Of a stretch of DNA of 38,970 bases, positions 1-38,970 are shown piece by piece. Source of the DNA: Candidatus Jorgensenbacteria bacterium GWA1_54_12 (GTDB lineage: Bacteria; Patescibacteriota; Minisyncoccia; UBA6257; GWB1-50-10). The stretch spans positions 63,241-102,210 of the forward strand of contig MFKH01000010.1 in assembly GCA_001779505.1 (NCBI GenBank). Reading direction: 5' to 3'. A program made the translations under genes and the position numbers. The notes under the pieces were generated by a model. The model had not been told where the DNA came from and did not search any database. It saw nothing but the letters and a program-made list of their open reading frames with translations. Numbering within the stretch: the first letter of the stretch is position 1; the number at the start of each line of letters is the position of its first letter.

Positions 1-86
1 GGAGATGATTCAGAACCGTGGGTTCTGAAAACGGAGCGAGCAGAGCGAGCGAGTAGTGAAATGTCCCATCACCCACCCCGACAATG

Positions 87-95
87 TGTTATAAT
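87..95 (+). promoter_or_regulatory. candidate extended -10 promoter element (TGTTATAAT) for the 132..905 ORF
   Basis: TGnTATAAT match at 87-95, 37 nt upstream of ATG 132. No convincing -35 hexamer seen. Confidence 0.3.
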
Positions 96-131
96 GAGTG
101 CGTTAAAGGGCGTTTAAAACTTTAGCAGAGA

Positions 132-905
132 ATGAATAAATCACGTGTAGTTGCGATTGTACTCCTTGTGTTTGTTGCGGGTTCGGTGAGTTTCACGGCA
201 CATGCACAAACGCCGCTTGAGTCCTTGCGGGACCGCGCGGTGAATCTTGGGAGGCAGATTATGGGAAACGATACGCCTGTGTCGTCTGTATCTCGTGAAA
301 AAGCGACGAGTACCTCCGGAGAAGAAATCGGCGTGTTGAGGGAACGGCTTCGGAACCGCGTTGCGAACCCCGGTGAGTTGCAGGCGACGCGCGAAGAAAG
401 GCGCGTGGAGTTTGAGGGGGCCGTCACCGAGCGCGAGGCGCAGCTAAAGGAGCGGGTCGCCCGGATTGCGGAACAGAAGAGGCAGATTGCCGAGCATGTT
501 TTCTCGCAGCTTGCCGAAATTAAAAAGCGCATGCTGGGGCAATTTCTAGAGGTGATTGACCGGCTTGATGCGGTTCTTGTGAGTGTGCTGTCGCGCACCG
601 ACAAGGCGGCAGAGGCGGGAATACTGGACGAAACCGCACAGACAGAGGTTTACGGTGCGATTCGCAGTGCAGAAGCGGCGATTGTCGCCGCCCGCGACGC
701 GGCGCATGCCGAGTTTGACGTCGTGCGCGAAGTGGGCGATGTGGCAGACGAAGAAACCTTGCGCAGCGCGATGACAACATTACGCAACGAAGTACGCGGC
801 GACTTGGAAGCGGTCCGCACGAAACTAAGGGAAGCACACGAGGCGGTGAGAAATGCGGCGACAATGCTCGCACAACGGCCGCGTGTTGATGAAGTGGAAG
901 AATAA
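132..905 (+). CDS. secreted coiled-coil protein of unknown function
   Basis: 257-aa ORF. Signal-peptide-like N-terminus MNKSRVVAIVLLVFVAGSVSFTAHA followed by E/R/A-rich helical sequence. The overlapping minus-strand ORFs are R/S/C-rich shadows. Confidence 0.75.
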   Translation: MNKSRVVAIVLLVFVAGSVSFTAHAQTPLESLRDRAVNLGRQIMGNDTPVSSVSREKATSTSGEEIGVLRERLRNRVANPGELQATREERRVEFEGAVTEREAQLKERVARIAEQKRQIAEHVFSQLAEIKKRMLGQFLEVIDRLDAVLVSVLSRTDKAAEAGILDETAQTEVYGAIRSAEAAIVAARDAAHAEFDVVREVGDVADEETLRSAMTTLRNEVRGDLEAVRTKLREAHEAVRNAATMLAQRPRVDEVEE

Positions 906-960
906 ATATAACCTGAAATTAAGAGGTCGAAACTAAACGTGCAATAAATACAAGAAGAAG

Positions 961-1170
961 ATGATGAAAAAATCAGCATGGATAATCATCGTACTGCTCG
1001 TCATTGCAGCGGCCGCGGCCGCGTTGCTCTTGAACCGCGAACCCGCCGCTACCGAAGAACCAGTGACAGAAGACACGACGGCGCAGGTTAACGATGCTCT
1101 TCAAGGAGTCGACATGGAAGGCGTTCAGGGCGAGCTTGAAGAAGTTGATGAGGCGATAGAAGGCCTGTAA
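961..1170 (+). CDS. small single-pass membrane protein with acidic C-terminal tail (paralog A)
   Basis: 69 aa. N-terminal TM helix (AWIIIVLLVIAAAAAALLL), then an acidic tail ending LQGVDMEGVQGELEEVDEAIEGL. Paralogous to the next ORF. Confidence 0.65.
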   Translation: MMKKSAWIIIVLLVIAAAAAALLLNREPAATEEPVTEDTTAQVNDALQGVDMEGVQGELEEVDEAIEGL

Positions 1171-1173
1171 TCT

Positions 1174-1395
1174 ATGAGTCAGAAACATTGGTGGGTTATT
1201 GTCGCGATTCTCATTCTTGTCGTTGCCGGCGTGTGGATGGTAAAGCTGGGAAGCACGCTCCCGTCCGGTGAAGAGGAAGTGCCCGCCGCGGACGGCGATA
1301 CGACAAGCGAGATTAACGAGGAACTTCAGGGAATAAACATTAGCGACTTAGAAGGAGAGTTCCAGGCAGTTGATGAAGAATTGCAGGGCTTGTAA
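1174..1395 (+). CDS. small single-pass membrane protein with acidic C-terminal tail (paralog B)
   Basis: 73 aa. TM helix (WWVIVAILILVVAGVWMV), acidic tail ending ELQGINISDLEGEFQAVDEELQGL. Starts 3 nt after the stop of paralog A. Confidence 0.65.
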   Translation: MSQKHWWVIVAILILVVAGVWMVKLGSTLPSGEEEVPAADGDTTSEINEELQGINISDLEGEFQAVDEELQGL

Positions 1396-1407
1396 TAAGT
1401 TAGCAAC

Positions 1408-1435
1408 CGGTAACCGGTAATCGGCAACTGGTGAT
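1408..1435. repeat. four degenerate tandem heptamers CCGGTAA CCGGTAA TCGGCAA CTGGTGA
   Basis: Read directly from the intergenic sequence between 1395 and 1491. Contains ACCGGT palindromes. Confidence 0.5.
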
Positions 1436-1445
1436 CAGTGCGAGA

Positions 1446-1492
1446 GAAGGAGTTTCGCTTCCTTGAGGGGGCGGAACTCCTTCCGGTATAAT
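1446..1492 (+). promoter_or_regulatory. inverted repeat (12-nt arms, 14-nt spacer) enclosing a TTGAGG -35, followed by a TATAAT -10
   Basis: Arms are GAAGGAGTTTCG (1446-1457) and CGGAACTCCTTC (1472-1483): 11 Watson-Crick pairs plus one T/G. TTGAGG lies at 1463-1468 and TATAAT at 1487-1492, with an 18-nt spacer. Confidence 0.4.
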
Positions 1493-2609
1493 GGCCTGTA
1501 TGACAAATCGCATTTATCTTGATTACGCGGCAACGACGCCAGTCGTGCCGGAGGTATATAAGGCAATGCGCCCCTATTTCTCCGAGAAATATGGCAATCC
1601 CGGGTCGCTTCACTCATTTGGGCAAGAAGCTCTTGCCGCCGTTGACCGTGCGCGGGAAACAATCGCCGCTCTCATCGGTGCGCGTTTTGACGAGGTTATC
1701 TTTACTAGCTCTGCAACGGAGGCGAACGGCCTCGCGCTCCGCAGTGTCGCTAAGAAGCTAAAAGCCGAAAGCCACAAGGTCATTGTTTCCGCAATAGAGC
1801 ACAAATCAGTGCTGGAAGCGGCTCACGAATTGTTCCCTGAAGTAGTCGAACTTCCGGTGAGCCATGAAGGCATTGTAGATATTGAGGCGCTGAAAGGGGC
1901 ACTTCACGAGCGCACGGGTCTTGTTTCCATTATGTGCGTCAATAACGAAATCGGGGTTGTGGAGCCGATAGCCGAAATCGCGCGCATTATCAAGGAATTC
2001 AAGGCGGTATCGGATGGCCCGTTGTTCCATACAGATGCCTCTCATGCCTTCCAGCACCTGCCGTGCAATGTAGACGAATTGGGTGTGGATATGATGACCT
2101 TGTGCGCGCACAAAATATACGGCCCTAAAGGCGTGGGCGCTCTCTATGTGCGTGGAGGGGTTGACCGCGACCTGCGGAGAGGAACGGAAAACGTTCCAAA
2201 CATCGTTGGATTCGCCCGTGCGGCGGAGCTCGCCGCAGAGCGGCGGGAAAGTGAAGAGAAGCGCCTAAGAAAGCTTCTTGCGCGATTTGTGGAAGGCGTG
2301 AAGCGCACATACCCAAAGGCAGAGATAAACGGCCCCGCGGCGGAAGCGGCAAATCGGGCGCCGCATATTGTAAACATCGCATTTCCCGGAAAAAAAGGAG
2401 AAGAACTCCTCATAAAGTTGGATAATGCTGGCGTTGCGGTTTCAACCGGCGCCGCGTGCCGCTCACGCGCCGTTTTGCCGTCGTACGTTTTGGAAGCATT
2501 GGGGCACCCGCGGGAGCGGGCGAGAGCGAGTGTGCGCATAAGTTTCGGCATGACGACGACGGAAGCCGAAATTGACGAAGCGGTGCAAAGATTGGCGGAT
2601 GCGTTATGA
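1491..2609 (+). CDS. cysteine desulfurase (class V aminotransferase, NifS/IscS family)
   Basis: IYLDYAATTP N-terminus, HTDASHAF, PLP-lysine context LCAHKIYGPKG, and active-site Cys loop STGAACRS. The alternative in-frame ATG at 1500 may be the true start (see findings). Confidence 0.9.
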   Translation: MACMTNRIYLDYAATTPVVPEVYKAMRPYFSEKYGNPGSLHSFGQEALAAVDRARETIAALIGARFDEVIFTSSATEANGLALRSVAKKLKAESHKVIVSAIEHKSVLEAAHELFPEVVELPVSHEGIVDIEALKGALHERTGLVSIMCVNNEIGVVEPIAEIARIIKEFKAVSDGPLFHTDASHAFQHLPCNVDELGVDMMTLCAHKIYGPKGVGALYVRGGVDRDLRRGTENVPNIVGFARAAELAAERRESEEKRLRKLLARFVEGVKRTYPKAEINGPAAEAANRAPHIVNIAFPGKKGEELLIKLDNAGVAVSTGAACRSRAVLPSYVLEALGHPRERARASVRISFGMTTTEAEIDEAVQRLADAL

Positions 2610-2616
2610 TAAGAGC

Positions 2617-3810
2617 ATGAATCAGCGCCTCATAAGAAACGTCATATTACTCACCGTTTTACTTGCCGCGATTGTCGGCACGGCCGCCGTATGGGAAAAA
2701 CACGCAGGACTGTTTGGAAAACTGCAAAACCTTTCGCTATACAAACCGACGCTTGATTATGAAGCGGCGGTCGTGAAAGCAGTGGAGCGGACATTGCCAT
2801 CGGTCGTTTCAATCGTCGTCACCAAAAACGTGCCGATCATTGAAGAGTGCGTCTCAGACCCTTTTGCCAATCTACCCGACGAATTCAGGCGGTTCTTCGG
2901 CGGTTTTGAGTTTGTAGAACCCTGCGAGCGGGGGACAGAAACGCGCGAAATCGGTGGCGGCAGCGGATTTATTGTATCTGCCGACGGCCTTATTGTGACG
3001 AACAAGCACGTCGTTCTTGATGAAGAGGCGGCATATACCGCCATCCTTTCCGACGGCACAAAGTACGATGCGAAAGTCATTGCGCGCGACCCAGTGCAAG
3101 ACATTGCGATTTTGAAGATTGAAGCCGAAGGACTCACGGCGGCGACATTGGGCGATTCCGACTCGCTGAAACTCGGGCAGACGGCAATCGCAATCGGAAA
3201 CGCCTTGGGCGAGTTCACAAACACAGTGTCGGTTGGCGCGATATCGGGGCTTGCGCGCACGATTACCGCCGGCGGCGACGGGGGATTTGTCGAGGAAATA
3301 CAGGGAGTGATTCAAACCGACGCCGCAATCAACGCGGGGAATTCAGGCGGGCCGCTTTTGAACCTGCACGGCGAAGTTGTCGGCGTGAACACCGCTATGG
3401 CGGAAGGTGCGCAGAGCATCGGATTCGCCATCCCCGTGAATCGCGTGAAGCGCGACATTGACTCGGTTGCCGCAACCGGTGCCATACAAACGCCGTTTCT
3501 GGGCGTTCGCTACCGCATCGTGACCGAAGCGTTTGCGGAAGAAAATAATCTGCCGGTTGGCTACGGTGCCTTGATTGAAAAATCGGAAGACGGCCCGGCT
3601 GTCGTGCCGGACTCTGCTGCGGCGCGGGCAGGGTTGAAAGAAGGGGATATTATCCTTGAAGCGGGCGGGAAACGCATTACCGAGAGGGCATCACTGGGAA
3701 CCATTATTCTGGAACATCGTGTCGGGGAAACGCTCACACTCCTTGTTATGCGCGGCGGAGAAAAACTGACGCTCACGGCTCTGCTTGCAGAACGGCCCAT
3801 TTCGGAGTAA
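2617..3810 (+). CDS. htrA: HtrA/DegP-family serine protease with N-terminal membrane anchor and C-terminal PDZ domain
   Basis: Catalytic triad contexts VTNKHVV, DIAILKI and [11 protein letters not shown]-like tail ([16 protein letters not shown]). Start moved from 2572 to ATG 2617 to remove the overlap with the upstream gene (stop at 2609). Confidence 0.88.
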
Positions 3811-3844
3811 TGTAGCACTCAATAGGTTCGGTTGCTACTACACC

Positions 3845-6487
3845 ATGCCCAATTTTCACCGGTTTACCATCAAAGCACAGGAGGCGCTGGAACGCGCCCA
3901 AGGACTTGTTGCCGAGTACAACCACGGGGAACTCGGCGCACTGCATCTTTTGGCCGCCTTGATTGCCGACGAAGAAACACTCGTTCGGCCGATGCTCGTG
4001 AAATCCGGCGTGAATGTTGACGAGTTTGAGAAGCATTTGGAAGAAGAATTACAGCGCCTGCCGCGCGTTTACCCTTCGGGGGAGTTGACTCAACTGTATC
4101 TCTCGCAGGAAGTGATGCGCATTTTAAACAAGGCGGCGGAGGTTGCCATGCGCGAACGCGACGAGTTCGTTTCATGCGAGCACATCTTAATCTGTCTCAT
4201 TGAACAGCCCTCGCGGGCGCAGGACGTTTTGAAAAGCCGCGGCATAAACCGCGACGAACTCATGCGGGCGCTGAAACACTTGCGCGGCAGTGCGCGGGTA
4301 ACCGACGAATCGCCGGAGAGTAAGTTTCAGGTTTTGGAAAAATACACGGTCAACATTACCGAGAGCGCGCGGCAAGGGAAGCTTGACCCGGTTATCGGCA
4401 GAGAAAACGAACTGCGGCGCCTCATGCAGATATTGTCGCGCCGCACAAAGAATAATCCTGTCCTCATCGGCGAACCCGGCGTCGGGAAAACGGCTATCGT
4501 TGACGGCTTGGCGCAAAAAATCGTGAACGGCGAAGTGCCGGAGTCGCTGAAGGGGAAAGAGGTGGTTGCGCTCGATATCGGCGCGGTCATTGCTGGCACA
4601 AAGTTCCGCGGCGAGTTTGAAGATCGCATGAAAGCGCTCTTGAGGGAAATCCGCGGCGCGGCGGGGCGCATCATCCTCTTTGTAGACGAGATGCACATGA
4701 TGGTGGGAGCTGGCGCAACCGAAGGAGCGGTGGATGCATCCAACTTGCTAAAGCCGGCGCTTGCCCGCGGCGAGTTGCACTGCGTCGGCGCGACGACCAT
4801 CAAGGAATATCAGCGGTACATAGAGAAAGACGCGGCGCTGGAGCGGCGTTTCCAGCCCATTCACGTTGAGGAACCCTCGCTTGAAGACAGTGTCACTATT
4901 TTGCGAGGGCTTCGGGAGCGGTATGAAACGCATCATGGCTTGAAAATAGCCGATGAGGCGCTTGTCGCCGCCGTCAATTTATCGGCGCGCTATATTGCCG
5001 ACCGGTTTCTCCCGGATAAGGCAGTTGACCTTGTTGACGAAGCCGCGGCGTCGCGGCGCCTTGAATCAGACAGCCTGCCCGGTCAGCTGGAAGACGTGCG
5101 GCGGGAAATAACCCGCCTGGAGATTGAAAAGCAGGCCTTGTCCACTGGAGGACAAAAGAACGGGAATACCGAGCGGCTTAAGGAGATTGATAAGTTGCTT
5201 ACGGAATTAAAGCGGAAGAACGATGATATTTCCGGCGAGTGGCACAATGAAAAGCACGCGATTGAAGAACTCCATGCGGCGAGGAAAAAGGTTGAGGAGC
5301 TTCGCTCGCGCGCCGAGATCGCGGAACGGGAGGGAAATTTCGGACGCGTTGCCGAGATTCGCTACAGCGAATTCCCTGAAGCGGAGCGCGGATTGAAACA
5401 GTTGGAGCGGAAATATGCGAAGCGGGCGAAAGAGAAGGGAACATTCATCAAGGAAATGGTGAATGAGGAAGATATCGCCGCTGTCGTCTCGCGCTGGACC
5501 GGCATTCCGGTATCAAAAATGCTTGAAACCGAGATGGGGAAGCTGGCGCGCCTTGAAGACGTTTTGGAGCACCGTGTTGTCGGCCAGCGCGAAGCAATCA
5601 GTGCGGTCGCGCGCGCGCTTCGCCGCTCGCGCGTCGGTCTTGCCGACGAAGCGCGTCCCGTTGGAAGTTTTATGTTTCTGGGACCCACGGGCGTTGGGAA
5701 AACCGAGCTCGCGCGGGCGCTTGCGGCATATATGTTCAACGACGAAAAGGCAATGGTGCGTCTGGACATGTCCGAATACATGGAGAAGCACACGACGGCG
5801 CGCCTTATCGGCTCCCCTCCGGGGTATGTCGGATACGACGAGGGTGGGCAGCTGACCGAAGCAGTGCGTCACCGCCCGTACAGCTTGATTCTCTTTGATG
5901 AGGTGGAAAAGGCGCACCCCGAAGTTTTTAACGTGCTTTTGCAGATACTGGACGACGGACGGCTGACCGACGGGAAGGGGAGAACGGTGAACTTCAGGAA
6001 TTGCGTTATTATCATGACCTCAAACGTAGGAAGCGAATTCTTCAGGAATGCGGCGACCCTGGGATTTAATGCCGGCGAGAATGAGGAAAGTGACAGCGAG
6101 AGCGCCGAAAGCGAGTATAAAGACGAGGTGATGGAGGCGCTGAAAGACACATTCAGGCCGGAATTCCTGAACCGGTTGGATGAAATCATCATCTTTAACG
6201 CCTTGCGGCCTGCTGCCATACGCAAAATTGTTGATATCCAGCTTGCGGAAGTGCGCGAGCGCCTGAAGGCAAAAGGCATCGGGCTCAAGATTAAGCCGGA
6301 AGTGAAGCAGTATCTTGCCGAGCACGGCTTTGACCCCGATTACGGCGCGCGCCCGCTGAAGCGCCTGGTGCAAAAACTCATCATTGATTCCCTAGCCGAC
6401 CAAATGGTCAAAGGTTACATTACCGATGGTCAAAACGTTAGCGTCTCATTTAATAACCGCTCAAAACGCGTGGAGCTCGCCGTATAA
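3845..6487 (+). CDS. clpB: ClpB AAA+ protein disaggregase
   Basis: Clp N-domain repeats, two Walker A boxes ([16 protein letters not shown]) and a long coiled-coil middle domain between the NBDs. Start taken at [15 protein letters not shown] (ATG 3845). Confidence 0.95.
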
Positions 6488-7070
6488 GGCGGCGCTTATC
6501 GCGGGAGCGTTCTGGCTCTTTGCATCGCATCCCGGGTGGGTGTGGCTTGCAGTACTTCTCGCCGTTGGTTTTGCGGTGTACCGCTCGCTCGGTCCGGAAA
6601 GAACGCAGATGCGGTTCGCATATTGGGGAGCCCTTATCGCCGCGTCGGTTATCGTTTTAAGGGGAGAAAGCTCCTTCGCGGCGCTTGCCGCCTTGGGGGC
6701 GGCTCTCGCGCTCGTGACGTGGACAAGGGTAAGTTACCCCGTTGCCGCCGTTCTGATTGCGGCAGGTTTTTCGGGCGCAGGACTCTTTGCCGGAGCGGCG
6801 CTCATATCAGTAGAAGCATACCGGAGGGAACCCGTCTTAGAGCGCATGGCCCTCGCTCTTATGGCGGGGCTCATCGCGCTTCAAGTGGGGTGGTTTGCCC
6901 GCGCGCTTCCGTTCTTTCCGGCGGCGGGGGCAGTGCTCGTCGCCACCACCCTTGCCGTGATGCGGGATTTCCTCTCTCGGGGCAAAAAATCACCCTCAAT
7001 CGCCGTTTTGCGCGCCGTTACGGTATTTCTCCTCGCTCTGGTTGCACTTTTTATGTCTGCCGCATGGTAA
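6426..7070 (+). CDS. polytopic membrane protein, unknown function
   Basis: A/L/G-rich ORF with several predicted TM helices. ATG 6426 overlaps clpB by 62 nt. GTG 6540 and ATG 6609 are alternative starts, so the 5' end is uncertain. Confidence 0.55.
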
Positions 7071-7463
7071 ATCCGTGAGCCGACGGGTGTAACAGAGCGT
7101 TAACGCCATCGTTCTATCCTGTAGACACCTGTCGGAAGAGGTGATAGAGTGAAATACGAGCCCCAGAGGTTGAAGGGGCACGCTTAGGGTGAGGCTAAGC
7201 AGGGTTTTGAGAAAGGTAAACAGTAAGTGGGAATTGTTTACCCGTCTTTTCTTGTCCCACGCATGCCCACCTTACCCCAAGCGGATTGGCGGGCTTTTGA
7301 GTTACAGAACCCTTTTTCTCCGGACAATATCGTTTGAGGCCTCACCCCCAAACACGTCCAAGGGAGAAGGAGGAGCCGGCAAATAATCCTAAGAAAGGTC
7401 GTATCGCACGATAAAATTAGTTTCATGGTCGAAACGACTAAAAAAGTCGTAACACAATAAAAA
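7071..7463. promoter_or_regulatory. 393-nt structured non-coding region (long 5' leader of the surface-protein gene or an independent ncRNA)
   Basis: No credible ORF.
Stems found:
- 7080-7090/7125-7135
- 7160-7164/7175-7179
- 7182-7187/7195-7200
- 7215-7222/7235-7242
- 7265-7271/7288-7294
There is also a 9-nt perfect complementarity between 7187-7195 and 7339-7347. The strand is not resolved. Confidence 0.35.
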
Positions 7464-10400
7464 ATGAGTACGTTAAAGAAATTAGCGATCGTAGCGCTTT
7501 CTGTCGTCACCATCGTCTCAACGAGCGGTGCGGCGAGCGCAGTAACACTTTCTGAACTGCAGGGCTTGAGCCGTGATGAGCTTTTGTCGCTCCTCACCCA
7601 GCTCTTGGCCGGAGGCACCACAACGACAACGGGCGGAACATCGTCTGTTGCATGCACCTTCACGCGCAACATGTATCCAGGCGTGTCGGGAGCTGACGTC
7701 AAGTGTCTTCAGCAGTACCTGAATGGTGCTGGCTACACCATCTCCACGAGCGGCGCCGGTGCTCCGGGCAGCGAATCGGAGTACTACGGGACCAAAACCC
7801 AGGCAGCCGTCAAAAAGTGGCAGGACGCCATGGGCTTGTCTTATGGCAGCTGGGGCGGCTATTTCGGTCCTTCTTCACGGGCTAAGTTCAGCCAGGTTGC
7901 AACCGGCGGAACGACAACCGGCGGAGGGGCAGTCATCGTTGTCCCGTCGGGCACCGGTCTCGTCGTTCAAACGGCGTCAGACAGCCCGGCAAAAAGAACG
8001 CTCGGTACGGGAACCGCGTTCAATCCGGTTCTCAAAGTGCAGTTCGCGGCCGGCTCAAGCGATGTCAGCATAACAAACGTCGTGCTGAACAAGAGCGGTT
8101 TCGTTGCGAACACAAATGTGAGCGGTATTGACGTAGTTGATGCAAAAGGCGTTCGCCACGGAAACGTGGTAACTGCCGTAAATGCAGACAACACCGTCAA
8201 CATTCCGTTCTCAACCCCAATCGTGGTAAAGGCGGGCACGTCTGAAACATTGACATTCCGCATGAACCTCGCCGGAGGGGATTACAGCGGCACCATCTCG
8301 CTCTCACTCGCATCGGTGACATCTAACGCATCAAGCGTGAGCGCGTCATTCCCGATCGCGGGCGTGGCGATGGACGTTGTAAACGGCGGCAACTCTCTGG
8401 CAAGCACAACCTTGGACGTCTTGACGTCCACCGGCTCGTCAACCTTGAACATTGACGCGGCGAGCTTGCAGGAGATCACAAAATTCCGTATCCAGGAGAC
8501 GTCATCAAACGAGGCAGTCTACCTCCACAGCATGACGCTCTACAACTATGGAAACGCGGATGACACCGACTACAAGGACGTAACCCTGGAAGCCCAGGAT
8601 GGCACGGTTTTGGCCGTTGCCCAGCCGAGCGGCCAGTGGACTGTCTTCAACCTGTCCTCAAACCCCTACAAGATTGATAAGGGGCAGACAAAAGACTTCA
8701 CGGTGAAGGCAAAGCTCGTTGATGGTGCGACGAAGACCCTTCGCCTCACCGTATACAACGACTACGACCTTGACTTGCGCGGTGCGACAACTGGTATCTC
8801 GGTCATTCCGGCAGCAGGGGCGTCAGTTGACTCATCCTTCCCGATTGGTGAGGGAGCGAACCTCCAGACCTTCGGGTCGGGTTCAGTGTCTTTGTCCCGC
8901 GCGTCCGACTCCCCGAGCTCATCAGTGGCACCAGGCGCGAGCGGCGTATCCTTGGCGAAGTTCATCGCCCGTCCGACGGGTGAGAGCTACGAGCTCCGCA
9001 AAGTGAGCTTCTACATCGCCTCGACCGGCAAAGCATTGACCGGCACGGTGTATGTGAAGATAAATGGCGCGACGGTGTACAGCGCGGCTGCATCGACATT
9101 CACGAGCGACAGCACTGCCGACACGGTTACGCTCTCGAGCTACACAACCTTGACAGCGGCGACTGACAACACGATTGAAATCGTGACCGACATTCAGTCA
9201 TCCGCAACCTCGTCAAGCTCGTACCAGGTCAAGTCATTTGACCTTGTGCAGGCGAAGCGCTTGATCACGGGCGACATCGTTGACCCAACCTCAAGCACAG
9301 GTATAGACGGTTACTCGCTCTCGGTTTCGTCCGGGGCGCTTGCGATAACAACCTTGGTTCAACCGCCGGCGGGCTCCGTCGTTGCGGGAACGGTGAACTA
9401 CGAGCTTGCTCGATTCACCCTGAACGCGAGCGCGGGAGGCGAGAACGTGAAAGTCTCAAAGATCACCATCACCCACAATGGGAGCTCAACCGTGGACACG
9501 AACCTCGGCAACTACAAGCTCTTTGTGGACGTGGATGGCGACGGCCTCTTCTCTGATGAATCGGCACAGGCCACAACCGCCTCAACCGACTCGTTCACGA
9601 GTGAAGACGGCGCAGACGACACGCTTGCATTCAACCTGCAAACACAGCTTGAAGTAGAGACCTCAAAGCCTCTTACCTTGAGCCTGCGGGCGGACGTGAA
9701 GTCTGGTGCAGTAACTGCCGAAACACACCGCTTCAACGTTGCGGAAAGCGTGACTGCAATAGGGAAGGGAACCGGCAACACCGTTACCCCGACCTACGCA
9801 GGCACCGGGCAGACGCAGACGCTTGTCGGCGCTGGTCAGATGACCCTGTCGCTCCTCTCGGGAAGCGGCAAGTCGCCGTCAACAAGCCAAGTGAAAGTAG
9901 TGGGAACCGACGAGGTAGTCTTCGCTTTCAAGGTGACGTCACAATATGAGTCAATGAAGACGAGGGCATTGCGGATTACCGCAACCTCGACGACCTCGCT
10001 CACGACGAGCACCTTGTCAAACATTCGGCTGTACGACGGCGACCCGGCATCAAGCGGCAAGCTCGTTGACACGAAACAGCAGTTTGACTGGTGTAACACG
10101 AGCTACTGCTACGTAGACTTCACCTCCGACGTCGACATCTTTGGTGTTGGCGAAGGCGGCAATGGCCCGATCACAACGACCGGGAAAGAAGTGTACGTGA
10201 AGGCAAAGATCAACGACCTCTCAAATCTTCCGAAGTGGGGCGACAACTTTGGCTTCAGCATAGCCGCGACGACGCATGTGTCGTCAACCGGCGTATCGTC
10301 CGCTTCAACGACGATCACCATAACCGGTACACCGACGGCAAGCGGGTACACCAACGTGGCACCCGCATACGTGAAGATAGAGAAGGTGAATGTTCCTGAC

Positions 10401-10964
10401 ACGACACCGGGAACCGGCGCGGGCATTACCGTTGCTCGGTTCAAGGTGACGAACATGAGCGGGAGCATCCCTGTCTATCTCTCCACGAGCACGTTCCAGT
10501 TCACCCAGAACGGCTCGGCGACAACAACCATGCATGTGACAGGCACTTCTACGTTCAAGATTCTCGCATCCGCGCAGAACGGTGGAGAAACTGACACGTC
10601 AGGCTGGAACAGCGGGGTTGGTTACTACGCAGCGAGAGGCACGACGGGCGCATCAACAACCATCTCCTTCACGACCTCTACCAACGCGACTTCTGGCATC
10701 ACGCCGACTGAAGCGAAGGTTGATGCAAACAGCCACCGCTATCTGACGATTCAGACAACGGTGGTGTCGGCGACGAACGACACGTATCAGCTGGCAGTGA
10801 GCGCCTTGGGCAATATCCTCTTCAACGTGTTTGAGAGCGATATAGGCCTGAGCGGTAACTACAATGGCACGTCAGGCGGAGATGTCGACACGACAGACCT
10901 CATCACAAGTCTTTACGTGGACGGCACGCCGGTCAGTGACATGGTTACTGCGGGCGGGAGCTAG
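7464..10964 (+). CDS. giant secreted cell-surface (S-layer-like) protein with N-terminal peptidoglycan-binding domain and repeated beta-rich modules
   Basis: 1166 aa. Signal peptide MSTLKKLAIVALSVVTIVSTSGAASA. PG_binding_1-like segment GVSGADVKCLQQYLNGAGY...YYGTKTQAAVKKWQDAMGL. The rest is T/S/G/V-rich with about six divergent repeats. Confidence 0.85.
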   Translation: MSTLKKLAIVALSVVTIVSTSGAASAVTLSELQGLSRDELLSLLTQLLAGGTTTTTGGTSSVACTFTRNMYPGVSGADVKCLQQYLNGAGYTISTSGAGAPGSESEYYGTKTQAAVKKWQDAMGLSYGSWGGYFGPSSRAKFSQVATGGTTTGGGAVIVVPSGTGLVVQTASDSPAKRTLGTGTAFNPVLKVQFAAGSSDVSITNVVLNKSGFVANTNVSGIDVVDAKGVRHGNVVTAVNADNTVNIPFSTPIVVKAGTSETLTFRMNLAGGDYSGTISLSLASVTSNASSVSASFPIAGVAMDVVNGGNSLASTTLDVLTSTGSSTLNIDAASLQEITKFRIQETSSNEAVYLHSMTLYNYGNADDTDYKDVTLEAQDGTVLAVAQPSGQWTVFNLSSNPYKIDKGQTKDFTVKAKLVDGATKTLRLTVYNDYDLDLRGATTGISVIPAAGASVDSSFPIGEGANLQTFGSGSVSLSRASDSPSSSVAPGASGVSLAKFIARPTGESYELRKVSFYIASTGKALTGTVYVKINGATVYSAAASTFTSDSTADTVTLSSYTTLTAATDNTIEIVTDIQSSATSSSSYQVKSFDLVQAKRLITGDIVDPTSSTGIDGYSLSVSSGALAITTLVQPPAGSVVAGTVNYELARFTLNASAGGENVKVSKITITHNGSSTVDTNLGNYKLFVDVDGDGLFSDESAQATTASTDSFTSEDGADDTLAFNLQTQLEVETSKPLTLSLRADVKSGAVTAETHRFNVAESVTAIGKGTGNTVTPTYAGTGQTQTLVGAGQMTLSLLSGSGKSPSTSQVKVVGTDEVVFAFKVTSQYESMKTRALRITATSTTSLTTSTLSNIRLYDGDPASSGKLVDTKQQFDWCNTSYCYVDFTSDVDIFGVGEGGNGPITTTGKEVYVKAKINDLSNLPKWGDNFGFSIAATTHVSSTGVSSASTTITITGTPTASGYTNVAPAYVKIEKVNVPDTTPGTGAGITVARFKVTNMSGSIPVYLSTSTFQFTQNGSATTTMHVTGTSTFKILASAQNGGETDTSGWNSGVGYYAARGTTGASTTISFTTSTNATSGITPTEAKVDANSHRYLTIQTTVVSATNDTYQLAVSALGNILFNVFESDIGLSGNYNGTSGGDVDTTDLITSLYVDGTPVSDMVTAGGS

Positions 10965-11002
10965 TGATTGTCTTGGTTTTGCGGTAGCACATAACCGTTA
11001 TC

Positions 11003-11031
11003 AAAGCCCCGCCTCGGCGGGGCTTTGGTTT
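11003..11031 (+). terminator. rho-independent terminator after the surface-protein gene
   Basis: 10-bp GC-rich stem AAAGCCCCGC / GCGGGGCTTT with a CTCG loop, followed by GGTTT. Lies 39 nt after the stop at 10964. Confidence 0.8.
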
Positions 11032-11058
11032 CACCAAGAGGTGAGGTACACTTTATCC

Positions 11059-12420
11059 ATGGACTTTTTTAAAGCAGCGCGCTTTCTCATTTATCTCATC
11101 CCCCTGGGAATTGTTATCGTTACACCATCAACGCTTTTCCCATTTATCGTCGGGAAGTATGTATGGTTCCGAACATTGAGTGCGCTCGCACTTATCTTCT
11201 TTCTCATAGGAATCACACGTGACCGCGAGGGAAGTGTGTATCTGAAGCGATTAAAGGAACTTGTGCGGTCGCCACTCGCGATTGCCGTGACCGCGTTTAC
11301 CACTCTCTATGTTCTTGCCGGCTTTACGGGCATAGACCCACATCTCTCATTCTGGTCAAACTTTGAGCGCGGCGAGGGAGGGCTTCAAATATTGCATTTG
11401 TGGGTATTTTTCATCCTTTCAGTTACGCTTTTGCGTACGCCGAAGGAATGGCTCGCACTTCTCAAAACAAGTGTCGCAGGAGCGGTTCTTATGATTCTCT
11501 ACGGCATTGGCGCCGGGCTTAACTACGCAGGCATCGCGGAATTCAAAAACTTTATTGGCGTTCCCTTCGGCGAGCGGTTCCAAGGGTCCGTCGGCAACTC
11601 GGCATACGTCGCCGTCTACCTTCTCTTTGGCGCCTTTTTTACAGCGCTCCTTATCCGCGCGGAAAAGATAAAGAAAAAGAAGTGGTTTCTTGCCGGAATC
11701 GTTGCTCTCTGCGCCGTGTTCTTCGTTCTCGCGGCGACGCGCGGCGCTATGGTTGGTCTTGTTTTAGGGCTTTGTTTTACGCTCGTTTTTATTGCCGTGC
11801 GAGCAAAGCAATGGCGCAAGTGGGTTGTGGGGACTTTCATTGTACTTGCAGTTCTTTTAGGAACTCTCTACATGTTGAAGGGCACGCCGGCAGTGCAGAA
11901 ATTGCCTTTCGCACGGCTTTTGGACATCTCGTTTTCAGCAACGACGTTCCGGCACCGCCTTGCCGCATGGGACATCGCGTGGAAAGGATTTCTGGAGCGC
12001 CCCGTCTTGGGCTGGGGACCAGGGAACTACATTCATCTCTTTAGCCGGATACACCACCCCGCGTTTTTTGACGTGGAAAGCGGAAATTATGGTGCGTGGT
12101 TTGACCGTGCGCACAGCATCTTCTTTGACTATCTCGCGGAATCGGGTGCGGTGGGGCTTACAGCCTTCATAAGCATCTTCGCCGCCTTAGGGTGGAGAAT
12201 ATGGCGCGCACCCAAGGAAGAGTCCGCCGGGGGCGCCCGCCTGCCGGAGAGGCAGGAATCCTCCGATACCGGTGTGCGGGCGCTCGCCTTGGGAGTTATG
12301 GTTGCGTATCTTATTCAAGGACTCGTGCTTTTTAACGTCTTAGCAATATACCTCCCGCTTATAACATTTCTTGCATGGAACGAATCCAGGTTTAATCGGA
12401 AACTGTCGGTAAACACATGA
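11059..12420 (+). CDS. O-antigen ligase / PglL-type (Wzy_C family) polytopic membrane protein
   Basis: Multi-pass membrane protein with family-typical strings LAATRGAMVGLVLGL and RAHSIFFDYLAESGAVGL in a large loop region. Start set at ATG 11059 (MDFFKAARF), downstream of the terminator. The 10864 ORF extension overlaps the previous gene. Confidence 0.8.
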   Translation: MDFFKAARFLIYLIPLGIVIVTPSTLFPFIVGKYVWFRTLSALALIFFLIGITRDREGSVYLKRLKELVRSPLAIAVTAFTTLYVLAGFTGIDPHLSFWSNFERGEGGLQILHLWVFFILSVTLLRTPKEWLALLKTSVAGAVLMILYGIGAGLNYAGIAEFKNFIGVPFGERFQGSVGNSAYVAVYLLFGAFFTALLIRAEKIKKKKWFLAGIVALCAVFFVLAATRGAMVGLVLGLCFTLVFIAVRAKQWRKWVVGTFIVLAVLLGTLYMLKGTPAVQKLPFARLLDISFSATTFRHRLAAWDIAWKGFLERPVLGWGPGNYIHLFSRIHHPAFFDVESGNYGAWFDRAHSIFFDYLAESGAVGLTAFISIFAALGWRIWRAPKEESAGGARLPERQESSDTGVRALALGVMVAYLIQGLVLFNVLAIYLPLITFLAWNESRFNRKLSVNT

Positions 12421-13004
12421 AGACGTTCCATAAAGCAATTATCGGTACGCTTTTTATTCTCTCACTCCTCTCCATATATTACGGAGCGTATCGCCCTTTC
12501 GTGAAGTCGCAAATGTATCTTCGTGCCCAGCGTGCTGCGATGCTGGTGCACAATACTGATGAGGTAGAACGAATATTCAGCGAAGTGTTTGATTACGCAT
12601 CTCCGATTGGCGAAGAAGAAATCGTCAAATTTTCCTTGGAGTTTGTGCAGAACGCGATGTATGCACCGGACGCTTCGGAAGAAGCAATCCTCGACCTCCT
12701 ACAATATGTGGAAGAGAGGATTGACGAGAGAGATATTATTCATCTCGTACAGATGGGGAACGCCTATGATGCTCTCTGGCGCAATACGGGGAATGAAAAA
12801 TATTTCACGAGAGCAGAGGAATACTACAAAAAGGTACTCGCCGCGGGGCCGCGCCTCCCACAAGGCCTCTACAGCATGTTTAACCTTTACGGCGCGGCAG
12901 GCATGGCGGATGAGCTTCGAGCCATAGCCAAGCGTATTTTGGCTATCTGGCCGGAAGATGAACGGGTGCAGAAAGTGCTTAAGACCATTGAATCGGGCAT
13001 ATAA
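12417..13004 (+). CDS. membrane-anchored helical-repeat (TPR-like) protein
   Basis: N-terminal TM helix (IIGTLFILSLLSIYY), then helical-repeat-like sequence (YFTRAEEYYKKVLAAGPRLPQGLYSMFNLYGAAG). ATGA overlap with the upstream Wzy_C gene. Confidence 0.65.
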   Translation: MKTFHKAIIGTLFILSLLSIYYGAYRPFVKSQMYLRAQRAAMLVHNTDEVERIFSEVFDYASPIGEEEIVKFSLEFVQNAMYAPDASEEAILDLLQYVEERIDERDIIHLVQMGNAYDALWRNTGNEKYFTRAEEYYKKVLAAGPRLPQGLYSMFNLYGAAGMADELRAIAKRILAIWPEDERVQKVLKTIESGI

Positions 13005-13010
13005 AGTATT

Positions 13011-14153
13011 ATGGGAAATACCGCGCGGCAGCCGCTCGTTTCAATCGTTATCACGCTCTACAATGGAGCCCGTTTTATCTCATGGCCGCTTTTATCGTGC
13101 ATGCATCAGACGTATCGGAATTTAGACATTCTCGTTTTGGACGATGCGAGCACCGACGATACCGAAGCAGTCGTAAAGCAGTATGCGGAGCAGGACAAGC
13201 GTATACGATATGTCCGAAACGAAAAAAACATTGGTTATGCACGGAGTTTGCATAAAGTGGCCTGGCTTGCAATGGGAGAGTATGTTCAACTGCTGGGAGC
13301 AGATGATTGGCTGGAAAGGAACTATATTGAAACGGTTGTTGAGGAATTTGAAAAGCACCCGAAGGCGGCGTGCGTTGCGGCCGAGATTATATCCCTGCGC
13401 ATCATGCCCGAAGGGAACTTCAAGCTTATAGACGGGTATCTCCCAAAAAAGAAAACAATATCAAAAGACACTTTTATTCGAAGTGTGTACCGATCGGACG
13501 TTGGTTCCACACTCACCCCGCTCGCCTTGTTCCGAAAAGAGGATTTCCTTGAAAGCGCTGGTTTTATGAAAGAAATGTTCGAACACCCCCCTCAAAATGT
13601 TCCTCCAGAGCTTCCTGCTTTGCAGCTCAAAGGACATGGAACAGGAGACCTCTTCCTTTTAAAAACAATTCATAAGTATGACTATCTCATACTCACAGAT
13701 AAGACGGCGTTTATGAAAACAGAGCACTTCGAAAACGCGAACAAGCCTCACAATCTCACAATCGACTGGACAAGTGCGGGCAGGATTCTCCGCTCGTACT
13801 ACTACGGGCGGCTTGGTTTTGAATATCTTTTCAGAAACGCATACCGAAACTTTTGGGCTGGTTTTCGCCTGTTTTTTGGAACAGACCCCTTTGTTTCAAT
13901 ATTCGTCACATTTGTAAAGCAAAACTTCAAGTACGATTTCTTCTCCGACCTGAAAAGGGAAGATATGAAAACGTATTTCGCCGATTACTCTCTTTTTGAA
14001 AAGATCGTATCGGCGTTTTTTCTGCCGATTCATTTTATGGCGCGCGCCGCTCACTTTCTTTTTATAAGACCCCTTGACACCTCACGGAGACACGACATAA
14101 ACGTGCGCCAACAGGGCTACTTTCTGGACGAGGCCGGTCGCTTCCAGGCGTAG
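13011..14153 (+). CDS. family 2 glycosyltransferase with extended C-terminal region
   Basis: VSIVITLYNGARFI, LDDASTDDT and GADDWL (DxD-type) motifs typical of GT-A/GT2. Confidence 0.85.
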   Translation: MGNTARQPLVSIVITLYNGARFISWPLLSCMHQTYRNLDILVLDDASTDDTEAVVKQYAEQDKRIRYVRNEKNIGYARSLHKVAWLAMGEYVQLLGADDWLERNYIETVVEEFEKHPKAACVAAEIISLRIMPEGNFKLIDGYLPKKKTISKDTFIRSVYRSDVGSTLTPLALFRKEDFLESAGFMKEMFEHPPQNVPPELPALQLKGHGTGDLFLLKTIHKYDYLILTDKTAFMKTEHFENANKPHNLTIDWTSAGRILRSYYYGRLGFEYLFRNAYRNFWAGFRLFFGTDPFVSIFVTFVKQNFKYDFFSDLKREDMKTYFADYSLFEKIVSAFFLPIHFMARAAHFLFIRPLDTSRRHDINVRQQGYFLDEAGRFQA

Positions 14154-14192
14154 CCGTTTGATTTGTTCGGGCAAGGACAGTATTGTGTAGGC

Positions 14193-15188
14193 ATGAAAAG
14201 AGCTCTCATTACCGGTATAACTGGTCAAGACGGGTCGTACCTTGCCGAACTTCTCCTTGAGAAGGGGTATGAAGTCCGCGGCACAATCCGCCGCTCGAGC
14301 CATTTCAACACCTCCCGCATAGACGATTTGTTTGAAAATGAGCGATTCGGCACATACTATGCCGACCTTATGGACCCAATTTCCATAGGGAACGCAATAT
14401 CGGATTTTGCTCCAGATGAGATTTATAACCTGGGAGCGATGAGTTATGTGAAAGTATCGTTTGACATTCCTGCCTTTACCATCCAAACGAATGCGGTGGG
14501 ACTGCTCAATATTCTGGAATATGTGCGGGGACATGCCCCTCAAACGAAAATATATCAGGCATCAAGTTCAGAAATGTTCGGCGCATCGCGCAGCAAACCA
14601 CCTTTCAACGAGCAATCGGAATTCAGGCCTCAAAGCCCGTATGGAGTCGCAAAACTTGCCGCATTTCATCTTATGCGCAACTATCGCGAGGGGTACGGCC
14701 TTTTTGCCGCGACAGGAATCCTTTTCAATCACGAAAGCCCCCGGCGCGGAGAGGTCTTCGTTACGCGGAAAATTACCCGTGGCGTGGCGGCAATATTGAA
14801 GGGAAAGACCAAGAAACTGGAGTTCGGAAACCTGGACTCCGTGCGCGATTGGGGGCATTCAAAAGATTACGTAAAAGCGATTCATCTCATTCTCCAGCAG
14901 GAAAAACCGGACGAGTACATTGTTGCAACAGGAGAGGCGCACAGCATCAAGGAAGCGCTTGAGTTCTGTTTCAACGAAGTAGGATTGAATTGGAAGGATT
15001 ATGTGGAAACAAACCCGCGATATTTCCGTCCGAACGAGGTGCCGTACCTCCAAGGAGACGCAAGCAGAATCCGCGCCTTGGGATGGAAGCCGGAGTACGG
15101 ATGGAAAGAGACACTGCGGGAGATGCTACAGCACGATATTGAGCACTTTGATGGATTCCCGTCCCGGTTCAGGAAAATAGAGAAATAA
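14193..15188 (+). CDS. gmd: GDP-mannose 4,6-dehydratase
   Basis: MKRALITGITGQDGSYLAELLL, YQASSSEMFG, SPYGVAKL, LFNHESPRRG and GNLDSVRDWGHSKDYV. Start at ATG 14193. Confidence 0.93.
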   Translation: MKRALITGITGQDGSYLAELLLEKGYEVRGTIRRSSHFNTSRIDDLFENERFGTYYADLMDPISIGNAISDFAPDEIYNLGAMSYVKVSFDIPAFTIQTNAVGLLNILEYVRGHAPQTKIYQASSSEMFGASRSKPPFNEQSEFRPQSPYGVAKLAAFHLMRNYREGYGLFAATGILFNHESPRRGEVFVTRKITRGVAAILKGKTKKLEFGNLDSVRDWGHSKDYVKAIHLILQQEKPDEYIVATGEAHSIKEALEFCFNEVGLNWKDYVETNPRYFRPNEVPYLQGDASRIRALGWKPEYGWKETLREMLQHDIEHFDGFPSRFRKIEK

Positions 15189-15977
15189 ATGGAAAAAGGA
15201 GACCGCGGATCGGCTCTCAAGAAAATACGGGTGGAAGTGCTCAACATGGTGCGTGCCGCAGGGGAAGGGCACGTACCGAGCGCATTTTCTGTTATAGAAA
15301 TCTTATATGCATTGTATTCTCGCATGGGCGAGCGCGACAGGTTTTTCTTGAGTAAGGGGCATGCAAGTACGGCGCTCTACGCAACACTGGCGCACTTTGG
15401 TGCTTTGAATGAGCGCGAACTTCAAACATATGGGAAATATAATTCCGCGCTCGGCGGGCATCCTCATCGGAACGAGAAGAAAGGAATCATGAATTCTTCC
15501 GGTTCGCTGGGACACGGATTTCCTGTGGCCGCCGGCTATGCGCTCTCGCTCCGTTTGAAGCGGGGCGGCGGGCGCGTTTTTTGCCTCGTGGGGGACGGGG
15601 AATGCAATGAGGGGACGATATGGGAAACAGCACTCCTCGCGTCGCACCTGAAGCTTCGTGAATTGGTGTGCGTTGTGGATAATAACGGCTCACAGACAAG
15701 AGCTGTGCCTTCGGGAGACCTTGCGGAGAAATTCAGGAGTTTTGGATGGAACGCGGTGGAAGTTAAAAACGGACACCGAGTGAACGATTTAGAAAACGCG
15801 ATATTCGCAGAACGCGGCGATGACGAGAGGCCGTATTGCGTCGTTGCGCATACAAAAAAAGGAAAGGGAGTCCGAGAGATGGAGGAAAACCATTTTGCTT
15901 GGCATCACCGGGCACCCACTCCGGAAGAATACGAACGGTTCGTCAAGGAGATTATGGGGAGCCCCGAAGAAGCATGA
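15189..15977 (+). CDS. transketolase, N-terminal (ThDP-binding) subunit
   Basis: GHVPSAFSVIEILYALY, GSLGHGFPVAAG and LVGDGECNEGTIWE. The ATG directly abuts the gmd stop. Confidence 0.9.
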   Translation: MEKGDRGSALKKIRVEVLNMVRAAGEGHVPSAFSVIEILYALYSRMGERDRFFLSKGHASTALYATLAHFGALNERELQTYGKYNSALGGHPHRNEKKGIMNSSGSLGHGFPVAAGYALSLRLKRGGGRVFCLVGDGECNEGTIWETALLASHLKLRELVCVVDNNGSQTRAVPSGDLAEKFRSFGWNAVEVKNGHRVNDLENAIFAERGDDERPYCVVAHTKKGKGVREMEENHFAWHHRAPTPEEYERFVKEIMGSPEEA

Positions 15978-16888
15978 GAAAGCAATTTGCAAAGACCCTT
16001 CTTGAGACCGGCGCGGACGAGCGCGTTGCGGTGCTTTTGGGAGACCTTGGCCATTTCCTCTTGCGTGATTTTGAAGCGCGCTACCCTTCGCGGTTTTTCA
16101 ATATGGGCATTGCGGAACAATCTATGATGAGCATGGCGGCAGGACTCGCCTTGGGAGGATTTTTCCCCGTTGTGCACAGCATTACGCCATTCATCACCGA
16201 ACGGTGTTTTGAGCAGATAAAAGACGATTTGTGTTACCAGAACACCGGTGTGAATATTGTGAGCGTCGGGAGTGCATTTGACTATGCCGCACTCGGGTGC
16301 ACTCACCATTCATATGACGATATAGGCATATTGCGCACTCTTCCGCGGATGCAAATCGTGTACCCTGCCGCACCTCATGAATTTGACATCCTTTTTAAGG
16401 AGGCGTATGCGAATGGCGCGCCGACTTATTTCCGTCTGCCGGAACATATCCACTCGCTTTCCACCCACCCGAAGTTCGGCGAGGTGGAACAGATGCGTGA
16501 AGGGAACGTTGTGACCGTGATTGCCGCAGGTCCGCAGCTCCAAAACGCGTGGGAAGCGGCTGAAGAAGCTGCGCGCGCAGGCGTGTTGTGCGACTTGTGG
16601 TACGTGACGACCATAAAACCCCTAAGCGCCGCATCGGAAAAGGCGATTGCGGCGAGCGTCGCAAAAACAGGGAAGGTGGTGACTGTTGAGGAACATTCTG
16701 TTATTGGCGGTATCGGAGACCTTATTGCCCTCATATGCGGAGGAGAACGGTTCACACATGTCCGCCTCGGCGTCAACGATAAATTCTTGGAGTGTTACGG
16801 AACATACGAGGAACATTGTAAGGCAAACGGTCTCACAAAAGAAAACATATTAAAAGCAATCCATGACAGCGCGGGAAGAAATCGTTAA
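15974..16888 (+). CDS. transketolase, C-terminal (pyrimidine-binding) subunit
   Basis: FFNMGIAEQSMMSMAAGLALGG and GCTHHSYDDIGILRTLP. ATGA overlap with the N-terminal subunit gene. The ORF-track start 15836 is rejected as an out-of-context extension. Confidence 0.9.
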   Translation: MRKQFAKTLLETGADERVAVLLGDLGHFLLRDFEARYPSRFFNMGIAEQSMMSMAAGLALGGFFPVVHSITPFITERCFEQIKDDLCYQNTGVNIVSVGSAFDYAALGCTHHSYDDIGILRTLPRMQIVYPAAPHEFDILFKEAYANGAPTYFRLPEHIHSLSTHPKFGEVEQMREGNVVTVIAAGPQLQNAWEAAEEAARAGVLCDLWYVTTIKPLSAASEKAIAASVAKTGKVVTVEEHSVIGGIGDLIALICGGERFTHVRLGVNDKFLECYGTYEEHCKANGLTKENILKAIHDSAGRNR

Positions 16889-17921
16889 CGAGGACGCAGA
16901 GCGCGCAGTAATGCGGCTCGACGCAAGCCCCTTGCGCGGCGCGCGCGTACTTCTCGCGGGAGCGAACGGTCTTCTTGGATCCTCTTTCGCGCATTTTTTT
17001 AACCACCTGAACCGCTCGCAGGGATTTGGTATTTCGTGCGACTGCGTAACAAAGAACGAGCTTTCACCAGAGTCGCGCATATACGACCTGCGTGAAGCGT
17101 CCGGCTTCCGAATAATACAGGCAAACCTTGCAACAGACACCCCTTATGATGGTGCATATGATTTTGTTATATACGCTGCCGGTTATTCCGCCCCGCTCCG
17201 CTTTCTTCGTGACCCTCTTGAGGTTGTGGAAGTGAATTACGACGGCATGAAACGCTTGCTTCGCCACGTGCGTGAGAAGAGCCAGCGGGCAAAGGTTTTG
17301 TATTTCAGCAGCAGTGAGATTTACGGCAGTCCGCCGCCCGAGAGCATTCCGACGCCAGAAACATACCCGGGTAACTCGCCAGTCACAAACCCACGCGCCT
17401 GTTACGTGGAATCAAAGCGGCTTACCGAAGTTATGTGCCTTATCTATCGCAGTCAGGGCATAGACGTGAAAATTGTGCGGCCGGCTCTAACCTACGGGCC
17501 GGGGCTGGGACTTCAGGACGAAAGAGTATTGAGCCAGTTCGTTAGGAAAGCCCACCTTGATAAGAAGATAGATATGCTGGACGACGGGCGCGACCTGCGT
17601 GCATACTGTTATGGGGAGGACATGCTTGTAGAACTACTTCTCATTCTTCTCAAAGGGAAGGAAGTGATTTACAACGCCGGTTCCGACAGGGAAGAGGTAA
17701 GCATTAAGGACCTTGCGCTCACAATAGGGAGCATTATGGGAGTTCCGGTCAATGTCGGGGCGCCGCGGCAAGGAGCGGTGGGAGCGCCGGGGCGAGTGCT
17801 TCTTGATATATCTAAAGTAAGAAACGAATTCGGCTTCGCTCCAAAAGTAACACTTGAAGAAGGACTTCGGAGAACCATTCAGTGGGCGACATCAAATTCA
17901 GAGAATCAAAATAATGAATAA
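16863..17921 (+). CDS. extended SDR, UDP-glucuronate-decarboxylase/ArnA-C-like NAD-dependent epimerase/dehydratase
   Basis: Rossmann motif VLLAGANGLLGS, then SSSEIYG and PRACYVESKRLTE (YxxxK). The start could instead be ATG 16911. Confidence 0.85.
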   Translation: MTAREEIVNEDAERAVMRLDASPLRGARVLLAGANGLLGSSFAHFFNHLNRSQGFGISCDCVTKNELSPESRIYDLREASGFRIIQANLATDTPYDGAYDFVIYAAGYSAPLRFLRDPLEVVEVNYDGMKRLLRHVREKSQRAKVLYFSSSEIYGSPPPESIPTPETYPGNSPVTNPRACYVESKRLTEVMCLIYRSQGIDVKIVRPALTYGPGLGLQDERVLSQFVRKAHLDKKIDMLDDGRDLRAYCYGEDMLVELLLILLKGKEVIYNAGSDREEVSIKDLALTIGSIMGVPVNVGAPRQGAVGAPGRVLLDISKVRNEFGFAPKVTLEEGLRRTIQWATSNSENQNNE

Positions 17922-18339
17922 AACAGAGAAATCGAAAATTACCTTCTTTAAAGCAGACATCTCAACGCATGAGGATAATCGCCGCCGGATTTTTGGCATT
18001 GTTTTACCTGCCGAGATTAATTTTGCGGCAAGGGGAGTGAAAACGATAAATTTTTCAAGAAGCGGGGTAGTGGTCGGGAATCACTACCACACCATTGAAT
18101 CGGGGCGAATTGAGGTTTACATCGGAATCGGCGCTCCGGGAGTGGAACTTTTCAACTTTGCGTATCGTGACGGCGGGGAAATAAAAGAAAGGATTATTTT
18201 CAATGGAGACAGCTGTTTTATCCCGCCCGGCTGCACACATTCCTTTAAGGTGCTTTCCGAGAACGCATCGTTGTGGGGATTTTCAAATCTTGAAGGATAC
18301 GACCCGGCGCACGACGAGAAAGACGTCATATTAACTTAG
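17914..18339 (+). CDS. small cupin-fold protein, sugar-nucleotide epimerase/isomerase-like (RmlC/WxcM-like)
   Basis: 141 aa with GNHYH and FIPPGCTHSF cupin motifs. Paralogous to 26262..26657. Start ATG 17914 overlaps the upstream stop by 8 nt. Confidence 0.65.
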   Translation: MNKTEKSKITFFKADISTHEDNRRRIFGIVLPAEINFAARGVKTINFSRSGVVVGNHYHTIESGRIEVYIGIGAPGVELFNFAYRDGGEIKERIIFNGDSCFIPPGCTHSFKVLSENASLWGFSNLEGYDPAHDEKDVILT

Positions 18340-18350
18340 TTGTGTTTTTA

Positions 18351-18370
18351 TGGCTTCTTAAAAGAAGCCA
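18351..18370. other. perfect 9-bp-arm palindrome TGGCTTCTT-AA-AAGAAGCCA in an 80-nt intergenic gap
   Basis: Read directly. There is no downstream T-tract, so it is not a canonical terminator. A consensus TTGACA follows at 18377-18382. Confidence 0.3.
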
Positions 18371-18419
18371 AGGATATTGACAATTTGAGTTCGGGACAAA
18401 AATTCGGAAATAGGCTCAT

Positions 18420-19376
18420 ATGACAAAAACAAAACATATCACGCCAGCCGACTTTGAAGCTGTATGGGGCGGACCCTTGAGCGATTATGTAAAGGGGAAA
18501 ATAGAGAAATACGACCTGCGCTACGAGGAATGCACCCGAGAGGAGCGTGACAAGTGGCTTCGCTTCATCTGCGAGGTCCTTTTACATCCGCGCGAACTCA
18601 TAAAAGCGGGGTCTCACCGAGAGCAGGAGTGGGAAAAAGGATGGAGTGAAAACGCAAAGGCGTTTGCCGCGTCCCGAAATATCTCGGATATCTATCCGCA
18701 CTACTTCGGGAAATATCCGGTAGGGCGGTGGCGCGGCGATTTGGTGAAGCCGGTAAGCGCGGACTATGAACGCCTCATGTTTGCCGTCATCCAGGACTGG
18801 CTTTTTGACATGTACCTGAAAGACACGAATGCCATTTATGAATTCGGGTGCGGTACGGGGCATAACCTGCTCCGCGCACGCGCGGCGAACCCTCGCGCAG
18901 CGCTCATGGGGTTTGATTGGGCAGAGTCGTCAGGAGACACCATTCGTAGCATGCGGGAAGCGGGAATTTTGGATAACGTTTTTTTCTCGCGGTTCGATTT
19001 CTTTAATCCCGATGCTACTGTTGCGTTTTCTCCCAATACAGGCGTCTACACGGCTGCGGCGCTTGAGCAAATCGGCAACAAATTTGAACCATTCCTCCAA
19101 TTTCTTCTCAAGAAGAAACCGAAAGTATGCGTGCACATAGAACCTATTGCCGAGCTTTTGGACGAAACGAAGCTCTTAGATTACCTTTCCTTGGAGTACT
19201 TCAAGGCGCGGAATTATCTCTTCGGTTTCCTCACGCGCCTGCGGGAACTTGAAAAGGAAGGATACATAACAATTCACCGCGCACAGTGCACACACATTGG
19301 CAGCTTGTTTATAGAAGGATATTCGGTTGTCGTATGGTCTCCGCGTTCGCTTGAAGAGCCGAGAAAAAGCGATTAG
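18420..19376 (+). CDS. class I SAM-dependent methyltransferase with unknown N-terminal domain
   Basis: Motif I IYEFGCGTGHNLL in the middle of a 318-aa protein. I do not recognise the roughly 140-aa N-terminal region. Confidence 0.7.
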   Translation: MTKTKHITPADFEAVWGGPLSDYVKGKIEKYDLRYEECTREERDKWLRFICEVLLHPRELIKAGSHREQEWEKGWSENAKAFAASRNISDIYPHYFGKYPVGRWRGDLVKPVSADYERLMFAVIQDWLFDMYLKDTNAIYEFGCGTGHNLLRARAANPRAALMGFDWAESSGDTIRSMREAGILDNVFFSRFDFFNPDATVAFSPNTGVYTAAALEQIGNKFEPFLQFLLKKKPKVCVHIEPIAELLDETKLLDYLSLEYFKARNYLFGFLTRLRELEKEGYITIHRAQCTHIGSLFIEGYSVVVWSPRSLEEPRKSD

Positions 19377-19387
19377 AGTAGGAAAAC

Positions 19388-20185
19388 ATGTCAAAAACAG
19401 CAATCGGCATTATTGGTGTCGGCTACGTTGGCGGCGCGCTTCACGGGTGGTTTAAAAGTCAGCCGGAGCGCTTTGACGTTTTTGTATACGACAAATTCAA
19501 GCGTCTTGGCTCTCCAGATGAAGTGAATCGTGCCAGCATCATTTTTGTTGCGACACCAACCCCTTTCCGCGAAGACGCAGGGGGGTATGACGATTCTGCA
19601 ATCCGCGACGCGCTTGCAAATATCCGCGACGGAAAGATGATAGTCATCAAGTCATCGGTCACCCCGGGCTCAACCGAACGGTTCCAAAAGGAGCATCCGC
19701 AGAAGATTCTCCTCTTCAGTCCGGAGTTCCTCAAGGCGCAGAACGCCGCGAGTGATTTCGTGAACTCCGAGCGCCAGATTGTAGGATATGCGGATGAGAA
19801 ACACAGGGGAAAAGCTGCGGAGATACTCGCCATCCTGCCTCCAGCTCCCTACATGAAAGTGATGCGCGCAACCGAAGCGGAGATGGTGAAATTTTTCGGC
19901 AACACATACCTTGCGACGCGCGTGGTGTTTGCCAATCAAATCTACGACCTCTGCGAGAAACTGGGTATTGATTACAACGCGGTGAAAGAAGGAGTCGGGC
20001 AGGACCCGCGCATCGGCACGAGCCACCTGGAAGTTCTGCATGGTGAGCACCGAGGCTATGGCGGCCTGTGTTTCCCAAAAGACATGAAGGCGTTTATCCA
20101 ATTCGCCGAAGCGCTTGGAGTAGACCTCGCTCTTCACAAAAGAGCGGATGAGGTGAACGAGAAACTGAAAAAAATACGGATATAA
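19388..20185 (+). CDS. nucleotide-sugar (UDP-glucose/GDP-mannose) dehydrogenase family protein lacking the C-terminal domain
   Basis: IGIIGVGYVGGAL (NAD fold), FVATPTP, SPEFLKAQNA, and catalytic Cys context GYGGLCFPKDMKAF. The protein ends about 40 aa later at 265 aa. Confidence 0.8.
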   Translation: MSKTAIGIIGVGYVGGALHGWFKSQPERFDVFVYDKFKRLGSPDEVNRASIIFVATPTPFREDAGGYDDSAIRDALANIRDGKMIVIKSSVTPGSTERFQKEHPQKILLFSPEFLKAQNAASDFVNSERQIVGYADEKHRGKAAEILAILPPAPYMKVMRATEAEMVKFFGNTYLATRVVFANQIYDLCEKLGIDYNAVKEGVGQDPRIGTSHLEVLHGEHRGYGGLCFPKDMKAFIQFAEALGVDLALHKRADEVNEKLKKIRI

Positions 20186-20204
20186 TCTCCCGAAGTGTGA
20201 TAAT

Positions 20205-20948
20205 ATGCCATACATGAAGTACATGTCGAACGTGAGGGAAATTGTGAAACGCATTTTGAGCTGGGGTAGCCCAGAAAAGTATGTCCGGAAACTGCATGAG
20301 AGTAAGAAATATTTGGAGGCATACAGCGAACATACCGATTCACGCATCACGACTGAACCTCACAATGCAATCGGTGGGTCGTGGGAAGAAATGGGAAAAC
20401 TCCAGTTTGATTTTCTAGTGAAGAGAGGTCTCAGGCCGCACCATACGCTGCTTGACGTGGGGTGTGGCACCTTGCGGGGTGGGAGACATTTCATTAAGTA
20501 CTTGAACGCTGGGAATTATACAGGCTTTGATATTTCCCCGAAGGCGATAGAATACGGCAGGAAACTTGTGGAAGAAGAAAGGCTTACGGACAAGATACCG
20601 GTGCTTTTCGTGAGTGAGGAGAAAAATCTGAAATTTGAAGAACTCCGAGGAAAAACGTTTGATTTTCTTCTCGCTCAATCGGTTTTAACGCACCTTCCCC
20701 CAGAGTCGATTGAAGAACTTTTTGAGAATATCGGTAAAGTCATGAAGGAGAAATCCTCCTTTTACTTCACGTATTTTGATGGGGAACGGTACAAACATTT
20801 TTCCATAGAAGATTTCCGCTATCCATTCTCTCACCTTGAGTCGCTAGCGAAGGAGCACGGGTTTTCCGTAAAGGATTACTCAAACGAATATCCGCACCCG
20901 ATAGGGCAGAAAATGATTGAAGTAGTCCGCCATGGCGCAGGTCTCTAA
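20205..20948 (+). CDS. class I SAM-dependent methyltransferase
   Basis: LLDVGCGTLRGGRHF (motif I), DISPKAIEYG and FDFLLAQSVLTHLP. Confidence 0.8.
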   Translation: MPYMKYMSNVREIVKRILSWGSPEKYVRKLHESKKYLEAYSEHTDSRITTEPHNAIGGSWEEMGKLQFDFLVKRGLRPHHTLLDVGCGTLRGGRHFIKYLNAGNYTGFDISPKAIEYGRKLVEEERLTDKIPVLFVSEEKNLKFEELRGKTFDFLLAQSVLTHLPPESIEELFENIGKVMKEKSSFYFTYFDGERYKHFSIEDFRYPFSHLESLAKEHGFSVKDYSNEYPHPIGQKMIEVVRHGAGL

Positions 20949-21909
20949 AAAAGTTGCCGCGGAGCTGTATCAGAAGGCATACCTCATCCGCAGCGCGGAG
21001 CGGAAAATATGCGACAACTATCCGAAAGACGTCATGCAGTCGCCGATGCACATGTCTATGGGGGAGGAGGGGATAGTCGCAGGCGTGTGCCAGGCGCTCA
21101 AAAAGAAGGACCAAGTGTTCGGCACGTATCGGAGCCACGGTCTGTACCTAGCGAAGACCGGCGAAACGGATGACTTTTTTGCCGAGATGTATGGAAAAGT
21201 TTCCGGCATTGCGAACGGCAAGGCGGGGTCTATGTTTTTATCGCGGCCCGCGGCGGGACTCATAAGCGTCTCGGCCGTTGTAACAACAGCCATCCCAGTC
21301 GCTGTTGGAGCGGCGTACGCGAACAAACTGAAGAGAAACGGGAAAATAACTGCGGTCTTCTTTGGCGATGGAGCATTGGAGGAGGGAGCGTTTTGGGAAA
21401 GTTTGAATTTTGCCTGTTTGAAACAGGTGCCGATACTTTTTGTTTGCGAAGACAATGGGTTTGCCATTCAAACTCCTCTGCGCGCCCGGCGGGGTTACGC
21501 GTCAATTATCGACATCGTGAGCAGGTTTAAGAGCAATGTATTTCAAGGAGAAACAACCAACCCTGAAGTTATCTACGGTACCGCGCTGAAAGCAATTGCG
21601 GCAGTGAAGAAAACGCGCAAGCCAGCCTTTCTGCGCTTCAAGTATTACCGGTATTTGGAACACGTGGGCGTCCGCGACGATTTTGCCGTTGGCTACCGTC
21701 CCCGGAACGAATTCAAGAAATGGGAGAAAATTGATCCGGTCAAAGTTATGCGGAAGAATCTTTTGAGAAAGGGCATGACAGAGAAGACGGTGGTGGGGAT
21801 GGAGAAAGCGATAGAAAAGAAAGTGGAACGGAGCGTTGCGCGCGCCGAAAAGGCTCCGTTCCCGCCGAGGTCAGATTTGTATAAAGACATTTTCTATGAA
21901 AAGAAATGA
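20932..21909 (+). CDS. ThDP-dependent dehydrogenase E1 component, alpha subunit (PDH/acetoin-DH type)
   Basis: MHMSMGEEGIVAGV, YRSHG and FFGDGALEEGAFWESLNFACLKQVPILFVCEDNGFAIQTP (ThDP motif). Confidence 0.88.
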   Translation: MAQVSKKVAAELYQKAYLIRSAERKICDNYPKDVMQSPMHMSMGEEGIVAGVCQALKKKDQVFGTYRSHGLYLAKTGETDDFFAEMYGKVSGIANGKAGSMFLSRPAAGLISVSAVVTTAIPVAVGAAYANKLKRNGKITAVFFGDGALEEGAFWESLNFACLKQVPILFVCEDNGFAIQTPLRARRGYASIIDIVSRFKSNVFQGETTNPEVIYGTALKAIAAVKKTRKPAFLRFKYYRYLEHVGVRDDFAVGYRPRNEFKKWEKIDPVKVMRKNLLRKGMTEKTVVGMEKAIEKKVERSVARAEKAPFPPRSDLYKDIFYEKK

Positions 21910-22948
21910 ACGTTTCATAAGTTATAAGGACGCTCTGCGGGAGGCGCTCTTGCAGGAAATGGAACGGGATCGCCGGGTTTTTGTTTACGGTCTCGGTGTG
22001 CCAGATAACAATGCCGTCTTTGGCACGACAAGGGGATTGAAAGAGCGGTTCGGGCCGGAACGGGTTTTTGACACGCCGCTCTCCGAAGACGCAATGACGG
22101 GAATCGGGTTGGGCGCAGCCATTAATGGTCTGAAGCCCGTTCACCACCACATCAGAGTTGATTTCCTGCTTTTGGCCTTCAATCAGCTGGCGAACATGGT
22201 TTCCATTTTGCGGTACGGTTCTGGGGGAAAGGTAACGATTCCCTTCGTCATACGGGCAATTATTGGCAGAGGATGGGGACAAGGTCTCCAACATTCAAAA
22301 TCAATGCAGTCGGTATTCGCGCACATTCCCGGGCTCAAGGTGATCATGCCTTCAACGCCGCACGATGCAAAGGGGCTTCTTACTGCCGCTATACGGGATG
22401 AAAATCCGGTCATATGTTTGGAGCACCGGTGGCTATATGACCAGGAAGGAAATGTTCCTTTGAAACAATTTACCGTTCCCTTAGGGAAGAGCAAGGTTCT
22501 GCGGAGAGGAAATGATGTAACTGTTGTTGCAACTTCCTGGATGAATATTGAAGCGAGGCACGCCTCTGAAATCTTAAAGAAAAGGGGCGTGAGCGTTGAA
22601 ATTGTAGATCCGCGAACCATACAGCCGTTGGATGAAGCCACCATCATTCGTTCGGTAAAAAAGACCAGCCACTGCATTGTCGCAGATAATGACTGGCTGA
22701 ACTGCGGCTTCAGCGCAGAAGTGGCGGCAAGGGTTTCGCGGGAATGCTTTGGCGAACTCAAATCGCCGGTTGAGCGGATCGGTTTTGCGCCGACGCCGTG
22801 CCCCATGACGCGGGTTCTAGAAGACGAGTTTTACCCGAACGCAGGAGATATTGTGAGAGCCATTGAAAAAGCGCTGAAATTGAAGCCAATGGACCTCTCA
22901 AAAGAACGATTCTACAGCCACGAGAACAGATTCAAGGGTCCTTTCTAA
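21896..22948 (+). CDS. ThDP-dependent dehydrogenase E1 component, beta subunit
   Basis: ISYKDALREALLQEMERDRRVFVYG and FDTPLSEDAMTGIGLGAAINGLKP, followed by a transketolase-C-like tail. Start ATG 21896 overlaps the alpha-subunit stop by 14 nt. Confidence 0.88.
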   Translation: MKRNERFISYKDALREALLQEMERDRRVFVYGLGVPDNNAVFGTTRGLKERFGPERVFDTPLSEDAMTGIGLGAAINGLKPVHHHIRVDFLLLAFNQLANMVSILRYGSGGKVTIPFVIRAIIGRGWGQGLQHSKSMQSVFAHIPGLKVIMPSTPHDAKGLLTAAIRDENPVICLEHRWLYDQEGNVPLKQFTVPLGKSKVLRRGNDVTVVATSWMNIEARHASEILKKRGVSVEIVDPRTIQPLDEATIIRSVKKTSHCIVADNDWLNCGFSAEVAARVSRECFGELKSPVERIGFAPTPCPMTRVLEDEFYPNAGDIVRAIEKALKLKPMDLSKERFYSHENRFKGPF

Positions 22949-24225
22949 TGAGAATATCTCAAAATCTTAAGAGCGTTTGTTTTTTTCTCTTCCTCGCGGC
23001 AGTACTTATCGCTCTTATCGTTTTTCTTAATCTATCCCTCATGCAGGCCGCAAAAGACGGCGGGGACAGTAGTTGGTATGTTGCAATGGCTGAAGGTCGT
23101 CTCCACGAGGTCATAGAGCCCTACTCCGCGCGTTTTCTGCACACGTCGCTTGCCGGCTGGCTGAGCAAGCTCTTCTCAACGGATGCGGCGCATGGTTTTT
23201 TGGTTCTTGCCGTCTTTTCGGTTTTTGCATTCCTCCTTATAGGCGGATTTCTTCTCAAGAAAACGATTCCTTCCCCCTTGCTCCTCATGTTTCTTTTCGC
23301 CGTGCCGTATCTTGTCATGGTTTTAAGGAGGAATATCCAGCCGGATGCATTTTCGCTTTTTCTCACAGCTCTCTTTTTCCTCCTTTTGTTTTATGAGAAA
23401 GAAAAGACGGCGCTTATTACCCTCTTCCTTTTGTTTCTTACGCGCGAAACGACAATTCTTTTGGGTGTCATTCTTGTTGCCGTATCGTGGTTTCGCGGGA
23501 AGAAGCTATTTGCCCTCGGGGCGCTTGTCGTCGTAATCATCTCATTCCTGGTGAGCGGTTCCATAAGCGGGATAGGTCAGCCGAATTCGCACGACCTGAA
23601 CCCTCTTGTTTTCATGATGTTCAAATTTCCGTACCACTTCCTGGCAAATGGTATGGGTGTGCGATTATGGGTGACGGGCTACGATTTTTGCGAGCCAGTG
23701 CTTAAATTGCAGCTACCGCCGCTTGGTGTATTGGGGTCAATACGCGAAGTAGGCTTTTGTGGATTTGATGCCGCCCTGCCTTTAAGAAACTATATCGCGC
23801 TTTTCTCGACGTTCGGCGTCATGCCTCTCGCATTCGTCTATGCGTTCGCAAAAAAGGGCTGGCGCACCATGAAAGAACTTCCGTTTTGGTTTCCGGTTGC
23901 GGTCATATATGGTCTTGCCATGTACGCGGTAAGCATTCCTGCTGGAACGGGTGTTTCACGCATTGTTGGTTACGCATGGCCTGTGTTCCTGCTTGCGACG
24001 CCGTTTCTTGTGGCACCGTTTGTAAGGGAAAATAGGCGGTTTCTTGCAAAGTTCGCCGGCACTCAGGTGTTCGCCGCATGGATGCCATTTATTGTCCAGG
24101 AAGCGGGAGGTTTCGCATCGGTTCCGGTTATGTTTTTCACGCTCGCAGCGCTCGGTGCAGCGTATGTATATACCTTTTTACTTCTTAAGAAAACTTTCTC
24201 ATCTCATTTTCCGGTGATAGGATAA
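22948..24225 (+). CDS. polytopic membrane protein (candidate GT-C-type glycosyltransferase or glycan polymerase)
   Basis: 425 aa, many hydrophobic helices, and an acidic first loop (AAKDGGDSSWYVAMAEG). I could not assign a family by eye. Confidence 0.7.
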   Translation: MRISQNLKSVCFFLFLAAVLIALIVFLNLSLMQAAKDGGDSSWYVAMAEGRLHEVIEPYSARFLHTSLAGWLSKLFSTDAAHGFLVLAVFSVFAFLLIGGFLLKKTIPSPLLLMFLFAVPYLVMVLRRNIQPDAFSLFLTALFFLLLFYEKEKTALITLFLLFLTRETTILLGVILVAVSWFRGKKLFALGALVVVIISFLVSGSISGIGQPNSHDLNPLVFMMFKFPYHFLANGMGVRLWVTGYDFCEPVLKLQLPPLGVLGSIREVGFCGFDAALPLRNYIALFSTFGVMPLAFVYAFAKKGWRTMKELPFWFPVAVIYGLAMYAVSIPAGTGVSRIVGYAWPVFLLATPFLVAPFVRENRRFLAKFAGTQVFAAWMPFIVQEAGGFASVPVMFFTLAALGAAYVYTFLLLKKTFSSHFPVIG

Positions 24226-24230
24226 CCATC

Positions 24231-25172
24231 ATGGAACAGGGTATGGAAAAATGCAGGGTGCTGGTGACGGGAGGGCTGGGTTCAATCGGTCACATCCTAT
24301 GCGCCCGCCTCATACGCGAAGGATACGAGGTCGTTATCGTTGACGACCTCTCTGTTGGACGAAAGGAATTCCTGGAAAACCTACCGGGAGTGAAGCTTTA
24401 CGAGTGCGATGTAGCAGATAACCGAGGTTTAGAGAAGGTTTTCGGAGAAAGCGATGTTGGCGCGGTAGTACATCTTGCCGCAAAGCATTACATACCGTAT
24501 TGCGAGGAACATCCAAAAGAAACGGTACGGGTTAACGTCGTCGGAACGCTGAACGTGCTGGAAGCAATGAGACAGCACGCGGTGCCGCGTCTTGTTTTTG
24601 CGTCAACATCATCGGTATACAAACCAGGAGAAAGACCCTACCAGGAAGACGACTCTCTTGAACCGGTCAACGTGTATGGCGCGACGAAACTCGTGTGTGA
24701 GGAGGCTGTGAAGCGATTTTCTCCGCAGTATGGCGTTGCGTACACAATATTACGGTTTATGAACGTGTACGGCCCAGACGATCTGGTGCATCATGTGATC
24801 CCGGAAATGGTAAAACAGGCGCGTTCTTCGGATGTGATAAAGGTGGGGAACACGGAAAGCAAGAGGGATTTTATAAAATCGGAAGACATCGCCGACGCCA
24901 TCGTCAGATGCCTAGAAAACGATGTCGCCCGCAATAATGTTTACAACGTAGGAACAGGCAAGGCGCTGTCGGTCAAAGAGGTATTTGATGCGTTGTGCAA
25001 GGCAGCGAATAGAAAGCTCGTGCTTGAAGTTGATGAAACGAGGAAAAGGAAGGTAGATCCGCCCGTGCTTCATGCCGATATTTCAAAAATAATGAGAGAA
25101 CTTGGCTGGCAGCCGGGCAAGGAATTCTCCCTTGAAGAAACATTCGCAAAAACAAGATTTTGGCCTGCATGA
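24231..25172 (+). CDS. NAD-dependent sugar epimerase/dehydratase (GalE-like extended SDR)
   Basis: VLVTGGLGSIGHIL, STSSVY and YGATKLVCE (YxxxK). Confidence 0.88.
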   Translation: MEQGMEKCRVLVTGGLGSIGHILCARLIREGYEVVIVDDLSVGRKEFLENLPGVKLYECDVADNRGLEKVFGESDVGAVVHLAAKHYIPYCEEHPKETVRVNVVGTLNVLEAMRQHAVPRLVFASTSSVYKPGERPYQEDDSLEPVNVYGATKLVCEEAVKRFSPQYGVAYTILRFMNVYGPDDLVHHVIPEMVKQARSSDVIKVGNTESKRDFIKSEDIADAIVRCLENDVARNNVYNVGTGKALSVKEVFDALCKAANRKLVLEVDETRKRKVDPPVLHADISKIMRELGWQPGKEFSLEETFAKTRFWPA

Positions 25173-26251
25173 GAATCTTATTTGCCGCATCCGACACGGA
25201 AGCAGTCGGCGGCATTCAGCAGTACAACAGGAAATTTCTTGAATGTCTGCGAGTGCGCGGTGACGAAGTGCGCCTTGTGGAATTGAAACGCGGCGAAATG
25301 ATCAAGAAAATCCGCTTTGCGGCCGAAGTGCTTGCACAGAGCGCGCGGTGGAAACCCGACTTGGTGGTATGCGCGCACGTGAATTACGCACCCCTTGGAT
25401 TTCTTGCAAAAAAGCTGTTTGGGCGGAGATATATGGTATGCACGCATGGTATTGACGTGTGGGAAGTGAAAAGCGGCTTCAAGCGCACGGCATTGCGGGA
25501 GGCAGACCTGGTGACGACTGTTGCGGAATTTACGCGGGACAAAATCGTAAGCCAACTGCCGGAAACACAAGAACGAGTATATCTCCTGTATAACTCTGTG
25601 GACGGCAAGCGGTTCGTGCCGAAAGAGAAATCGGCGAAACTCGTGGAAAGGCATAATCTTCGAGGCAAAAAGGTAATATTCACCGTTGCACGCCTTTTGA
25701 AGCAGGAAGGATATAAAGGGTATGACCGGGTTATCGAATCCCTACCGCGCGTTCTGGAAACGATTCCCAATGCTGTTTATCTTCTCGGAGGTAAAGGCGA
25801 TGATGCCGAGAGAGTGAAAAACCTCATCCGGAAGTTCGGCTTGGAAAAAACAGTCATCATGGCAGGATACATTCCGGAAGAGGAGATTGTTGACTATTAC
25901 AACCTTGCTGACGTGTTTGTCATGCCGTCTAAGGCAGAGGGAGCGCCGACAGTCTTTATGGAGGCGCTTGCCTGCGGCGTGCCAGTCATTGCAGGGAACA
26001 AAGACGGGTCAGGCACACCTCTTATGAACGGCGAGCTGGGCCTCCTTATAAACCCCGACAGCGTGGAAGAAATTGCCTCGGCAATCATCACCATCTTAAA
26101 GGGCGAGGCAAAGAAAGAACTTCTTGACCGTGACTTCCTGCGGAGGAAGGTTTTGGAGGAATTCGGTTTGGACAGCTTTTCGGCAAGAGTTGACGAAGCG
26201 CTCCGCCGCGCCGTGCATGGGGCATTTGCGGTTGCCGGAAAAGTCACATAG
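25169..26251 (+). CDS. family 4 (GT-B, GT1 clan) glycosyltransferase
   Basis: SKAEGAPTVFMEALACGVPVIAG (EX7E region). Start is ATG 25169 with an ATGA overlap. The ORF-track start 25160 is a TTG. Confidence 0.88.
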   Translation: MRILFAASDTEAVGGIQQYNRKFLECLRVRGDEVRLVELKRGEMIKKIRFAAEVLAQSARWKPDLVVCAHVNYAPLGFLAKKLFGRRYMVCTHGIDVWEVKSGFKRTALREADLVTTVAEFTRDKIVSQLPETQERVYLLYNSVDGKRFVPKEKSAKLVERHNLRGKKVIFTVARLLKQEGYKGYDRVIESLPRVLETIPNAVYLLGGKGDDAERVKNLIRKFGLEKTVIMAGYIPEEEIVDYYNLADVFVMPSKAEGAPTVFMEALACGVPVIAGNKDGSGTPLMNGELGLLINPDSVEEIASAIITILKGEAKKELLDRDFLRRKVLEEFGLDSFSARVDEALRRAVHGAFAVAGKVT

Positions 26252-26261
26252 AATTGAAGCC

Positions 26262-26657
26262 ATGAAAATCAAGAGGCTTCAGCCAGAGTGCAATCTGGCA
26301 ACGGTTCGGGACGGGCGCGGCGGCATCTTCACGTTTTATCCAGAGAAACCGGTCGTTGAGTTCAACTTCCAGTTCATCAACAAAAACACTATCCGGGGGA
26401 ATCACTATCACCCGGAGTTTGACGAATACTATCTCTTCACCGAAGGAAACGGCGTTGTCGTCACAAGAAATGACGAAGGCAAAGAGGAATTCCTCTATGT
26501 AGGCACGGGGGACTGCCTCTACATACCACAGGGCGTTTCCCATGTCACGTACGCCATTACAGATATCAAATATGTGACGTTTCTGACCAAGAAATGGAAC
26601 GACTGCGAGAAACCGATTGTCCACGAGGATTTGGGAATGGGAGCGGCGCCGAAATGA
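26262..26657 (+). CDS. small cupin-fold protein, sugar-nucleotide epimerase/isomerase-like (RmlC/WxcM-like)
   Basis: 131 aa with DGRGGIF, RGNHYH and YIPQGVSHV. Start ATG 26262 lies 10 nt after the upstream stop. Confidence 0.7.
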   Translation: MKIKRLQPECNLATVRDGRGGIFTFYPEKPVVEFNFQFINKNTIRGNHYHPEFDEYYLFTEGNGVVVTRNDEGKEEFLYVGTGDCLYIPQGVSHVTYAITDIKYVTFLTKKWNDCEKPIVHEDLGMGAAPK

Positions 26658-27661
26658 ACGTTTCTCGAAAATTGAAATTCGGCGTGTTAGGCTGTTCACG
26701 CGTTGCCGGGCGCGGGGTCGTGCCGGCCATCTTAAACTCCGCTTTCTCGGAACTCGGCATAATTGCGGGGAGGTCGCCGGAGGAGGCGAAGGAATTCGGC
26801 GCCCAGTTCGGATGCGGCTCGTTCGGGACATACGAAGACGTTTTGAAAAGCGACGTGGACGTCGTATACGTCTCGCTTCCCAATGCGCTCCACGAGGAGT
26901 GGAGCGTGAAGGCGGCGAACGCGGGGAAGCACGTCTATTGCGAGAAGCCTGCAGGGACGTCATACGCCGCCGCGAAAAGTATGGTTGAAGCGGCAAAAGC
27001 AAACAGGGTGCGGCTCATAGAAGGCCTCATGTTCAGATATCATCCGCAAAACGCGCGGGTGAAGGAACTGATAAGGAACGGCGCTCTGGGAGAAGTTCTG
27101 AAATTCGACGGCTCTTTCGGATACGCCATGCCGGGAAGGGAAGAAAGTCAGATGAAACGTGAATCTCAGGGCGGGTCGCTCCATGCCTGCGGAGTATATC
27201 CCGTCGCGGCGAGCAGGATAGTATTCGGAGAGGAGCCGATGAGTGTCTTTTGCACATTGAAGATTGATGAAGCAAGCGGTGTTGACCTAGAAGCACATCT
27301 CCTTCTGAAATACTCGAGCGAGAGAACGGCCTTCGTTTCGTCCCTCTTCGGTTCGTATTATGAGTCAACATACAGCGTATTAGGCACGAAAGCTCGCGTG
27401 CGGCTCCCACGGGCATATGCTGTCCCGCGGGATATGGAAACAAAAATGTTTTTCGATGCAGATGACAGGGTGACCGAGACGGTGTTTCCGCCGGCAGACC
27501 ATTTTAAGTTGCTCTTGGATGATTTCTGCGGCGAGATTCTGAAAGGCAAAGAGAGTGCTATAGATTACGAAGGGGATCTCCTGGCCCAGGCGAAGGTTAT
27601 TGAAGCGGCACGGATATCTGCAGAAAAAGGGTGCCCGGTGAATATCTCGAAAATAATATGA
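26654..27661 (+). CDS. Gfo/Idh/MocA-family NAD(P) sugar oxidoreductase
   Basis: LKFGVLGCSRVAGRGVVPAI Rossmann N-terminus and an EKP motif (HVYCEKPAG). ATGA overlap with the cupin gene. Confidence 0.88.
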   Translation: MNVSRKLKFGVLGCSRVAGRGVVPAILNSAFSELGIIAGRSPEEAKEFGAQFGCGSFGTYEDVLKSDVDVVYVSLPNALHEEWSVKAANAGKHVYCEKPAGTSYAAAKSMVEAAKANRVRLIEGLMFRYHPQNARVKELIRNGALGEVLKFDGSFGYAMPGREESQMKRESQGGSLHACGVYPVAASRIVFGEEPMSVFCTLKIDEASGVDLEAHLLLKYSSERTAFVSSLFGSYYESTYSVLGTKARVRLPRAYAVPRDMETKMFFDADDRVTETVFPPADHFKLLLDDFCGEILKGKESAIDYEGDLLAQAKVIEAARISAEKGCPVNISKII

Positions 27662-28413
27662 AGGAGTTGGACAAGGAGTTGGACATAGTTATCCCCGTCT
27701 ACAATGAGGGGGAGAATATAGTCGAGACGCTCATTGCCCTGAAACAGAGCGTAAAAACATCCTTCCGAGTGCTTATCTGTTATGACTTCAATGAAGACAA
27801 TACCTTGCCGGCAGTGCGCGATGCCAGGGGTGCGGGATGCGACGTGCAGCTGGTGAAAAACAGGGGAAAGGGAGTGCATCACGCGATCATGACCGGGCTC
27901 GGGGAAACAGAGGCAGACGCCGTGCTTATGTACCCAGCAGACGAGTCCTACAATACGGTCATCATTGACGCGATGTACACGAAGCTCCGGGAGGGGAATG
28001 ATGTAGTCGGCGCAAGTAGGTTTATGAAAGGGGGTGCCATGAAGGGCGGTCCCTTCCTGAAGTCGCTCGTTCTGCGCGCGGCCGCGTTTACACTCAAGCG
28101 GTTCGGGGGTCTTGGCGCGAGCGACGCGAGCTATGCGCTGAAGATGTTTTCACGGCGCATCCTTGATACGGTGGAGATTGAGTCAACAGATGGCTTTACG
28201 TTTGCGATTGAACTTCTTGTGAAATGCCACCGGTTAGGATGGAAAGCTGCCGAAGTGCCGGCACGCTGGCTCATGCGCGAGAAGGGACAAAGCCGTTTTA
28301 ATTTTAGAAAATGGTTGCCGCATTACTTCAAATGGTTTTTATATGCGTTTGCAACAACGTACCTAAGAAGGGGGTCGGAGACAGTTAAGCTGAAGTCGGG
28401 AGCAGAAATATAA
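27658..28413 (+). CDS. family 2 glycosyltransferase, polyprenyl-phosphate sugar synthase-like (DPM1/ArnC/GtrB-like)
   Basis: LDIVIPVYNEGENIVETL, then an acidic YPADESY motif. At 251 aa, its size and N-terminus are typical of the Dpm1/GtrB group. ATGA overlap upstream. Confidence 0.8.
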   Translation: MKELDKELDIVIPVYNEGENIVETLIALKQSVKTSFRVLICYDFNEDNTLPAVRDARGAGCDVQLVKNRGKGVHHAIMTGLGETEADAVLMYPADESYNTVIIDAMYTKLREGNDVVGASRFMKGGAMKGGPFLKSLVLRAAAFTLKRFGGLGASDASYALKMFSRRILDTVEIESTDGFTFAIELLVKCHRLGWKAAEVPARWLMREKGQSRFNFRKWLPHYFKWFLYAFATTYLRRGSETVKLKSGAEI

Positions 28414-28456
28414 GCCCTCTTTTCTTTTCCACCCGCATTGATTAAGATGTTGGGCA

Positions 28457-30658
28457 ATGAAATACGACCTTTGTATTATCGGAGGAGCCGGGCACGTAGG
28501 ACTCCCCCTGGGAGTGGCCTTTGCAAATAGCGGTGTGAGAACGGCGATTTTCGACGTTAACCAGGAGGCTCTTGAAAAAATTAGGTCCGGCCAGTTTCCG
28601 TTCAAAGAGAGAGGCGGAAATGAAGCGCTCCAGACAGCCTTGAGAGCAAATACTCTTTTTGTCACCGACTCCCCGGAATCAATAAGCGATTCCAAATTTA
28701 TAATTATTGTCGTTGGCACGCCGATTGATGAATATCTGAGTCCGAATCATAGTCTTACCACGAAACTGCTGGATAAGTACTTTGATTATTTTAGGGATGG
28801 GCAAATTGTAATCCTACGGAGTACGGTTTACCCCGGCACAACTGAAAAAGTTCAAAATTATTTTCAGAAGAGGGGTAAACAAGTGAAACTAGCCATGTGT
28901 CCCGAAAGAATCTCTCAAGGGTACGCCTTGGAAGAATTTAAAGTTTTACCTCAAATTATTTCGGTCATTGACGACTCCGCTTTTGAAGAAGTTTCTTCCT
29001 TGTTCAAAAAAATCGCCTCCGCAGAAATTATCCGTATCAAACCAATTGAAGCGGAACTTGCGAAACTTTTTACCAATGCATGGCGTTACATAAAGTTCGC
29101 CGTCGGAACGCAGTTTTTTACCATAGCCCATGACCATGGTTTGGATTATCACCAAATCGAGAAAGCTATGAAGAAAGATTATGCCCGAAACAACGATTTA
29201 CCTGCCCCCGGTTTTACCGCCGGACCCTGTCTCTTAAAAGATACTATGCAGCTTGCGGCTTTCACCAACAACAATTTTTTATTGGGACACGCGGCTATGC
29301 TCGTGAATGAAGGCCTTGTCAACCATATAATCCAGGGCCTGAAGCGTGAATATCCCGAATTTCTCAAAGACAAAACACTCGGCATTTTGGGGATGGCCTT
29401 CAAGGCCGATAACGATGACCACCGCGACTCGCTTTCATACAAACTTCGCAAAATCGGACGAGTTGAGTGTAAAAACGTGCTTTGCACAGATGTTTACATT
29501 AAGGATCCTAGCTTCGTGCCACTTGAAACGGTACTTAAAGAATCCGACATTTTGGTTTTGGCGACGCCGCACGCGAAGTATGCAAGTATAGACCCTCGCA
29601 AATATCCAGATAAGAAATTCATTGATATATGGAATTTCTGGGGTGCCCAGAAAACAAAAAGGATACTTATCACGGGGGCAGCCGGTTTCATTGGCTATCA
29701 CCTTGCATTGCATCTTCTTGAGAAATACGGCAACGAGTGCGAGCTTGTGCTCGTGGACAATCTTCAAAAGGAGGGCATGGACGAGGAGCTCAAAAAACTC
29801 ATCGGGAATCCTCAAATTTCATTCAAGAACCTTGATCTCACCGACCCCCACGCGTACGGAGAGATTGGAGAGAATTATGACTATGTCTATCACCTTGCCG
29901 CGATTAATCACACTCAACTCTTTTATGAAATACCGCATAAGATATTGCGGACAAACACGCTTTCTCTCATACACATGCTGGATTGGTTCAAGGAAAAGAG
30001 CAACAAGGGAAAATTCTGTTTTACCTCATCAAACGAGGCGTACGCGGGCGCTTTGAACGCGTTCGGAACACTGCCTCTGCCGACACCGGAGGATGTGCCA
30101 CTCGTCATAGAAGATCCTAAAAATCCGCGCTGGTCGTACGCCGCAACGAAACTCGTCGGCGAACTTTTCGTCAATCATTACGCGAAAATGTATAATTTCA
30201 GGGCACTCATCGTCCGTCCGCACAATTTCTACGGTCCGCGGGCGGGGCATGGGGGACATGTCATACCCGACTTCGCAGAACGTATCGCAAGGCAGATTGA
30301 CCCATTCCCCATCTATGGAGCGGATGATACACGAACATTCTGCTATATTTCTGATGCAGTACGGGCGATGTCGGCGCTCATGGACTCTCCTCAAACCGAC
30401 AAACAACCGATTGAAACGGTACATATCGGTGACTTCGAGGAAATCACCATGCAGGAACTTGCTCACAAGATGTTTGAGACAGCCAATTGGAGACCGCAGT
30501 CGCTTGATATTAAAAACTCTCCCTCCGGAAGCGTAAAGAGGCGTTTAGCCAATATAACGAAGCTTCAGGGCCTGACTGGCTGGAGGCCGGAAGTATCCCT
30601 TATGGAAGGATTGAAAAGAACATATGACTGGTACCTCAAGCACCCCCGCGGTGCATAG
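28457..30658 (+). CDS. fusion protein: nucleotide-sugar dehydrogenase (all three domains) + extended SDR epimerase/dehydratase/decarboxylase
   Basis: N-terminal half: CIIGGAGHVGLPLG, VGTPID, catalytic Cys GFTAGPCLLKD, and C-domain GMAFKADNDDHRDS. C-terminal half from about aa 400: ILITGAAGFIGYHL and YAATKLVGE. Confidence 0.88.
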   Translation: MKYDLCIIGGAGHVGLPLGVAFANSGVRTAIFDVNQEALEKIRSGQFPFKERGGNEALQTALRANTLFVTDSPESISDSKFIIIVVGTPIDEYLSPNHSLTTKLLDKYFDYFRDGQIVILRSTVYPGTTEKVQNYFQKRGKQVKLAMCPERISQGYALEEFKVLPQIISVIDDSAFEEVSSLFKKIASAEIIRIKPIEAELAKLFTNAWRYIKFAVGTQFFTIAHDHGLDYHQIEKAMKKDYARNNDLPAPGFTAGPCLLKDTMQLAAFTNNNFLLGHAAMLVNEGLVNHIIQGLKREYPEFLKDKTLGILGMAFKADNDDHRDSLSYKLRKIGRVECKNVLCTDVYIKDPSFVPLETVLKESDILVLATPHAKYASIDPRKYPDKKFIDIWNFWGAQKTKRILITGAAGFIGYHLALHLLEKYGNECELVLVDNLQKEGMDEELKKLIGNPQISFKNLDLTDPHAYGEIGENYDYVYHLAAINHTQLFYEIPHKILRTNTLSLIHMLDWFKEKSNKGKFCFTSSNEAYAGALNAFGTLPLPTPEDVPLVIEDPKNPRWSYAATKLVGELFVNHYAKMYNFRALIVRPHNFYGPRAGHGGHVIPDFAERIARQIDPFPIYGADDTRTFCYISDAVRAMSALMDSPQTDKQPIETVHIGDFEEITMQELAHKMFETANWRPQSLDIKNSPSGSVKRRLANITKLQGLTGWRPEVSLMEGLKRTYDWYLKHPRGA

Positions 30659-31883
30659 AGTAACAAACGGTCCCAAGAACCATTTTTTCGGCTTTCACGA
30701 TACGTGCCCGTGGGACGTTTCCGATGAGCGTCTCCTCGCAATGGAAACAGATTTCATTAACCGCGCTCCCGCGCCGGGAGATAAAGCGCGGATTTGTCTT
30801 ATTGATACGAAAAGCGAAGAACTTAAAATTATCGCGGAAACCCGCGCCTGGAATTTTCATCAGGGTTCGCGCCTCCAATGGATGCCGGGAGCCGCAGACA
30901 AGATTGTTTATAACGACCGGGATGGGAATGGTTTTATCTCGGTTATTATGGACGTCAAAACTGGCAAGAAAACCACCTTTTCCTACCCGGTCTACGCGGT
31001 GAACCCGGCAGGAGATTACGGTTTGGGAGTTAACTTTCCGCGCCTGCAAAGATACGGCAGTTACGGCTATTGGTCGGATATCAAAAATACCGACGACCCC
31101 TTTCCCGAGGACGACGGCATATTCAAAGTTGACTTCGGGACGGGAGAAATAAAACTTGTTGTTTCCATTCATGATATCGCTCATTTTGAAAACGTTCCCA
31201 AAAACTCCGAGAAGCACTGCCTGACGCATCTCGTTTTTAACCCTTCAGGAACGCGCGTTGCCTTCATCCATAAGTGGAAAATGGAAGATGGCGGTTTCTC
31301 GCAAAGGTTTATGACAATGGACGCCGACGGCACAGACATCTATTGTCTTCCCGGTAACATCACACACTTTAACTGGAAAAATGACGCCGAGATGCTGGGT
31401 TACGGGAAGTTCAGCCCGCGGATACTGGCTCTGCGGAAGAGAGGGGTTTTTAAGAACCCGGTGCTCGCACCGCTTCTTAAGATTGCGCGCGTGATGCGTG
31501 GCGGATTGAAACAGCGAATTGCCGGACAAAGCTATCTCCTTTTTAAAGATAGAACTCAAAGCGTGAAACGGATTGGAGTTGGTGTATTAATGGAGGATGG
31601 GCATCCGTCCATATGTCCGCAAAACTCCGATTGGTTTGTTACAGATACGTATCCCGATAAACATCACTTCCGCACGCTCACGCTCTACAATCTAGTAACG
31701 GGTGAGCTTAGAGAAATCGGGCGATTCTATTCCCTCCCAAGCGCCTCATGTGGGGTATCTGGCGACTGGGATGTGAGCGAAATGCGTTCAGATCTTCACC
31801 CGCGCTGGAACCATGTGGGCGATGAGATTTGTTTTGATTCAGTTCACGAGGGGACGAAACAGATGTATATTGTGGGTGTATGA
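30624..31883 (+). CDS. beta-propeller-like protein (TolB/oligogalacturonate-lyase-like), unknown function
   Basis: Repeated short beta-strand blades. C-terminal blade DLHPRWNHVGDEICFDSVHEGTKQMYIV resembles PD40-type blades. The start is uncertain (ATG 30624 overlaps upstream by 35 nt; GTG 30651 is an alternative). Confidence 0.55.
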   Translation: MTGTSSTPAVHRVTNGPKNHFFGFHDTCPWDVSDERLLAMETDFINRAPAPGDKARICLIDTKSEELKIIAETRAWNFHQGSRLQWMPGAADKIVYNDRDGNGFISVIMDVKTGKKTTFSYPVYAVNPAGDYGLGVNFPRLQRYGSYGYWSDIKNTDDPFPEDDGIFKVDFGTGEIKLVVSIHDIAHFENVPKNSEKHCLTHLVFNPSGTRVAFIHKWKMEDGGFSQRFMTMDADGTDIYCLPGNITHFNWKNDAEMLGYGKFSPRILALRKRGVFKNPVLAPLLKIARVMRGGLKQRIAGQSYLLFKDRTQSVKRIGVGVLMEDGHPSICPQNSDWFVTDTYPDKHHFRTLTLYNLVTGELREIGRFYSLPSASCGVSGDWDVSEMRSDLHPRWNHVGDEICFDSVHEGTKQMYIVGV

Positions 31884-32929
31884 AACCTTTCAAGGACATA
31901 ATAGTCGTAGGCCCGCAGCATCCCGACACGCTTCCTAAGAGCGTTTTAGAAACGCTACGGGACATGGGGCATAACGCTTCCGCCGTTGACGAGAGAGAAC
32001 TGCTTGGCACGTCTTTTAGGCGGGGCATAGAAGGAAGAGGGCGCATTAGTTTTTTCACAAAGCTGAAAAAGGCAGGCGTTGAAGCGCTCACAAAAAACTC
32101 GCCGGAATTTGAGCGCCGCGTTTATGACCGCCTAGCCTCTTTGATTGAATCAAAAAATCCCGACCTAGTGATTACACACAGCGCGTGGATTCCACCGGAA
32201 GCCATCGCTCGCCTGAAGAGGAACACTCACGCGAAAATTGTTTTGTGGTTTCCCGACCATCCCGGGAACATTGGCCGCCAGTATCTTTTTGCTTCTCCTT
32301 ATGACGCGCTGTTCTTTAAAGATGCGTTTTTGGTGGACCGGGCGCGAAGTTTGAATTTGAACGCCCACTACCTGCCGGAAGCGTGCATGCCGAAGTGGCA
32401 CAAGCGGGTGGAACTTACGGAAAAGGAAAAGGAGACGTACGGCTGTGACGTTACGACTGCCGGCAATATGTATTATTATCGGGCAAAAGTTTTTGAGCCG
32501 CTTATTGACTCGTATAACGTCAAAATATGGGGGCCGGATATCCCTGCGTGGCTCAATTCTTCCGTACGGAGGGCGCATCAGGGGAAGAGCGTCACCGAAC
32601 TGACGAAATCAAAAGCGTTTAATGCCGCGAAAATAGTCCTCAACACATTCCAAGGGGAAGTAAGCGGCGTGAACCAGCGTTTCTTTGAAATAGCGGGGTG
32701 CGGCGGGTTTCAACTTTGCGAGTACCGGGACGCCGTAAGCGATTTTTTTGAAATCGGGAAGGAAATAGCCGTATTTCACGACCTAAAGGAATTAACGGAA
32801 AAAATTGATTATTATCTCGCGCACCCCGAAGAGCGGCAGAAAATAGCCGATGCCGCATATGCCCGCGCTCATCGCGAACACACATTTGAACAGAGGTTAA
32901 AAAAGATGATGGAGATAATTTCTGACTGA
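31880..32929 (+). CDS. CgeB-like glycosyltransferase (Glyco_trans_1_2-type C-terminal domain)
   Basis: KIVLNTFQGEVSGVNQRFFEIAGCGGFQL followed by IDYYLAHPEERQKIADAAYARAHREHTFEQRL, as I recall for CgeB-family proteins. ATGA overlap upstream. Confidence 0.75.
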   Translation: MKPFKDIIVVGPQHPDTLPKSVLETLRDMGHNASAVDERELLGTSFRRGIEGRGRISFFTKLKKAGVEALTKNSPEFERRVYDRLASLIESKNPDLVITHSAWIPPEAIARLKRNTHAKIVLWFPDHPGNIGRQYLFASPYDALFFKDAFLVDRARSLNLNAHYLPEACMPKWHKRVELTEKEKETYGCDVTTAGNMYYYRAKVFEPLIDSYNVKIWGPDIPAWLNSSVRRAHQGKSVTELTKSKAFNAAKIVLNTFQGEVSGVNQRFFEIAGCGGFQLCEYRDAVSDFFEIGKEIAVFHDLKELTEKIDYYLAHPEERQKIADAAYARAHREHTFEQRLKKMMEIISD

Positions 32930-32930
32930 A

Positions 32931-33521
32931 ATGACAAAAATGAGGGCAATCTATCACAAAATAAGGAGAACAATACTTTCGTGGTTTACTCTGCCGAGGT
33001 ATGCCTACATCGAAAAAGTAAAAGTGCCGATGAAAAATTGGATGATGCACCAGTTCACTTTTGGCGGAGCAAAACTGAAACTTGTGTACGAAGAAGAACT
33101 TGTTGAGGAGGCTAAGAAGTTTGTGCGGCCGGGTATGCTCTTTTTTGATATTGGAGCAGGAATCGGGGACTGGAGCTACATATTCGCGTCTTTGGGGTGT
33201 GAGGTATACGCATATGAATCCGATGAGAACTTGCAGAAGTTTATAAAAAAAATTGTGGGAAGGGATAATCTGCCAATTAAGGTGTTCGGAGAATTCAAGA
33301 AATTCGAAGGTGTCATGCCCGGCTTTGCGAAGATAGACGTTGACGGTGGAGAGGGGAATATCATCATGAACAGTCTTGATGCCCTCAAAGAAAGCGACGT
33401 CACTCTCGCCTTGGAAGTCAGGAATGAGACGTTTTACCTCATAGACGAGCTGAAAAAAATCGGCTACAGGGAAGTTAAAAGATTCGGGGACGACAATCGT
33501 GTGATTTTTCTTAAGAAATGA
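32931..33521 (+). CDS. FkbM-family methyltransferase
   Basis: FFDIGAGIGDWSYIFASLG and AKIDVDGGEGNII motifs. Confidence 0.75.
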   Translation: MTKMRAIYHKIRRTILSWFTLPRYAYIEKVKVPMKNWMMHQFTFGGAKLKLVYEEELVEEAKKFVRPGMLFFDIGAGIGDWSYIFASLGCEVYAYESDENLQKFIKKIVGRDNLPIKVFGEFKKFEGVMPGFAKIDVDGGEGNIIMNSLDALKESDVTLALEVRNETFYLIDELKKIGYREVKRFGDDNRVIFLKK

Positions 33522-33522
33522 C

Positions 33523-34566
33523 ATGTCTCACCCCCTTATCTCAAAAGCATTAACATGGTTTTTTGAGGAGCTCAATAACCGGAAGGTTCAATATGCCGTT
33601 TTACGGAAGGAAGAGCGCATTCCTGACGCCGCAGGAAACGATATCGACATACTGTTCGGCAAAGACAAATACTCTCAAGTGCGGGAAATGATCCGCGAGT
33701 GCGCCGATAAATTCGGCTTCAAAGTGTATGAACGGAGGGACGTTGAAGGGCTCTACTCCATTCTTTATACGTTCGTTGAGGGAAAGCTTGTTTTCTTCCG
33801 CCTTGACTGTGCGCACAAGATGAAAAACCCCGATGCCCTGCTTCGCGCTCGCACACAAAACGAGAAGGGCATATATTATCTCCCGCCGGGTCTTCATAAG
33901 AAGAAAAGCAAAAGCCGCTTCAAGAACCTCCTGACATATCCAGCGCGATTCCTCTTTCCGCCGGGGAAATTCATCGTTATCGTTGGTCCCGACGGCGTAG
34001 GCAAATCAACGACAGCCGAGCTTATGGCACAGCTCCTTGAAGCATTCCATATCCCCGTCGCGCACATGCATCTGGGATTCCGGCCCCGGATTCTGCCGAC
34101 GCGGAAGGGATTCGCGTCTTTTGGGAAAGAAAAACCGGCCCCGGGAGAGAAGTCAAAAACCCCGGGACTTGTGCGTTTCCTGTATCACGCACTGGACTAT
34201 CTTTTGGGCTACTTCCTAAAAATTCGCCCCCTGCTCATTAGGGGACGCCTCGTCATCGGGGAAAGATACTTCTACAATTATCTTGTTGACCCGCGACAGA
34301 AGAAAGAATTGAAGTTTCCCCCCTGGTTGCCACAGCTTGTGTACGCATTATTTATTCCAAAGCCGGACATGGTTATCCTGCTCTCAAACGACCCGGAGAC
34401 AATTTACAAAAGGAGACAGGAACATTCAATTGAAGAAATCAGCCGGCAGATTGGGAAATATCGGGCGATCGGCCAAAAAGCAGAGAGCTTTCTTGAGGTG
34501 AAGACCGATAAACCGGCGGAAGAAGTAGCTGTCAGCATAGTTAAGAAATTGACAGATGACCGATAG
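33523..34566 (+). CDS. two-domain protein: nucleotidyltransferase-fold-like N-terminus + dTMP-kinase-like P-loop domain
   Basis: N-terminal AAGNDIDILFGKD (NTase-like G-x-D-x-D) and a central Walker A, IVIVGPDGVGKST. Confidence 0.6.
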   Translation: MSHPLISKALTWFFEELNNRKVQYAVLRKEERIPDAAGNDIDILFGKDKYSQVREMIRECADKFGFKVYERRDVEGLYSILYTFVEGKLVFFRLDCAHKMKNPDALLRARTQNEKGIYYLPPGLHKKKSKSRFKNLLTYPARFLFPPGKFIVIVGPDGVGKSTTAELMAQLLEAFHIPVAHMHLGFRPRILPTRKGFASFGKEKPAPGEKSKTPGLVRFLYHALDYLLGYFLKIRPLLIRGRLVIGERYFYNYLVDPRQKKELKFPPWLPQLVYALFIPKPDMVILLSNDPETIYKRRQEHSIEEISRQIGKYRAIGQKAESFLEVKTDKPAEEVAVSIVKKLTDDR

Positions 34567-35749
34567 CAAGAAGTACAAACTGGCGATACTCATATCGCAT
34601 CCGATTCAATACCACACGCCGCTTTTTCAGGCGCTGGCAAGACATCCCGAGATAGACCTCACCGTTTATTACTGTTGGGATTTTGGCGTGAAAAAACAAT
34701 CGGCTGAACCTGAATTCGGCGTTGCATACGAGTGGGACATTCCGCTCCTTGAAGGGTATAAGTACAAGTTTCTAAAAAATTTAAGCCTTCGACCATCAGA
34801 AAAATTTTGGGGGCAGGTGAACCCGGACGTTATGAGGGAAATATGGAAAGAGCGATATGACGCCTTGTGGGTTCACGGATATTCGTTTTTCACCGATTGG
34901 CTCGCATTTCTCGCGGCGAAATTAAGAGGAACGCCGATTTTCATTCGCGGCATAACGCATCTTTTGGATAAGAAACCATGGCACATCCGCCTTATAAAGC
35001 GGCTTATGCTTTCGGTGCTATTCAAAGCATGCGCCGCATGCCTCTACATAGGAAAGCATAATAAAGATTATTACCAGCACTATGGCGTTCCCGAACGGAA
35101 GCTGTTTCTTGTGCCGCATGTCGTCGGAAACGACTTTTTCAGAAAGTTTTATGAGGAGCTGAAACCGCGCCGCGCCGAGATTCGAAAGGAATTCGGTTTT
35201 ACGGGCGACGACCCGGTCATCCTCTTCGCCGGAAAATTAATTCCCAAAAAGCGCCCCTTGTGGGTTCTTGAAGCATACCGGAAAGTCCGAGAGCAATATC
35301 CATGCAAAATGCTCTTCGCCGGAGAGGGACCGCTAAGAAAAGACATTGAGTCAGAGGTGAAAAAACATGGCATCCCCGACGTAGTCATTACGGGTTTTTT
35401 GAACCAGACGGAGATGCCGCGAGCGTATGTTTCCGGAGACATGCTTGTGCTCCCGTCGGCATACGGTGAAACGTGGGGACTTGTCGTAAATGAGGCAATG
35501 AATTTTGTTCTGCCTATAATCGTTTCAGATAAAGTAGGATGCGGACCCGATATGGTTAAGGAAGGGGAGAACGGATATATCATACGCTCTCCTGAAAAAC
35601 TGGCCGATGCGCTGCGCGAAATTGTTTCCGACGGTGAAAAGCGGCGCGAGTTTGGGAAGCGGTCGGCAGAACTGGTATCCATATGGAACGTGGAACAGGC
35701 CGTTCGGGGAGCATACGCCGCCTTACGGTCAATTTATGAATCCGTTTAG
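34556..35749 (+). CDS. family 4 (GT-B) glycosyltransferase
   Basis: LPSAYGETWGLVVNEAMNFVLPIIVSD (EX7E region) and FAGKLIPKKRP. Overlaps the upstream stop by 11 nt. Confidence 0.85.
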   Translation: MTDSKKYKLAILISHPIQYHTPLFQALARHPEIDLTVYYCWDFGVKKQSAEPEFGVAYEWDIPLLEGYKYKFLKNLSLRPSEKFWGQVNPDVMREIWKERYDALWVHGYSFFTDWLAFLAAKLRGTPIFIRGITHLLDKKPWHIRLIKRLMLSVLFKACAACLYIGKHNKDYYQHYGVPERKLFLVPHVVGNDFFRKFYEELKPRRAEIRKEFGFTGDDPVILFAGKLIPKKRPLWVLEAYRKVREQYPCKMLFAGEGPLRKDIESEVKKHGIPDVVITGFLNQTEMPRAYVSGDMLVLPSAYGETWGLVVNEAMNFVLPIIVSDKVGCGPDMVKEGENGYIIRSPEKLADALREIVSDGEKRREFGKRSAELVSIWNVEQAVRGAYAALRSIYESV

Positions 35750-36509
35750 CTTAAAAAATACAACTTTTCTCGGGAAGCTCGCGCGCCTTCCCCTGAAACT
35801 TATACCCCCACACGCTGTGGTTCGCATTCTGCAGGGAGCAGGACGGGGCCTGAAATGGATAAAGGGGAGCGGCAATAATTCCTACTGGCTCGGCACGTAC
35901 GAGGCAGACAAGCAGAAAGCAATCAAGGAAACGCTCAAGAAAGGAATGGTTTTTTATGACCTAGGGGCGCACGTTGGCATTTTCACCTTGCTGGCGGCAA
36001 CAACTGTTGGGGAAAGAGGGTTGGTAATTGCTTTTGAACCGTCCGAGAGGAACATCAGCTACCTTGAAAAACACATCATACTTAATGGATTCGGCAATAT
36101 TGCGGTCAAAAAAGGCGCGGTGGCGAAAAAGAGCGGCAGTACACGCTTTAAAGAAGGGGGAAGCAGTGCGGGTGGCCATATCTCCGACGGCGGGACGGTG
36201 GTTCGGACATATTCAATCGATGAATTGGTAGTGGGCGGATTGCGGAAACCGGACGTAGTGAAAATTGACGTGCAGGGAGCAACGCTCCTCGCACTTCAGG
36301 GGATGGAAAGAACTCTGAAAGAGGGGAATATAAAACTGTTTATTGCCATTGATAATACCCCCCGGGCAGGCATTGAACCATTTACCAAAAGAGATGTGCA
36401 TAATTTTCTGAAATCGGCGGGGTACACAACAGTGGGGATGAATGGAGAAAAAGTGCCGGATAGCGCGGTTGAAGAGGTGAATGAAATAATAGCATATAAG
36501 GCGAAATGA
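35736..36509 (+). CDS. FkbM-family methyltransferase
   Basis: FYDLGAHVGIFTLLAA and VKIDVQGATLLALQG. Start at ATG 35736 (MNPFSLKN). The 35607 extension lies inside the upstream GT gene. Confidence 0.8.
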   Translation: MNPFSLKNTTFLGKLARLPLKLIPPHAVVRILQGAGRGLKWIKGSGNNSYWLGTYEADKQKAIKETLKKGMVFYDLGAHVGIFTLLAATTVGERGLVIAFEPSERNISYLEKHIILNGFGNIAVKKGAVAKKSGSTRFKEGGSSAGGHISDGGTVVRTYSIDELVVGGLRKPDVVKIDVQGATLLALQGMERTLKEGNIKLFIAIDNTPRAGIEPFTKRDVHNFLKSAGYTTVGMNGEKVPDSAVEEVNEIIAYKAK

Positions 36510-37687
36510 ATTTTGAAGACTTTTTCGGGCAGGACACGTCAAGTGGAAAACGACTTGCTATTTTGAGCGGCGGATTCCCCGAAAACGGAGTTGCTGTTCC
36601 GTTGTTTTCACGGAGCGTTTTCAAAAGTGCTATGCGTGAGCTTGTAACATACAAGGGAAGGACGCCGCTCCGGAAACTTACGATACGCACAGTAGGAATT
36701 TTGGGCGGAGTTCTCGGAGGCGCGCCATTCAAAAAGAAATTCCATCTTGCAGATAAAGAGGATAGTTTTTTTGCCTTTCTGAAATCAAAACTTGGCGAAG
36801 ACGTGACGTGTTCAATATATGTTGGCTCAAGGAAGTTCATCCTGCCCACGTTCAGGGAAAAAGACGGAAAGCTCTTAGGTGTGGCGAAGGCATATTTCCC
36901 GGGTCGTGAGTCCGCCTACGGAGAAAACGAGGCACACATATTGGATGAGTTGAGTGAAATGCGCCTCGCTGGTTTCAGTTTCCCTCAAGTGCTTGCCAAA
37001 GATTATTTCAGAGGAGCGCTCGTCGTCATTCTCTCTTCTTTTCCAAATCTAAAAAATGCGAGGTCAATCACGGAGCGGCACACTGATTTTTTGAAGCAAC
37101 TCTCTGGGAAAACAGGTGCGAGAACCGCGTTTGCGGAGTCGGCGTTTCGAAAACAGATTGAAGGAGAAACCACCTTCCTGAAGTCGGAATTCCCGGGAGA
37201 TTTTCGACACGTGGAGCATTTCCGTAAAGATGCCGTCCGAAATCTTGAGGGCAAAGAATTTTTCTTTTCCCTCACGAAACGGGAATTTCCTTTTTTTGAG
37301 CTATTCACGTCACGCGCCGATAGCACAAGAACGGATGTTGTCATTGATTGGGAACATGCGCGACACGGTTTTCCTCCCATTTTTGACGTGTTCAGCCTGC
37401 TTATGAGTTCGGCAAGGTTCAAAAAAGGAGATTATACCGCGCTATACGAAAAGAACGTTATGGACCTTTTCTTTGGAAAAAACAAAAAAGCAAGAGGATT
37501 CTTGAGAAAGATGATGAATTTCTGGAATATAGCTCCGGAAGACGGGTATCATTTCTTTGTGCTTTATCTCATTGACCAGCTCTACTTGCATCGTCATGTT
37601 GGTCACCGTGCTTCGGCAGAAAGGATCACATCACTCTTTGAGCGTTTCGGCGCCGACGGTGCCCCGCAAAAATTATGGAAAATCTAA
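36506..37687 (+). CDS. APH/choline-kinase-like phosphotransferase-fold protein with divergent catalytic loop
   Basis: VVIDWEHARHGFPPIFD (IDWE...P..D signature), with GVAKAY and ENEAHILDEL upstream. ATGA overlap with the FkbM gene. Confidence 0.55.
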   Translation: MNFEDFFGQDTSSGKRLAILSGGFPENGVAVPLFSRSVFKSAMRELVTYKGRTPLRKLTIRTVGILGGVLGGAPFKKKFHLADKEDSFFAFLKSKLGEDVTCSIYVGSRKFILPTFREKDGKLLGVAKAYFPGRESAYGENEAHILDELSEMRLAGFSFPQVLAKDYFRGALVVILSSFPNLKNARSITERHTDFLKQLSGKTGARTAFAESAFRKQIEGETTFLKSEFPGDFRHVEHFRKDAVRNLEGKEFFFSLTKREFPFFELFTSRADSTRTDVVIDWEHARHGFPPIFDVFSLLMSSARFKKGDYTALYEKNVMDLFFGKNKKARGFLRKMMNFWNIAPEDGYHFFVLYLIDQLYLHRHVGHRASAERITSLFERFGADGAPQKLWKI

Positions 37688-38418
37688 TACTCCGCCTCTT
37701 CGGCTTCCTGCCGACAGTTCTTTTTGGCGACGCCGCCGTTTTTGACCGGTGGCTGTGGCTTAAGCGACACCTTGGACGAGGCAGGACGCTTGACGCCGGT
37801 TGCGGCTCGGGAGCGTTTGCCATATACGCCGCGAAGCGGGGGAATGAAGCTGTTGGCATATCGTTTGACGAAAGGAACAACAAAGTCGCCTCGGAACGGG
37901 CGAAACTTCTCGGTGTGCAAAACGTTTCGTTCCTCTCTCACGACCTGCGCCGCCTTGACGAACTGGCGGAGAAACTCGGGACCTTTGACCAGGCCATTTG
38001 TTTTGAAACGATAGAACACATAGTGAACGACAAAAAACTCCTCCGCGACATTCGAGGCATGCTGAACCCGGGCGGCGAACTGCTCCTCACTGCGCCGTAC
38101 ACGCATTACAAACGGATTATGGGAAATAAGATTTCCGAAGTTGAAAACGGCGACCATGTGCGCTGGGGATACACGCACGAGGAAATTGAATCGCTTTTGA
38201 AAGAAGCCGGGTTCGCGGTTAAAACTCGTGACTATGTAACGGGCGCAATTTCGCAGTGGCTTATCCTTCTCTATCGCGCCTTGTCGCGCGTGCTCCCGTA
38301 TCAAGCGGCATGGGCAGTGGTGCTTCCGTTTCGGCTCCTCACAGTGCTTGACCCCGTCGTTACGAAGCTTCTCCGTTACCCATATCTTTCAATCGCAATT
38401 GTCGCAGAGAGAAATTGA
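37675..38418 (+). CDS. class I SAM-dependent methyltransferase with hydrophobic C-terminal tail
   Basis: TLDAGCGSGAFAIYAA (motif I), FDQAICFETIEHI and LNPGGELLLTAP. Confidence 0.85.
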   Translation: MENLILRLFGFLPTVLFGDAAVFDRWLWLKRHLGRGRTLDAGCGSGAFAIYAAKRGNEAVGISFDERNNKVASERAKLLGVQNVSFLSHDLRRLDELAEKLGTFDQAICFETIEHIVNDKKLLRDIRGMLNPGGELLLTAPYTHYKRIMGNKISEVENGDHVRWGYTHEEIESLLKEAGFAVKTRDYVTGAISQWLILLYRALSRVLPYQAAWAVVLPFRLLTVLDPVVTKLLRYPYLSIAIVAERN

Positions 38419-38426
38419 TTAAGCAC

Positions 38427-38970
38427 ATGAAAGTCATTATTTCAGTCCCCGGCAAATTTCATGCGTTTGACCTCGGGCGCGAACTCATGAAGCGCAATTG
38501 CCTTGAAGAACTCATAACCGCGTTTCCGAAGCGCAAGGCGGGGGAGTACGGCATTCCGAGGGACAAAATCGTTTCCCTCATGGCGCCTGAAGCAATATTT
38601 CGCGTCTGGAGAAAATTGCCGCCGTTCATCCGGAGAATCTATAACCCGCACTACCTGGTGAGCAGTGTGTATGACGGTCTTGCGGCGAGGAATCTTCGTT
38701 CCGCCGACGTGTGCGTCGCTTGGGCGGGATATGCGCTGAAAACGCTTACGGAAGCGAAAAAGCGGGGCATGGCAGTCGTTTTGGAACGGGGAAGCTCTCA
38801 TATAGAGTATCAAACACGGATATTGAAAGAAGAGTACGAAACTTTTGGCGCGAACGTGCGCCTCGCTCACCCGAAAATCATTGAGAAAGAACTCCGGGAA
38901 TACGAAACAGCCGACCGCATAGCCGTGCCGTCGTCGTTTGTGAAGAAGACATTCATTGAAAAAGGAATCC
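38427..38970 (+). CDS. family 4 (GT-B) glycosyltransferase, 3'-truncated by the window edge
   Basis: My own translation from ATG 38427 stays open to the window end: MKVIISVPGKFHAFDLGREL...ADRIAVPSSFVKKTFIEKGI. The N-terminal GT4-type domain style is present. The ORF is not in the track because no stop is reached. Confidence 0.75.
   Translation, partial: MKVIISVPGKFHAFDLGRELMKRNCLEELITAFPKRKAGEYGIPRDKIVSLMAPEAIFRVWRKLPPFIRRIYNPHYLVSSVYDGLAARNLRSADVCVAWAGYALKTLTEAKKRGMAVVLERGSSHIEYQTRILKEEYETFGANVRLAHPKIIEKELREYETADRIAVPSSFVKKTFIEKGI

What the first reader, a model, noticed from the sequence alone, without database searches (positions are those of the whole stretch)
7464..38970. PG-anchored Thr/Ser-rich giant surface protein followed by a 28-kb glycan locus led by a Wzy_C/PglL-type enzyme: candidate S-layer-type protein glycosylation system
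Seen:
- The 1166-aa ORF has a signal peptide, a PG_binding_1-like module and about 1000 aa of T/S/G/V-rich sequence. By my read it carries at least a dozen N-x-S/T sequons (NKS, NVS, NAS, NLS, NGS, NTS, NMS, NAT, NDT, NGT and others).
- It ends at the only strong intrinsic terminator in the window.
- About 30 nt after that terminator, 29 co-directional ORFs begin. The first is a polytopic Wzy_C-type protein (LAATRGAMVGLVLGL; AHSIFFDYLAESGAVGL) with a TPR-like partner.
- Sugar-nucleotide enzymes, six glycosyltransferases and five methyltransferases follow.

Established:
- The Wzy_C family includes WaaL ligases, the protein O-oligosaccharyltransferases PglL/PilO, and WsaB of the Geobacillus stearothermophilus S-layer glycosylation (slg) cluster.
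- As I recall, slg clusters in Bacillales lie next to the separately transcribed S-layer gene and use gmd, cupin isomerases and terminal O-methyl caps.

Inference: the locus may glycosylate the adjacent surface protein rather than a lipid core. That would be an slg-like system in a very different lineage.
Basis: partly seen in the sequence, partly recalled or inferred. Interest (0 to 1): 0.75.

Follow-up and report, generated by a model that had tools for sequence, protein, structure and literature searches.

The report
Candidate S-layer protein with glycosylation locus
In an uncultured ultra-small groundwater bacterium (Patescibacteria/CPR), a large wall-anchored surface protein gene sits next to a conserved ligase-like enzyme and a variable ~43-kb sugar-synthesis locus, which probably add sugars to that protein, though this has not been shown directly.

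Summary
The described layout is real. A 1166-aa secreted protein (SLP) has a PG_binding_1 anchor and a body of Ig-like beta domains. Its gene has a long leader and a strong terminator. Next come a WaaL-fold Wzy_C enzyme, a 195-aa TPR partner and 27 more co-directional sugar genes.

New evidence:
- The organism is a Patescibacterium, a lineage reported to have an S-layer and no outer membrane.
- The SLP family is conserved across the phylum (35-57% identity). It swaps its N-terminal anchor (PG_binding_1, SLH, other), as S-layer proteins do.
- SLP, then Wzy_C, then TPR recurs in 19 of 21 close loci. It also recurs, as Wzy_C-TPR fusions, in a different genomic context in distant classes.
- The partner is fused to Wzy_C in relatives, matching WsaA/WsaB and WsfB of Bacillales S-layer glycosylation.
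- The locus continues about 16 kb past the window and ends with a Wzx flippase and a WbaP-type initiating transferase, not an ABC exporter.

Against: the N-x-S/T sequons are at chance level and irrelevant to an O-linking enzyme. The PglL_A motif is absent. Sequence and fold cannot separate a protein transferase from a ligase. Nothing shows lattice formation or glycosylation.

Verdict: interpretation partly supported (about 0.5); a new variant of a known kind.

The parts
7071..7463 (+). Long 5' leader / promoter region of the surface-protein gene. Promoter-like site at 7122-7150; repeated GTCG(A/T)AA motif at 7428 and 7446.
   Evidence: A 370-740 nt gap is conserved in all orthologous loci. The promoter-like hit carries an extended TG. 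The RNA fold z-score is -3.34. The motif is about 25-fold enriched upstream of orthologous genes.
7464..10964 (+). Surface protein (SLP), 1166 aa. Signal peptide aa 1-26; disordered Thr/Gly linkers aa 46-60 and 147-156; PG_binding_1 aa 75-126; chain of Ig-like beta-sandwich domains aa 166-1151.
   Evidence: Pfam; composition; AlphaFold2 pLDDT 83; 223 homologs at 35-57% identity with anchor swapping to SLH.
10997..11036 (+). Intrinsic terminator hairpin closing the monocistronic SLP gene.
   Evidence: dG -26.9 kcal/mol. An equivalent hairpin follows all 23 orthologs checked.
11059..12420 (+). Wzy_C / WaaL-fold polytopic enzyme, 453 aa: candidate O-oligosaccharyltransferase (or ligase).
   Evidence: Pfam Wzy_C E 3.8e-19. 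Profile hits WaaL 7tpg (1.3e-11) and the oligosaccharyltransferase 9rmk (8e-8), with R228, R300 and H352 invariant. AF2 model has 12 TM helices, pTM 0.89; Foldseek to WaaL gives TM 0.58/0.64.
12417..13004 (+). 195-aa partner: one TM helix plus a TPR-like helical-repeat domain, inferred to be extracytoplasmic.
   Evidence: Overlapping stop/start with the Wzy_C gene. 32% identity (E 3e-31) to aa 471-658 of the fused Wzy_C-TPR protein P0108. Fusion proteins are listed.
13011..14153 (+). GT2 glycosyltransferase.
   Evidence: Pfam Glycos_transf_2 E 9e-27.
14193..15188 (+). GDP-mannose 4,6-dehydratase.
   Evidence: Pfam GDP_Man_Dehyd E 4.6e-116.
15189..16888 (+). Split transketolase-like ThDP enzyme (N part 15189-15977, C part 15974-16888).
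   Evidence: Pfam Transketolase_N, Transket_pyr, Transketolase_C. The same GMD-TK-TK-epimerase cassette occurs in L048.
16863..18339 (+). SDR epimerase/dehydratase (16863-17921) and small cupin (17914-18339).
   Evidence: Pfam Epimerase E 3e-33; weak dTDP_sugar_isom E 0.002.
18420..20948 (+). Methyltransferase-like protein (18420-19376, weak), short UDP-glucose/GDP-mannose dehydrogenase-like protein lacking the C-terminal domain (19388-20185), and methyltransferase (20205-20948).
   Evidence: Pfam. The short dehydrogenase recurs right after the TPR partner in L002, L004 and L029.
20932..22948 (+). E1 alpha/beta-like ThDP enzyme pair.
   Evidence: Pfam E1_dh E 3e-46; Transket_pyr and Transketolase_C.
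22948..24225 (+). 425-aa polytopic membrane protein of a CPR-only orphan family. GT-C-like transferase or polymerase is a guess only.
   Evidence: No Pfam or PDB hit. About 20 homologs, all hypothetical. It lies next to Wzy_C-TPR in Jorgensenbacteria.
24231..27661 (+). SDR epimerase (24231-25172), GT4 (25169-26251), cupin (26262-26657), GFO/IDH/MocA oxidoreductase (26654-27661).
   Evidence: Pfam.
27658..28413 (+). Small GT2 resembling polyprenyl-phosphate sugar synthases (PpgS / PgfS / ArnC / AglJ-like).
   Evidence: NCBIfam hits at E 1e-14 to 1e-16, all below curated cut-offs.
28457..30658 (+). Fusion of a nucleotide-sugar dehydrogenase and an SDR dehydratase/decarboxylase-like domain, 733 aa.
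   Evidence: Pfam and NCBIfam.
30624..38418 (+). Unknown 419 aa; Glyco_trans_1_2 GT; weak methyltransferase; P-loop (thymidylate-kinase-like) protein; GT4; FkbM methyltransferase; unknown 393 aa with a faint APH-like kinase motif; methyltransferase.
   Evidence: Pfam.
38427..38970 (+). 5' part of a GT4 gene cut by the window end. The locus continues about 16 kb further.
   Evidence: L010 and L065: more GTs, oxidoreductases, UDP-GlcNAc 2-epimerase and an AsnB-like protein, then a convergent Wzx flippase and WbaP-type phosphoglycosyltransferase, then DsbA and a release factor.

Best explanation
This is a three-part surface module of a Patescibacterium: a structural protein, a transferase and a glycan factory.

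(1) The 1166-aa protein is exported by Sec. It binds peptidoglycan through PG_binding_1 and displays a rigid chain of Ig-like domains. It is the best candidate for the S-layer (or S-layer-like coat) protein. Its gene is a separate, probably highly expressed unit with a long leader and a strong terminator.

(2) The roughly 43-kb locus builds a methylated, probably branched heteroglycan on undecaprenyl pyrophosphate. A WbaP-type transferase starts it, cytoplasmic GT2/GT4 enzymes extend it, and methyltransferases decorate it. A Wzx flippase turns it to the outer face of the membrane.

(3) The WaaL-fold Wzy_C enzyme transfers the glycan en bloc onto Ser/Thr hydroxyls of the surface protein. Its extracytoplasmic TPR partner is proposed to hold the protein acceptor. 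The most plausible sites are the disordered Thr/Gly linkers flanking the anchor.

Shown: gene content, folds, catalytic residues, conserved linkage, the fusion of the TPR partner, and the monocistronic structure. Inferred: S-layer identity, the protein acceptor, the site of modification and the role of TPR.
For: - Lineage. All close homologs of both proteins are Patescibacteria. Groundwater CPR cells show an S-layer and no outer membrane by cryo-TEM.
- SLP family. It has 223 members of about 1100-1240 aa and 35-57% identity. The body is conserved while the anchor swaps: PG_binding_1, three SLH repeats in P0223, or other. The protein has an acidic pI, is poor in Cys and Met, and the body is predicted to be all-beta Ig-like domains.
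- Transcription unit. Leader and terminator are conserved.
- Wzy_C enzyme. WaaL fold with invariant Arg/Arg/His.
- TPR partner. It is fused to Wzy_C in many relatives. Because the Wzy_C C-terminus is cytoplasmic, the extra TM helix puts the TPR domain outside.
- Linkage. 19 of 21 close loci keep the arrangement even when TruB, Fic, AbiEii or PDDEXK genes are inserted between the two genes. In Magasanikbacteria and relatives, the order SLP, Wzy_C-TPR fusion, GT/MT cluster recurs after DnaK/DnaJ/sigma genes instead of ClpB.
- Not polymerase-like. Wzy_C stays 41-55% identical while the downstream glycan genes turn over almost completely. That is the behaviour of a ligase or transferase with a conserved acceptor, not of a repeat-unit polymerase.
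- Precedent. The architecture matches sgsE / wsaA (TPR) / wsaB (Wzy_C) and WsfB with a fused TPR. PglL-type genes usually sit beside their target.
- Pathway parts. Wzx and WbaP are present, and locus G+C is lower than the flanks.
Against: - No experimental or omics evidence shows that the protein forms a lattice or carries glycan.
- Sequence and fold cannot separate O-oligosaccharyltransferases from ligases, as stated in PMC3643930. The best structural match is a WaaL ligase.
- The PglL_A motif PF15864 is not detected.
- Foldseek finds no known S-layer fold, only generic Ig-domain chains.
- Eleven of 20 distant family members have no Wzy_C within 10 kb.
- In the close clade the adjacency is embedded in a larger conserved block (HtrA-ClpB-membrane protein), so part of it may be inherited synteny.
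- Thr/Ser/Gly/Pro-rich linkers track adjacency only weakly.
- N-sequons are at chance level.
Confidence: 0.5

Rival explanations
1. Wall-glycopolymer ligase. The Wzy_C-TPR pair transfers, or helps polymerise, the lipid-linked glycan onto a non-protein acceptor such as a membrane glycolipid anchor or a wall polymer. This would make a secondary cell-wall or capsule-like polysaccharide. The surface-protein gene is a neighbour only because envelope genes cluster.
For: - The best sequence and structure matches are to the WaaL ligase.
- PglL_A is absent.
- A complete Wzx/WbaP polysaccharide pathway with many GTs suggests a long polymer.
- NCBIfam gives weak similarity to a repeat-unit polymerase model and to IctB-type proteins.
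- Eleven of 20 distant SLP genes lack a nearby Wzy_C.
Against: - From general knowledge, wall polymers in monoderm bacteria are attached by LCP enzymes, not Wzy_C proteins.
- Wzy_C is conserved while the glycan genes vary, which is unlike polymerases.
- The window's SLP binds peptidoglycan through PG_binding_1, so it needs no dedicated anchoring polymer.
- The extracytoplasmic TPR domain and its Bacillales counterparts point to a protein acceptor.
- The adjacency recurs in unrelated contexts.
Confidence: 0.28
2. General O-glycosylation system. The Wzy_C-TPR enzyme modifies many secreted proteins (type IV pilins, adhesins and the SLP among them), as in Neisseria or Tannerella. The SLP is just the most abundant client.
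For: - PglL-type enzymes have relaxed glycan and protein specificity and target flexible low-complexity linkers.
- The SLP has such linkers.
Against: - The tight, recurrent adjacency is to this one protein family.
- No other candidate target lies in the window.
- It cannot be excluded with the tools at hand, and it is a broader version of the best explanation rather than its opposite.
Confidence: 0.14
3. No functional link. The 1166-aa protein is a fibrillar adhesin or wall protein, not an S-layer. Its position beside the glycan locus is inherited gene order in small, syntenic genomes.
For: - In the close clade the whole HtrA-ClpB-membrane-SLP-Wzy_C block is conserved.
- Foldseek gives only generic Ig-chain matches, including adhesin Ig domains such as PrgB.
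Against: - The same SLP to Wzy_C-TPR to glycan order exists with different upstream genes in Magasanikbacteria and others.
- The adjacency survives insertions.
- Constant length, high conservation and anchor swapping are unlike fast-evolving adhesins with variable repeat numbers.
Confidence: 0.08

Closest known systems
S-layer glycosylation (slg) clusters of Geobacillus stearothermophilus NRS 2004/3a (sgsE, wsaA, wsaB, wsaP) and Paenibacillus alvei (spaA, wsfA, wsfB, wsfD/H), as reviewed in PMC2943079
   Same: - The structural gene is monocistronic and lies beside the cluster.
- A Wzy_C-domain transferase comes with a TPR protein, either separate (WsaA, 168 aa; here 195 aa) or fused (WsfB; here fusions in relatives).
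- A WbaP-type initiating enzyme is present.
- An Asn-synthase homolog is in the locus (wsfA; here an AsnB-like protein in L065 and L006).
- A polyprenyl-P-sugar synthase-like GT2 is present.
- There are many GTs and O-methyltransferases, and G+C is lower than the flanks.
   Different: - The phylum is different (Patescibacteria).
- Export is by a Wzx flippase, not a Wzm/Wzt ABC transporter.
- The anchor is PG_binding_1, not SLH-type.
- The body is a chain of Ig-like domains with no detectable similarity to SgsE or SpaA.
- The locus is far larger (about 43 kb) and holds two ThDP enzyme pairs.
- Orthology of the Wzy_C protein to WsaB/WsfB could not be tested because no sequences were at hand.
- Glycosylation is unproven.
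PglL / PilO (TfpO) protein O-oligosaccharyltransferases of Proteobacteria
   Same: - Wzy_C domain.
- The Arg/Arg/His triad is conserved (E. coli WaaL R215, R288, H338; PglL R224, R298, H349; here R228, R300, H352).
- The gene often lies beside, and in the same direction as, its target gene.
- Targets are flexible low-complexity Ser/Thr-rich segments.
- PglL carries a C-terminal TPR motif.
   Different: - The PglL_A motif (PF15864) is not found.
- The neighbouring target is a 117-kDa wall protein, not a pilin.
- The host is a monoderm.
WaaL O-antigen ligase (Cupriavidus metallidurans, PDB 7tpg)
   Same: Best fold match: 12 TM helices, a large outer loop carrying the catalytic His, and an Und-PP-glycan donor.
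   Different: - Only 18% identity.
- The lineage is reported to lack an outer membrane, so no LPS acceptor is expected.
- There is an extra conserved outer loop motif (FWSNFERGEGG) and a TPR partner.
Tannerella forsythia general O-glycosylation of the TfsA/TfsB S-layer (PMC6120980, abstract only)
   Same: The S-layer proteins are the main clients of an O-glycosylation gene cluster that makes a species-specific complex glycan.
   Different: It is a diderm Bacteroidota system and a general one. No comparison of its enzymes was made here.

Membership tests
Wzy_C / WaaL-PglL superfamily (PF04932) | Pfam Wzy_C domain above the gathering score | tested here: met
   69.4 bits against a cut-off of 31.7, E 3.8e-19.
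Wzy_C / WaaL-PglL superfamily (PF04932) | 12-TM fold with a large extracytoplasmic loop, resembling WaaL | tested here: met
   AF2 pTM 0.89 with 12 helices and a loop at 273-353. Foldseek to 7tpg: E 3.6e-8, TM 0.58/0.64.
Wzy_C / WaaL-PglL superfamily (PF04932) | Catalytic Arg, Arg, His triad | tested here: met
   R228, R300 and H352 are invariant in 31 sequences and align to the WaaL and oligosaccharyltransferase motifs.
PglL-type protein O-oligosaccharyltransferase | PglL_A motif (PF15864) that separates PglL from WaaL | tested here: not met
   No hit even at E <= 10. PilO also lacks it, so absence does not exclude transferase activity.
PglL-type protein O-oligosaccharyltransferase | Gene adjacent to and co-oriented with the target protein gene | tested here: met
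   19 of 21 close loci and 6 of 20 distant loci have it immediately downstream on the same strand.
PglL-type protein O-oligosaccharyltransferase | Demonstrated transfer of Und-PP-glycan to Ser/Thr of a protein | not testable with these tools
   Needs glycoproteomics or heterologous reconstitution.
Bacillales-type slg S-layer glycosylation system | S-layer structural gene transcribed on its own, close to the cluster | tested here: met
   Long leader plus a conserved terminator, with the Wzy_C start about 25-30 nt after the hairpin. S-layer identity itself is inferred.
Bacillales-type slg S-layer glycosylation system | Wzy_C transferase with a TPR module, fused or as a small neighbour protein | tested here: met
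   The partner 12417-13004 is homologous to the fused C-terminal TM+TPR domain. The Bacillales parallel is described.
Bacillales-type slg S-layer glycosylation system | WbaP-type initiating phosphoglycosyltransferase in the cluster | tested here: met
   Bac_transf E 8e-58 at the distal end of the locus (L065).
Bacillales-type slg S-layer glycosylation system | Wzm/Wzt ABC-transporter export of the completed chain | tested here: not met
   No ABC2 or ABC pair in the locus. A Wzx-type flippase (Polysacc_synt E 3e-34) is present instead.
Bacillales-type slg S-layer glycosylation system | Orthology of the transferase to WsaB/WsfB | not tested
All close homologs are Patescibacteria.
Bacterial S-layer protein | Secreted, with a wall-anchoring module plus a separate self-assembly body; acidic and poor in Cys/Met | tested here: met
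   Signal peptide by reading; PG_binding_1 here and SLH in homologs; pI 4.8, 4 Cys, 0.9% Met.
Bacterial S-layer protein | Forms a 2-D lattice and is the most abundant envelope protein | not testable with these tools
   The only support is cryo-TEM reports of S-layers on CPR cells.
Bacterial S-layer protein | Fold similarity to a solved S-layer protein | tested here: inconclusive
   Foldseek against PDB gives only generic multi-Ig chains with TM <= 0.17.
WaaL lipid A-core O-antigen ligase | Host has an outer membrane with LPS core as acceptor | not testable with these tools
   The whole genome was not available. The lineage is reported to lack an outer membrane.
Wzy repeat-unit polymerase | Co-varies with the glycan gene set it serves | tested here: not met
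   Wzy_C stays 41-55% identical across loci whose downstream glycan genes are mostly different.

The most novel reading that the evidence does not exclude
The 1100-1240-aa Ig-chain family is the long-sought S-layer protein of much of the Patescibacteria. The Wzy_C-TPR enzyme next to it is a phylum-wide dedicated S-layer O-oligosaccharyltransferase. It would coat the lattice with strain-specific, hypervariable, methylated and branched glycans. This would be the molecular interface that ultra-small episymbionts present to hosts and phages.
Probability: 0.4. Interest if true: 0.8.

Novelty: new variant of a known kind. Interest (0 to 1): 0.62.

Why it matters
Patescibacteria make up a large share of bacterial diversity. 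They live attached to other cells and are almost uncultured. Microscopy shows an S-layer on them, but no paper in the searchable library names its protein or links these bacteria to protein glycosylation.

If the reading holds, it gives:
- a named candidate S-layer protein family with a confident structural model;
- a dedicated transferase module that can be tested in E. coli glyco-engineering strains;
- an explanation for the large, fast-changing sugar loci in genomes otherwise stripped of biosynthesis, namely surface variation under host or phage pressure.

It would also extend S-layer O-glycosylation of the Bacillales type to a very distant monoderm lineage, with Wzx rather than ABC export.

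Tried and rejected
- N-glycosylation reading: 12 sequons against 13.9 +/- 3.1 expected, and no STT3-type enzyme in the window. Rejected.
- Foldseek of the SLP model against PDB: generic Ig chains only, no S-layer match.
- Profile of the SLP family against PDB sequences: only the PG-binding module hits.
- PglL_A motif: absent.
- The 425-aa membrane protein: the last protein search gave about 20 hypothetical CPR proteins. Its profile against PDB gave nothing. hhalign against the Wzy_C family gave no relation. Function is left open.
- The unknown 419-aa and 393-aa proteins: no PDB or Pfam match apart from a faint APH motif.
- Rfam on the window and on the leader: nothing credible. No tRNAs.
- Correlation of Thr/Ser/Gly/Pro-rich linkers with Wzy_C adjacency: a weak trend (12.0 against 10.3 of 14 residues), confounded by phylogeny. 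Not used as evidence.
- Generic terminator and promoter scans: counts equal the shuffled expectation, so only the specific conserved hairpin is used.
- Context of SLH-anchored Peregrinibacteria members: contigs end about 1 kb after the gene, so they cannot be evaluated.
- Literature searches for prior description: none found.

Full report
**Observation**

All substantial ORFs of the window lie on the + strand. ORF 7464-10964 encodes 1166 aa. By reading, it has a Sec signal peptide (MSTLKKLAIVALSVVTIVSTSGAASA|V). Its only Pfam hit is PG_binding_1 (aa 75-126, E 8e-9). The rest is Thr/Ser/Gly/Ala/Val-rich (T 14.3%, S 12.7%), acidic (pI 4.8) and has almost no Cys or Met.

Shuffles of the same composition give 13.9 +/- 3.1, so they carry no signal.

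The gene ends 33 nt before a GC-rich hairpin with a U-rich tail, at about 10997-11036 (dG -26.9 kcal/mol). This is the second most stable 40-nt window on the + strand. The most stable one, at 1446, has no T tract.

The next gene starts at 11059. The longer ORF from 10864 overlaps the hairpin and is an artefact, because homologs align from the 11059 Met. It is a Wzy_C protein (E 3.8e-19). A 195-aa protein follows with an overlapping stop/start, and its TPR hit is sub-threshold. After that come 27 more co-directional ORFs:
- GT2, GT4 and Glyco_trans_1_2 transferases (six in all, one cut by the window end);
- five methyltransferase-like proteins, two of them weak;
- GDP-mannose dehydratase, SDR epimerases, two cupins, dehydrogenases, a split transketolase, an E1 alpha/beta pair and several unknowns.

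**Organism**

Every close homolog of the Wzy_C protein and of the surface protein comes from Patescibacteria/CPR: Jorgensen-, Wolfe-, Brenner-, Lipton-, Nomura-, Magasanik- and Peregrinibacteria, and Paceibacterota. The window is part of a 67.9-kb groundwater metagenome contig. Cryo-TEM papers report that groundwater CPR cells have an S-layer (periodicities 3.8 and 10 nm) and no outer membrane. A Nealsonbacteria culture and a 2026 review say the same. A lipid A-core acceptor is therefore not expected.

**The surface protein (SLP)**

The family has 223 detected members of about 1100-1240 aa, 35-57% identical over the whole length. The roughly 1000-aa body is conserved while the N-terminal anchor is exchanged. 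It is PG_binding_1 in the window's clade and three SLH repeats in a Peregrinibacteria member (E 7e-28). Other members carry a single SLH or unrecognised wall-binding repeats. An exchangeable anchor with a conserved body is the standard S-layer protein design.

AlphaFold2 (pLDDT 83) predicts a small helical PG-binding module flanked by two disordered Thr/Gly linkers (aa 46-60 and 147-156). A chain of Ig-like beta sandwiches follows (aa 166-1151). Foldseek finds only generic Ig-domain chains (TM <= 0.17) and no solved S-layer protein.

The gene has a conserved 370-740 nt upstream gap and a promoter-like site at 7122-7150. The leader is structured (z -3.34). It carries a repeated GTCG(A/T)AA motif that is about 25-fold enriched upstream of the orthologous genes. 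All 23 orthologs checked end in a strong hairpin. The gene is therefore an independent unit, as S-layer genes are in Bacillales.

**The Wzy_C enzyme and its partner**

A 31-sequence profile hits the WaaL ligase 7tpg (E 1.3e-11) and a 610-aa oligosaccharyltransferase, 9rmk (E 8e-8). The three residues essential in WaaL and PglL are invariant here as R228, R300 and H352.

The AF2 model (pTM 0.89) has 12 TM helices and a large loop at 273-353. Three helices follow that loop, so the C-terminus is cytoplasmic. WaaL is the only significant fold match.

The PglL-specific PglL_A motif is absent. The source paper stresses that ligases and protein transferases cannot be told apart by simple sequence comparison, and that PilO also lacks the motif.

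The 195-aa partner is homologous along its whole length, including its TM helix, to the C-terminal extension of about 650-745-aa fused relatives (32% identity, E 3e-31; TPR_19 above threshold in P0108). With a cytoplasmic Wzy_C C-terminus, the added helix places the TPR domain outside the cell membrane, beside the catalytic loop. This step is an inference.

**Linkage**

In gene-annotated contigs the following order recurs down to 43% Wzy_C identity: HtrA, ClpB, membrane protein, gap, SLP, 0-4 inserted genes (TruB, Fic, AbiEii, a methyltransferase or PDDEXK), Wzy_C, partner, variable sugar cluster.

In 54 species-representative loci, 19 of 21 evaluable close loci have Wzy_C 121-3242 nt downstream of the SLP gene, followed by the partner.

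Among 20 evaluable distant loci that lack ClpB upstream:
- six have a fused Wzy_C-TPR gene of the same subfamily immediately downstream;
- three more have one within 10 kb;
- eleven have none.

In a Magasanikbacteria contig the upstream genes are DnaK, DnaJ and sigma factors. Even so, the order SLP, Wzy_C-TPR fusion, methyltransferase/aminotransferase/GT4 cluster is reproduced. The pairing is therefore not just inherited block synteny.

Wzy_C stays 41-55% identical while the downstream glycan genes are largely replaced from genome to genome. That argues against a repeat-unit polymerase and for an enzyme with a conserved acceptor and a relaxed donor.

**Extent of the locus**

Overlapping contigs (99.3-100% identical) show that the locus runs about 16 kb beyond the window. 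It holds three more GTs, oxidoreductases, a nucleotidyltransferase, UDP-GlcNAc 2-epimerase and an Asn-synthase homolog. It ends with a convergent Wzx-type flippase (Polysacc_synt E 3e-34) and a WbaP-type phosphoglycosyltransferase (Bac_transf E 8e-58). DsbA and a release factor follow. The pathway is therefore Wzx-dependent and Und-PP-linked. G+C is 46-53% in the locus against 54-57% upstream.

**Comparison with known systems**

- In G. stearothermophilus the S-layer gene sgsE lies beside the slg cluster and is transcribed alone.
- There, wsaB (Wzy_C, putative O-transferase) is preceded by wsaA, a 168-aa TPR protein.
- In P. alvei, WsfB has the TPR fused, and the locus holds an Asn-synthase homolog and a polyprenyl-P-glucose branch system.
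- Initiation in these systems uses a WbaP homolog.

The CPR module shares all of these. It differs in using Wzx instead of Wzm/Wzt, in the anchor type, in the structural protein fold, in size and in lineage. PglL-type genes are likewise usually adjacent to their targets, and they modify flexible low-complexity linkers.

**Conclusion**

The best explanation (about 0.5) is an slg-like O-glycosylation module whose Wzy_C-TPR enzyme decorates the adjacent S-layer candidate. The rivals are:
- a ligase for a non-protein wall glycopolymer (about 0.28);
- a general O-glycosylation system (about 0.14);
- no functional link (about 0.08).

No paper in the searchable library describes this for CPR. The finding is a new variant of a known kind. 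It is worth experimental follow-up, but it rests entirely on comparative inference.

Noticed in passing
window 7380-7463 and 926-934; upstream of SLP orthologs in L011-L057: A repeated motif (A/G)GTCG(A/T)AA(C) sits at about -20, -50 and -85 from the SLP start codon. It is about 25-fold enriched there across 18 orthologous loci (6.9 per kb against 0.27 per kb). The same GGTCGAAAC lies 36 nt upstream of the small ORF 962-1170. There is no GGAGG-type Shine-Dalgarno next to the SLP ATG. It may be a leader, translation or regulator-binding element, and Rfam has nothing for it.
   Followed up: partly
window 15189-16888 and 20932-22948: Two thiamine-diphosphate enzyme pairs lie inside a glycan locus: a split transketolase and an E1 alpha/beta-like pair. 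The GMD, TK-N, TK-C, epimerase cassette recurs in a Magasanikbacteria locus (L048). From general knowledge of AviB1/B2- and YerE-type pathways, this suggests two-carbon branched or chain-extended sugars.
   Followed up: no
window 22948-24225: A 425-aa polytopic membrane protein belongs to a CPR-only orphan family of about 20 homologs. It has an invariant Asp (D40) in the first loop after TM1. In Jorgensenbacteria it sits directly after Wzy_C-TPR (L007, L013). Together with the polyprenyl-P-sugar synthase-like GT2 at 27658-28413, it could form a GtrB/GT-C-type outer-face glycosylation pair like WsfH/WsfD, but nothing confirms that.
   Followed up: partly
window 19388-20185; L002 11893-12702; L004 11984-12805: A short (265-273 aa) UDP-glucose/GDP-mannose dehydrogenase-like protein lacks the C-terminal UDP-binding domain. 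It recurs in these loci, usually directly after the TPR partner, with 65% identity in L011.
   Followed up: no
window 33523-34566 and 36506-38418: A P-loop thymidylate-kinase-like protein is present. So is a 393-aa protein with a faint APH-type kinase motif (VIDWEHARHG), followed by a SAM methyltransferase. This recalls kinase plus methyltransferase chain terminators such as WbdD, which would be odd in a Wzx-type locus. The evidence is very weak.
   Followed up: no
window 28457-30658: A 733-aa fusion joins a complete nucleotide-sugar dehydrogenase to an SDR dehydratase/decarboxylase-like domain. It resembles a one-polypeptide route from a UDP-hexose to a UDP-uronate-derived pentose or 4-keto sugar.
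   Followed up: no
L003 6845-9848; L004 8589-10008; L007 9542-9940: In relatives, the short gap between the SLP gene and Wzy_C is a recurrent insertion site. The inserted genes include TruB, a Fic/HTH pair, an AbiEii toxin, a methyltransferase and a PDDEXK nuclease.
   Followed up: no
window 962-1170 and 1175-1396: Two tandem paralogous mini-genes (69 and 73 aa) each encode one TM helix plus an acidic tail ending in ELQGL/IEGL. A very stable hairpin at 1446-1485 with no T tract follows, just before the cysteine desulfurase gene.
   Followed up: no
L065 5708-7591 (- strand); L006 2318-4099: An asparagine-synthase homolog lies in the glycan locus. In Wolfebacteria it comes directly after the Wzy_C partner. 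This parallels wsfA of the P. alvei slg locus and may amidate a uronic acid or a peptide moiety.
   Followed up: no
L028, L062, L063: Some Paceibacterota genomes carry divergent or second SLP-like genes (30-40% identity) without a nearby Wzy_C. L062 keeps the HtrA-ClpB context but has a different body after about residue 690.
   Followed up: no

Follow-up and report, generated by a model that had tools for sequence, protein, structure and literature searches.

The window analyzed here, a stretch of 38,970 nucleotides from contig MFKH01000010.1 of Candidatus Jorgensenbacteria bacterium GWA1_54_12, contains a 27-kb polysaccharide locus (approximately 10.8 to 38.4 kb) in which five consecutive forward-strand genes place a nucleotide-sugar dehydratase beside a two-gene transketolase (TK)-like enzyme. 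These are gmd (14193..15188; ATG at 14193, TAA stop; 331 aa); tktN (15189..15977; ATG at 15189; 262 aa), for the N-terminal, ThDP diphosphate-binding subunit of a non-canonical split TK-like enzyme; tktC (15974..16888; ATG at 15974; 304 aa), for the C-terminal subunit, with pyrimidine-binding and C domains and a remodeled substrate pocket; a gene for an extended SDR with a UXS-like catalytic half (16863..17921; ATG at 16863; 352 aa); and a small cupin gene (17914..18339; ATG at 17914; 141 aa). Read directly, the junctions abut or overlap exactly as the original prediction claimed: the gmd TAA is followed by the tktN ATG with a gap of 0 nt, tktN and tktC share an ATGA overlap, tktC overlaps the SDR gene by 26 nt, and the SDR gene overlaps the cupin gene by 8 nt. 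Nevertheless, translational coupling, which that prediction used to tie gmd to the TK genes, is a weak argument, because nearly all of the approximately 27 same-strand genes of the locus are equally packed. Packing of this kind cannot single out a gmd-TK link; the link stands out because its synteny is conserved in other loci.

Sequence comparison assigns the 14193..15188 product as a GDP-mannose 4,6-dehydratase (Gmd). It matches Pfam GDP_Man_Dehyd at 388 bits and TIGR01472 at 407.5 bits (cut-off, 415), and its top-scoring PDB structures are true GMDs (MUR1, 356 bits; E. coli, 323 bits), whereas the GDP-heptose 4,6-dehydratase 7US5 yields only 150 bits. The gene upstream of gmd codes for a GT2 glycosyltransferase (13011..14153, forward strand; 380 aa; Pfam Glycos_transf_2, E = 9e-27). 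Because GT2 homologs travel with gmd and the TK genes in the closest relatives, lying between gmd and tktN in locus L005 (53% identical) and immediately upstream of gmd in locus L175 (51% identical), this protein is a candidate transferase for the pathway product.

The TK-like pair has the expected Pfam architecture, with Transketolase_N (113 bits) in the tktN product followed by Transket_pyr and Transketolase_C in the tktC product, and the best PDB match of TktC is the split TK of Carboxydothermus hydrogenoformans, 6YAJ. The pair resembles that canonical split enzyme (PDB 6YAK/6YAJ) and E. coli TktA in fold, domain order, ThDP-binding motif, cofactor-activating Glu, and catalytic histidines. 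In E. coli numbering, TktN keeps equivalents of H26, H66, H100, G114, L116, D155, E160, D183, N185, and H261, with the substitutions I187 to S and H258 to F, while TktC keeps R358, E411, and H473. The ThDP-binding and catalytic set (GDG...N, Glu411, His26, His66, His100, His261, and His473) is therefore retained. TktC, however, carries the substitutions S385 to F, F434 to I, H461 to G, I464 to F, L466 to Y, D469 to L, and R520 to E. In sugar-phosphate substrates, the phosphate and the C2-OH are bound by His461, Arg520, Ser385, and Asp469, whose places are taken here by Gly, Glu, Phe, and Leu; all four original residues are retained in the canonical split TKs (approximately 40) recovered in the same scans. 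The altered active-site signature is common to approximately 100 relatives. Moreover, in a neighbor-joining tree, a split separates all canonical sequences from 90 of 100 G461-type TktC sequences, including every sequence from the type 1 loci defined below, so that the pair does not cluster with pentose-phosphate enzymes. These comparisons set the pair apart as a distinct non-canonical lineage, with its predicted catalytic machinery intact and its sugar-phosphate-binding residues gone; judged by sequence, it is not a pentose-phosphate enzyme.

Gene neighborhoods connect this lineage to keto-sugar metabolism. We defined type 1 loci as those with a non-canonical TK pair followed by the gene for this SDR, counted only loci whose context spans 8 kb or more, and scored gmd as present at an identity of at least 45% within 10 kb. 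The TK-plus-SDR subtype is specifically linked to gmd, which is present in 18 of 26 type 1 loci, in none of 36 loci of other non-canonical TKs (type 2), and in none of 40 canonical split TK loci (Fisher p ~1e-9). Dereplication leaves gmd in 17 of 24 type 1 clusters at 90% TktC identity and in 11 of 18 at 70%. Seven marine loci carry tktN, tktC, SDR, methyltransferase, small open reading frame (ORF), and gmd as a single run, and in L175 the GT2 gene, gmd (78% identical), a small ORF, and, directly after these, the SDR gene (57%) adjoin the TK pair. In uncultured bacteria, a split, remodeled TK-like enzyme thus recurs beside gmd at loci for cell-surface sugars; all close relatives are metagenome derived. 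Several of these loci also place genes of GT10, the fucosyltransferase family, beside the module. The original proposal that the pair is tied to the Gmd product, not to central metabolism, gains support from the remodeled acceptor and phosphate residues together with this co-occurrence. Eight of the 26 type 1 loci nevertheless have no gmd within reach, so that the acceptor may not always be a Gmd product; alternatively, gmd may lie elsewhere in those genomes.

More broadly, the non-canonical TK lineage is embedded in NDP-4-keto-6-deoxyhexose pathways. The type 2 TKs sit beside other 4,6-dehydratases, of CDP or dTDP type, in 16 of 36 loci; for instance, a Paenibacillus plasmid has a bona fide CDP-glucose 4,6-dehydratase (459 bits) and rfbF adjoining an SDR::TktN fusion. 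Type 2 TKs also neighbor genes resembling TylC3-type C-methyltransferases, a family known from the C-methylation of NDP-4-keto-sugars. Canonical split TKs occurred in sugar-nucleotide loci in 0 of 40 cases.

The SDR gene adjoins tktC in 40 related loci and, in type 1 loci, is always the first gene 3' of tktC. The SDR of the window matches the Epimerase family (116 bits), carries the motifs SSSEIYG and YVESK, and has human UXS1 as its best solved relative (E = 1e-27, over residues 99 to 351 only). The gene after the cupin encodes a SAM-dependent methyltransferase-like protein (18420..19376, forward strand; 318 aa) with a weak Methyltransf_31 match and the motif I sequence YEFGCGTGHN. Homologs occur in 16 of the 26 type 1 loci, and the equivalent post-SDR gene of L088 (312 aa) carries Methyltransf_21; the TK-plus-SDR module has the methyltransferase as its conserved fourth member. 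The truncated UDP-glucose/GDP-mannose-dehydrogenase (UGDH)-like protein that follows (19388..20185, forward strand; 265 aa) has UDPG_MGDP_dh_N and the central domain only; it lacks the C-terminal nucleotide-sugar domain and has the catalytic Cys motif GGLCFPKD. Homologs with two domains (322 to 323 aa) adjoin gmd in L102 and L105, and L007 has another upstream of tktN, so this protein may be associated with the module as well.

The small cupin of the window gives no significant Pfam match of its own, FdtA included, but among 39 family members Cupin_2 is found in 11, dTDP_sugar_isom in 8, and FdtA in 3. Its AF2 model (pLDDT, 94.7) retrieves the ketoisomerases FdtD, FdtA, QdtA, and WlaRA as top Foldseek matches (probability, 1.0; TM, 0.64 to 0.70), followed by ChmJ and RmlC-type epimerases, bearing out the cupin label at the level of family and fold. 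Homologs are present in L005 and, adjoining gmd, in L088. The motif GNHYH contains the invariant H57, and FdtA, QdtA, and WlaRA share with the cupin a size of approximately 135 to 140 aa, the fold, the HxH pair on the corresponding strand, and a 4,6-dehydratase neighbor. Identity to them is only 15 to 19%, however, and they are dTDP-4-keto-6-deoxyglucose 3,4-ketoisomerases, whereas the partner dehydratase of the cupin is GDP specific; we know of no characterized GDP-sugar 3,4-ketoisomerase. The model thus looks most like an NDP-4-keto-6-deoxy-sugar 3,4-ketoisomerase of the FdtA/QdtA kind, with an RmlC/ChmJ-like epimerase as the other option. The earlier casting of the cupin as a finishing epimerase fits this less well, since a ketoisomerase would act ahead of the C-C bond-forming step.

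Branching of NDP-keto-sugars is known from two other ThDP families, the YerE-like and the E1 alpha/beta-type enzymes (PMC12247030). YerE of the yersiniose A pathway and the YerE-like ErwE, JanthE, and MMAR_2332 exemplify an O-antigen pathway in which an NDP-4-keto-6-deoxyhexose receives an acyl anion equivalent at its C4 ketone, after which the reductase YerF acts on the side-chain ketone. The genetic logic of 4,6-dehydratase, ThDP enzyme, and reductase is the same in the window. YerE, however, is a single-chain enzyme of the decarboxylase (acetolactate synthase-like) family with different domains, and it uses CDP-3,6-dideoxy-4-keto-glucose and pyruvate, whereas the window has a two-subunit TK-fold protein and a GDP-linked sugar. 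The alpha-KADH2 enzymes (aldgarose pathway; kibdelomycin KbDH-alpha/beta), which transfer a C2 unit from pyruvate onto C3 or C4 of an NDP-keto-sugar, resemble the window pair in being heteromeric and in belonging, as ThDP enzymes, to the TK/E1 fold superfamily. Known examples belong to actinomycete antibiotic clusters and dTDP sugars, and the window pair differs in matching Transketolase_N and Transket_pyr better than E1 models.

Our literature search turned up no description of a TK at work in a GDP-sugar pathway, in agreement with the original prediction. The idea of branching by a TK nevertheless has precedent: split-gene TKs have been proposed to attach a hydroxyacetyl branch to a keto-sugar on the biosynthetic routes to miharamycin and amipurimycin, which are Streptomyces nucleoside antibiotics (PMC12247030). 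The 13 split-TK sequences from Streptomyces BGCs of Krug et al. 2024 are cited here as summarized in PMC12247030. All of these assignments are proposals, none of the enzymes having been characterized in vitro, and acceptance of a ketone has been shown for no TK (PMC12247030). Likened by description only, those enzymes share with the window pair adjacent genes for the N- and C-terminal parts, clustering with a keto-sugar-making enzyme, and a proposed C2 ketol transfer to a ketone that gives a tertiary alcohol. They belong to actinomycete clusters and a nucleoside-type sugar, whereas the window pair comes from an uncultured groundwater bacterium, lies in a locus for cell-surface polysaccharide, is linked to gmd and hence a GDP-sugar, and has a fixed SDR and methyltransferase partner.

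The best explanation, to which we give even odds, is that the five genes and the methyltransferase gene together make an unusual 6-deoxyhexose that is GDP linked and has a new C-C bond. Gmd would convert GDP-mannose to GDP-4-keto-6-deoxy-D-mannose, as its family assignment predicts, and the cupin, judging from its fold, may shift the keto group to C3 or epimerize the sugar. The split TK-like enzyme would then generate a C2 carbanion on ThDP, from hydroxypyruvate or a ketose (hydroxyacetyl unit) or from pyruvate (acetyl unit). As YerE and the sugar-branching enzymes of E1 type suggest by analogy, this unit would be added to the ring ketone of the Gmd-derived GDP-keto-6-deoxyhexose, giving a tertiary alcohol with a two-carbon keto side chain. 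The SDR is the proposed reductase of this branched product and would act, like YerF, on the ketone of the newly added side chain; the methyltransferase would methylate the sugar, and the GT2 or a GT10-type transferase would place it in a surface glycan. Such C2 branching of a GDP-keto-sugar would be a reaction never shown for the TK family. To our knowledge, no bacterial glycan contains a matching GDP-derived C2-branched 6-deoxyhexose.

Because it resembles UXS-type enzymes that oxidize C4, the SDR might make a keto-sugar instead of reducing one. The TK-like enzyme would then act on the product of its own SDR, such as an NDP-4-keto-pentose from an NDP-uronic acid or a C4-oxidized NDP-hexose, while Gmd supplied a separate 6-deoxy sugar to the same glycan. 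We regard this as unlikely, though credible: the best solved relative of the SDR is a UDP-glucuronate decarboxylase, its SSSE motif is of UXS type and not the TDE of dehydratases, UGDH-type genes are present in the window, the pair is kept with its SDR in the eight loci without visible gmd, and the miharamycin proposal likewise joins a ketone-making oxidoreductase to a split TK. Yet the UXS similarity is confined to part of the protein and stays below every curated cut-off, just 3 of 26 type 1 loci have UGDH-like genes whereas 18 have gmd, and gmd shares a gene run with the module in many loci. Its absence from all 76 comparison loci indicates that gmd is not generic glycan-locus background. 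Against the branching pathway, gmd and the SDR might by themselves make up an ordinary 6-deoxyhexose route, in which case the SDR and not the TK would drive the co-occurrence.

It is improbable that the pair performs other ThDP chemistry only loosely tied to a nucleotide sugar, either making or cleaving a small ketol or acyloin as a non-sugar substituent or cleaving a sugar C-C bond. The TK family does include members that have taken on unrelated chemistry, such as DXS and AniP, the latter coupling an arylpyruvate with glyceraldehyde (PMC11387542), and many methyltransferases and oxidoreductases without an assigned role surround the module. This lineage, however, lies consistently beside NDP-hexose 4,6-dehydratases of three nucleotide types and also with families that tailor 4-keto-sugars (C-methyltransferase, ketoisomerase, and aminotransferase), associations that indicate the keto-sugar itself as the substrate. 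Least credible by far is an ordinary TK, whether a housekeeping pentose-phosphate enzyme or a source of sedoheptulose-7-phosphate for heptose, placed here by coincidence: the best Pfam and NCBIfam matches are TK models and GDP-heptose genes (SIS, GHMP kinase, and nucleotidyltransferase) lie close by in the relatives L087 and L096, but the pair scores 203 (TktN against NF004559) and 121 bits, far below the curated cut-off of 488, three of four phosphate-binding residues and Asp469 are gone though kept in all 40-odd canonical split TKs sampled, the lineage is separate in the tree, none of the 40 canonical split TK loci is a sugar-nucleotide locus, and heptose-pathway genes were not found in the window.

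Beyond the five genes first described, the locus holds, besides the conserved methyltransferase partner, an E1 alpha/beta ThDP system 3 kb downstream of the module. The alpha-like subunit (20932..21909, forward strand; 325 aa) matches E1_dh at 158 bits and TIGR03182 at 233 bits (cut-off, 394), and its beta-like partner (21896..22948, forward strand; 350 aa), with Transket_pyr and Transketolase_C, matches NF006667 at 312 bits (cut-off, 321). No E2 or E3 genes are found in the window. The two subunits, being alpha-KADH2-like, are a second candidate keto-sugar branching enzyme, and E1 alpha/beta pairs lie beside non-canonical TKs and 4,6-dehydratases in 12 of the 36 type 2 loci.

Five genes on the forward strand lie end to end in the window: gmd (14193-15188), tktN (15189-15977), tktC (15974-16888), an SDR gene (16863-17921), and a cupin open reading frame of 141 codons (17914-18339). 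The claim that these genes are packed without gaps was borne out when all junctions were read directly. The TAA stop of gmd is followed at once by the tktN ATG at 15189, tktN and tktC share an ATGA overlap, tktC (ATG at 15974) overlaps the SDR gene (ATG at 16863) by 26 nt, and the SDR gene overlaps the cupin frame (ATG at 17914) by 8 nt. Packing alone is no argument for the gmd-transketolase link that had been drawn from it, because the five genes are no tighter than the remaining locus, a ~27-kb run in which ~27 polysaccharide genes on the same strand are separated by very short gaps or overlap. The contents of this run include a Wzy_C ligase-like gene, GT2 and GT4 glycosyltransferases, at least five methyltransferases, SDRs, and UGDH-type genes. 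The DNA derives from a Rifle groundwater metagenome (PRJNA268031), and its nearest relatives are mostly from Patescibacteria.

Family scans support the gene identities of gmd, tktN, tktC, and the SDR gene, with the cupin as the exception. Gmd scores 407.5 bits on TIGR01472, slightly below the cut-off of 415, and its next family scores 114 bits. Against the PDB, true GMDs score 285 to 356 bits and a GDP-heptose dehydratase scores 150 bits, which rules out an assignment as a GDP-heptose 4,6-dehydratase. As judged from these similarities, the window gene encodes a true Gmd.

The transketolase-like enzyme has the Transketolase_N, Transket_pyr, and Transketolase_C domains spread over two chains, and its closest solved structure is the split transketolase of C. 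hydrogenoformans. TktN and TktC were aligned with E. coli TktA, whose residue numbering is used here, and with all split transketolases from two collection scans. TktN retains His26, His66, His100, the GDG motif (Asp155), Asn185, and His261, and TktC retains Arg358, the cofactor-activating Glu411, and His473, a set that includes the entire ThDP-binding GDG...N motif, Glu411, and the histidines at 26, 100, 261, and 473 of canonical transketolase (EC 2.2.1.1). In transketolases, Arg358, Ser385, His461, and Arg520 serve in sugar-phosphate binding, and Asp469 contacts the C2 hydroxyl of the acceptor. Of these residues, only Arg358 survives in TktC, where Ser385 is replaced by Phe, His461 by Gly, Asp469 by Leu, and Arg520 by Glu; further substitutions are Phe434 to Ile, Ile464 to Phe, and Leu466 to Tyr. 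The changed signature, E-I-F-G-F/Y-Y-x-L-H, is common to ~100 sequences, and the E. coli residues at the replaced positions persist in the 43 canonical sequences aligned alongside. Comparison of these positions with DXS revealed no likeness. On NF004559, the curated NCBIfam equivalog for transketolase, TktN scores 203.5 bits and TktC 120.6 bits, relative to a cut-off of 488. The pair falls outside canonical transketolase, as the phosphate and acceptor residues, a defining feature, are missing apart from Arg358. Since His26 and His261 hold the C1 hydroxyl of the dihydroxyethyl intermediate in transketolases, their retention would be compatible with, but not diagnostic of, hydroxypyruvate or a ketose as the donor.

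The original prediction had called for a phylogeny of the pair against pentose-phosphate transketolases, and the pair falls in a separate lineage, as evidenced by a neighbor-joining TktC tree read as an unrooted split. This split is a rough result because the tree carries no bootstrap support: 90 of 100 Gly461 sequences, including every one followed by the SDR gene, lie on one side, and all canonical TktC sequences lie on the opposite side along with 10 intermediate Gly461 sequences. When the tree was rooted on E. coli TktA, the Gly461 group was not monophyletic. The lineage has more than 100 members, found in Patescibacteria, in bacteria of marine and sediment origin, and in a few cultured representatives of Bacillota, Desulfovibrionales, and Bradyrhizobium. 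Related non-canonical transketolases are carried in culture by Paenibacillus cellulosilyticus KACC 14175, Solidesulfovibrio carbinolicus DSM 3852 (pDCAR1), Desulfocucumis palustris NAW-5, and Bradyrhizobium guangxiense CCBAU 53363. No cultured carrier was found for the arrangement seen in the window, in which the SDR gene immediately follows the non-canonical pair (type 1); the close homologs listed for TktN, the SDR, and the cupin are all from MAGs or metagenomes, and a scan of the genome collection, in which the window's species is not represented, gave a best identity of 47%.

A search of plasmids returned chiefly catabolic split transketolases with an RSEAFS... signature beside sugar transporters and kinases, plus two non-canonical examples. 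This third TktC signature, R-S-E-A-F-S-x-Y-x-L-H-R, has Ser at 461 and Leu at 469 and retains Ser385 and Arg520. Its carriers, a Rhizobium sp. SL42 plasmid locus (L174, 9132-10921) and two other loci (L173 and L023), have ABC transporters for sugars and an FGGY kinase as neighbors of the split transketolase, which is presumably a catabolic enzyme of altered specificity.

Gene neighborhoods link the non-canonical lineage to nucleotide-sugar chemistry. Five loci with close TktN homologs share a core consisting of tktN (~253 aa), tktC (~300 aa), the SDR gene (~350 aa), and a gene for a putative methyltransferase (~315 aa) that is the counterpart of the window gene at 18420-19376; in one locus (L088), the gene at that position matches Methyltransf_21. 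For a wider scan, metagenome contigs were searched with the TktC alignment, open reading frames were labeled by BLAST against annotated reference proteins, and, at loci for which 8 kb or more of context was available, gmd was counted if its product was at least 45% identical to reference Gmds and encoded within 10 kb. By this definition, gmd is present at 18/26 type 1 loci, at 0/36 loci with other non-canonical transketolases, and at 0/40 loci with canonical split transketolases (Fisher p ~1e-9). When type 1 loci are clustered by TktC identity to remove redundancy, 17 of 24 clusters at 90% and 11 of 18 at 70% have gmd. The corresponding counts for any NDP-hexose 4,6-dehydratase are 19/26, 16/36, and 0/40, such that one lies near 35 of the 62 non-canonical pairs versus none of the 40 canonical pairs. 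In seven marine loci, the genes form a single run in the order tktN-tktC-SDR-methyltransferase-small ORF-gmd. A further locus, found via its SDR (L175), contains a GT2 gene, gmd (78% identical), a small ORF, the SDR gene (57%), and then a transketolase pair of a different subtype. GT10 genes, members of a fucosyltransferase family that uses GDP-fucose, adjoin the module in several loci. The non-canonical lineage overall is tied to the formation of NDP-4-keto-6-deoxyhexoses, and the window subtype is tied to the GDP branch. It could be that gmd tracks the SDR and not the transketolase; because the two are never apart in type 1 loci, gmd, the transketolase, and the SDR are linked either way.

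The other non-canonical transketolases keep company with RmlB-like or CDP-glucose 4,6-dehydratases, TylC3-type C-methyltransferases, and FabG-like reductases. On a plasmid of Paenibacillus cellulosilyticus, the gene order is rfbF, rfbG, methyltransferase, SDR::TktN fusion, TktC, TylF-type methyltransferase, and glycosyltransferase, and the protein encoded by rfbG matches a CDP-glucose 4,6-dehydratase model at 459 bits. The fusion, annotated as a 635-aa "SDR family oxidoreductase" (L171, NZ_CP054609, 10097-12927), joins an SDR to the transketolase N subunit; it directly follows rfbF, rfbG, and the large methyltransferase gene and precedes the non-canonical TktC. This plasmid locus provides a cultured, sequenced candidate for a CDP-linked version of the pathway. 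In several type 1 loci (L095, L096, and L136), a DegT/DnrJ-type aminotransferase gene comes after the transketolase and SDR genes, which suggests that some versions of the pathway may aminate a product ketone, as occurs on the kibdelomycin branch. Additionally, one polysaccharide locus bearing a non-canonical transketolase (L087, 5400-6551) contains two very short ThDP-enzyme-like genes, encoding 195 aa (E1_dh/TPP_enzyme_C) and 181 aa (a weak Transket_pyr match), and another such locus (L099) has homologs of 204 and 173 aa; judging by these domain matches, the short pair could be a minimal two-subunit ThDP enzyme.

The roles proposed earlier for the SDR and cupin, as reductase and epimerase, fared differently. 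The best solved relative of the SDR is human UXS1 (E = 1e-27, over residues 99 to 351 only), and in the protein, SSSEIYG and YVESK correspond to the T/S-E and YxxxK catalytic motifs and GANGLLG marks a dinucleotide fold; it passes no curated family cut-off among the NCBIfam models. Few type 1 loci (3/26) have a UGDH-like gene near the module, and a UDP-glucuronate decarboxylase role therefore gains no support; nor does a route in which a UXS-like SDR would turn UDP-glucuronate into a 4-keto-pentose as the transketolase acceptor. We favor, by analogy, a YerF-like reductase acting on the new side-chain ketone, because non-canonical transketolases constantly pair with a reductase-type SDR, to the point of fusion in Paenibacillus. 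The locus was also assembled from another sample of the same organism (L003, 9932-11282); there, the SDR is predicted at 384 aa with 90% identity and the cupin frame is shortened to 67 aa, owing either to variation between strains or to a frameshift where the two genes meet.

By itself, the window cupin has no significant Pfam or NCBIfam match. Its family is small, comprising ~45 representative clusters, and family members have Pfam matches to Cupin_2 (11/39), dTDP_sugar_isom (8/39), and FdtA (PF05523; 3/39), the window protein not being among the PF05523 matches. Family and fold bear out the cupin label. An AlphaFold (AF2) model built from 39 sequences reached a pLDDT of 94.7. The best 15 Foldseek matches to this model in the PDB are all 3,4-ketoisomerases (probability 1.0, TM 0.64 to 0.70), including FdtD, FdtA, QdtA, WlaRA, and HCAN_0198; ChmJ and RmlC-type epimerases come next and are nearly as close. 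The catalytic histidines of FdtA are His49 and His51, and sequences of the cupin family conserve an HxH pair (H57 and H59 in GNHYH). In its predicted structure, the cupin is thus most like an enzyme that shifts a keto group from C4 to C3, and the epimerase role is left with nearly equal structural similarity. A homolog of the cupin gene occurs in L088, where it adjoins gmd. The cupin appears confined to that locus and the window's close relatives, because the small ORFs (~143 aa) between the methyltransferase gene and gmd in marine loci were not cupin homologs by Jackhmmer and had no Pfam match.

Taken with the remodeled pocket, these neighborhoods strengthen the original prediction substantially and support it in part: the association between the pair and Gmd stands, and we infer the chemical steps beyond Gmd. 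The boldest reading, which is somewhat less likely than not, is that a widespread transketolase-derived ThDP lineage adds hydroxyacetyl or acetyl branches to NDP-4-keto-6-deoxyhexoses, with the window subtype working on a GDP-sugar together with a GDP-sugar 3,4-ketoisomerase. In our preferred reading, which we hold tentatively, Gmd would provide GDP-4-keto-6-deoxymannose, the cupin in this lineage might isomerize it to the 3-keto form or epimerize it, and the transketolase-like enzyme would add a ThDP-bound C2 carbanion to the ring ketone. The SDR would then reduce the side-chain ketone, and the methyltransferase would methylate the sugar before its transfer by a GT2 or GT10-type enzyme.

An unlikely, though not negligible, alternative is that the SDR itself makes the keto acceptor and gmd feeds a different sugar; the UXS-like motifs and the lack of gmd at 8/26 type 1 loci fit this idea, and it is weakened by how seldom UGDH occurs and how specific the link with gmd is. 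Some other ThDP chemistry on a non-nucleotide substrate is a little more doubtful, given that 4,6-dehydratases and 4-keto-sugar tailoring enzymes are constantly alongside. That the pair is an ordinary pentose-phosphate or housekeeping transketolase, or one that supplies S7P, is scarcely credible, as the active-site residues, scores against curated cut-offs, tree position, and gene context all contradict it.

Branching of keto-sugars by ThDP enzymes, as the preferred reading would have it, has precedents. A 2025 review distinguishes three classes: YerE-like enzymes of the decarboxylase family, which act on CDP-sugars for LPS; E1 alpha/beta-type "alpha-KADH2" enzymes, which act on dTDP-sugars for antibiotics with pyruvate as the donor; and split-gene transketolases, which are proposed only, for miharamycin, amipurimycin, and 13 further sequences (PMC12247030). 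All 13 are described as Streptomycete, and none is characterized (PMC12247030). The window system shares the genetic logic of YerE and YerF, but its pair lacks the single-chain TPP_enzyme_N/TPP_enzyme_M/TPP_enzyme_C architecture of YerE-like enzymes. It appears to work like the split-transketolase class, a likeness drawn from the published description of the Streptomyces enzymes: in the miharamycin and amipurimycin type, adjacent N and C genes cluster with an enzyme that makes a keto-sugar, and the window has the same arrangement directly after gmd. Unlike the Streptomyces enzymes, however, it belongs to surface-glycan loci of uncultured bacteria, is associated with a GDP-sugar, has an SDR and a methyltransferase as constant partners, and carries a defined active-site signature. 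An Actinoplanes exopolysaccharide cluster (wps-2) with methyltransferase, TK-N, TK-C, and aminotransferase genes has also been described, without explanation (PMC13390465). The earlier statement that no characterized GDP-sugar pathway with a transketolase is known held up, as our literature search found none, nor any paper that places a transketolase in one pathway with gmd or GDP-4-keto-6-deoxymannose.

No transketolase has been shown to carry out carboligation in vitro with a ketone as the acceptor, and the review names the absence of a characterized ketone-accepting transketolase as a gap, the filling of which would open a new class of functionalized tertiary alcohols (PMC12247030). The lineage described here adds a large and diverse pool of candidate enzymes with a recognizable active-site signature, and the test substrate for the window subtype is concrete and easily made from GDP-mannose plus Gmd. 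With signature-defined candidates and an accessible substrate, the question is directly testable. If true, the proposed pathway would be the first known to C-branch a GDP-sugar, its cupin would be the first 3,4-ketoisomerase for GDP-sugars, and its transketolase would be the first shown to accept a ketone. More widely, glycans on the surface of candidate-phyla-radiation and marine bacteria may contain branched GDP-derived sugars that are as yet undescribed.

Other genes in the window locus hint at further sugar modifications. E1 alpha-like and E1 beta-like genes (20932-22948, forward strand) lie 3 kb downstream, unaccompanied in the window by an E2 or E3 gene, and such pairs recur beside the other non-canonical transketolases and RmlB-like 4,6-dehydratases at 12/36 loci (e.g., L104). 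This setting fits the alpha-KADH2 type, which adds acetyl branches to NDP-keto-sugars, and the locus may yield either two distinct branched sugars or a single sugar with two branches. A forward-strand gene at 19388-20185 encodes a protein resembling UDP-glucose/GDP-mannose dehydrogenases that lacks the entire C-terminal nucleotide-sugar-binding domain and retains its Rossmann motif and GGLCFPKD, the motif with the catalytic Cys. A pseudogene is improbable, because two-domain homologs (312 to 323 aa) adjoin gmd or tktN elsewhere (L102, 12879-13850; L105, 13162-14130; and the ORF upstream of tktN in L007). Farther along the same strand, a gene at 28457-30658 encodes a 733-aa fusion of a complete nucleotide-sugar dehydrogenase (TIGR03026, 248 bits) and an extended SDR of the dehydratase/epimerase family. 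Finally, at least five methyltransferase-type genes (18420-19376, 20205-20948, 32931-33521, 35607-36509, and 37675-38418), one of them FkbM-type, point to a surface polysaccharide that is probably heavily methylated.

Follow-up and report, generated by a model that had tools for sequence, protein, structure and literature searches.

The stretch of DNA analysed here (the window, 38,970 nucleotides) comes from an uncultivated groundwater bacterium, and it carries a pair of E1 alpha-like and E1 beta-like genes within a cell-surface sugar operon (Table 1). Reading of the sequence and of the ORF list places E1 alpha between an ATG at 20932 and a TGA at 21907-21909, and E1 beta between an ATG at 21896 and a TAA at 22946-22948; the two overlap by 14 nt (21896-21909). 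The preceding methyltransferase gene runs 17 nt into E1 alpha (20932-20948), and a membrane-protein gene begins at 22948 within the sequence TAATG, sharing 1 nt with the E1 beta stop codon. All three overlaps are as given in the preliminary description. A TTG at 21836, called as the E1 beta start by the ORF finder, merely yields the maximal ORF; homologues begin at the equivalent of 21896. E1 alpha matches the Pfam E1_dh profile over 297/300 positions (3.4e-46), and E1 beta matches Transket_pyr (9.4e-31) and Transketolase_C (2.2e-32). These matches, like those of the adjacent methyltransferase, are far above chance, and E1 alpha and E1 beta are genuine genes.

Table 1. Features of the operon around the E1 alpha/E1 beta pair (positions in the window).
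Feature	Position	Strand	Evidence or remark
GDP-mannose 4,6-dehydratase	14193..15188	+	TIGR01472 gmd 4.5e-122, 407.5 bits vs cut-off 415
Split transketolase	15189..16888 (N subunit 15189-15977, C subunit 15974-16888)	+	Pfam Transketolase_N 2.2e-32; Transket_pyr, Transketolase_C
318-aa methyltransferase-like protein, undescribed family	18420..19376	+	Weak methyltransferase matches only
Truncated NDP-sugar dehydrogenase	19388-20185		In operon
Class I SAM methyltransferase, 247 aa	20205..20948	+	Pfam Methyltransf_25/12/11
E1 alpha-like ThDP-binding subunit, 325 aa	20932..21909	+	Pfam E1_dh, 34% identity to Pau11
ThDP/Mg binding motif G145-D146-G147 ... E173-D174-N175	21364..21456	+	Translation of E1 alpha
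E1 beta-like subunit, 350 aa: pyrimidine-binding and transketolase C-terminal domains	21896..22948	+	Pfam, 45% identity to Pau12
C-terminal extension of E1 beta, residues 328-350, end F-K-G-P-F-COOH	22877..22945	+	Subfamily-specific
Polytopic membrane protein, 425 aa	22948..24225	+	AF2 and Foldseek; start overlaps E1 beta stop
Small cupin, 131 aa, candidate NDP-ketosugar epimerase or isomerase	26262..26657	+	Cupin_1 1e-07
GFO/IDH/MocA oxidoreductase, KijD10-like NDP-sugar C-3 ketoreductase	26654..27661	+	PDB 3rbv
GT2 resembling polyprenyl-phosphate sugar synthases	27658..28413	+	Weak NCBIfam matches
NDP-sugar 6-dehydrogenase::extended SDR fusion	28457..30658	+	TIGR03026 249.9 vs cut-off 189.8

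The GDG...EDN motif claimed for E1 alpha is present in the translation, in the context FFGDGALEEG...LFVCEDNGF, and is invariant across 22 members of the clade to which the pair belongs. In E1 beta, the cofactor-activating glutamate (E64) and H133 are conserved, and together with E1 alpha H244 they correspond to Geobacillus beta Glu59, beta His128 and alpha His271, all of which are thus kept. Since alpha H244 and beta H133 are the residues of lipoamide reductive acylation, the residues alone would be compatible with dehydrogenase chemistry. Their retention does not discriminate between an E1 and a carboligase, as ThDP carboligation employs these residues too.

In fold, domain order, ThDP motif and the conserved beta-Glu and active-site His residues, the pair resembles the heterotetrameric E1 enzymes (Geobacillus 1w85, human 1ni4, BCKDH E1 and AcoA/AcoB), and its homology to PDH and BCKDH E1 structures is full length. 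It might therefore be an ordinary E1 of a pyruvate, acetoin or branched-chain 2-oxo acid dehydrogenase, with E2 and E3 encoded at other sites of the genome, and might lie in the glycan operon by chance. However, both subunits score below the curated NCBIfam cut-offs, E1 alpha reaching 233 bits with PDH_E1_alph_y (cut-off 393.85) and E1 beta 312.3 with PRK09212 (cut-off 321). Nor does the window contain an E2 or E3, and none occurs in the roughly 10 kb of contig past each of its ends or in 20 related loci. Pfam tables of all called window genes and of about 10 kb on each side contain no Biotin_lipoyl, 2-oxoacid_dh or Pyr_redox_2 domain, further Pfam scans of most plus-strand ORFs from 12417 onward found none either, and tblastn with Pfam-verified E2 and E3 queries had no match at E<1e-3 across the window plus the 20 related loci (354 kb). 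The same queries, as a positive control, detected five outgroup loci with E2 and one with E3, and in the same data set E2/E3 lie directly 3' of E1 alpha/beta in L030, L041, L042 and L046. The searches bear out the initial observation that the window holds no E2 or E3 ORF; E2/E3 genes of an ordinary E1 would have to lie outside the window and its 10 kb flanks, the part of the genome that the search covered. Falling under both the equivalog and the subfamily cut-offs, and with no E2/E3 in the region, the pair is most probably not a standard PDH E1.

A phylogenetic comparison with AviB1/B2-type and true E1 proteins, as had been proposed, places the pair with Pau11/Pau12, which are homologues of AviB1/AviB2, and apart from the E2/E3-linked E1 proteins (bootstrap: alpha 100/100, beta 98/100). 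The trees are neighbour-joining only and of limited sampling; the named members of the type that they sample are Pau11/Pau12, which fall inside the clade together with a Kibdelosporangium homologue. A wider tree built without the columns of the E1 beta C-terminal tail gives the same grouping. The identities to Pau11 and Pau12 are near those to E2-linked E1 (29-33% for alpha and 40-41% for beta), so that the subfamily placement rests on these trees and on motifs derived in the present analysis.

Those motifs, which are not taken from the literature, are the beta tail with its F-x-G-P-[FY] end, G[RK][GS]WGQG in beta and YR[YW]xEHVG in alpha. Together with beta H85/R87, they are common to the pair and Pau11/Pau12 and missing in canonical E1, and alpha R186 is likewise shared with Pau11. 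Where canonical beta subunits stop, the window protein continues with a conserved tail of 23 residues; it has GxGWGQG instead of the canonical loop before the beta-His, and His/Arg at positions 85/87 where canonical proteins are hydrophobic, and its alpha partner has EHVG in place of the GHS phosphorylation-loop motif. Within the close clade, whose E1 alpha proteins are 42-71% identical to that of the window, each complete E1 beta carries the tail. It is also found in four pairs further away (L024, L027, L028 and the second pair of L021) and in Azospirillum and S. griseofuscus proteins as well as Pau12; among Pau12-type proteins, 117/120 have the F-x-G-P-[FY] end. The human and Geobacillus proteins compared lack the tail, as do some 40 further E1 beta and one glycan-locus relative, S. 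magneticus pDMC1. None of the E2-linked E1 beta examined has the tail, WGQG, H85 or R87. The ordinary-E1 explanation is also at odds with the tight overlap of the pair with glycan genes on either side and with the recurrence of the same pair in glycan loci of more than ten phyla, with no E2/E3 in 354 kb, and it appears extremely unlikely.

These relatives are situated in nucleotide-sugar loci. When 19 loci of the clade were compared with 65 other loci, extended SDRs were found in 16/19 vs 5/65, aldo-keto reductases in 8/19 vs 2/65, RmlC-like proteins in 8/19 vs 0/65 and GHMP kinases in 8/19 vs 1/65, and B12-radical SAM, nucleotidyltransferase and DegT proteins are also part of this sugar context. 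The closest homologue locus, L010, contains the cupin (86% identical to that of the window, two genes 5' of E1 alpha), the GFO gene (62%, directly 5' of E1 alpha), E1 alpha and E1 beta, the same membrane protein (54%, following E1 beta), the GT2 (68%) and an NDP-sugar dehydrogenase. Both the GT2 and the dehydrogenase::SDR fusion are kept in L010 and in a further locus, L095. The latter has the same block with a TcaB9-type sugar C-methyltransferase instead of E1 alpha/beta, and L010 has both, which suggests that the ketosugar made by the block is a substrate for C-branching.

Besides Cupin_1, the cupin of the downstream block has weak matches to dTDP_sugar_isom and FdtA, and the top PDB match of the GFO/IDH/MocA protein is 3rbv, a "Sugar 3-ketoreductase" (E 3e-41, full length). 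The GT2 matches the NCBIfam models PpgS, ArnC, AglJ and DPM-type, all weakly and under cut-off. PDB matches of the SDR half of the fusion include UDP-glucuronate decarboxylase 1; it is not clearly a decarboxylase, and the fusion may supply an NDP-4-keto sugar in the manner of a uronate decarboxylase. The 425-aa membrane protein gave no match in the Pfam search. Its AF2 model (pLDDT 86.5, pTM 0.86) has STT3, ArnT, ALG9/12, PIG-M and PglB as top Foldseek matches (probability 0.95-1.0, TM 0.40-0.47); it is a probable glycosyltransferase of the GT-C fold whose donor sugar would be linked to a lipid carrier.

Pairs without E2/E3 have a confirmed precedent in sugar branching (PMC12247030, PMC4753412, PMC10338323). 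The "alpha-keto acid dehydrogenase 2" type, which includes AviB1/AviB2, Pau11/Pau12 and KbDH-alpha/beta, places C2 branches from pyruvate onto C3 or C4 of ketosugars, and the activity of KbDH-alpha/beta has been proven in vitro (PMC12247030). For paulomycose and eurekanate, Pau11/Pau12 and AviB1/AviB2 have been proposed as the enzymes that add the acetyl branch at C-4 (PMC4753412, PMC12247030), with eurekanate itself proposed to come from a UDP-GlcA decarboxylase product and an E1 alpha/beta enzyme (PMC10338323). It is fairly probable that the window pair is a stand-alone ThDP carboligase of this type that acetyl-branches the operon's nucleotide ketosugar with pyruvate as the donor. Tree, motifs, PDH cut-offs, context and literature support the preliminary description in regarding the genes as an AviB1/AviB2-type pair without E2/E3 that would place a C2 branch on a ketosugar. 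Family, subfamily signatures, tree position, regional absence of E2/E3 and conserved sugar context are established for the pair; the pyruvate donor, the acceptor sugar, the branch position, the product and the lipid-carrier route we infer.

In the proposed reaction, the pair would decarboxylate pyruvate on ThDP and add the resulting hydroxyethyl-ThDP carbanion to the carbonyl carbon of the nucleotide ketosugar made by the operon, not to a lipoyl group, giving a tertiary alcohol with a C-acetyl branch that reductases or methyltransferases of the locus may afterwards modify. The GT2 would then load the branched sugar on polyprenyl phosphate, and the GT-C-like protein would transfer it outside the membrane. 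Candidates for forming the NDP-ketosugar are the GDP-mannose 4,6-dehydratase, several extended SDRs, the KijD10-like 3-ketoreductase and the dehydrogenase::SDR fusion. By context, the likeliest acceptor is the keto intermediate that the downstream block (KijD10-like ketoreductase, cupin and fusion) would form, with GDP-4-keto-6-deoxymannose from the upstream dehydratase as the alternative.

Like Pau11/Pau12 and AviB1/AviB2, the window pair consists of two adjacent genes, an E1_dh alpha and a Transket_pyr/Transketolase_C beta, without E2/E3, and like Pau11/Pau12 it belongs to the clade with the signatures described above and is set among NDP-sugar tailoring genes. Pau11/Pau12 are accompanied by Pau7, an aldo-keto reductase that reduces the acetyl branch of paulomycin (PMC4753412). 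The relatives of the window pair often have such an enzyme as well (8/19 loci), whereas Pfam scans of the window found no aldo-keto reductase, DegT or obvious branch-processing enzyme; it holds SDRs and methyltransferases instead, which could act on the branch. With only 34% (alpha) and 45% (beta) identity to Pau11/Pau12, the pair falls in a large sub-clade distinct from theirs, with members in uncultivated Patescibacteria, Omnitrophota and diverse Proteobacteria. Its loci are surface-glycan loci (Wzy_C-type protein, GT2, GT4 and GT-C), not actinomycete antibiotic clusters, and the product would go on a cell-envelope glycan, apparently via a lipid carrier. C2 sugar branching by such pairs has so far been documented mainly in antibiotic-producing actinomycetes; the window would represent a known enzyme type in a new setting, the surface glycans of uncultivated bacteria.

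A member of the same subfamily could also carry out other ThDP carboligase or decarboxylase chemistry, such as aldehyde chain extension, the use of a 2-oxo acid other than pyruvate, or reaction with a lipid-linked or non-sugar acceptor. Chain extension could, for example, convert the C-6 aldehyde of an oxidised hexose into a higher-carbon sugar. The operon offers several candidate sources of the acceptor; it also contains a truncated and a full NDP-sugar dehydrogenase (19388-20185 and 28457-), and the presence of two pairs in one locus (L017 and L021) suggests diversified specificities. A close actinomycete relative on an S. griseofuscus plasmid, 73% identical to Pau12, has a condensation-domain protein and an ACP as neighbours instead of sugar genes, which indicates that the subfamily is not restricted to sugar acceptors. 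However, all characterised or genetically supported members use pyruvate and transfer C2 onto a ring ketone (PMC12247030), and the conserved block, with its KijD10-like and TcaB9-type partners, suggests that classical NDP-ketosugars are the intermediates. Such other chemistry seems rather unlikely here.

The other ThDP module reported in the preliminary description is confirmed by Pfam as the split transketolase, directly 3' of the GDP-mannose 4,6-dehydratase gene. A split transketolase adjoins E1 alpha/beta in L007 and L016 and co-occurs with it in L018, L027 and the window, and both enzymes belong to the same ThDP superfamily. The pair might accordingly be a transketolase-like ketol transferase or a partner of the split transketolase, moving C2 from a ketose or hydroxypyruvate to give a hydroxyacetyl branch. 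Yet E1-type alpha subunits are those of 2-oxo acid decarboxylating enzymes, KbDH is limited to pyruvate (PMC12247030), and many loci of the clade have E1 alpha/beta without any transketolase, which makes a ketol transferase very unlikely.

A broader picture can tentatively be entertained, in which the tailed E1 alpha/beta proteins are a large, horizontally mobile family making C-branched or higher-carbon surface sugars. In the window they would work next to the split transketolase, so that a single envelope glycan locus adds two different ThDP-derived carbon branches, acetyl and hydroxyacetyl; delivery of the branched sugar would rely on a polyprenyl-phosphate carrier together with a GT-C family that is new. 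Members of the tailed family would occur in Patescibacteria, Omnitrophota, Planctomycetota, Gemmatimonadota, Pelagibacter, many Proteobacteria and perhaps DPANN archaea as well. C-branched or higher-carbon surface sugars are undescribed for these organisms, and in the reviewed literature YerE-type enzymes are the only ones credited with branching surface glycans. YerE and ErwE, which act in the formation of yersiniose and erwiniose in LPS, likewise derive a ThDP-bound acyl anion from a 2-oxo acid and add it to the NDP-4-ketosugar used for a surface polysaccharide (PMC9306805). The equivalence first drawn with YerE holds for the logic of the reaction but not for descent: YerE/ErwE are single-chain, acetolactate-synthase-like flavoproteins of a different ThDP family, whose homology to the pair is limited to the cofactor-binding fold, and YerE is an analogue, not a relative. 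By Pfam, the pair has an E1_dh plus transketolase-type architecture and not the TPP_enzyme_N/M/C single chain of a YerE-type enzyme.

The surrounding genes also recall the Arn (ArnA/ArnC/ArnT) and Gtr-type systems, which combine an NDP-sugar dehydrogenase and SDR, a small GT2 and a GT-C-fold membrane protein, although the likeness rests on weak matches, the GT2 being under all cut-offs and the GT-C assigned by fold only (TM ~0.45). No flippase was identified, and the tailoring reaction would be a C-C bond formation in place of transamination and formylation.

The 247-aa methyltransferase is not a conserved partner of the pair, since its cluster (c16) consists of copies from the window's own contigs only. 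The 318-aa protein, on the other hand, has homologues (31-48% identity) in 7/19 clade loci vs 0/65 others. Its family is met repeatedly next to E1 beta or the split transketolase, and in L014, L082 and L018 the homologue lies directly 3' of E1 beta.

The window is a single long plus-strand operon of envelope and glycan genes, on a contig that has been assembled repeatedly from Rifle-type groundwater metagenome samples. Over their full length, both E1 subunits are homologous to heterotetrameric 2-oxo acid dehydrogenase E1 structures. The ATG of E1 beta sits 14 nt within E1 alpha, and its TAA shares the final A with the ATG that opens the next gene. Sequence, ORFs and Pfam matches bear out the pair as it had been described, including the GDG...EDN ThDP motif (GDGALEEG...CEDN in E1 alpha) and the overlaps of 17, 14 and 1 nt. 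Both subunits fall below the NCBI curated score for true PDH E1 (E1 alpha, 233 bits vs 393.85; E1 beta, 312.3 bits vs 321), and the labels given by automatic annotation, for instance "pyruvate dehydrogenase E1" or "acetoin oxidoreductase", would imply central metabolism of a kind probably absent in these organisms. Going by sequence comparison, the two subunits probably form a stand-alone ThDP carboligase that branches an NDP-ketosugar.

Features of the window and of other numbered loci (L) that carry E1 alpha/beta relatives or a related gene block
Feature	Locus	Coordinates	Strand	Remarks
Secreted protein, 1166 aa	window	7464-10964		Ser/Thr/Gly-rich, N-terminal PG_binding_1
GDP-mannose 4,6-dehydratase	window	14193-15188
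Split transketolase	window	15189-16888
318-aa methyltransferase-like protein	window	18420-19376
NDP-sugar dehydrogenase homologue, 265 aa	window	19388-20185
Class I SAM methyltransferase, 247 aa	window	20205-20948	+	overlaps E1 alpha by 17 nt
E1 alpha	window	20932-21909 (ATG to TGA)	+	Pfam E1_dh 3.4e-46
F102 of E1 alpha	window	21235-21237		Phe for His in GxGGSMH (GKAGSMF)
E1 beta	window	21896-22948 (ATG to TAA)	+	Pfam Transket_pyr and Transketolase_C, each ~1e-31
Membrane protein	window	22948-24225
Counterparts of L010 block	window	22948-24225 and 26262-30658
318-aa family member	L007	18302-19246
318-aa family member	L014	4403-5326
318-aa family member	L016	4631-5578
318-aa family members	L018	4838-5773 and 11975-12961
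318-aa family member	L082	11988-12956
Two E1 alpha/beta pairs	L017	5134-6972 and 9986-12284		second pair very divergent, without tail
Two E1 alpha/beta pairs	L021	1908-3993 and 9980-11972		F-K-G-P-F tail on both beta subunits
TRAP-linked pair	L031	6020-10809
Pau11/Pau12-like pair	L092	10986-16516		beta tail ...GFAGPY

The preliminary description had reported no E2 or E3 partner in the window. This is borne out by Pfam tables for all called genes of the window and of ~10 kb of the same contig past each end (~59 kb), supplemented by scans of most plus-strand ORFs from 12417 onward, which revealed no lipoyl, 2-oxoacid_dh or Pyr_redox_2 domain. Likewise, Pfam-verified E2 and E3 proteins, run as tblastn queries, gave no match in the window, and neither partner was detected by tblastn in any of 21 loci, window included (354 kb). 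Elsewhere, E2 lies directly 3' of E1 alpha/beta (loci L030, L041, L042 and L046, the first also with E3). Five loci with a tblastn E2 beside the pair, among which three E2 proteins and one E3 were additionally verified by Pfam, served with the human and Geobacillus proteins as references for true complexes. The window pair keeps the catalytic Glu together with the active-site His of alpha and that of beta, so that a catalytic-residue test for lost lipoyl chemistry cannot discriminate; on sequence, the retained residues fit a carboligase and a dehydrogenase equally. With no E2 or E3 in the region searched, an ordinary dehydrogenase E1 is highly improbable.

Many betaproteobacterial (Burkholderiales) "outgroup" pairs, which share 30-35% identity with the window's, are followed by TRAP transporter genes (DctP, DctQM), e.g., in loci L031, L033 and L040. 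No E2 was found within 10 kb of them by tblastn, and they were dropped as true-complex references since no E2 lies beside them; they are a separate orphan E1 alpha/beta group.

AviB1/AviB2 of avilamycin and Pau11/Pau12 of paulomycin are proposed to attach a pyruvate-derived C-4 acetyl branch, which in paulomycin is reduced by the aldo-keto reductase Pau7 (PMC4753412). A 2025 review classes AviB1/AviB2 and Pau11/Pau12-type enzymes as alpha-KADH2, a type found in ~120 clusters, and reports pyruvate-ketone ligation in vitro by KbDH-alpha/beta (PMC12247030). Pau11/Pau12 took the place of AviB1/AviB2 and KbDH as tree references. A plasmid protein search gave tail-to-tail matches in Azospirillum plasmids (in a sugar locus) and in Streptomyces griseofuscus pSGRIFU1, and the S. 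griseofuscus protein, used as a query, led to Pau12 of the paulomycin cluster (73% identical), with Pau11 and a Pau7-type aldo-keto reductase on the same contig. Neighbour joining (NJ) united the window pair, all glycan-locus pairs, Pau11/Pau12 and a Kibdelosporangium homologue in one clade that excludes the E2-linked E1, human and Geobacillus proteins (bootstrap 100/100 for alpha, 98/100 for beta), and a 45-sequence tree with the tail columns removed gave the same grouping. With Pau11/Pau12 standing for AviB1/AviB2, the pair takes the AviB-type placement proposed earlier, away from E2-linked E1.

The clade is also set apart by sequence signatures. E1 beta has a C-terminal extension of 20-25 residues, spanning 328-350 in the window protein and ending in F-x-G-P-F/Y, which is present in 117 of 120 Pau12-type proteins, a G[RK][GS]WGQG motif immediately preceding the active-site His, and His85 and Arg87 where canonical E1 has hydrophobic residues; E1 alpha has YR[YW]xEHVG vs the canonical YRxxGHS. 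The conserved tail and WGQG motif could serve as annotation markers against ordinary dehydrogenase E1 subunits. The tail was rejected as a mark of all glycan-locus E1 beta proteins, as those of Solidesulfovibrio magneticus pDMC1 and locus L026 nest in the clade without it. The GxGGSMH motif of E1 alpha is kept across the clade, Pau11 and canonical E1 alpha; the F102 substitution occurs in the window and in its closest relative, L010. The neighbours of the pSGRIFU1 pair (L092) are not sugar genes but encode a condensation-domain protein of 1103 aa, an ACP, a PPTase and gamma-butyrolactone regulators, and the Pau11/Pau12-like subfamily may serve non-sugar acceptors too.

Genes were called in all loci and clustered, and recurrent clusters were annotated; counts are given for 19 loci of the clade and for 65 E1 alpha/beta loci outside it. 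NDP-sugar-type extended SDRs were found in 16/19 clade loci vs 5/65 others, aldo-keto reductases in 8/19 vs 2/65, RmlC-like cupins in 8/19 vs 0/65, GHMP sugar kinases in 8/19 vs 1/65 and the 318-aa methyltransferase-like protein in 7/19 vs 0/65. Other recurrent genes of the clade loci encode B12-radical SAM enzymes, nucleotidyltransferases, DegT aminotransferases, NUDIX proteins and split transketolases. The earlier interpretation as an AviB-type C2-branching pair is supported by the NJ clade, the signatures, this sugar context and the lack of E2/E3 in the region searched. A related but different ligation chemistry is the next most probable reading, though rather unlikely.

A conserved partnership with the same methyltransferases, also raised earlier, did not hold: among the clustered E1 alpha/beta loci the 247-aa gene is beside the pair only on this contig, and the recurrent partner is the different 318-aa protein. 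Its family recurs directly 3' of E1 beta or of a split transketolase, matches no Pfam or NCBIfam model and has a methyltransferase signature below threshold, with the best PDB matches restricted to the SAM-binding core. The 265-aa NDP-sugar dehydrogenase homologue lacks the C-terminal UDP-binding domain but retains the N-terminal and central ones. Either truncation has left it as a remnant, or it is a specialised short form.

The closest relative (L010), whose pair is 71% and 80% identical to the window's, has the order cupin, GFO oxidoreductase, E1 alpha, E1 beta, 423-aa membrane protein, 408-aa protein, GT2, GT2::C-methyltransferase fusion and NDP-sugar dehydrogenase. Apart from the C-methyltransferase and the 408-aa protein, each of these has a counterpart in the window, at 54-86% identity. 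The block recurs in locus L095 together with a TcaB9/TylCIII-type sugar C-methyltransferase (Pfam PF08421, PF08484), with no E1 alpha/beta in the available stretch of contig. Since the block comes with the E1 pair and/or a C-methyltransferase, its product is predicted from these sequences to be a nucleotide ketosugar that is C-branched via methylation, the E1 pair, or both. Among solved structures, the GFO protein comes closest to KijD10 (E 3e-41), which acts as an NDP-sugar 3-ketoreductase in a branched deoxysugar pathway, and the block GT2 has a weak likeness to polyprenyl-phosphate sugar synthases. The SDR half of the window's dehydrogenase::SDR fusion, encoded at 28457-30658, matches UXS, 4,6-dehydratases and epimerases with similar strength, and UDP-glucuronate decarboxylase was not assigned, the other matches being comparably strong. 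The logic of the fusion resembles that of the eurekanate route, which is thought to involve ThDP-dependent acetylation of a 4-keto-pentose from UDP-glucuronate decarboxylase (PMC10338323).

The membrane protein that follows E1 beta has no Pfam or NCBIfam match, so that fold comparison was needed. Its family is small (20 detectable members, mostly Patescibacteria), and Asp40, which follows the first helix, is invariant. The best structural matches of its confident AlphaFold model (pLDDT 86.5, pTM 0.86) are all GT-C glycosyltransferases (STT3, ArnT, ALG9/12, PIG-M and PglB), with modest TM-scores (~0.45), and the modelled fold can be called GT-C-like. A 728-aa database entry (P0241, precomputed Pfam PF02355) matches 65% of the query at 100% identity and appears to be a chimera of assembly or gene calling.

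In the proposed mechanism, the pair would decarboxylate pyruvate, the likely donor, and the hydroxyethyl carbanion would attack an NDP-ketosugar at its carbonyl, so that a C-acetyl tertiary alcohol forms at a presumed branch position. The acceptor is probably the product of the downstream block, with GDP-4-keto-6-deoxymannose as an alternative. Through the GT2 and the GT-C-like protein, the product would then probably reach a lipid carrier and, from there, an acceptor in the envelope. Just 5' of a Wzy_C-type gene and the glycan operon lies the gene for the 1166-aa secreted protein, which could plausibly accept the glycan in an S-layer-like role. Sugars C-branched with two-carbon side chains are rare and occur chiefly in antibiotics and a few lipopolysaccharides. 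If the proposal is true, the branching enzyme type of avilamycin, paulomycin and kibdelomycin also serves surface-glycan loci in uncultivated groundwater bacteria, Pelagibacter and Azospirillum plasmids, the envelopes of the carriers are predicted to hold unknown branched sugars, and thousands of natural tertiary-alcohol-forming carboligases become accessible.

The enzyme kind is known, and the window pair is a new member, in a large sister lineage. E1 alpha is matched by 3375 proteins at E<=1e-20, the best ~60% identical; the few of these best hits with a named source derive from Patescibacteria, Omnitrophota and a Nanoarchaeota-labelled MAG. A scan of species-representative genomes gave 590 relatives, including a close clade (42-57% identity) from Peribacteria, Levybacteria, Sungiibacteriota, Saccharibacteria, Omnitrophota, Magnetococcales, Beta- and Deltaproteobacteria, Phycisphaerales, Gemmatimonadetes, Syntrophales and Hyphomicrobiales; E1 alpha relatives from Pelagibacter and Rhodospirillales are more distant. 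Surface-glycan loci of uncultivated bacteria are a setting absent from the 2025 review (PMC12247030), and part of this may already have been reported (Krug et al. 2024, doi 10.1002/anie.202403535). In the review's overview figure, YerE-type enzymes are the ones shown for lipopolysaccharide branching, and alpha-KADH2 and transketolases are placed in secondary metabolites (PMC12247030). Two separate pairs are found in the glycan loci of a Sungiibacteriota MAG (L017) and a Gemmatimonadetes MAG (L021). Related pairs also occur in plasmid-borne sugar loci of cultured bacteria, S. magneticus RS-1 (pDMC1, L097) and Azospirillum ramasamyi (L093), possibly usable as hosts for genetics. The pDMC1 locus encodes a NUDIX protein, a kinase, E1 alpha/beta, an SDR, DegT, a nucleotidyltransferase, an annotated lipid-carrier-dependent glycosyltransferase and a SIS-domain protein.

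The second ThDP module of the locus is a split transketolase that starts at the first base past the stop of the GDP-mannose 4,6-dehydratase gene; homologues accompany E1 alpha/beta in L007, L016, L018 and L027. Split transketolases are the proposed source of hydroxyacetyl branches on ketosugars and have so far been predicted in this role only in 13 Streptomyces clusters (PMC12247030), whereas the window's copy resides in a Patescibacteria-type glycan operon.
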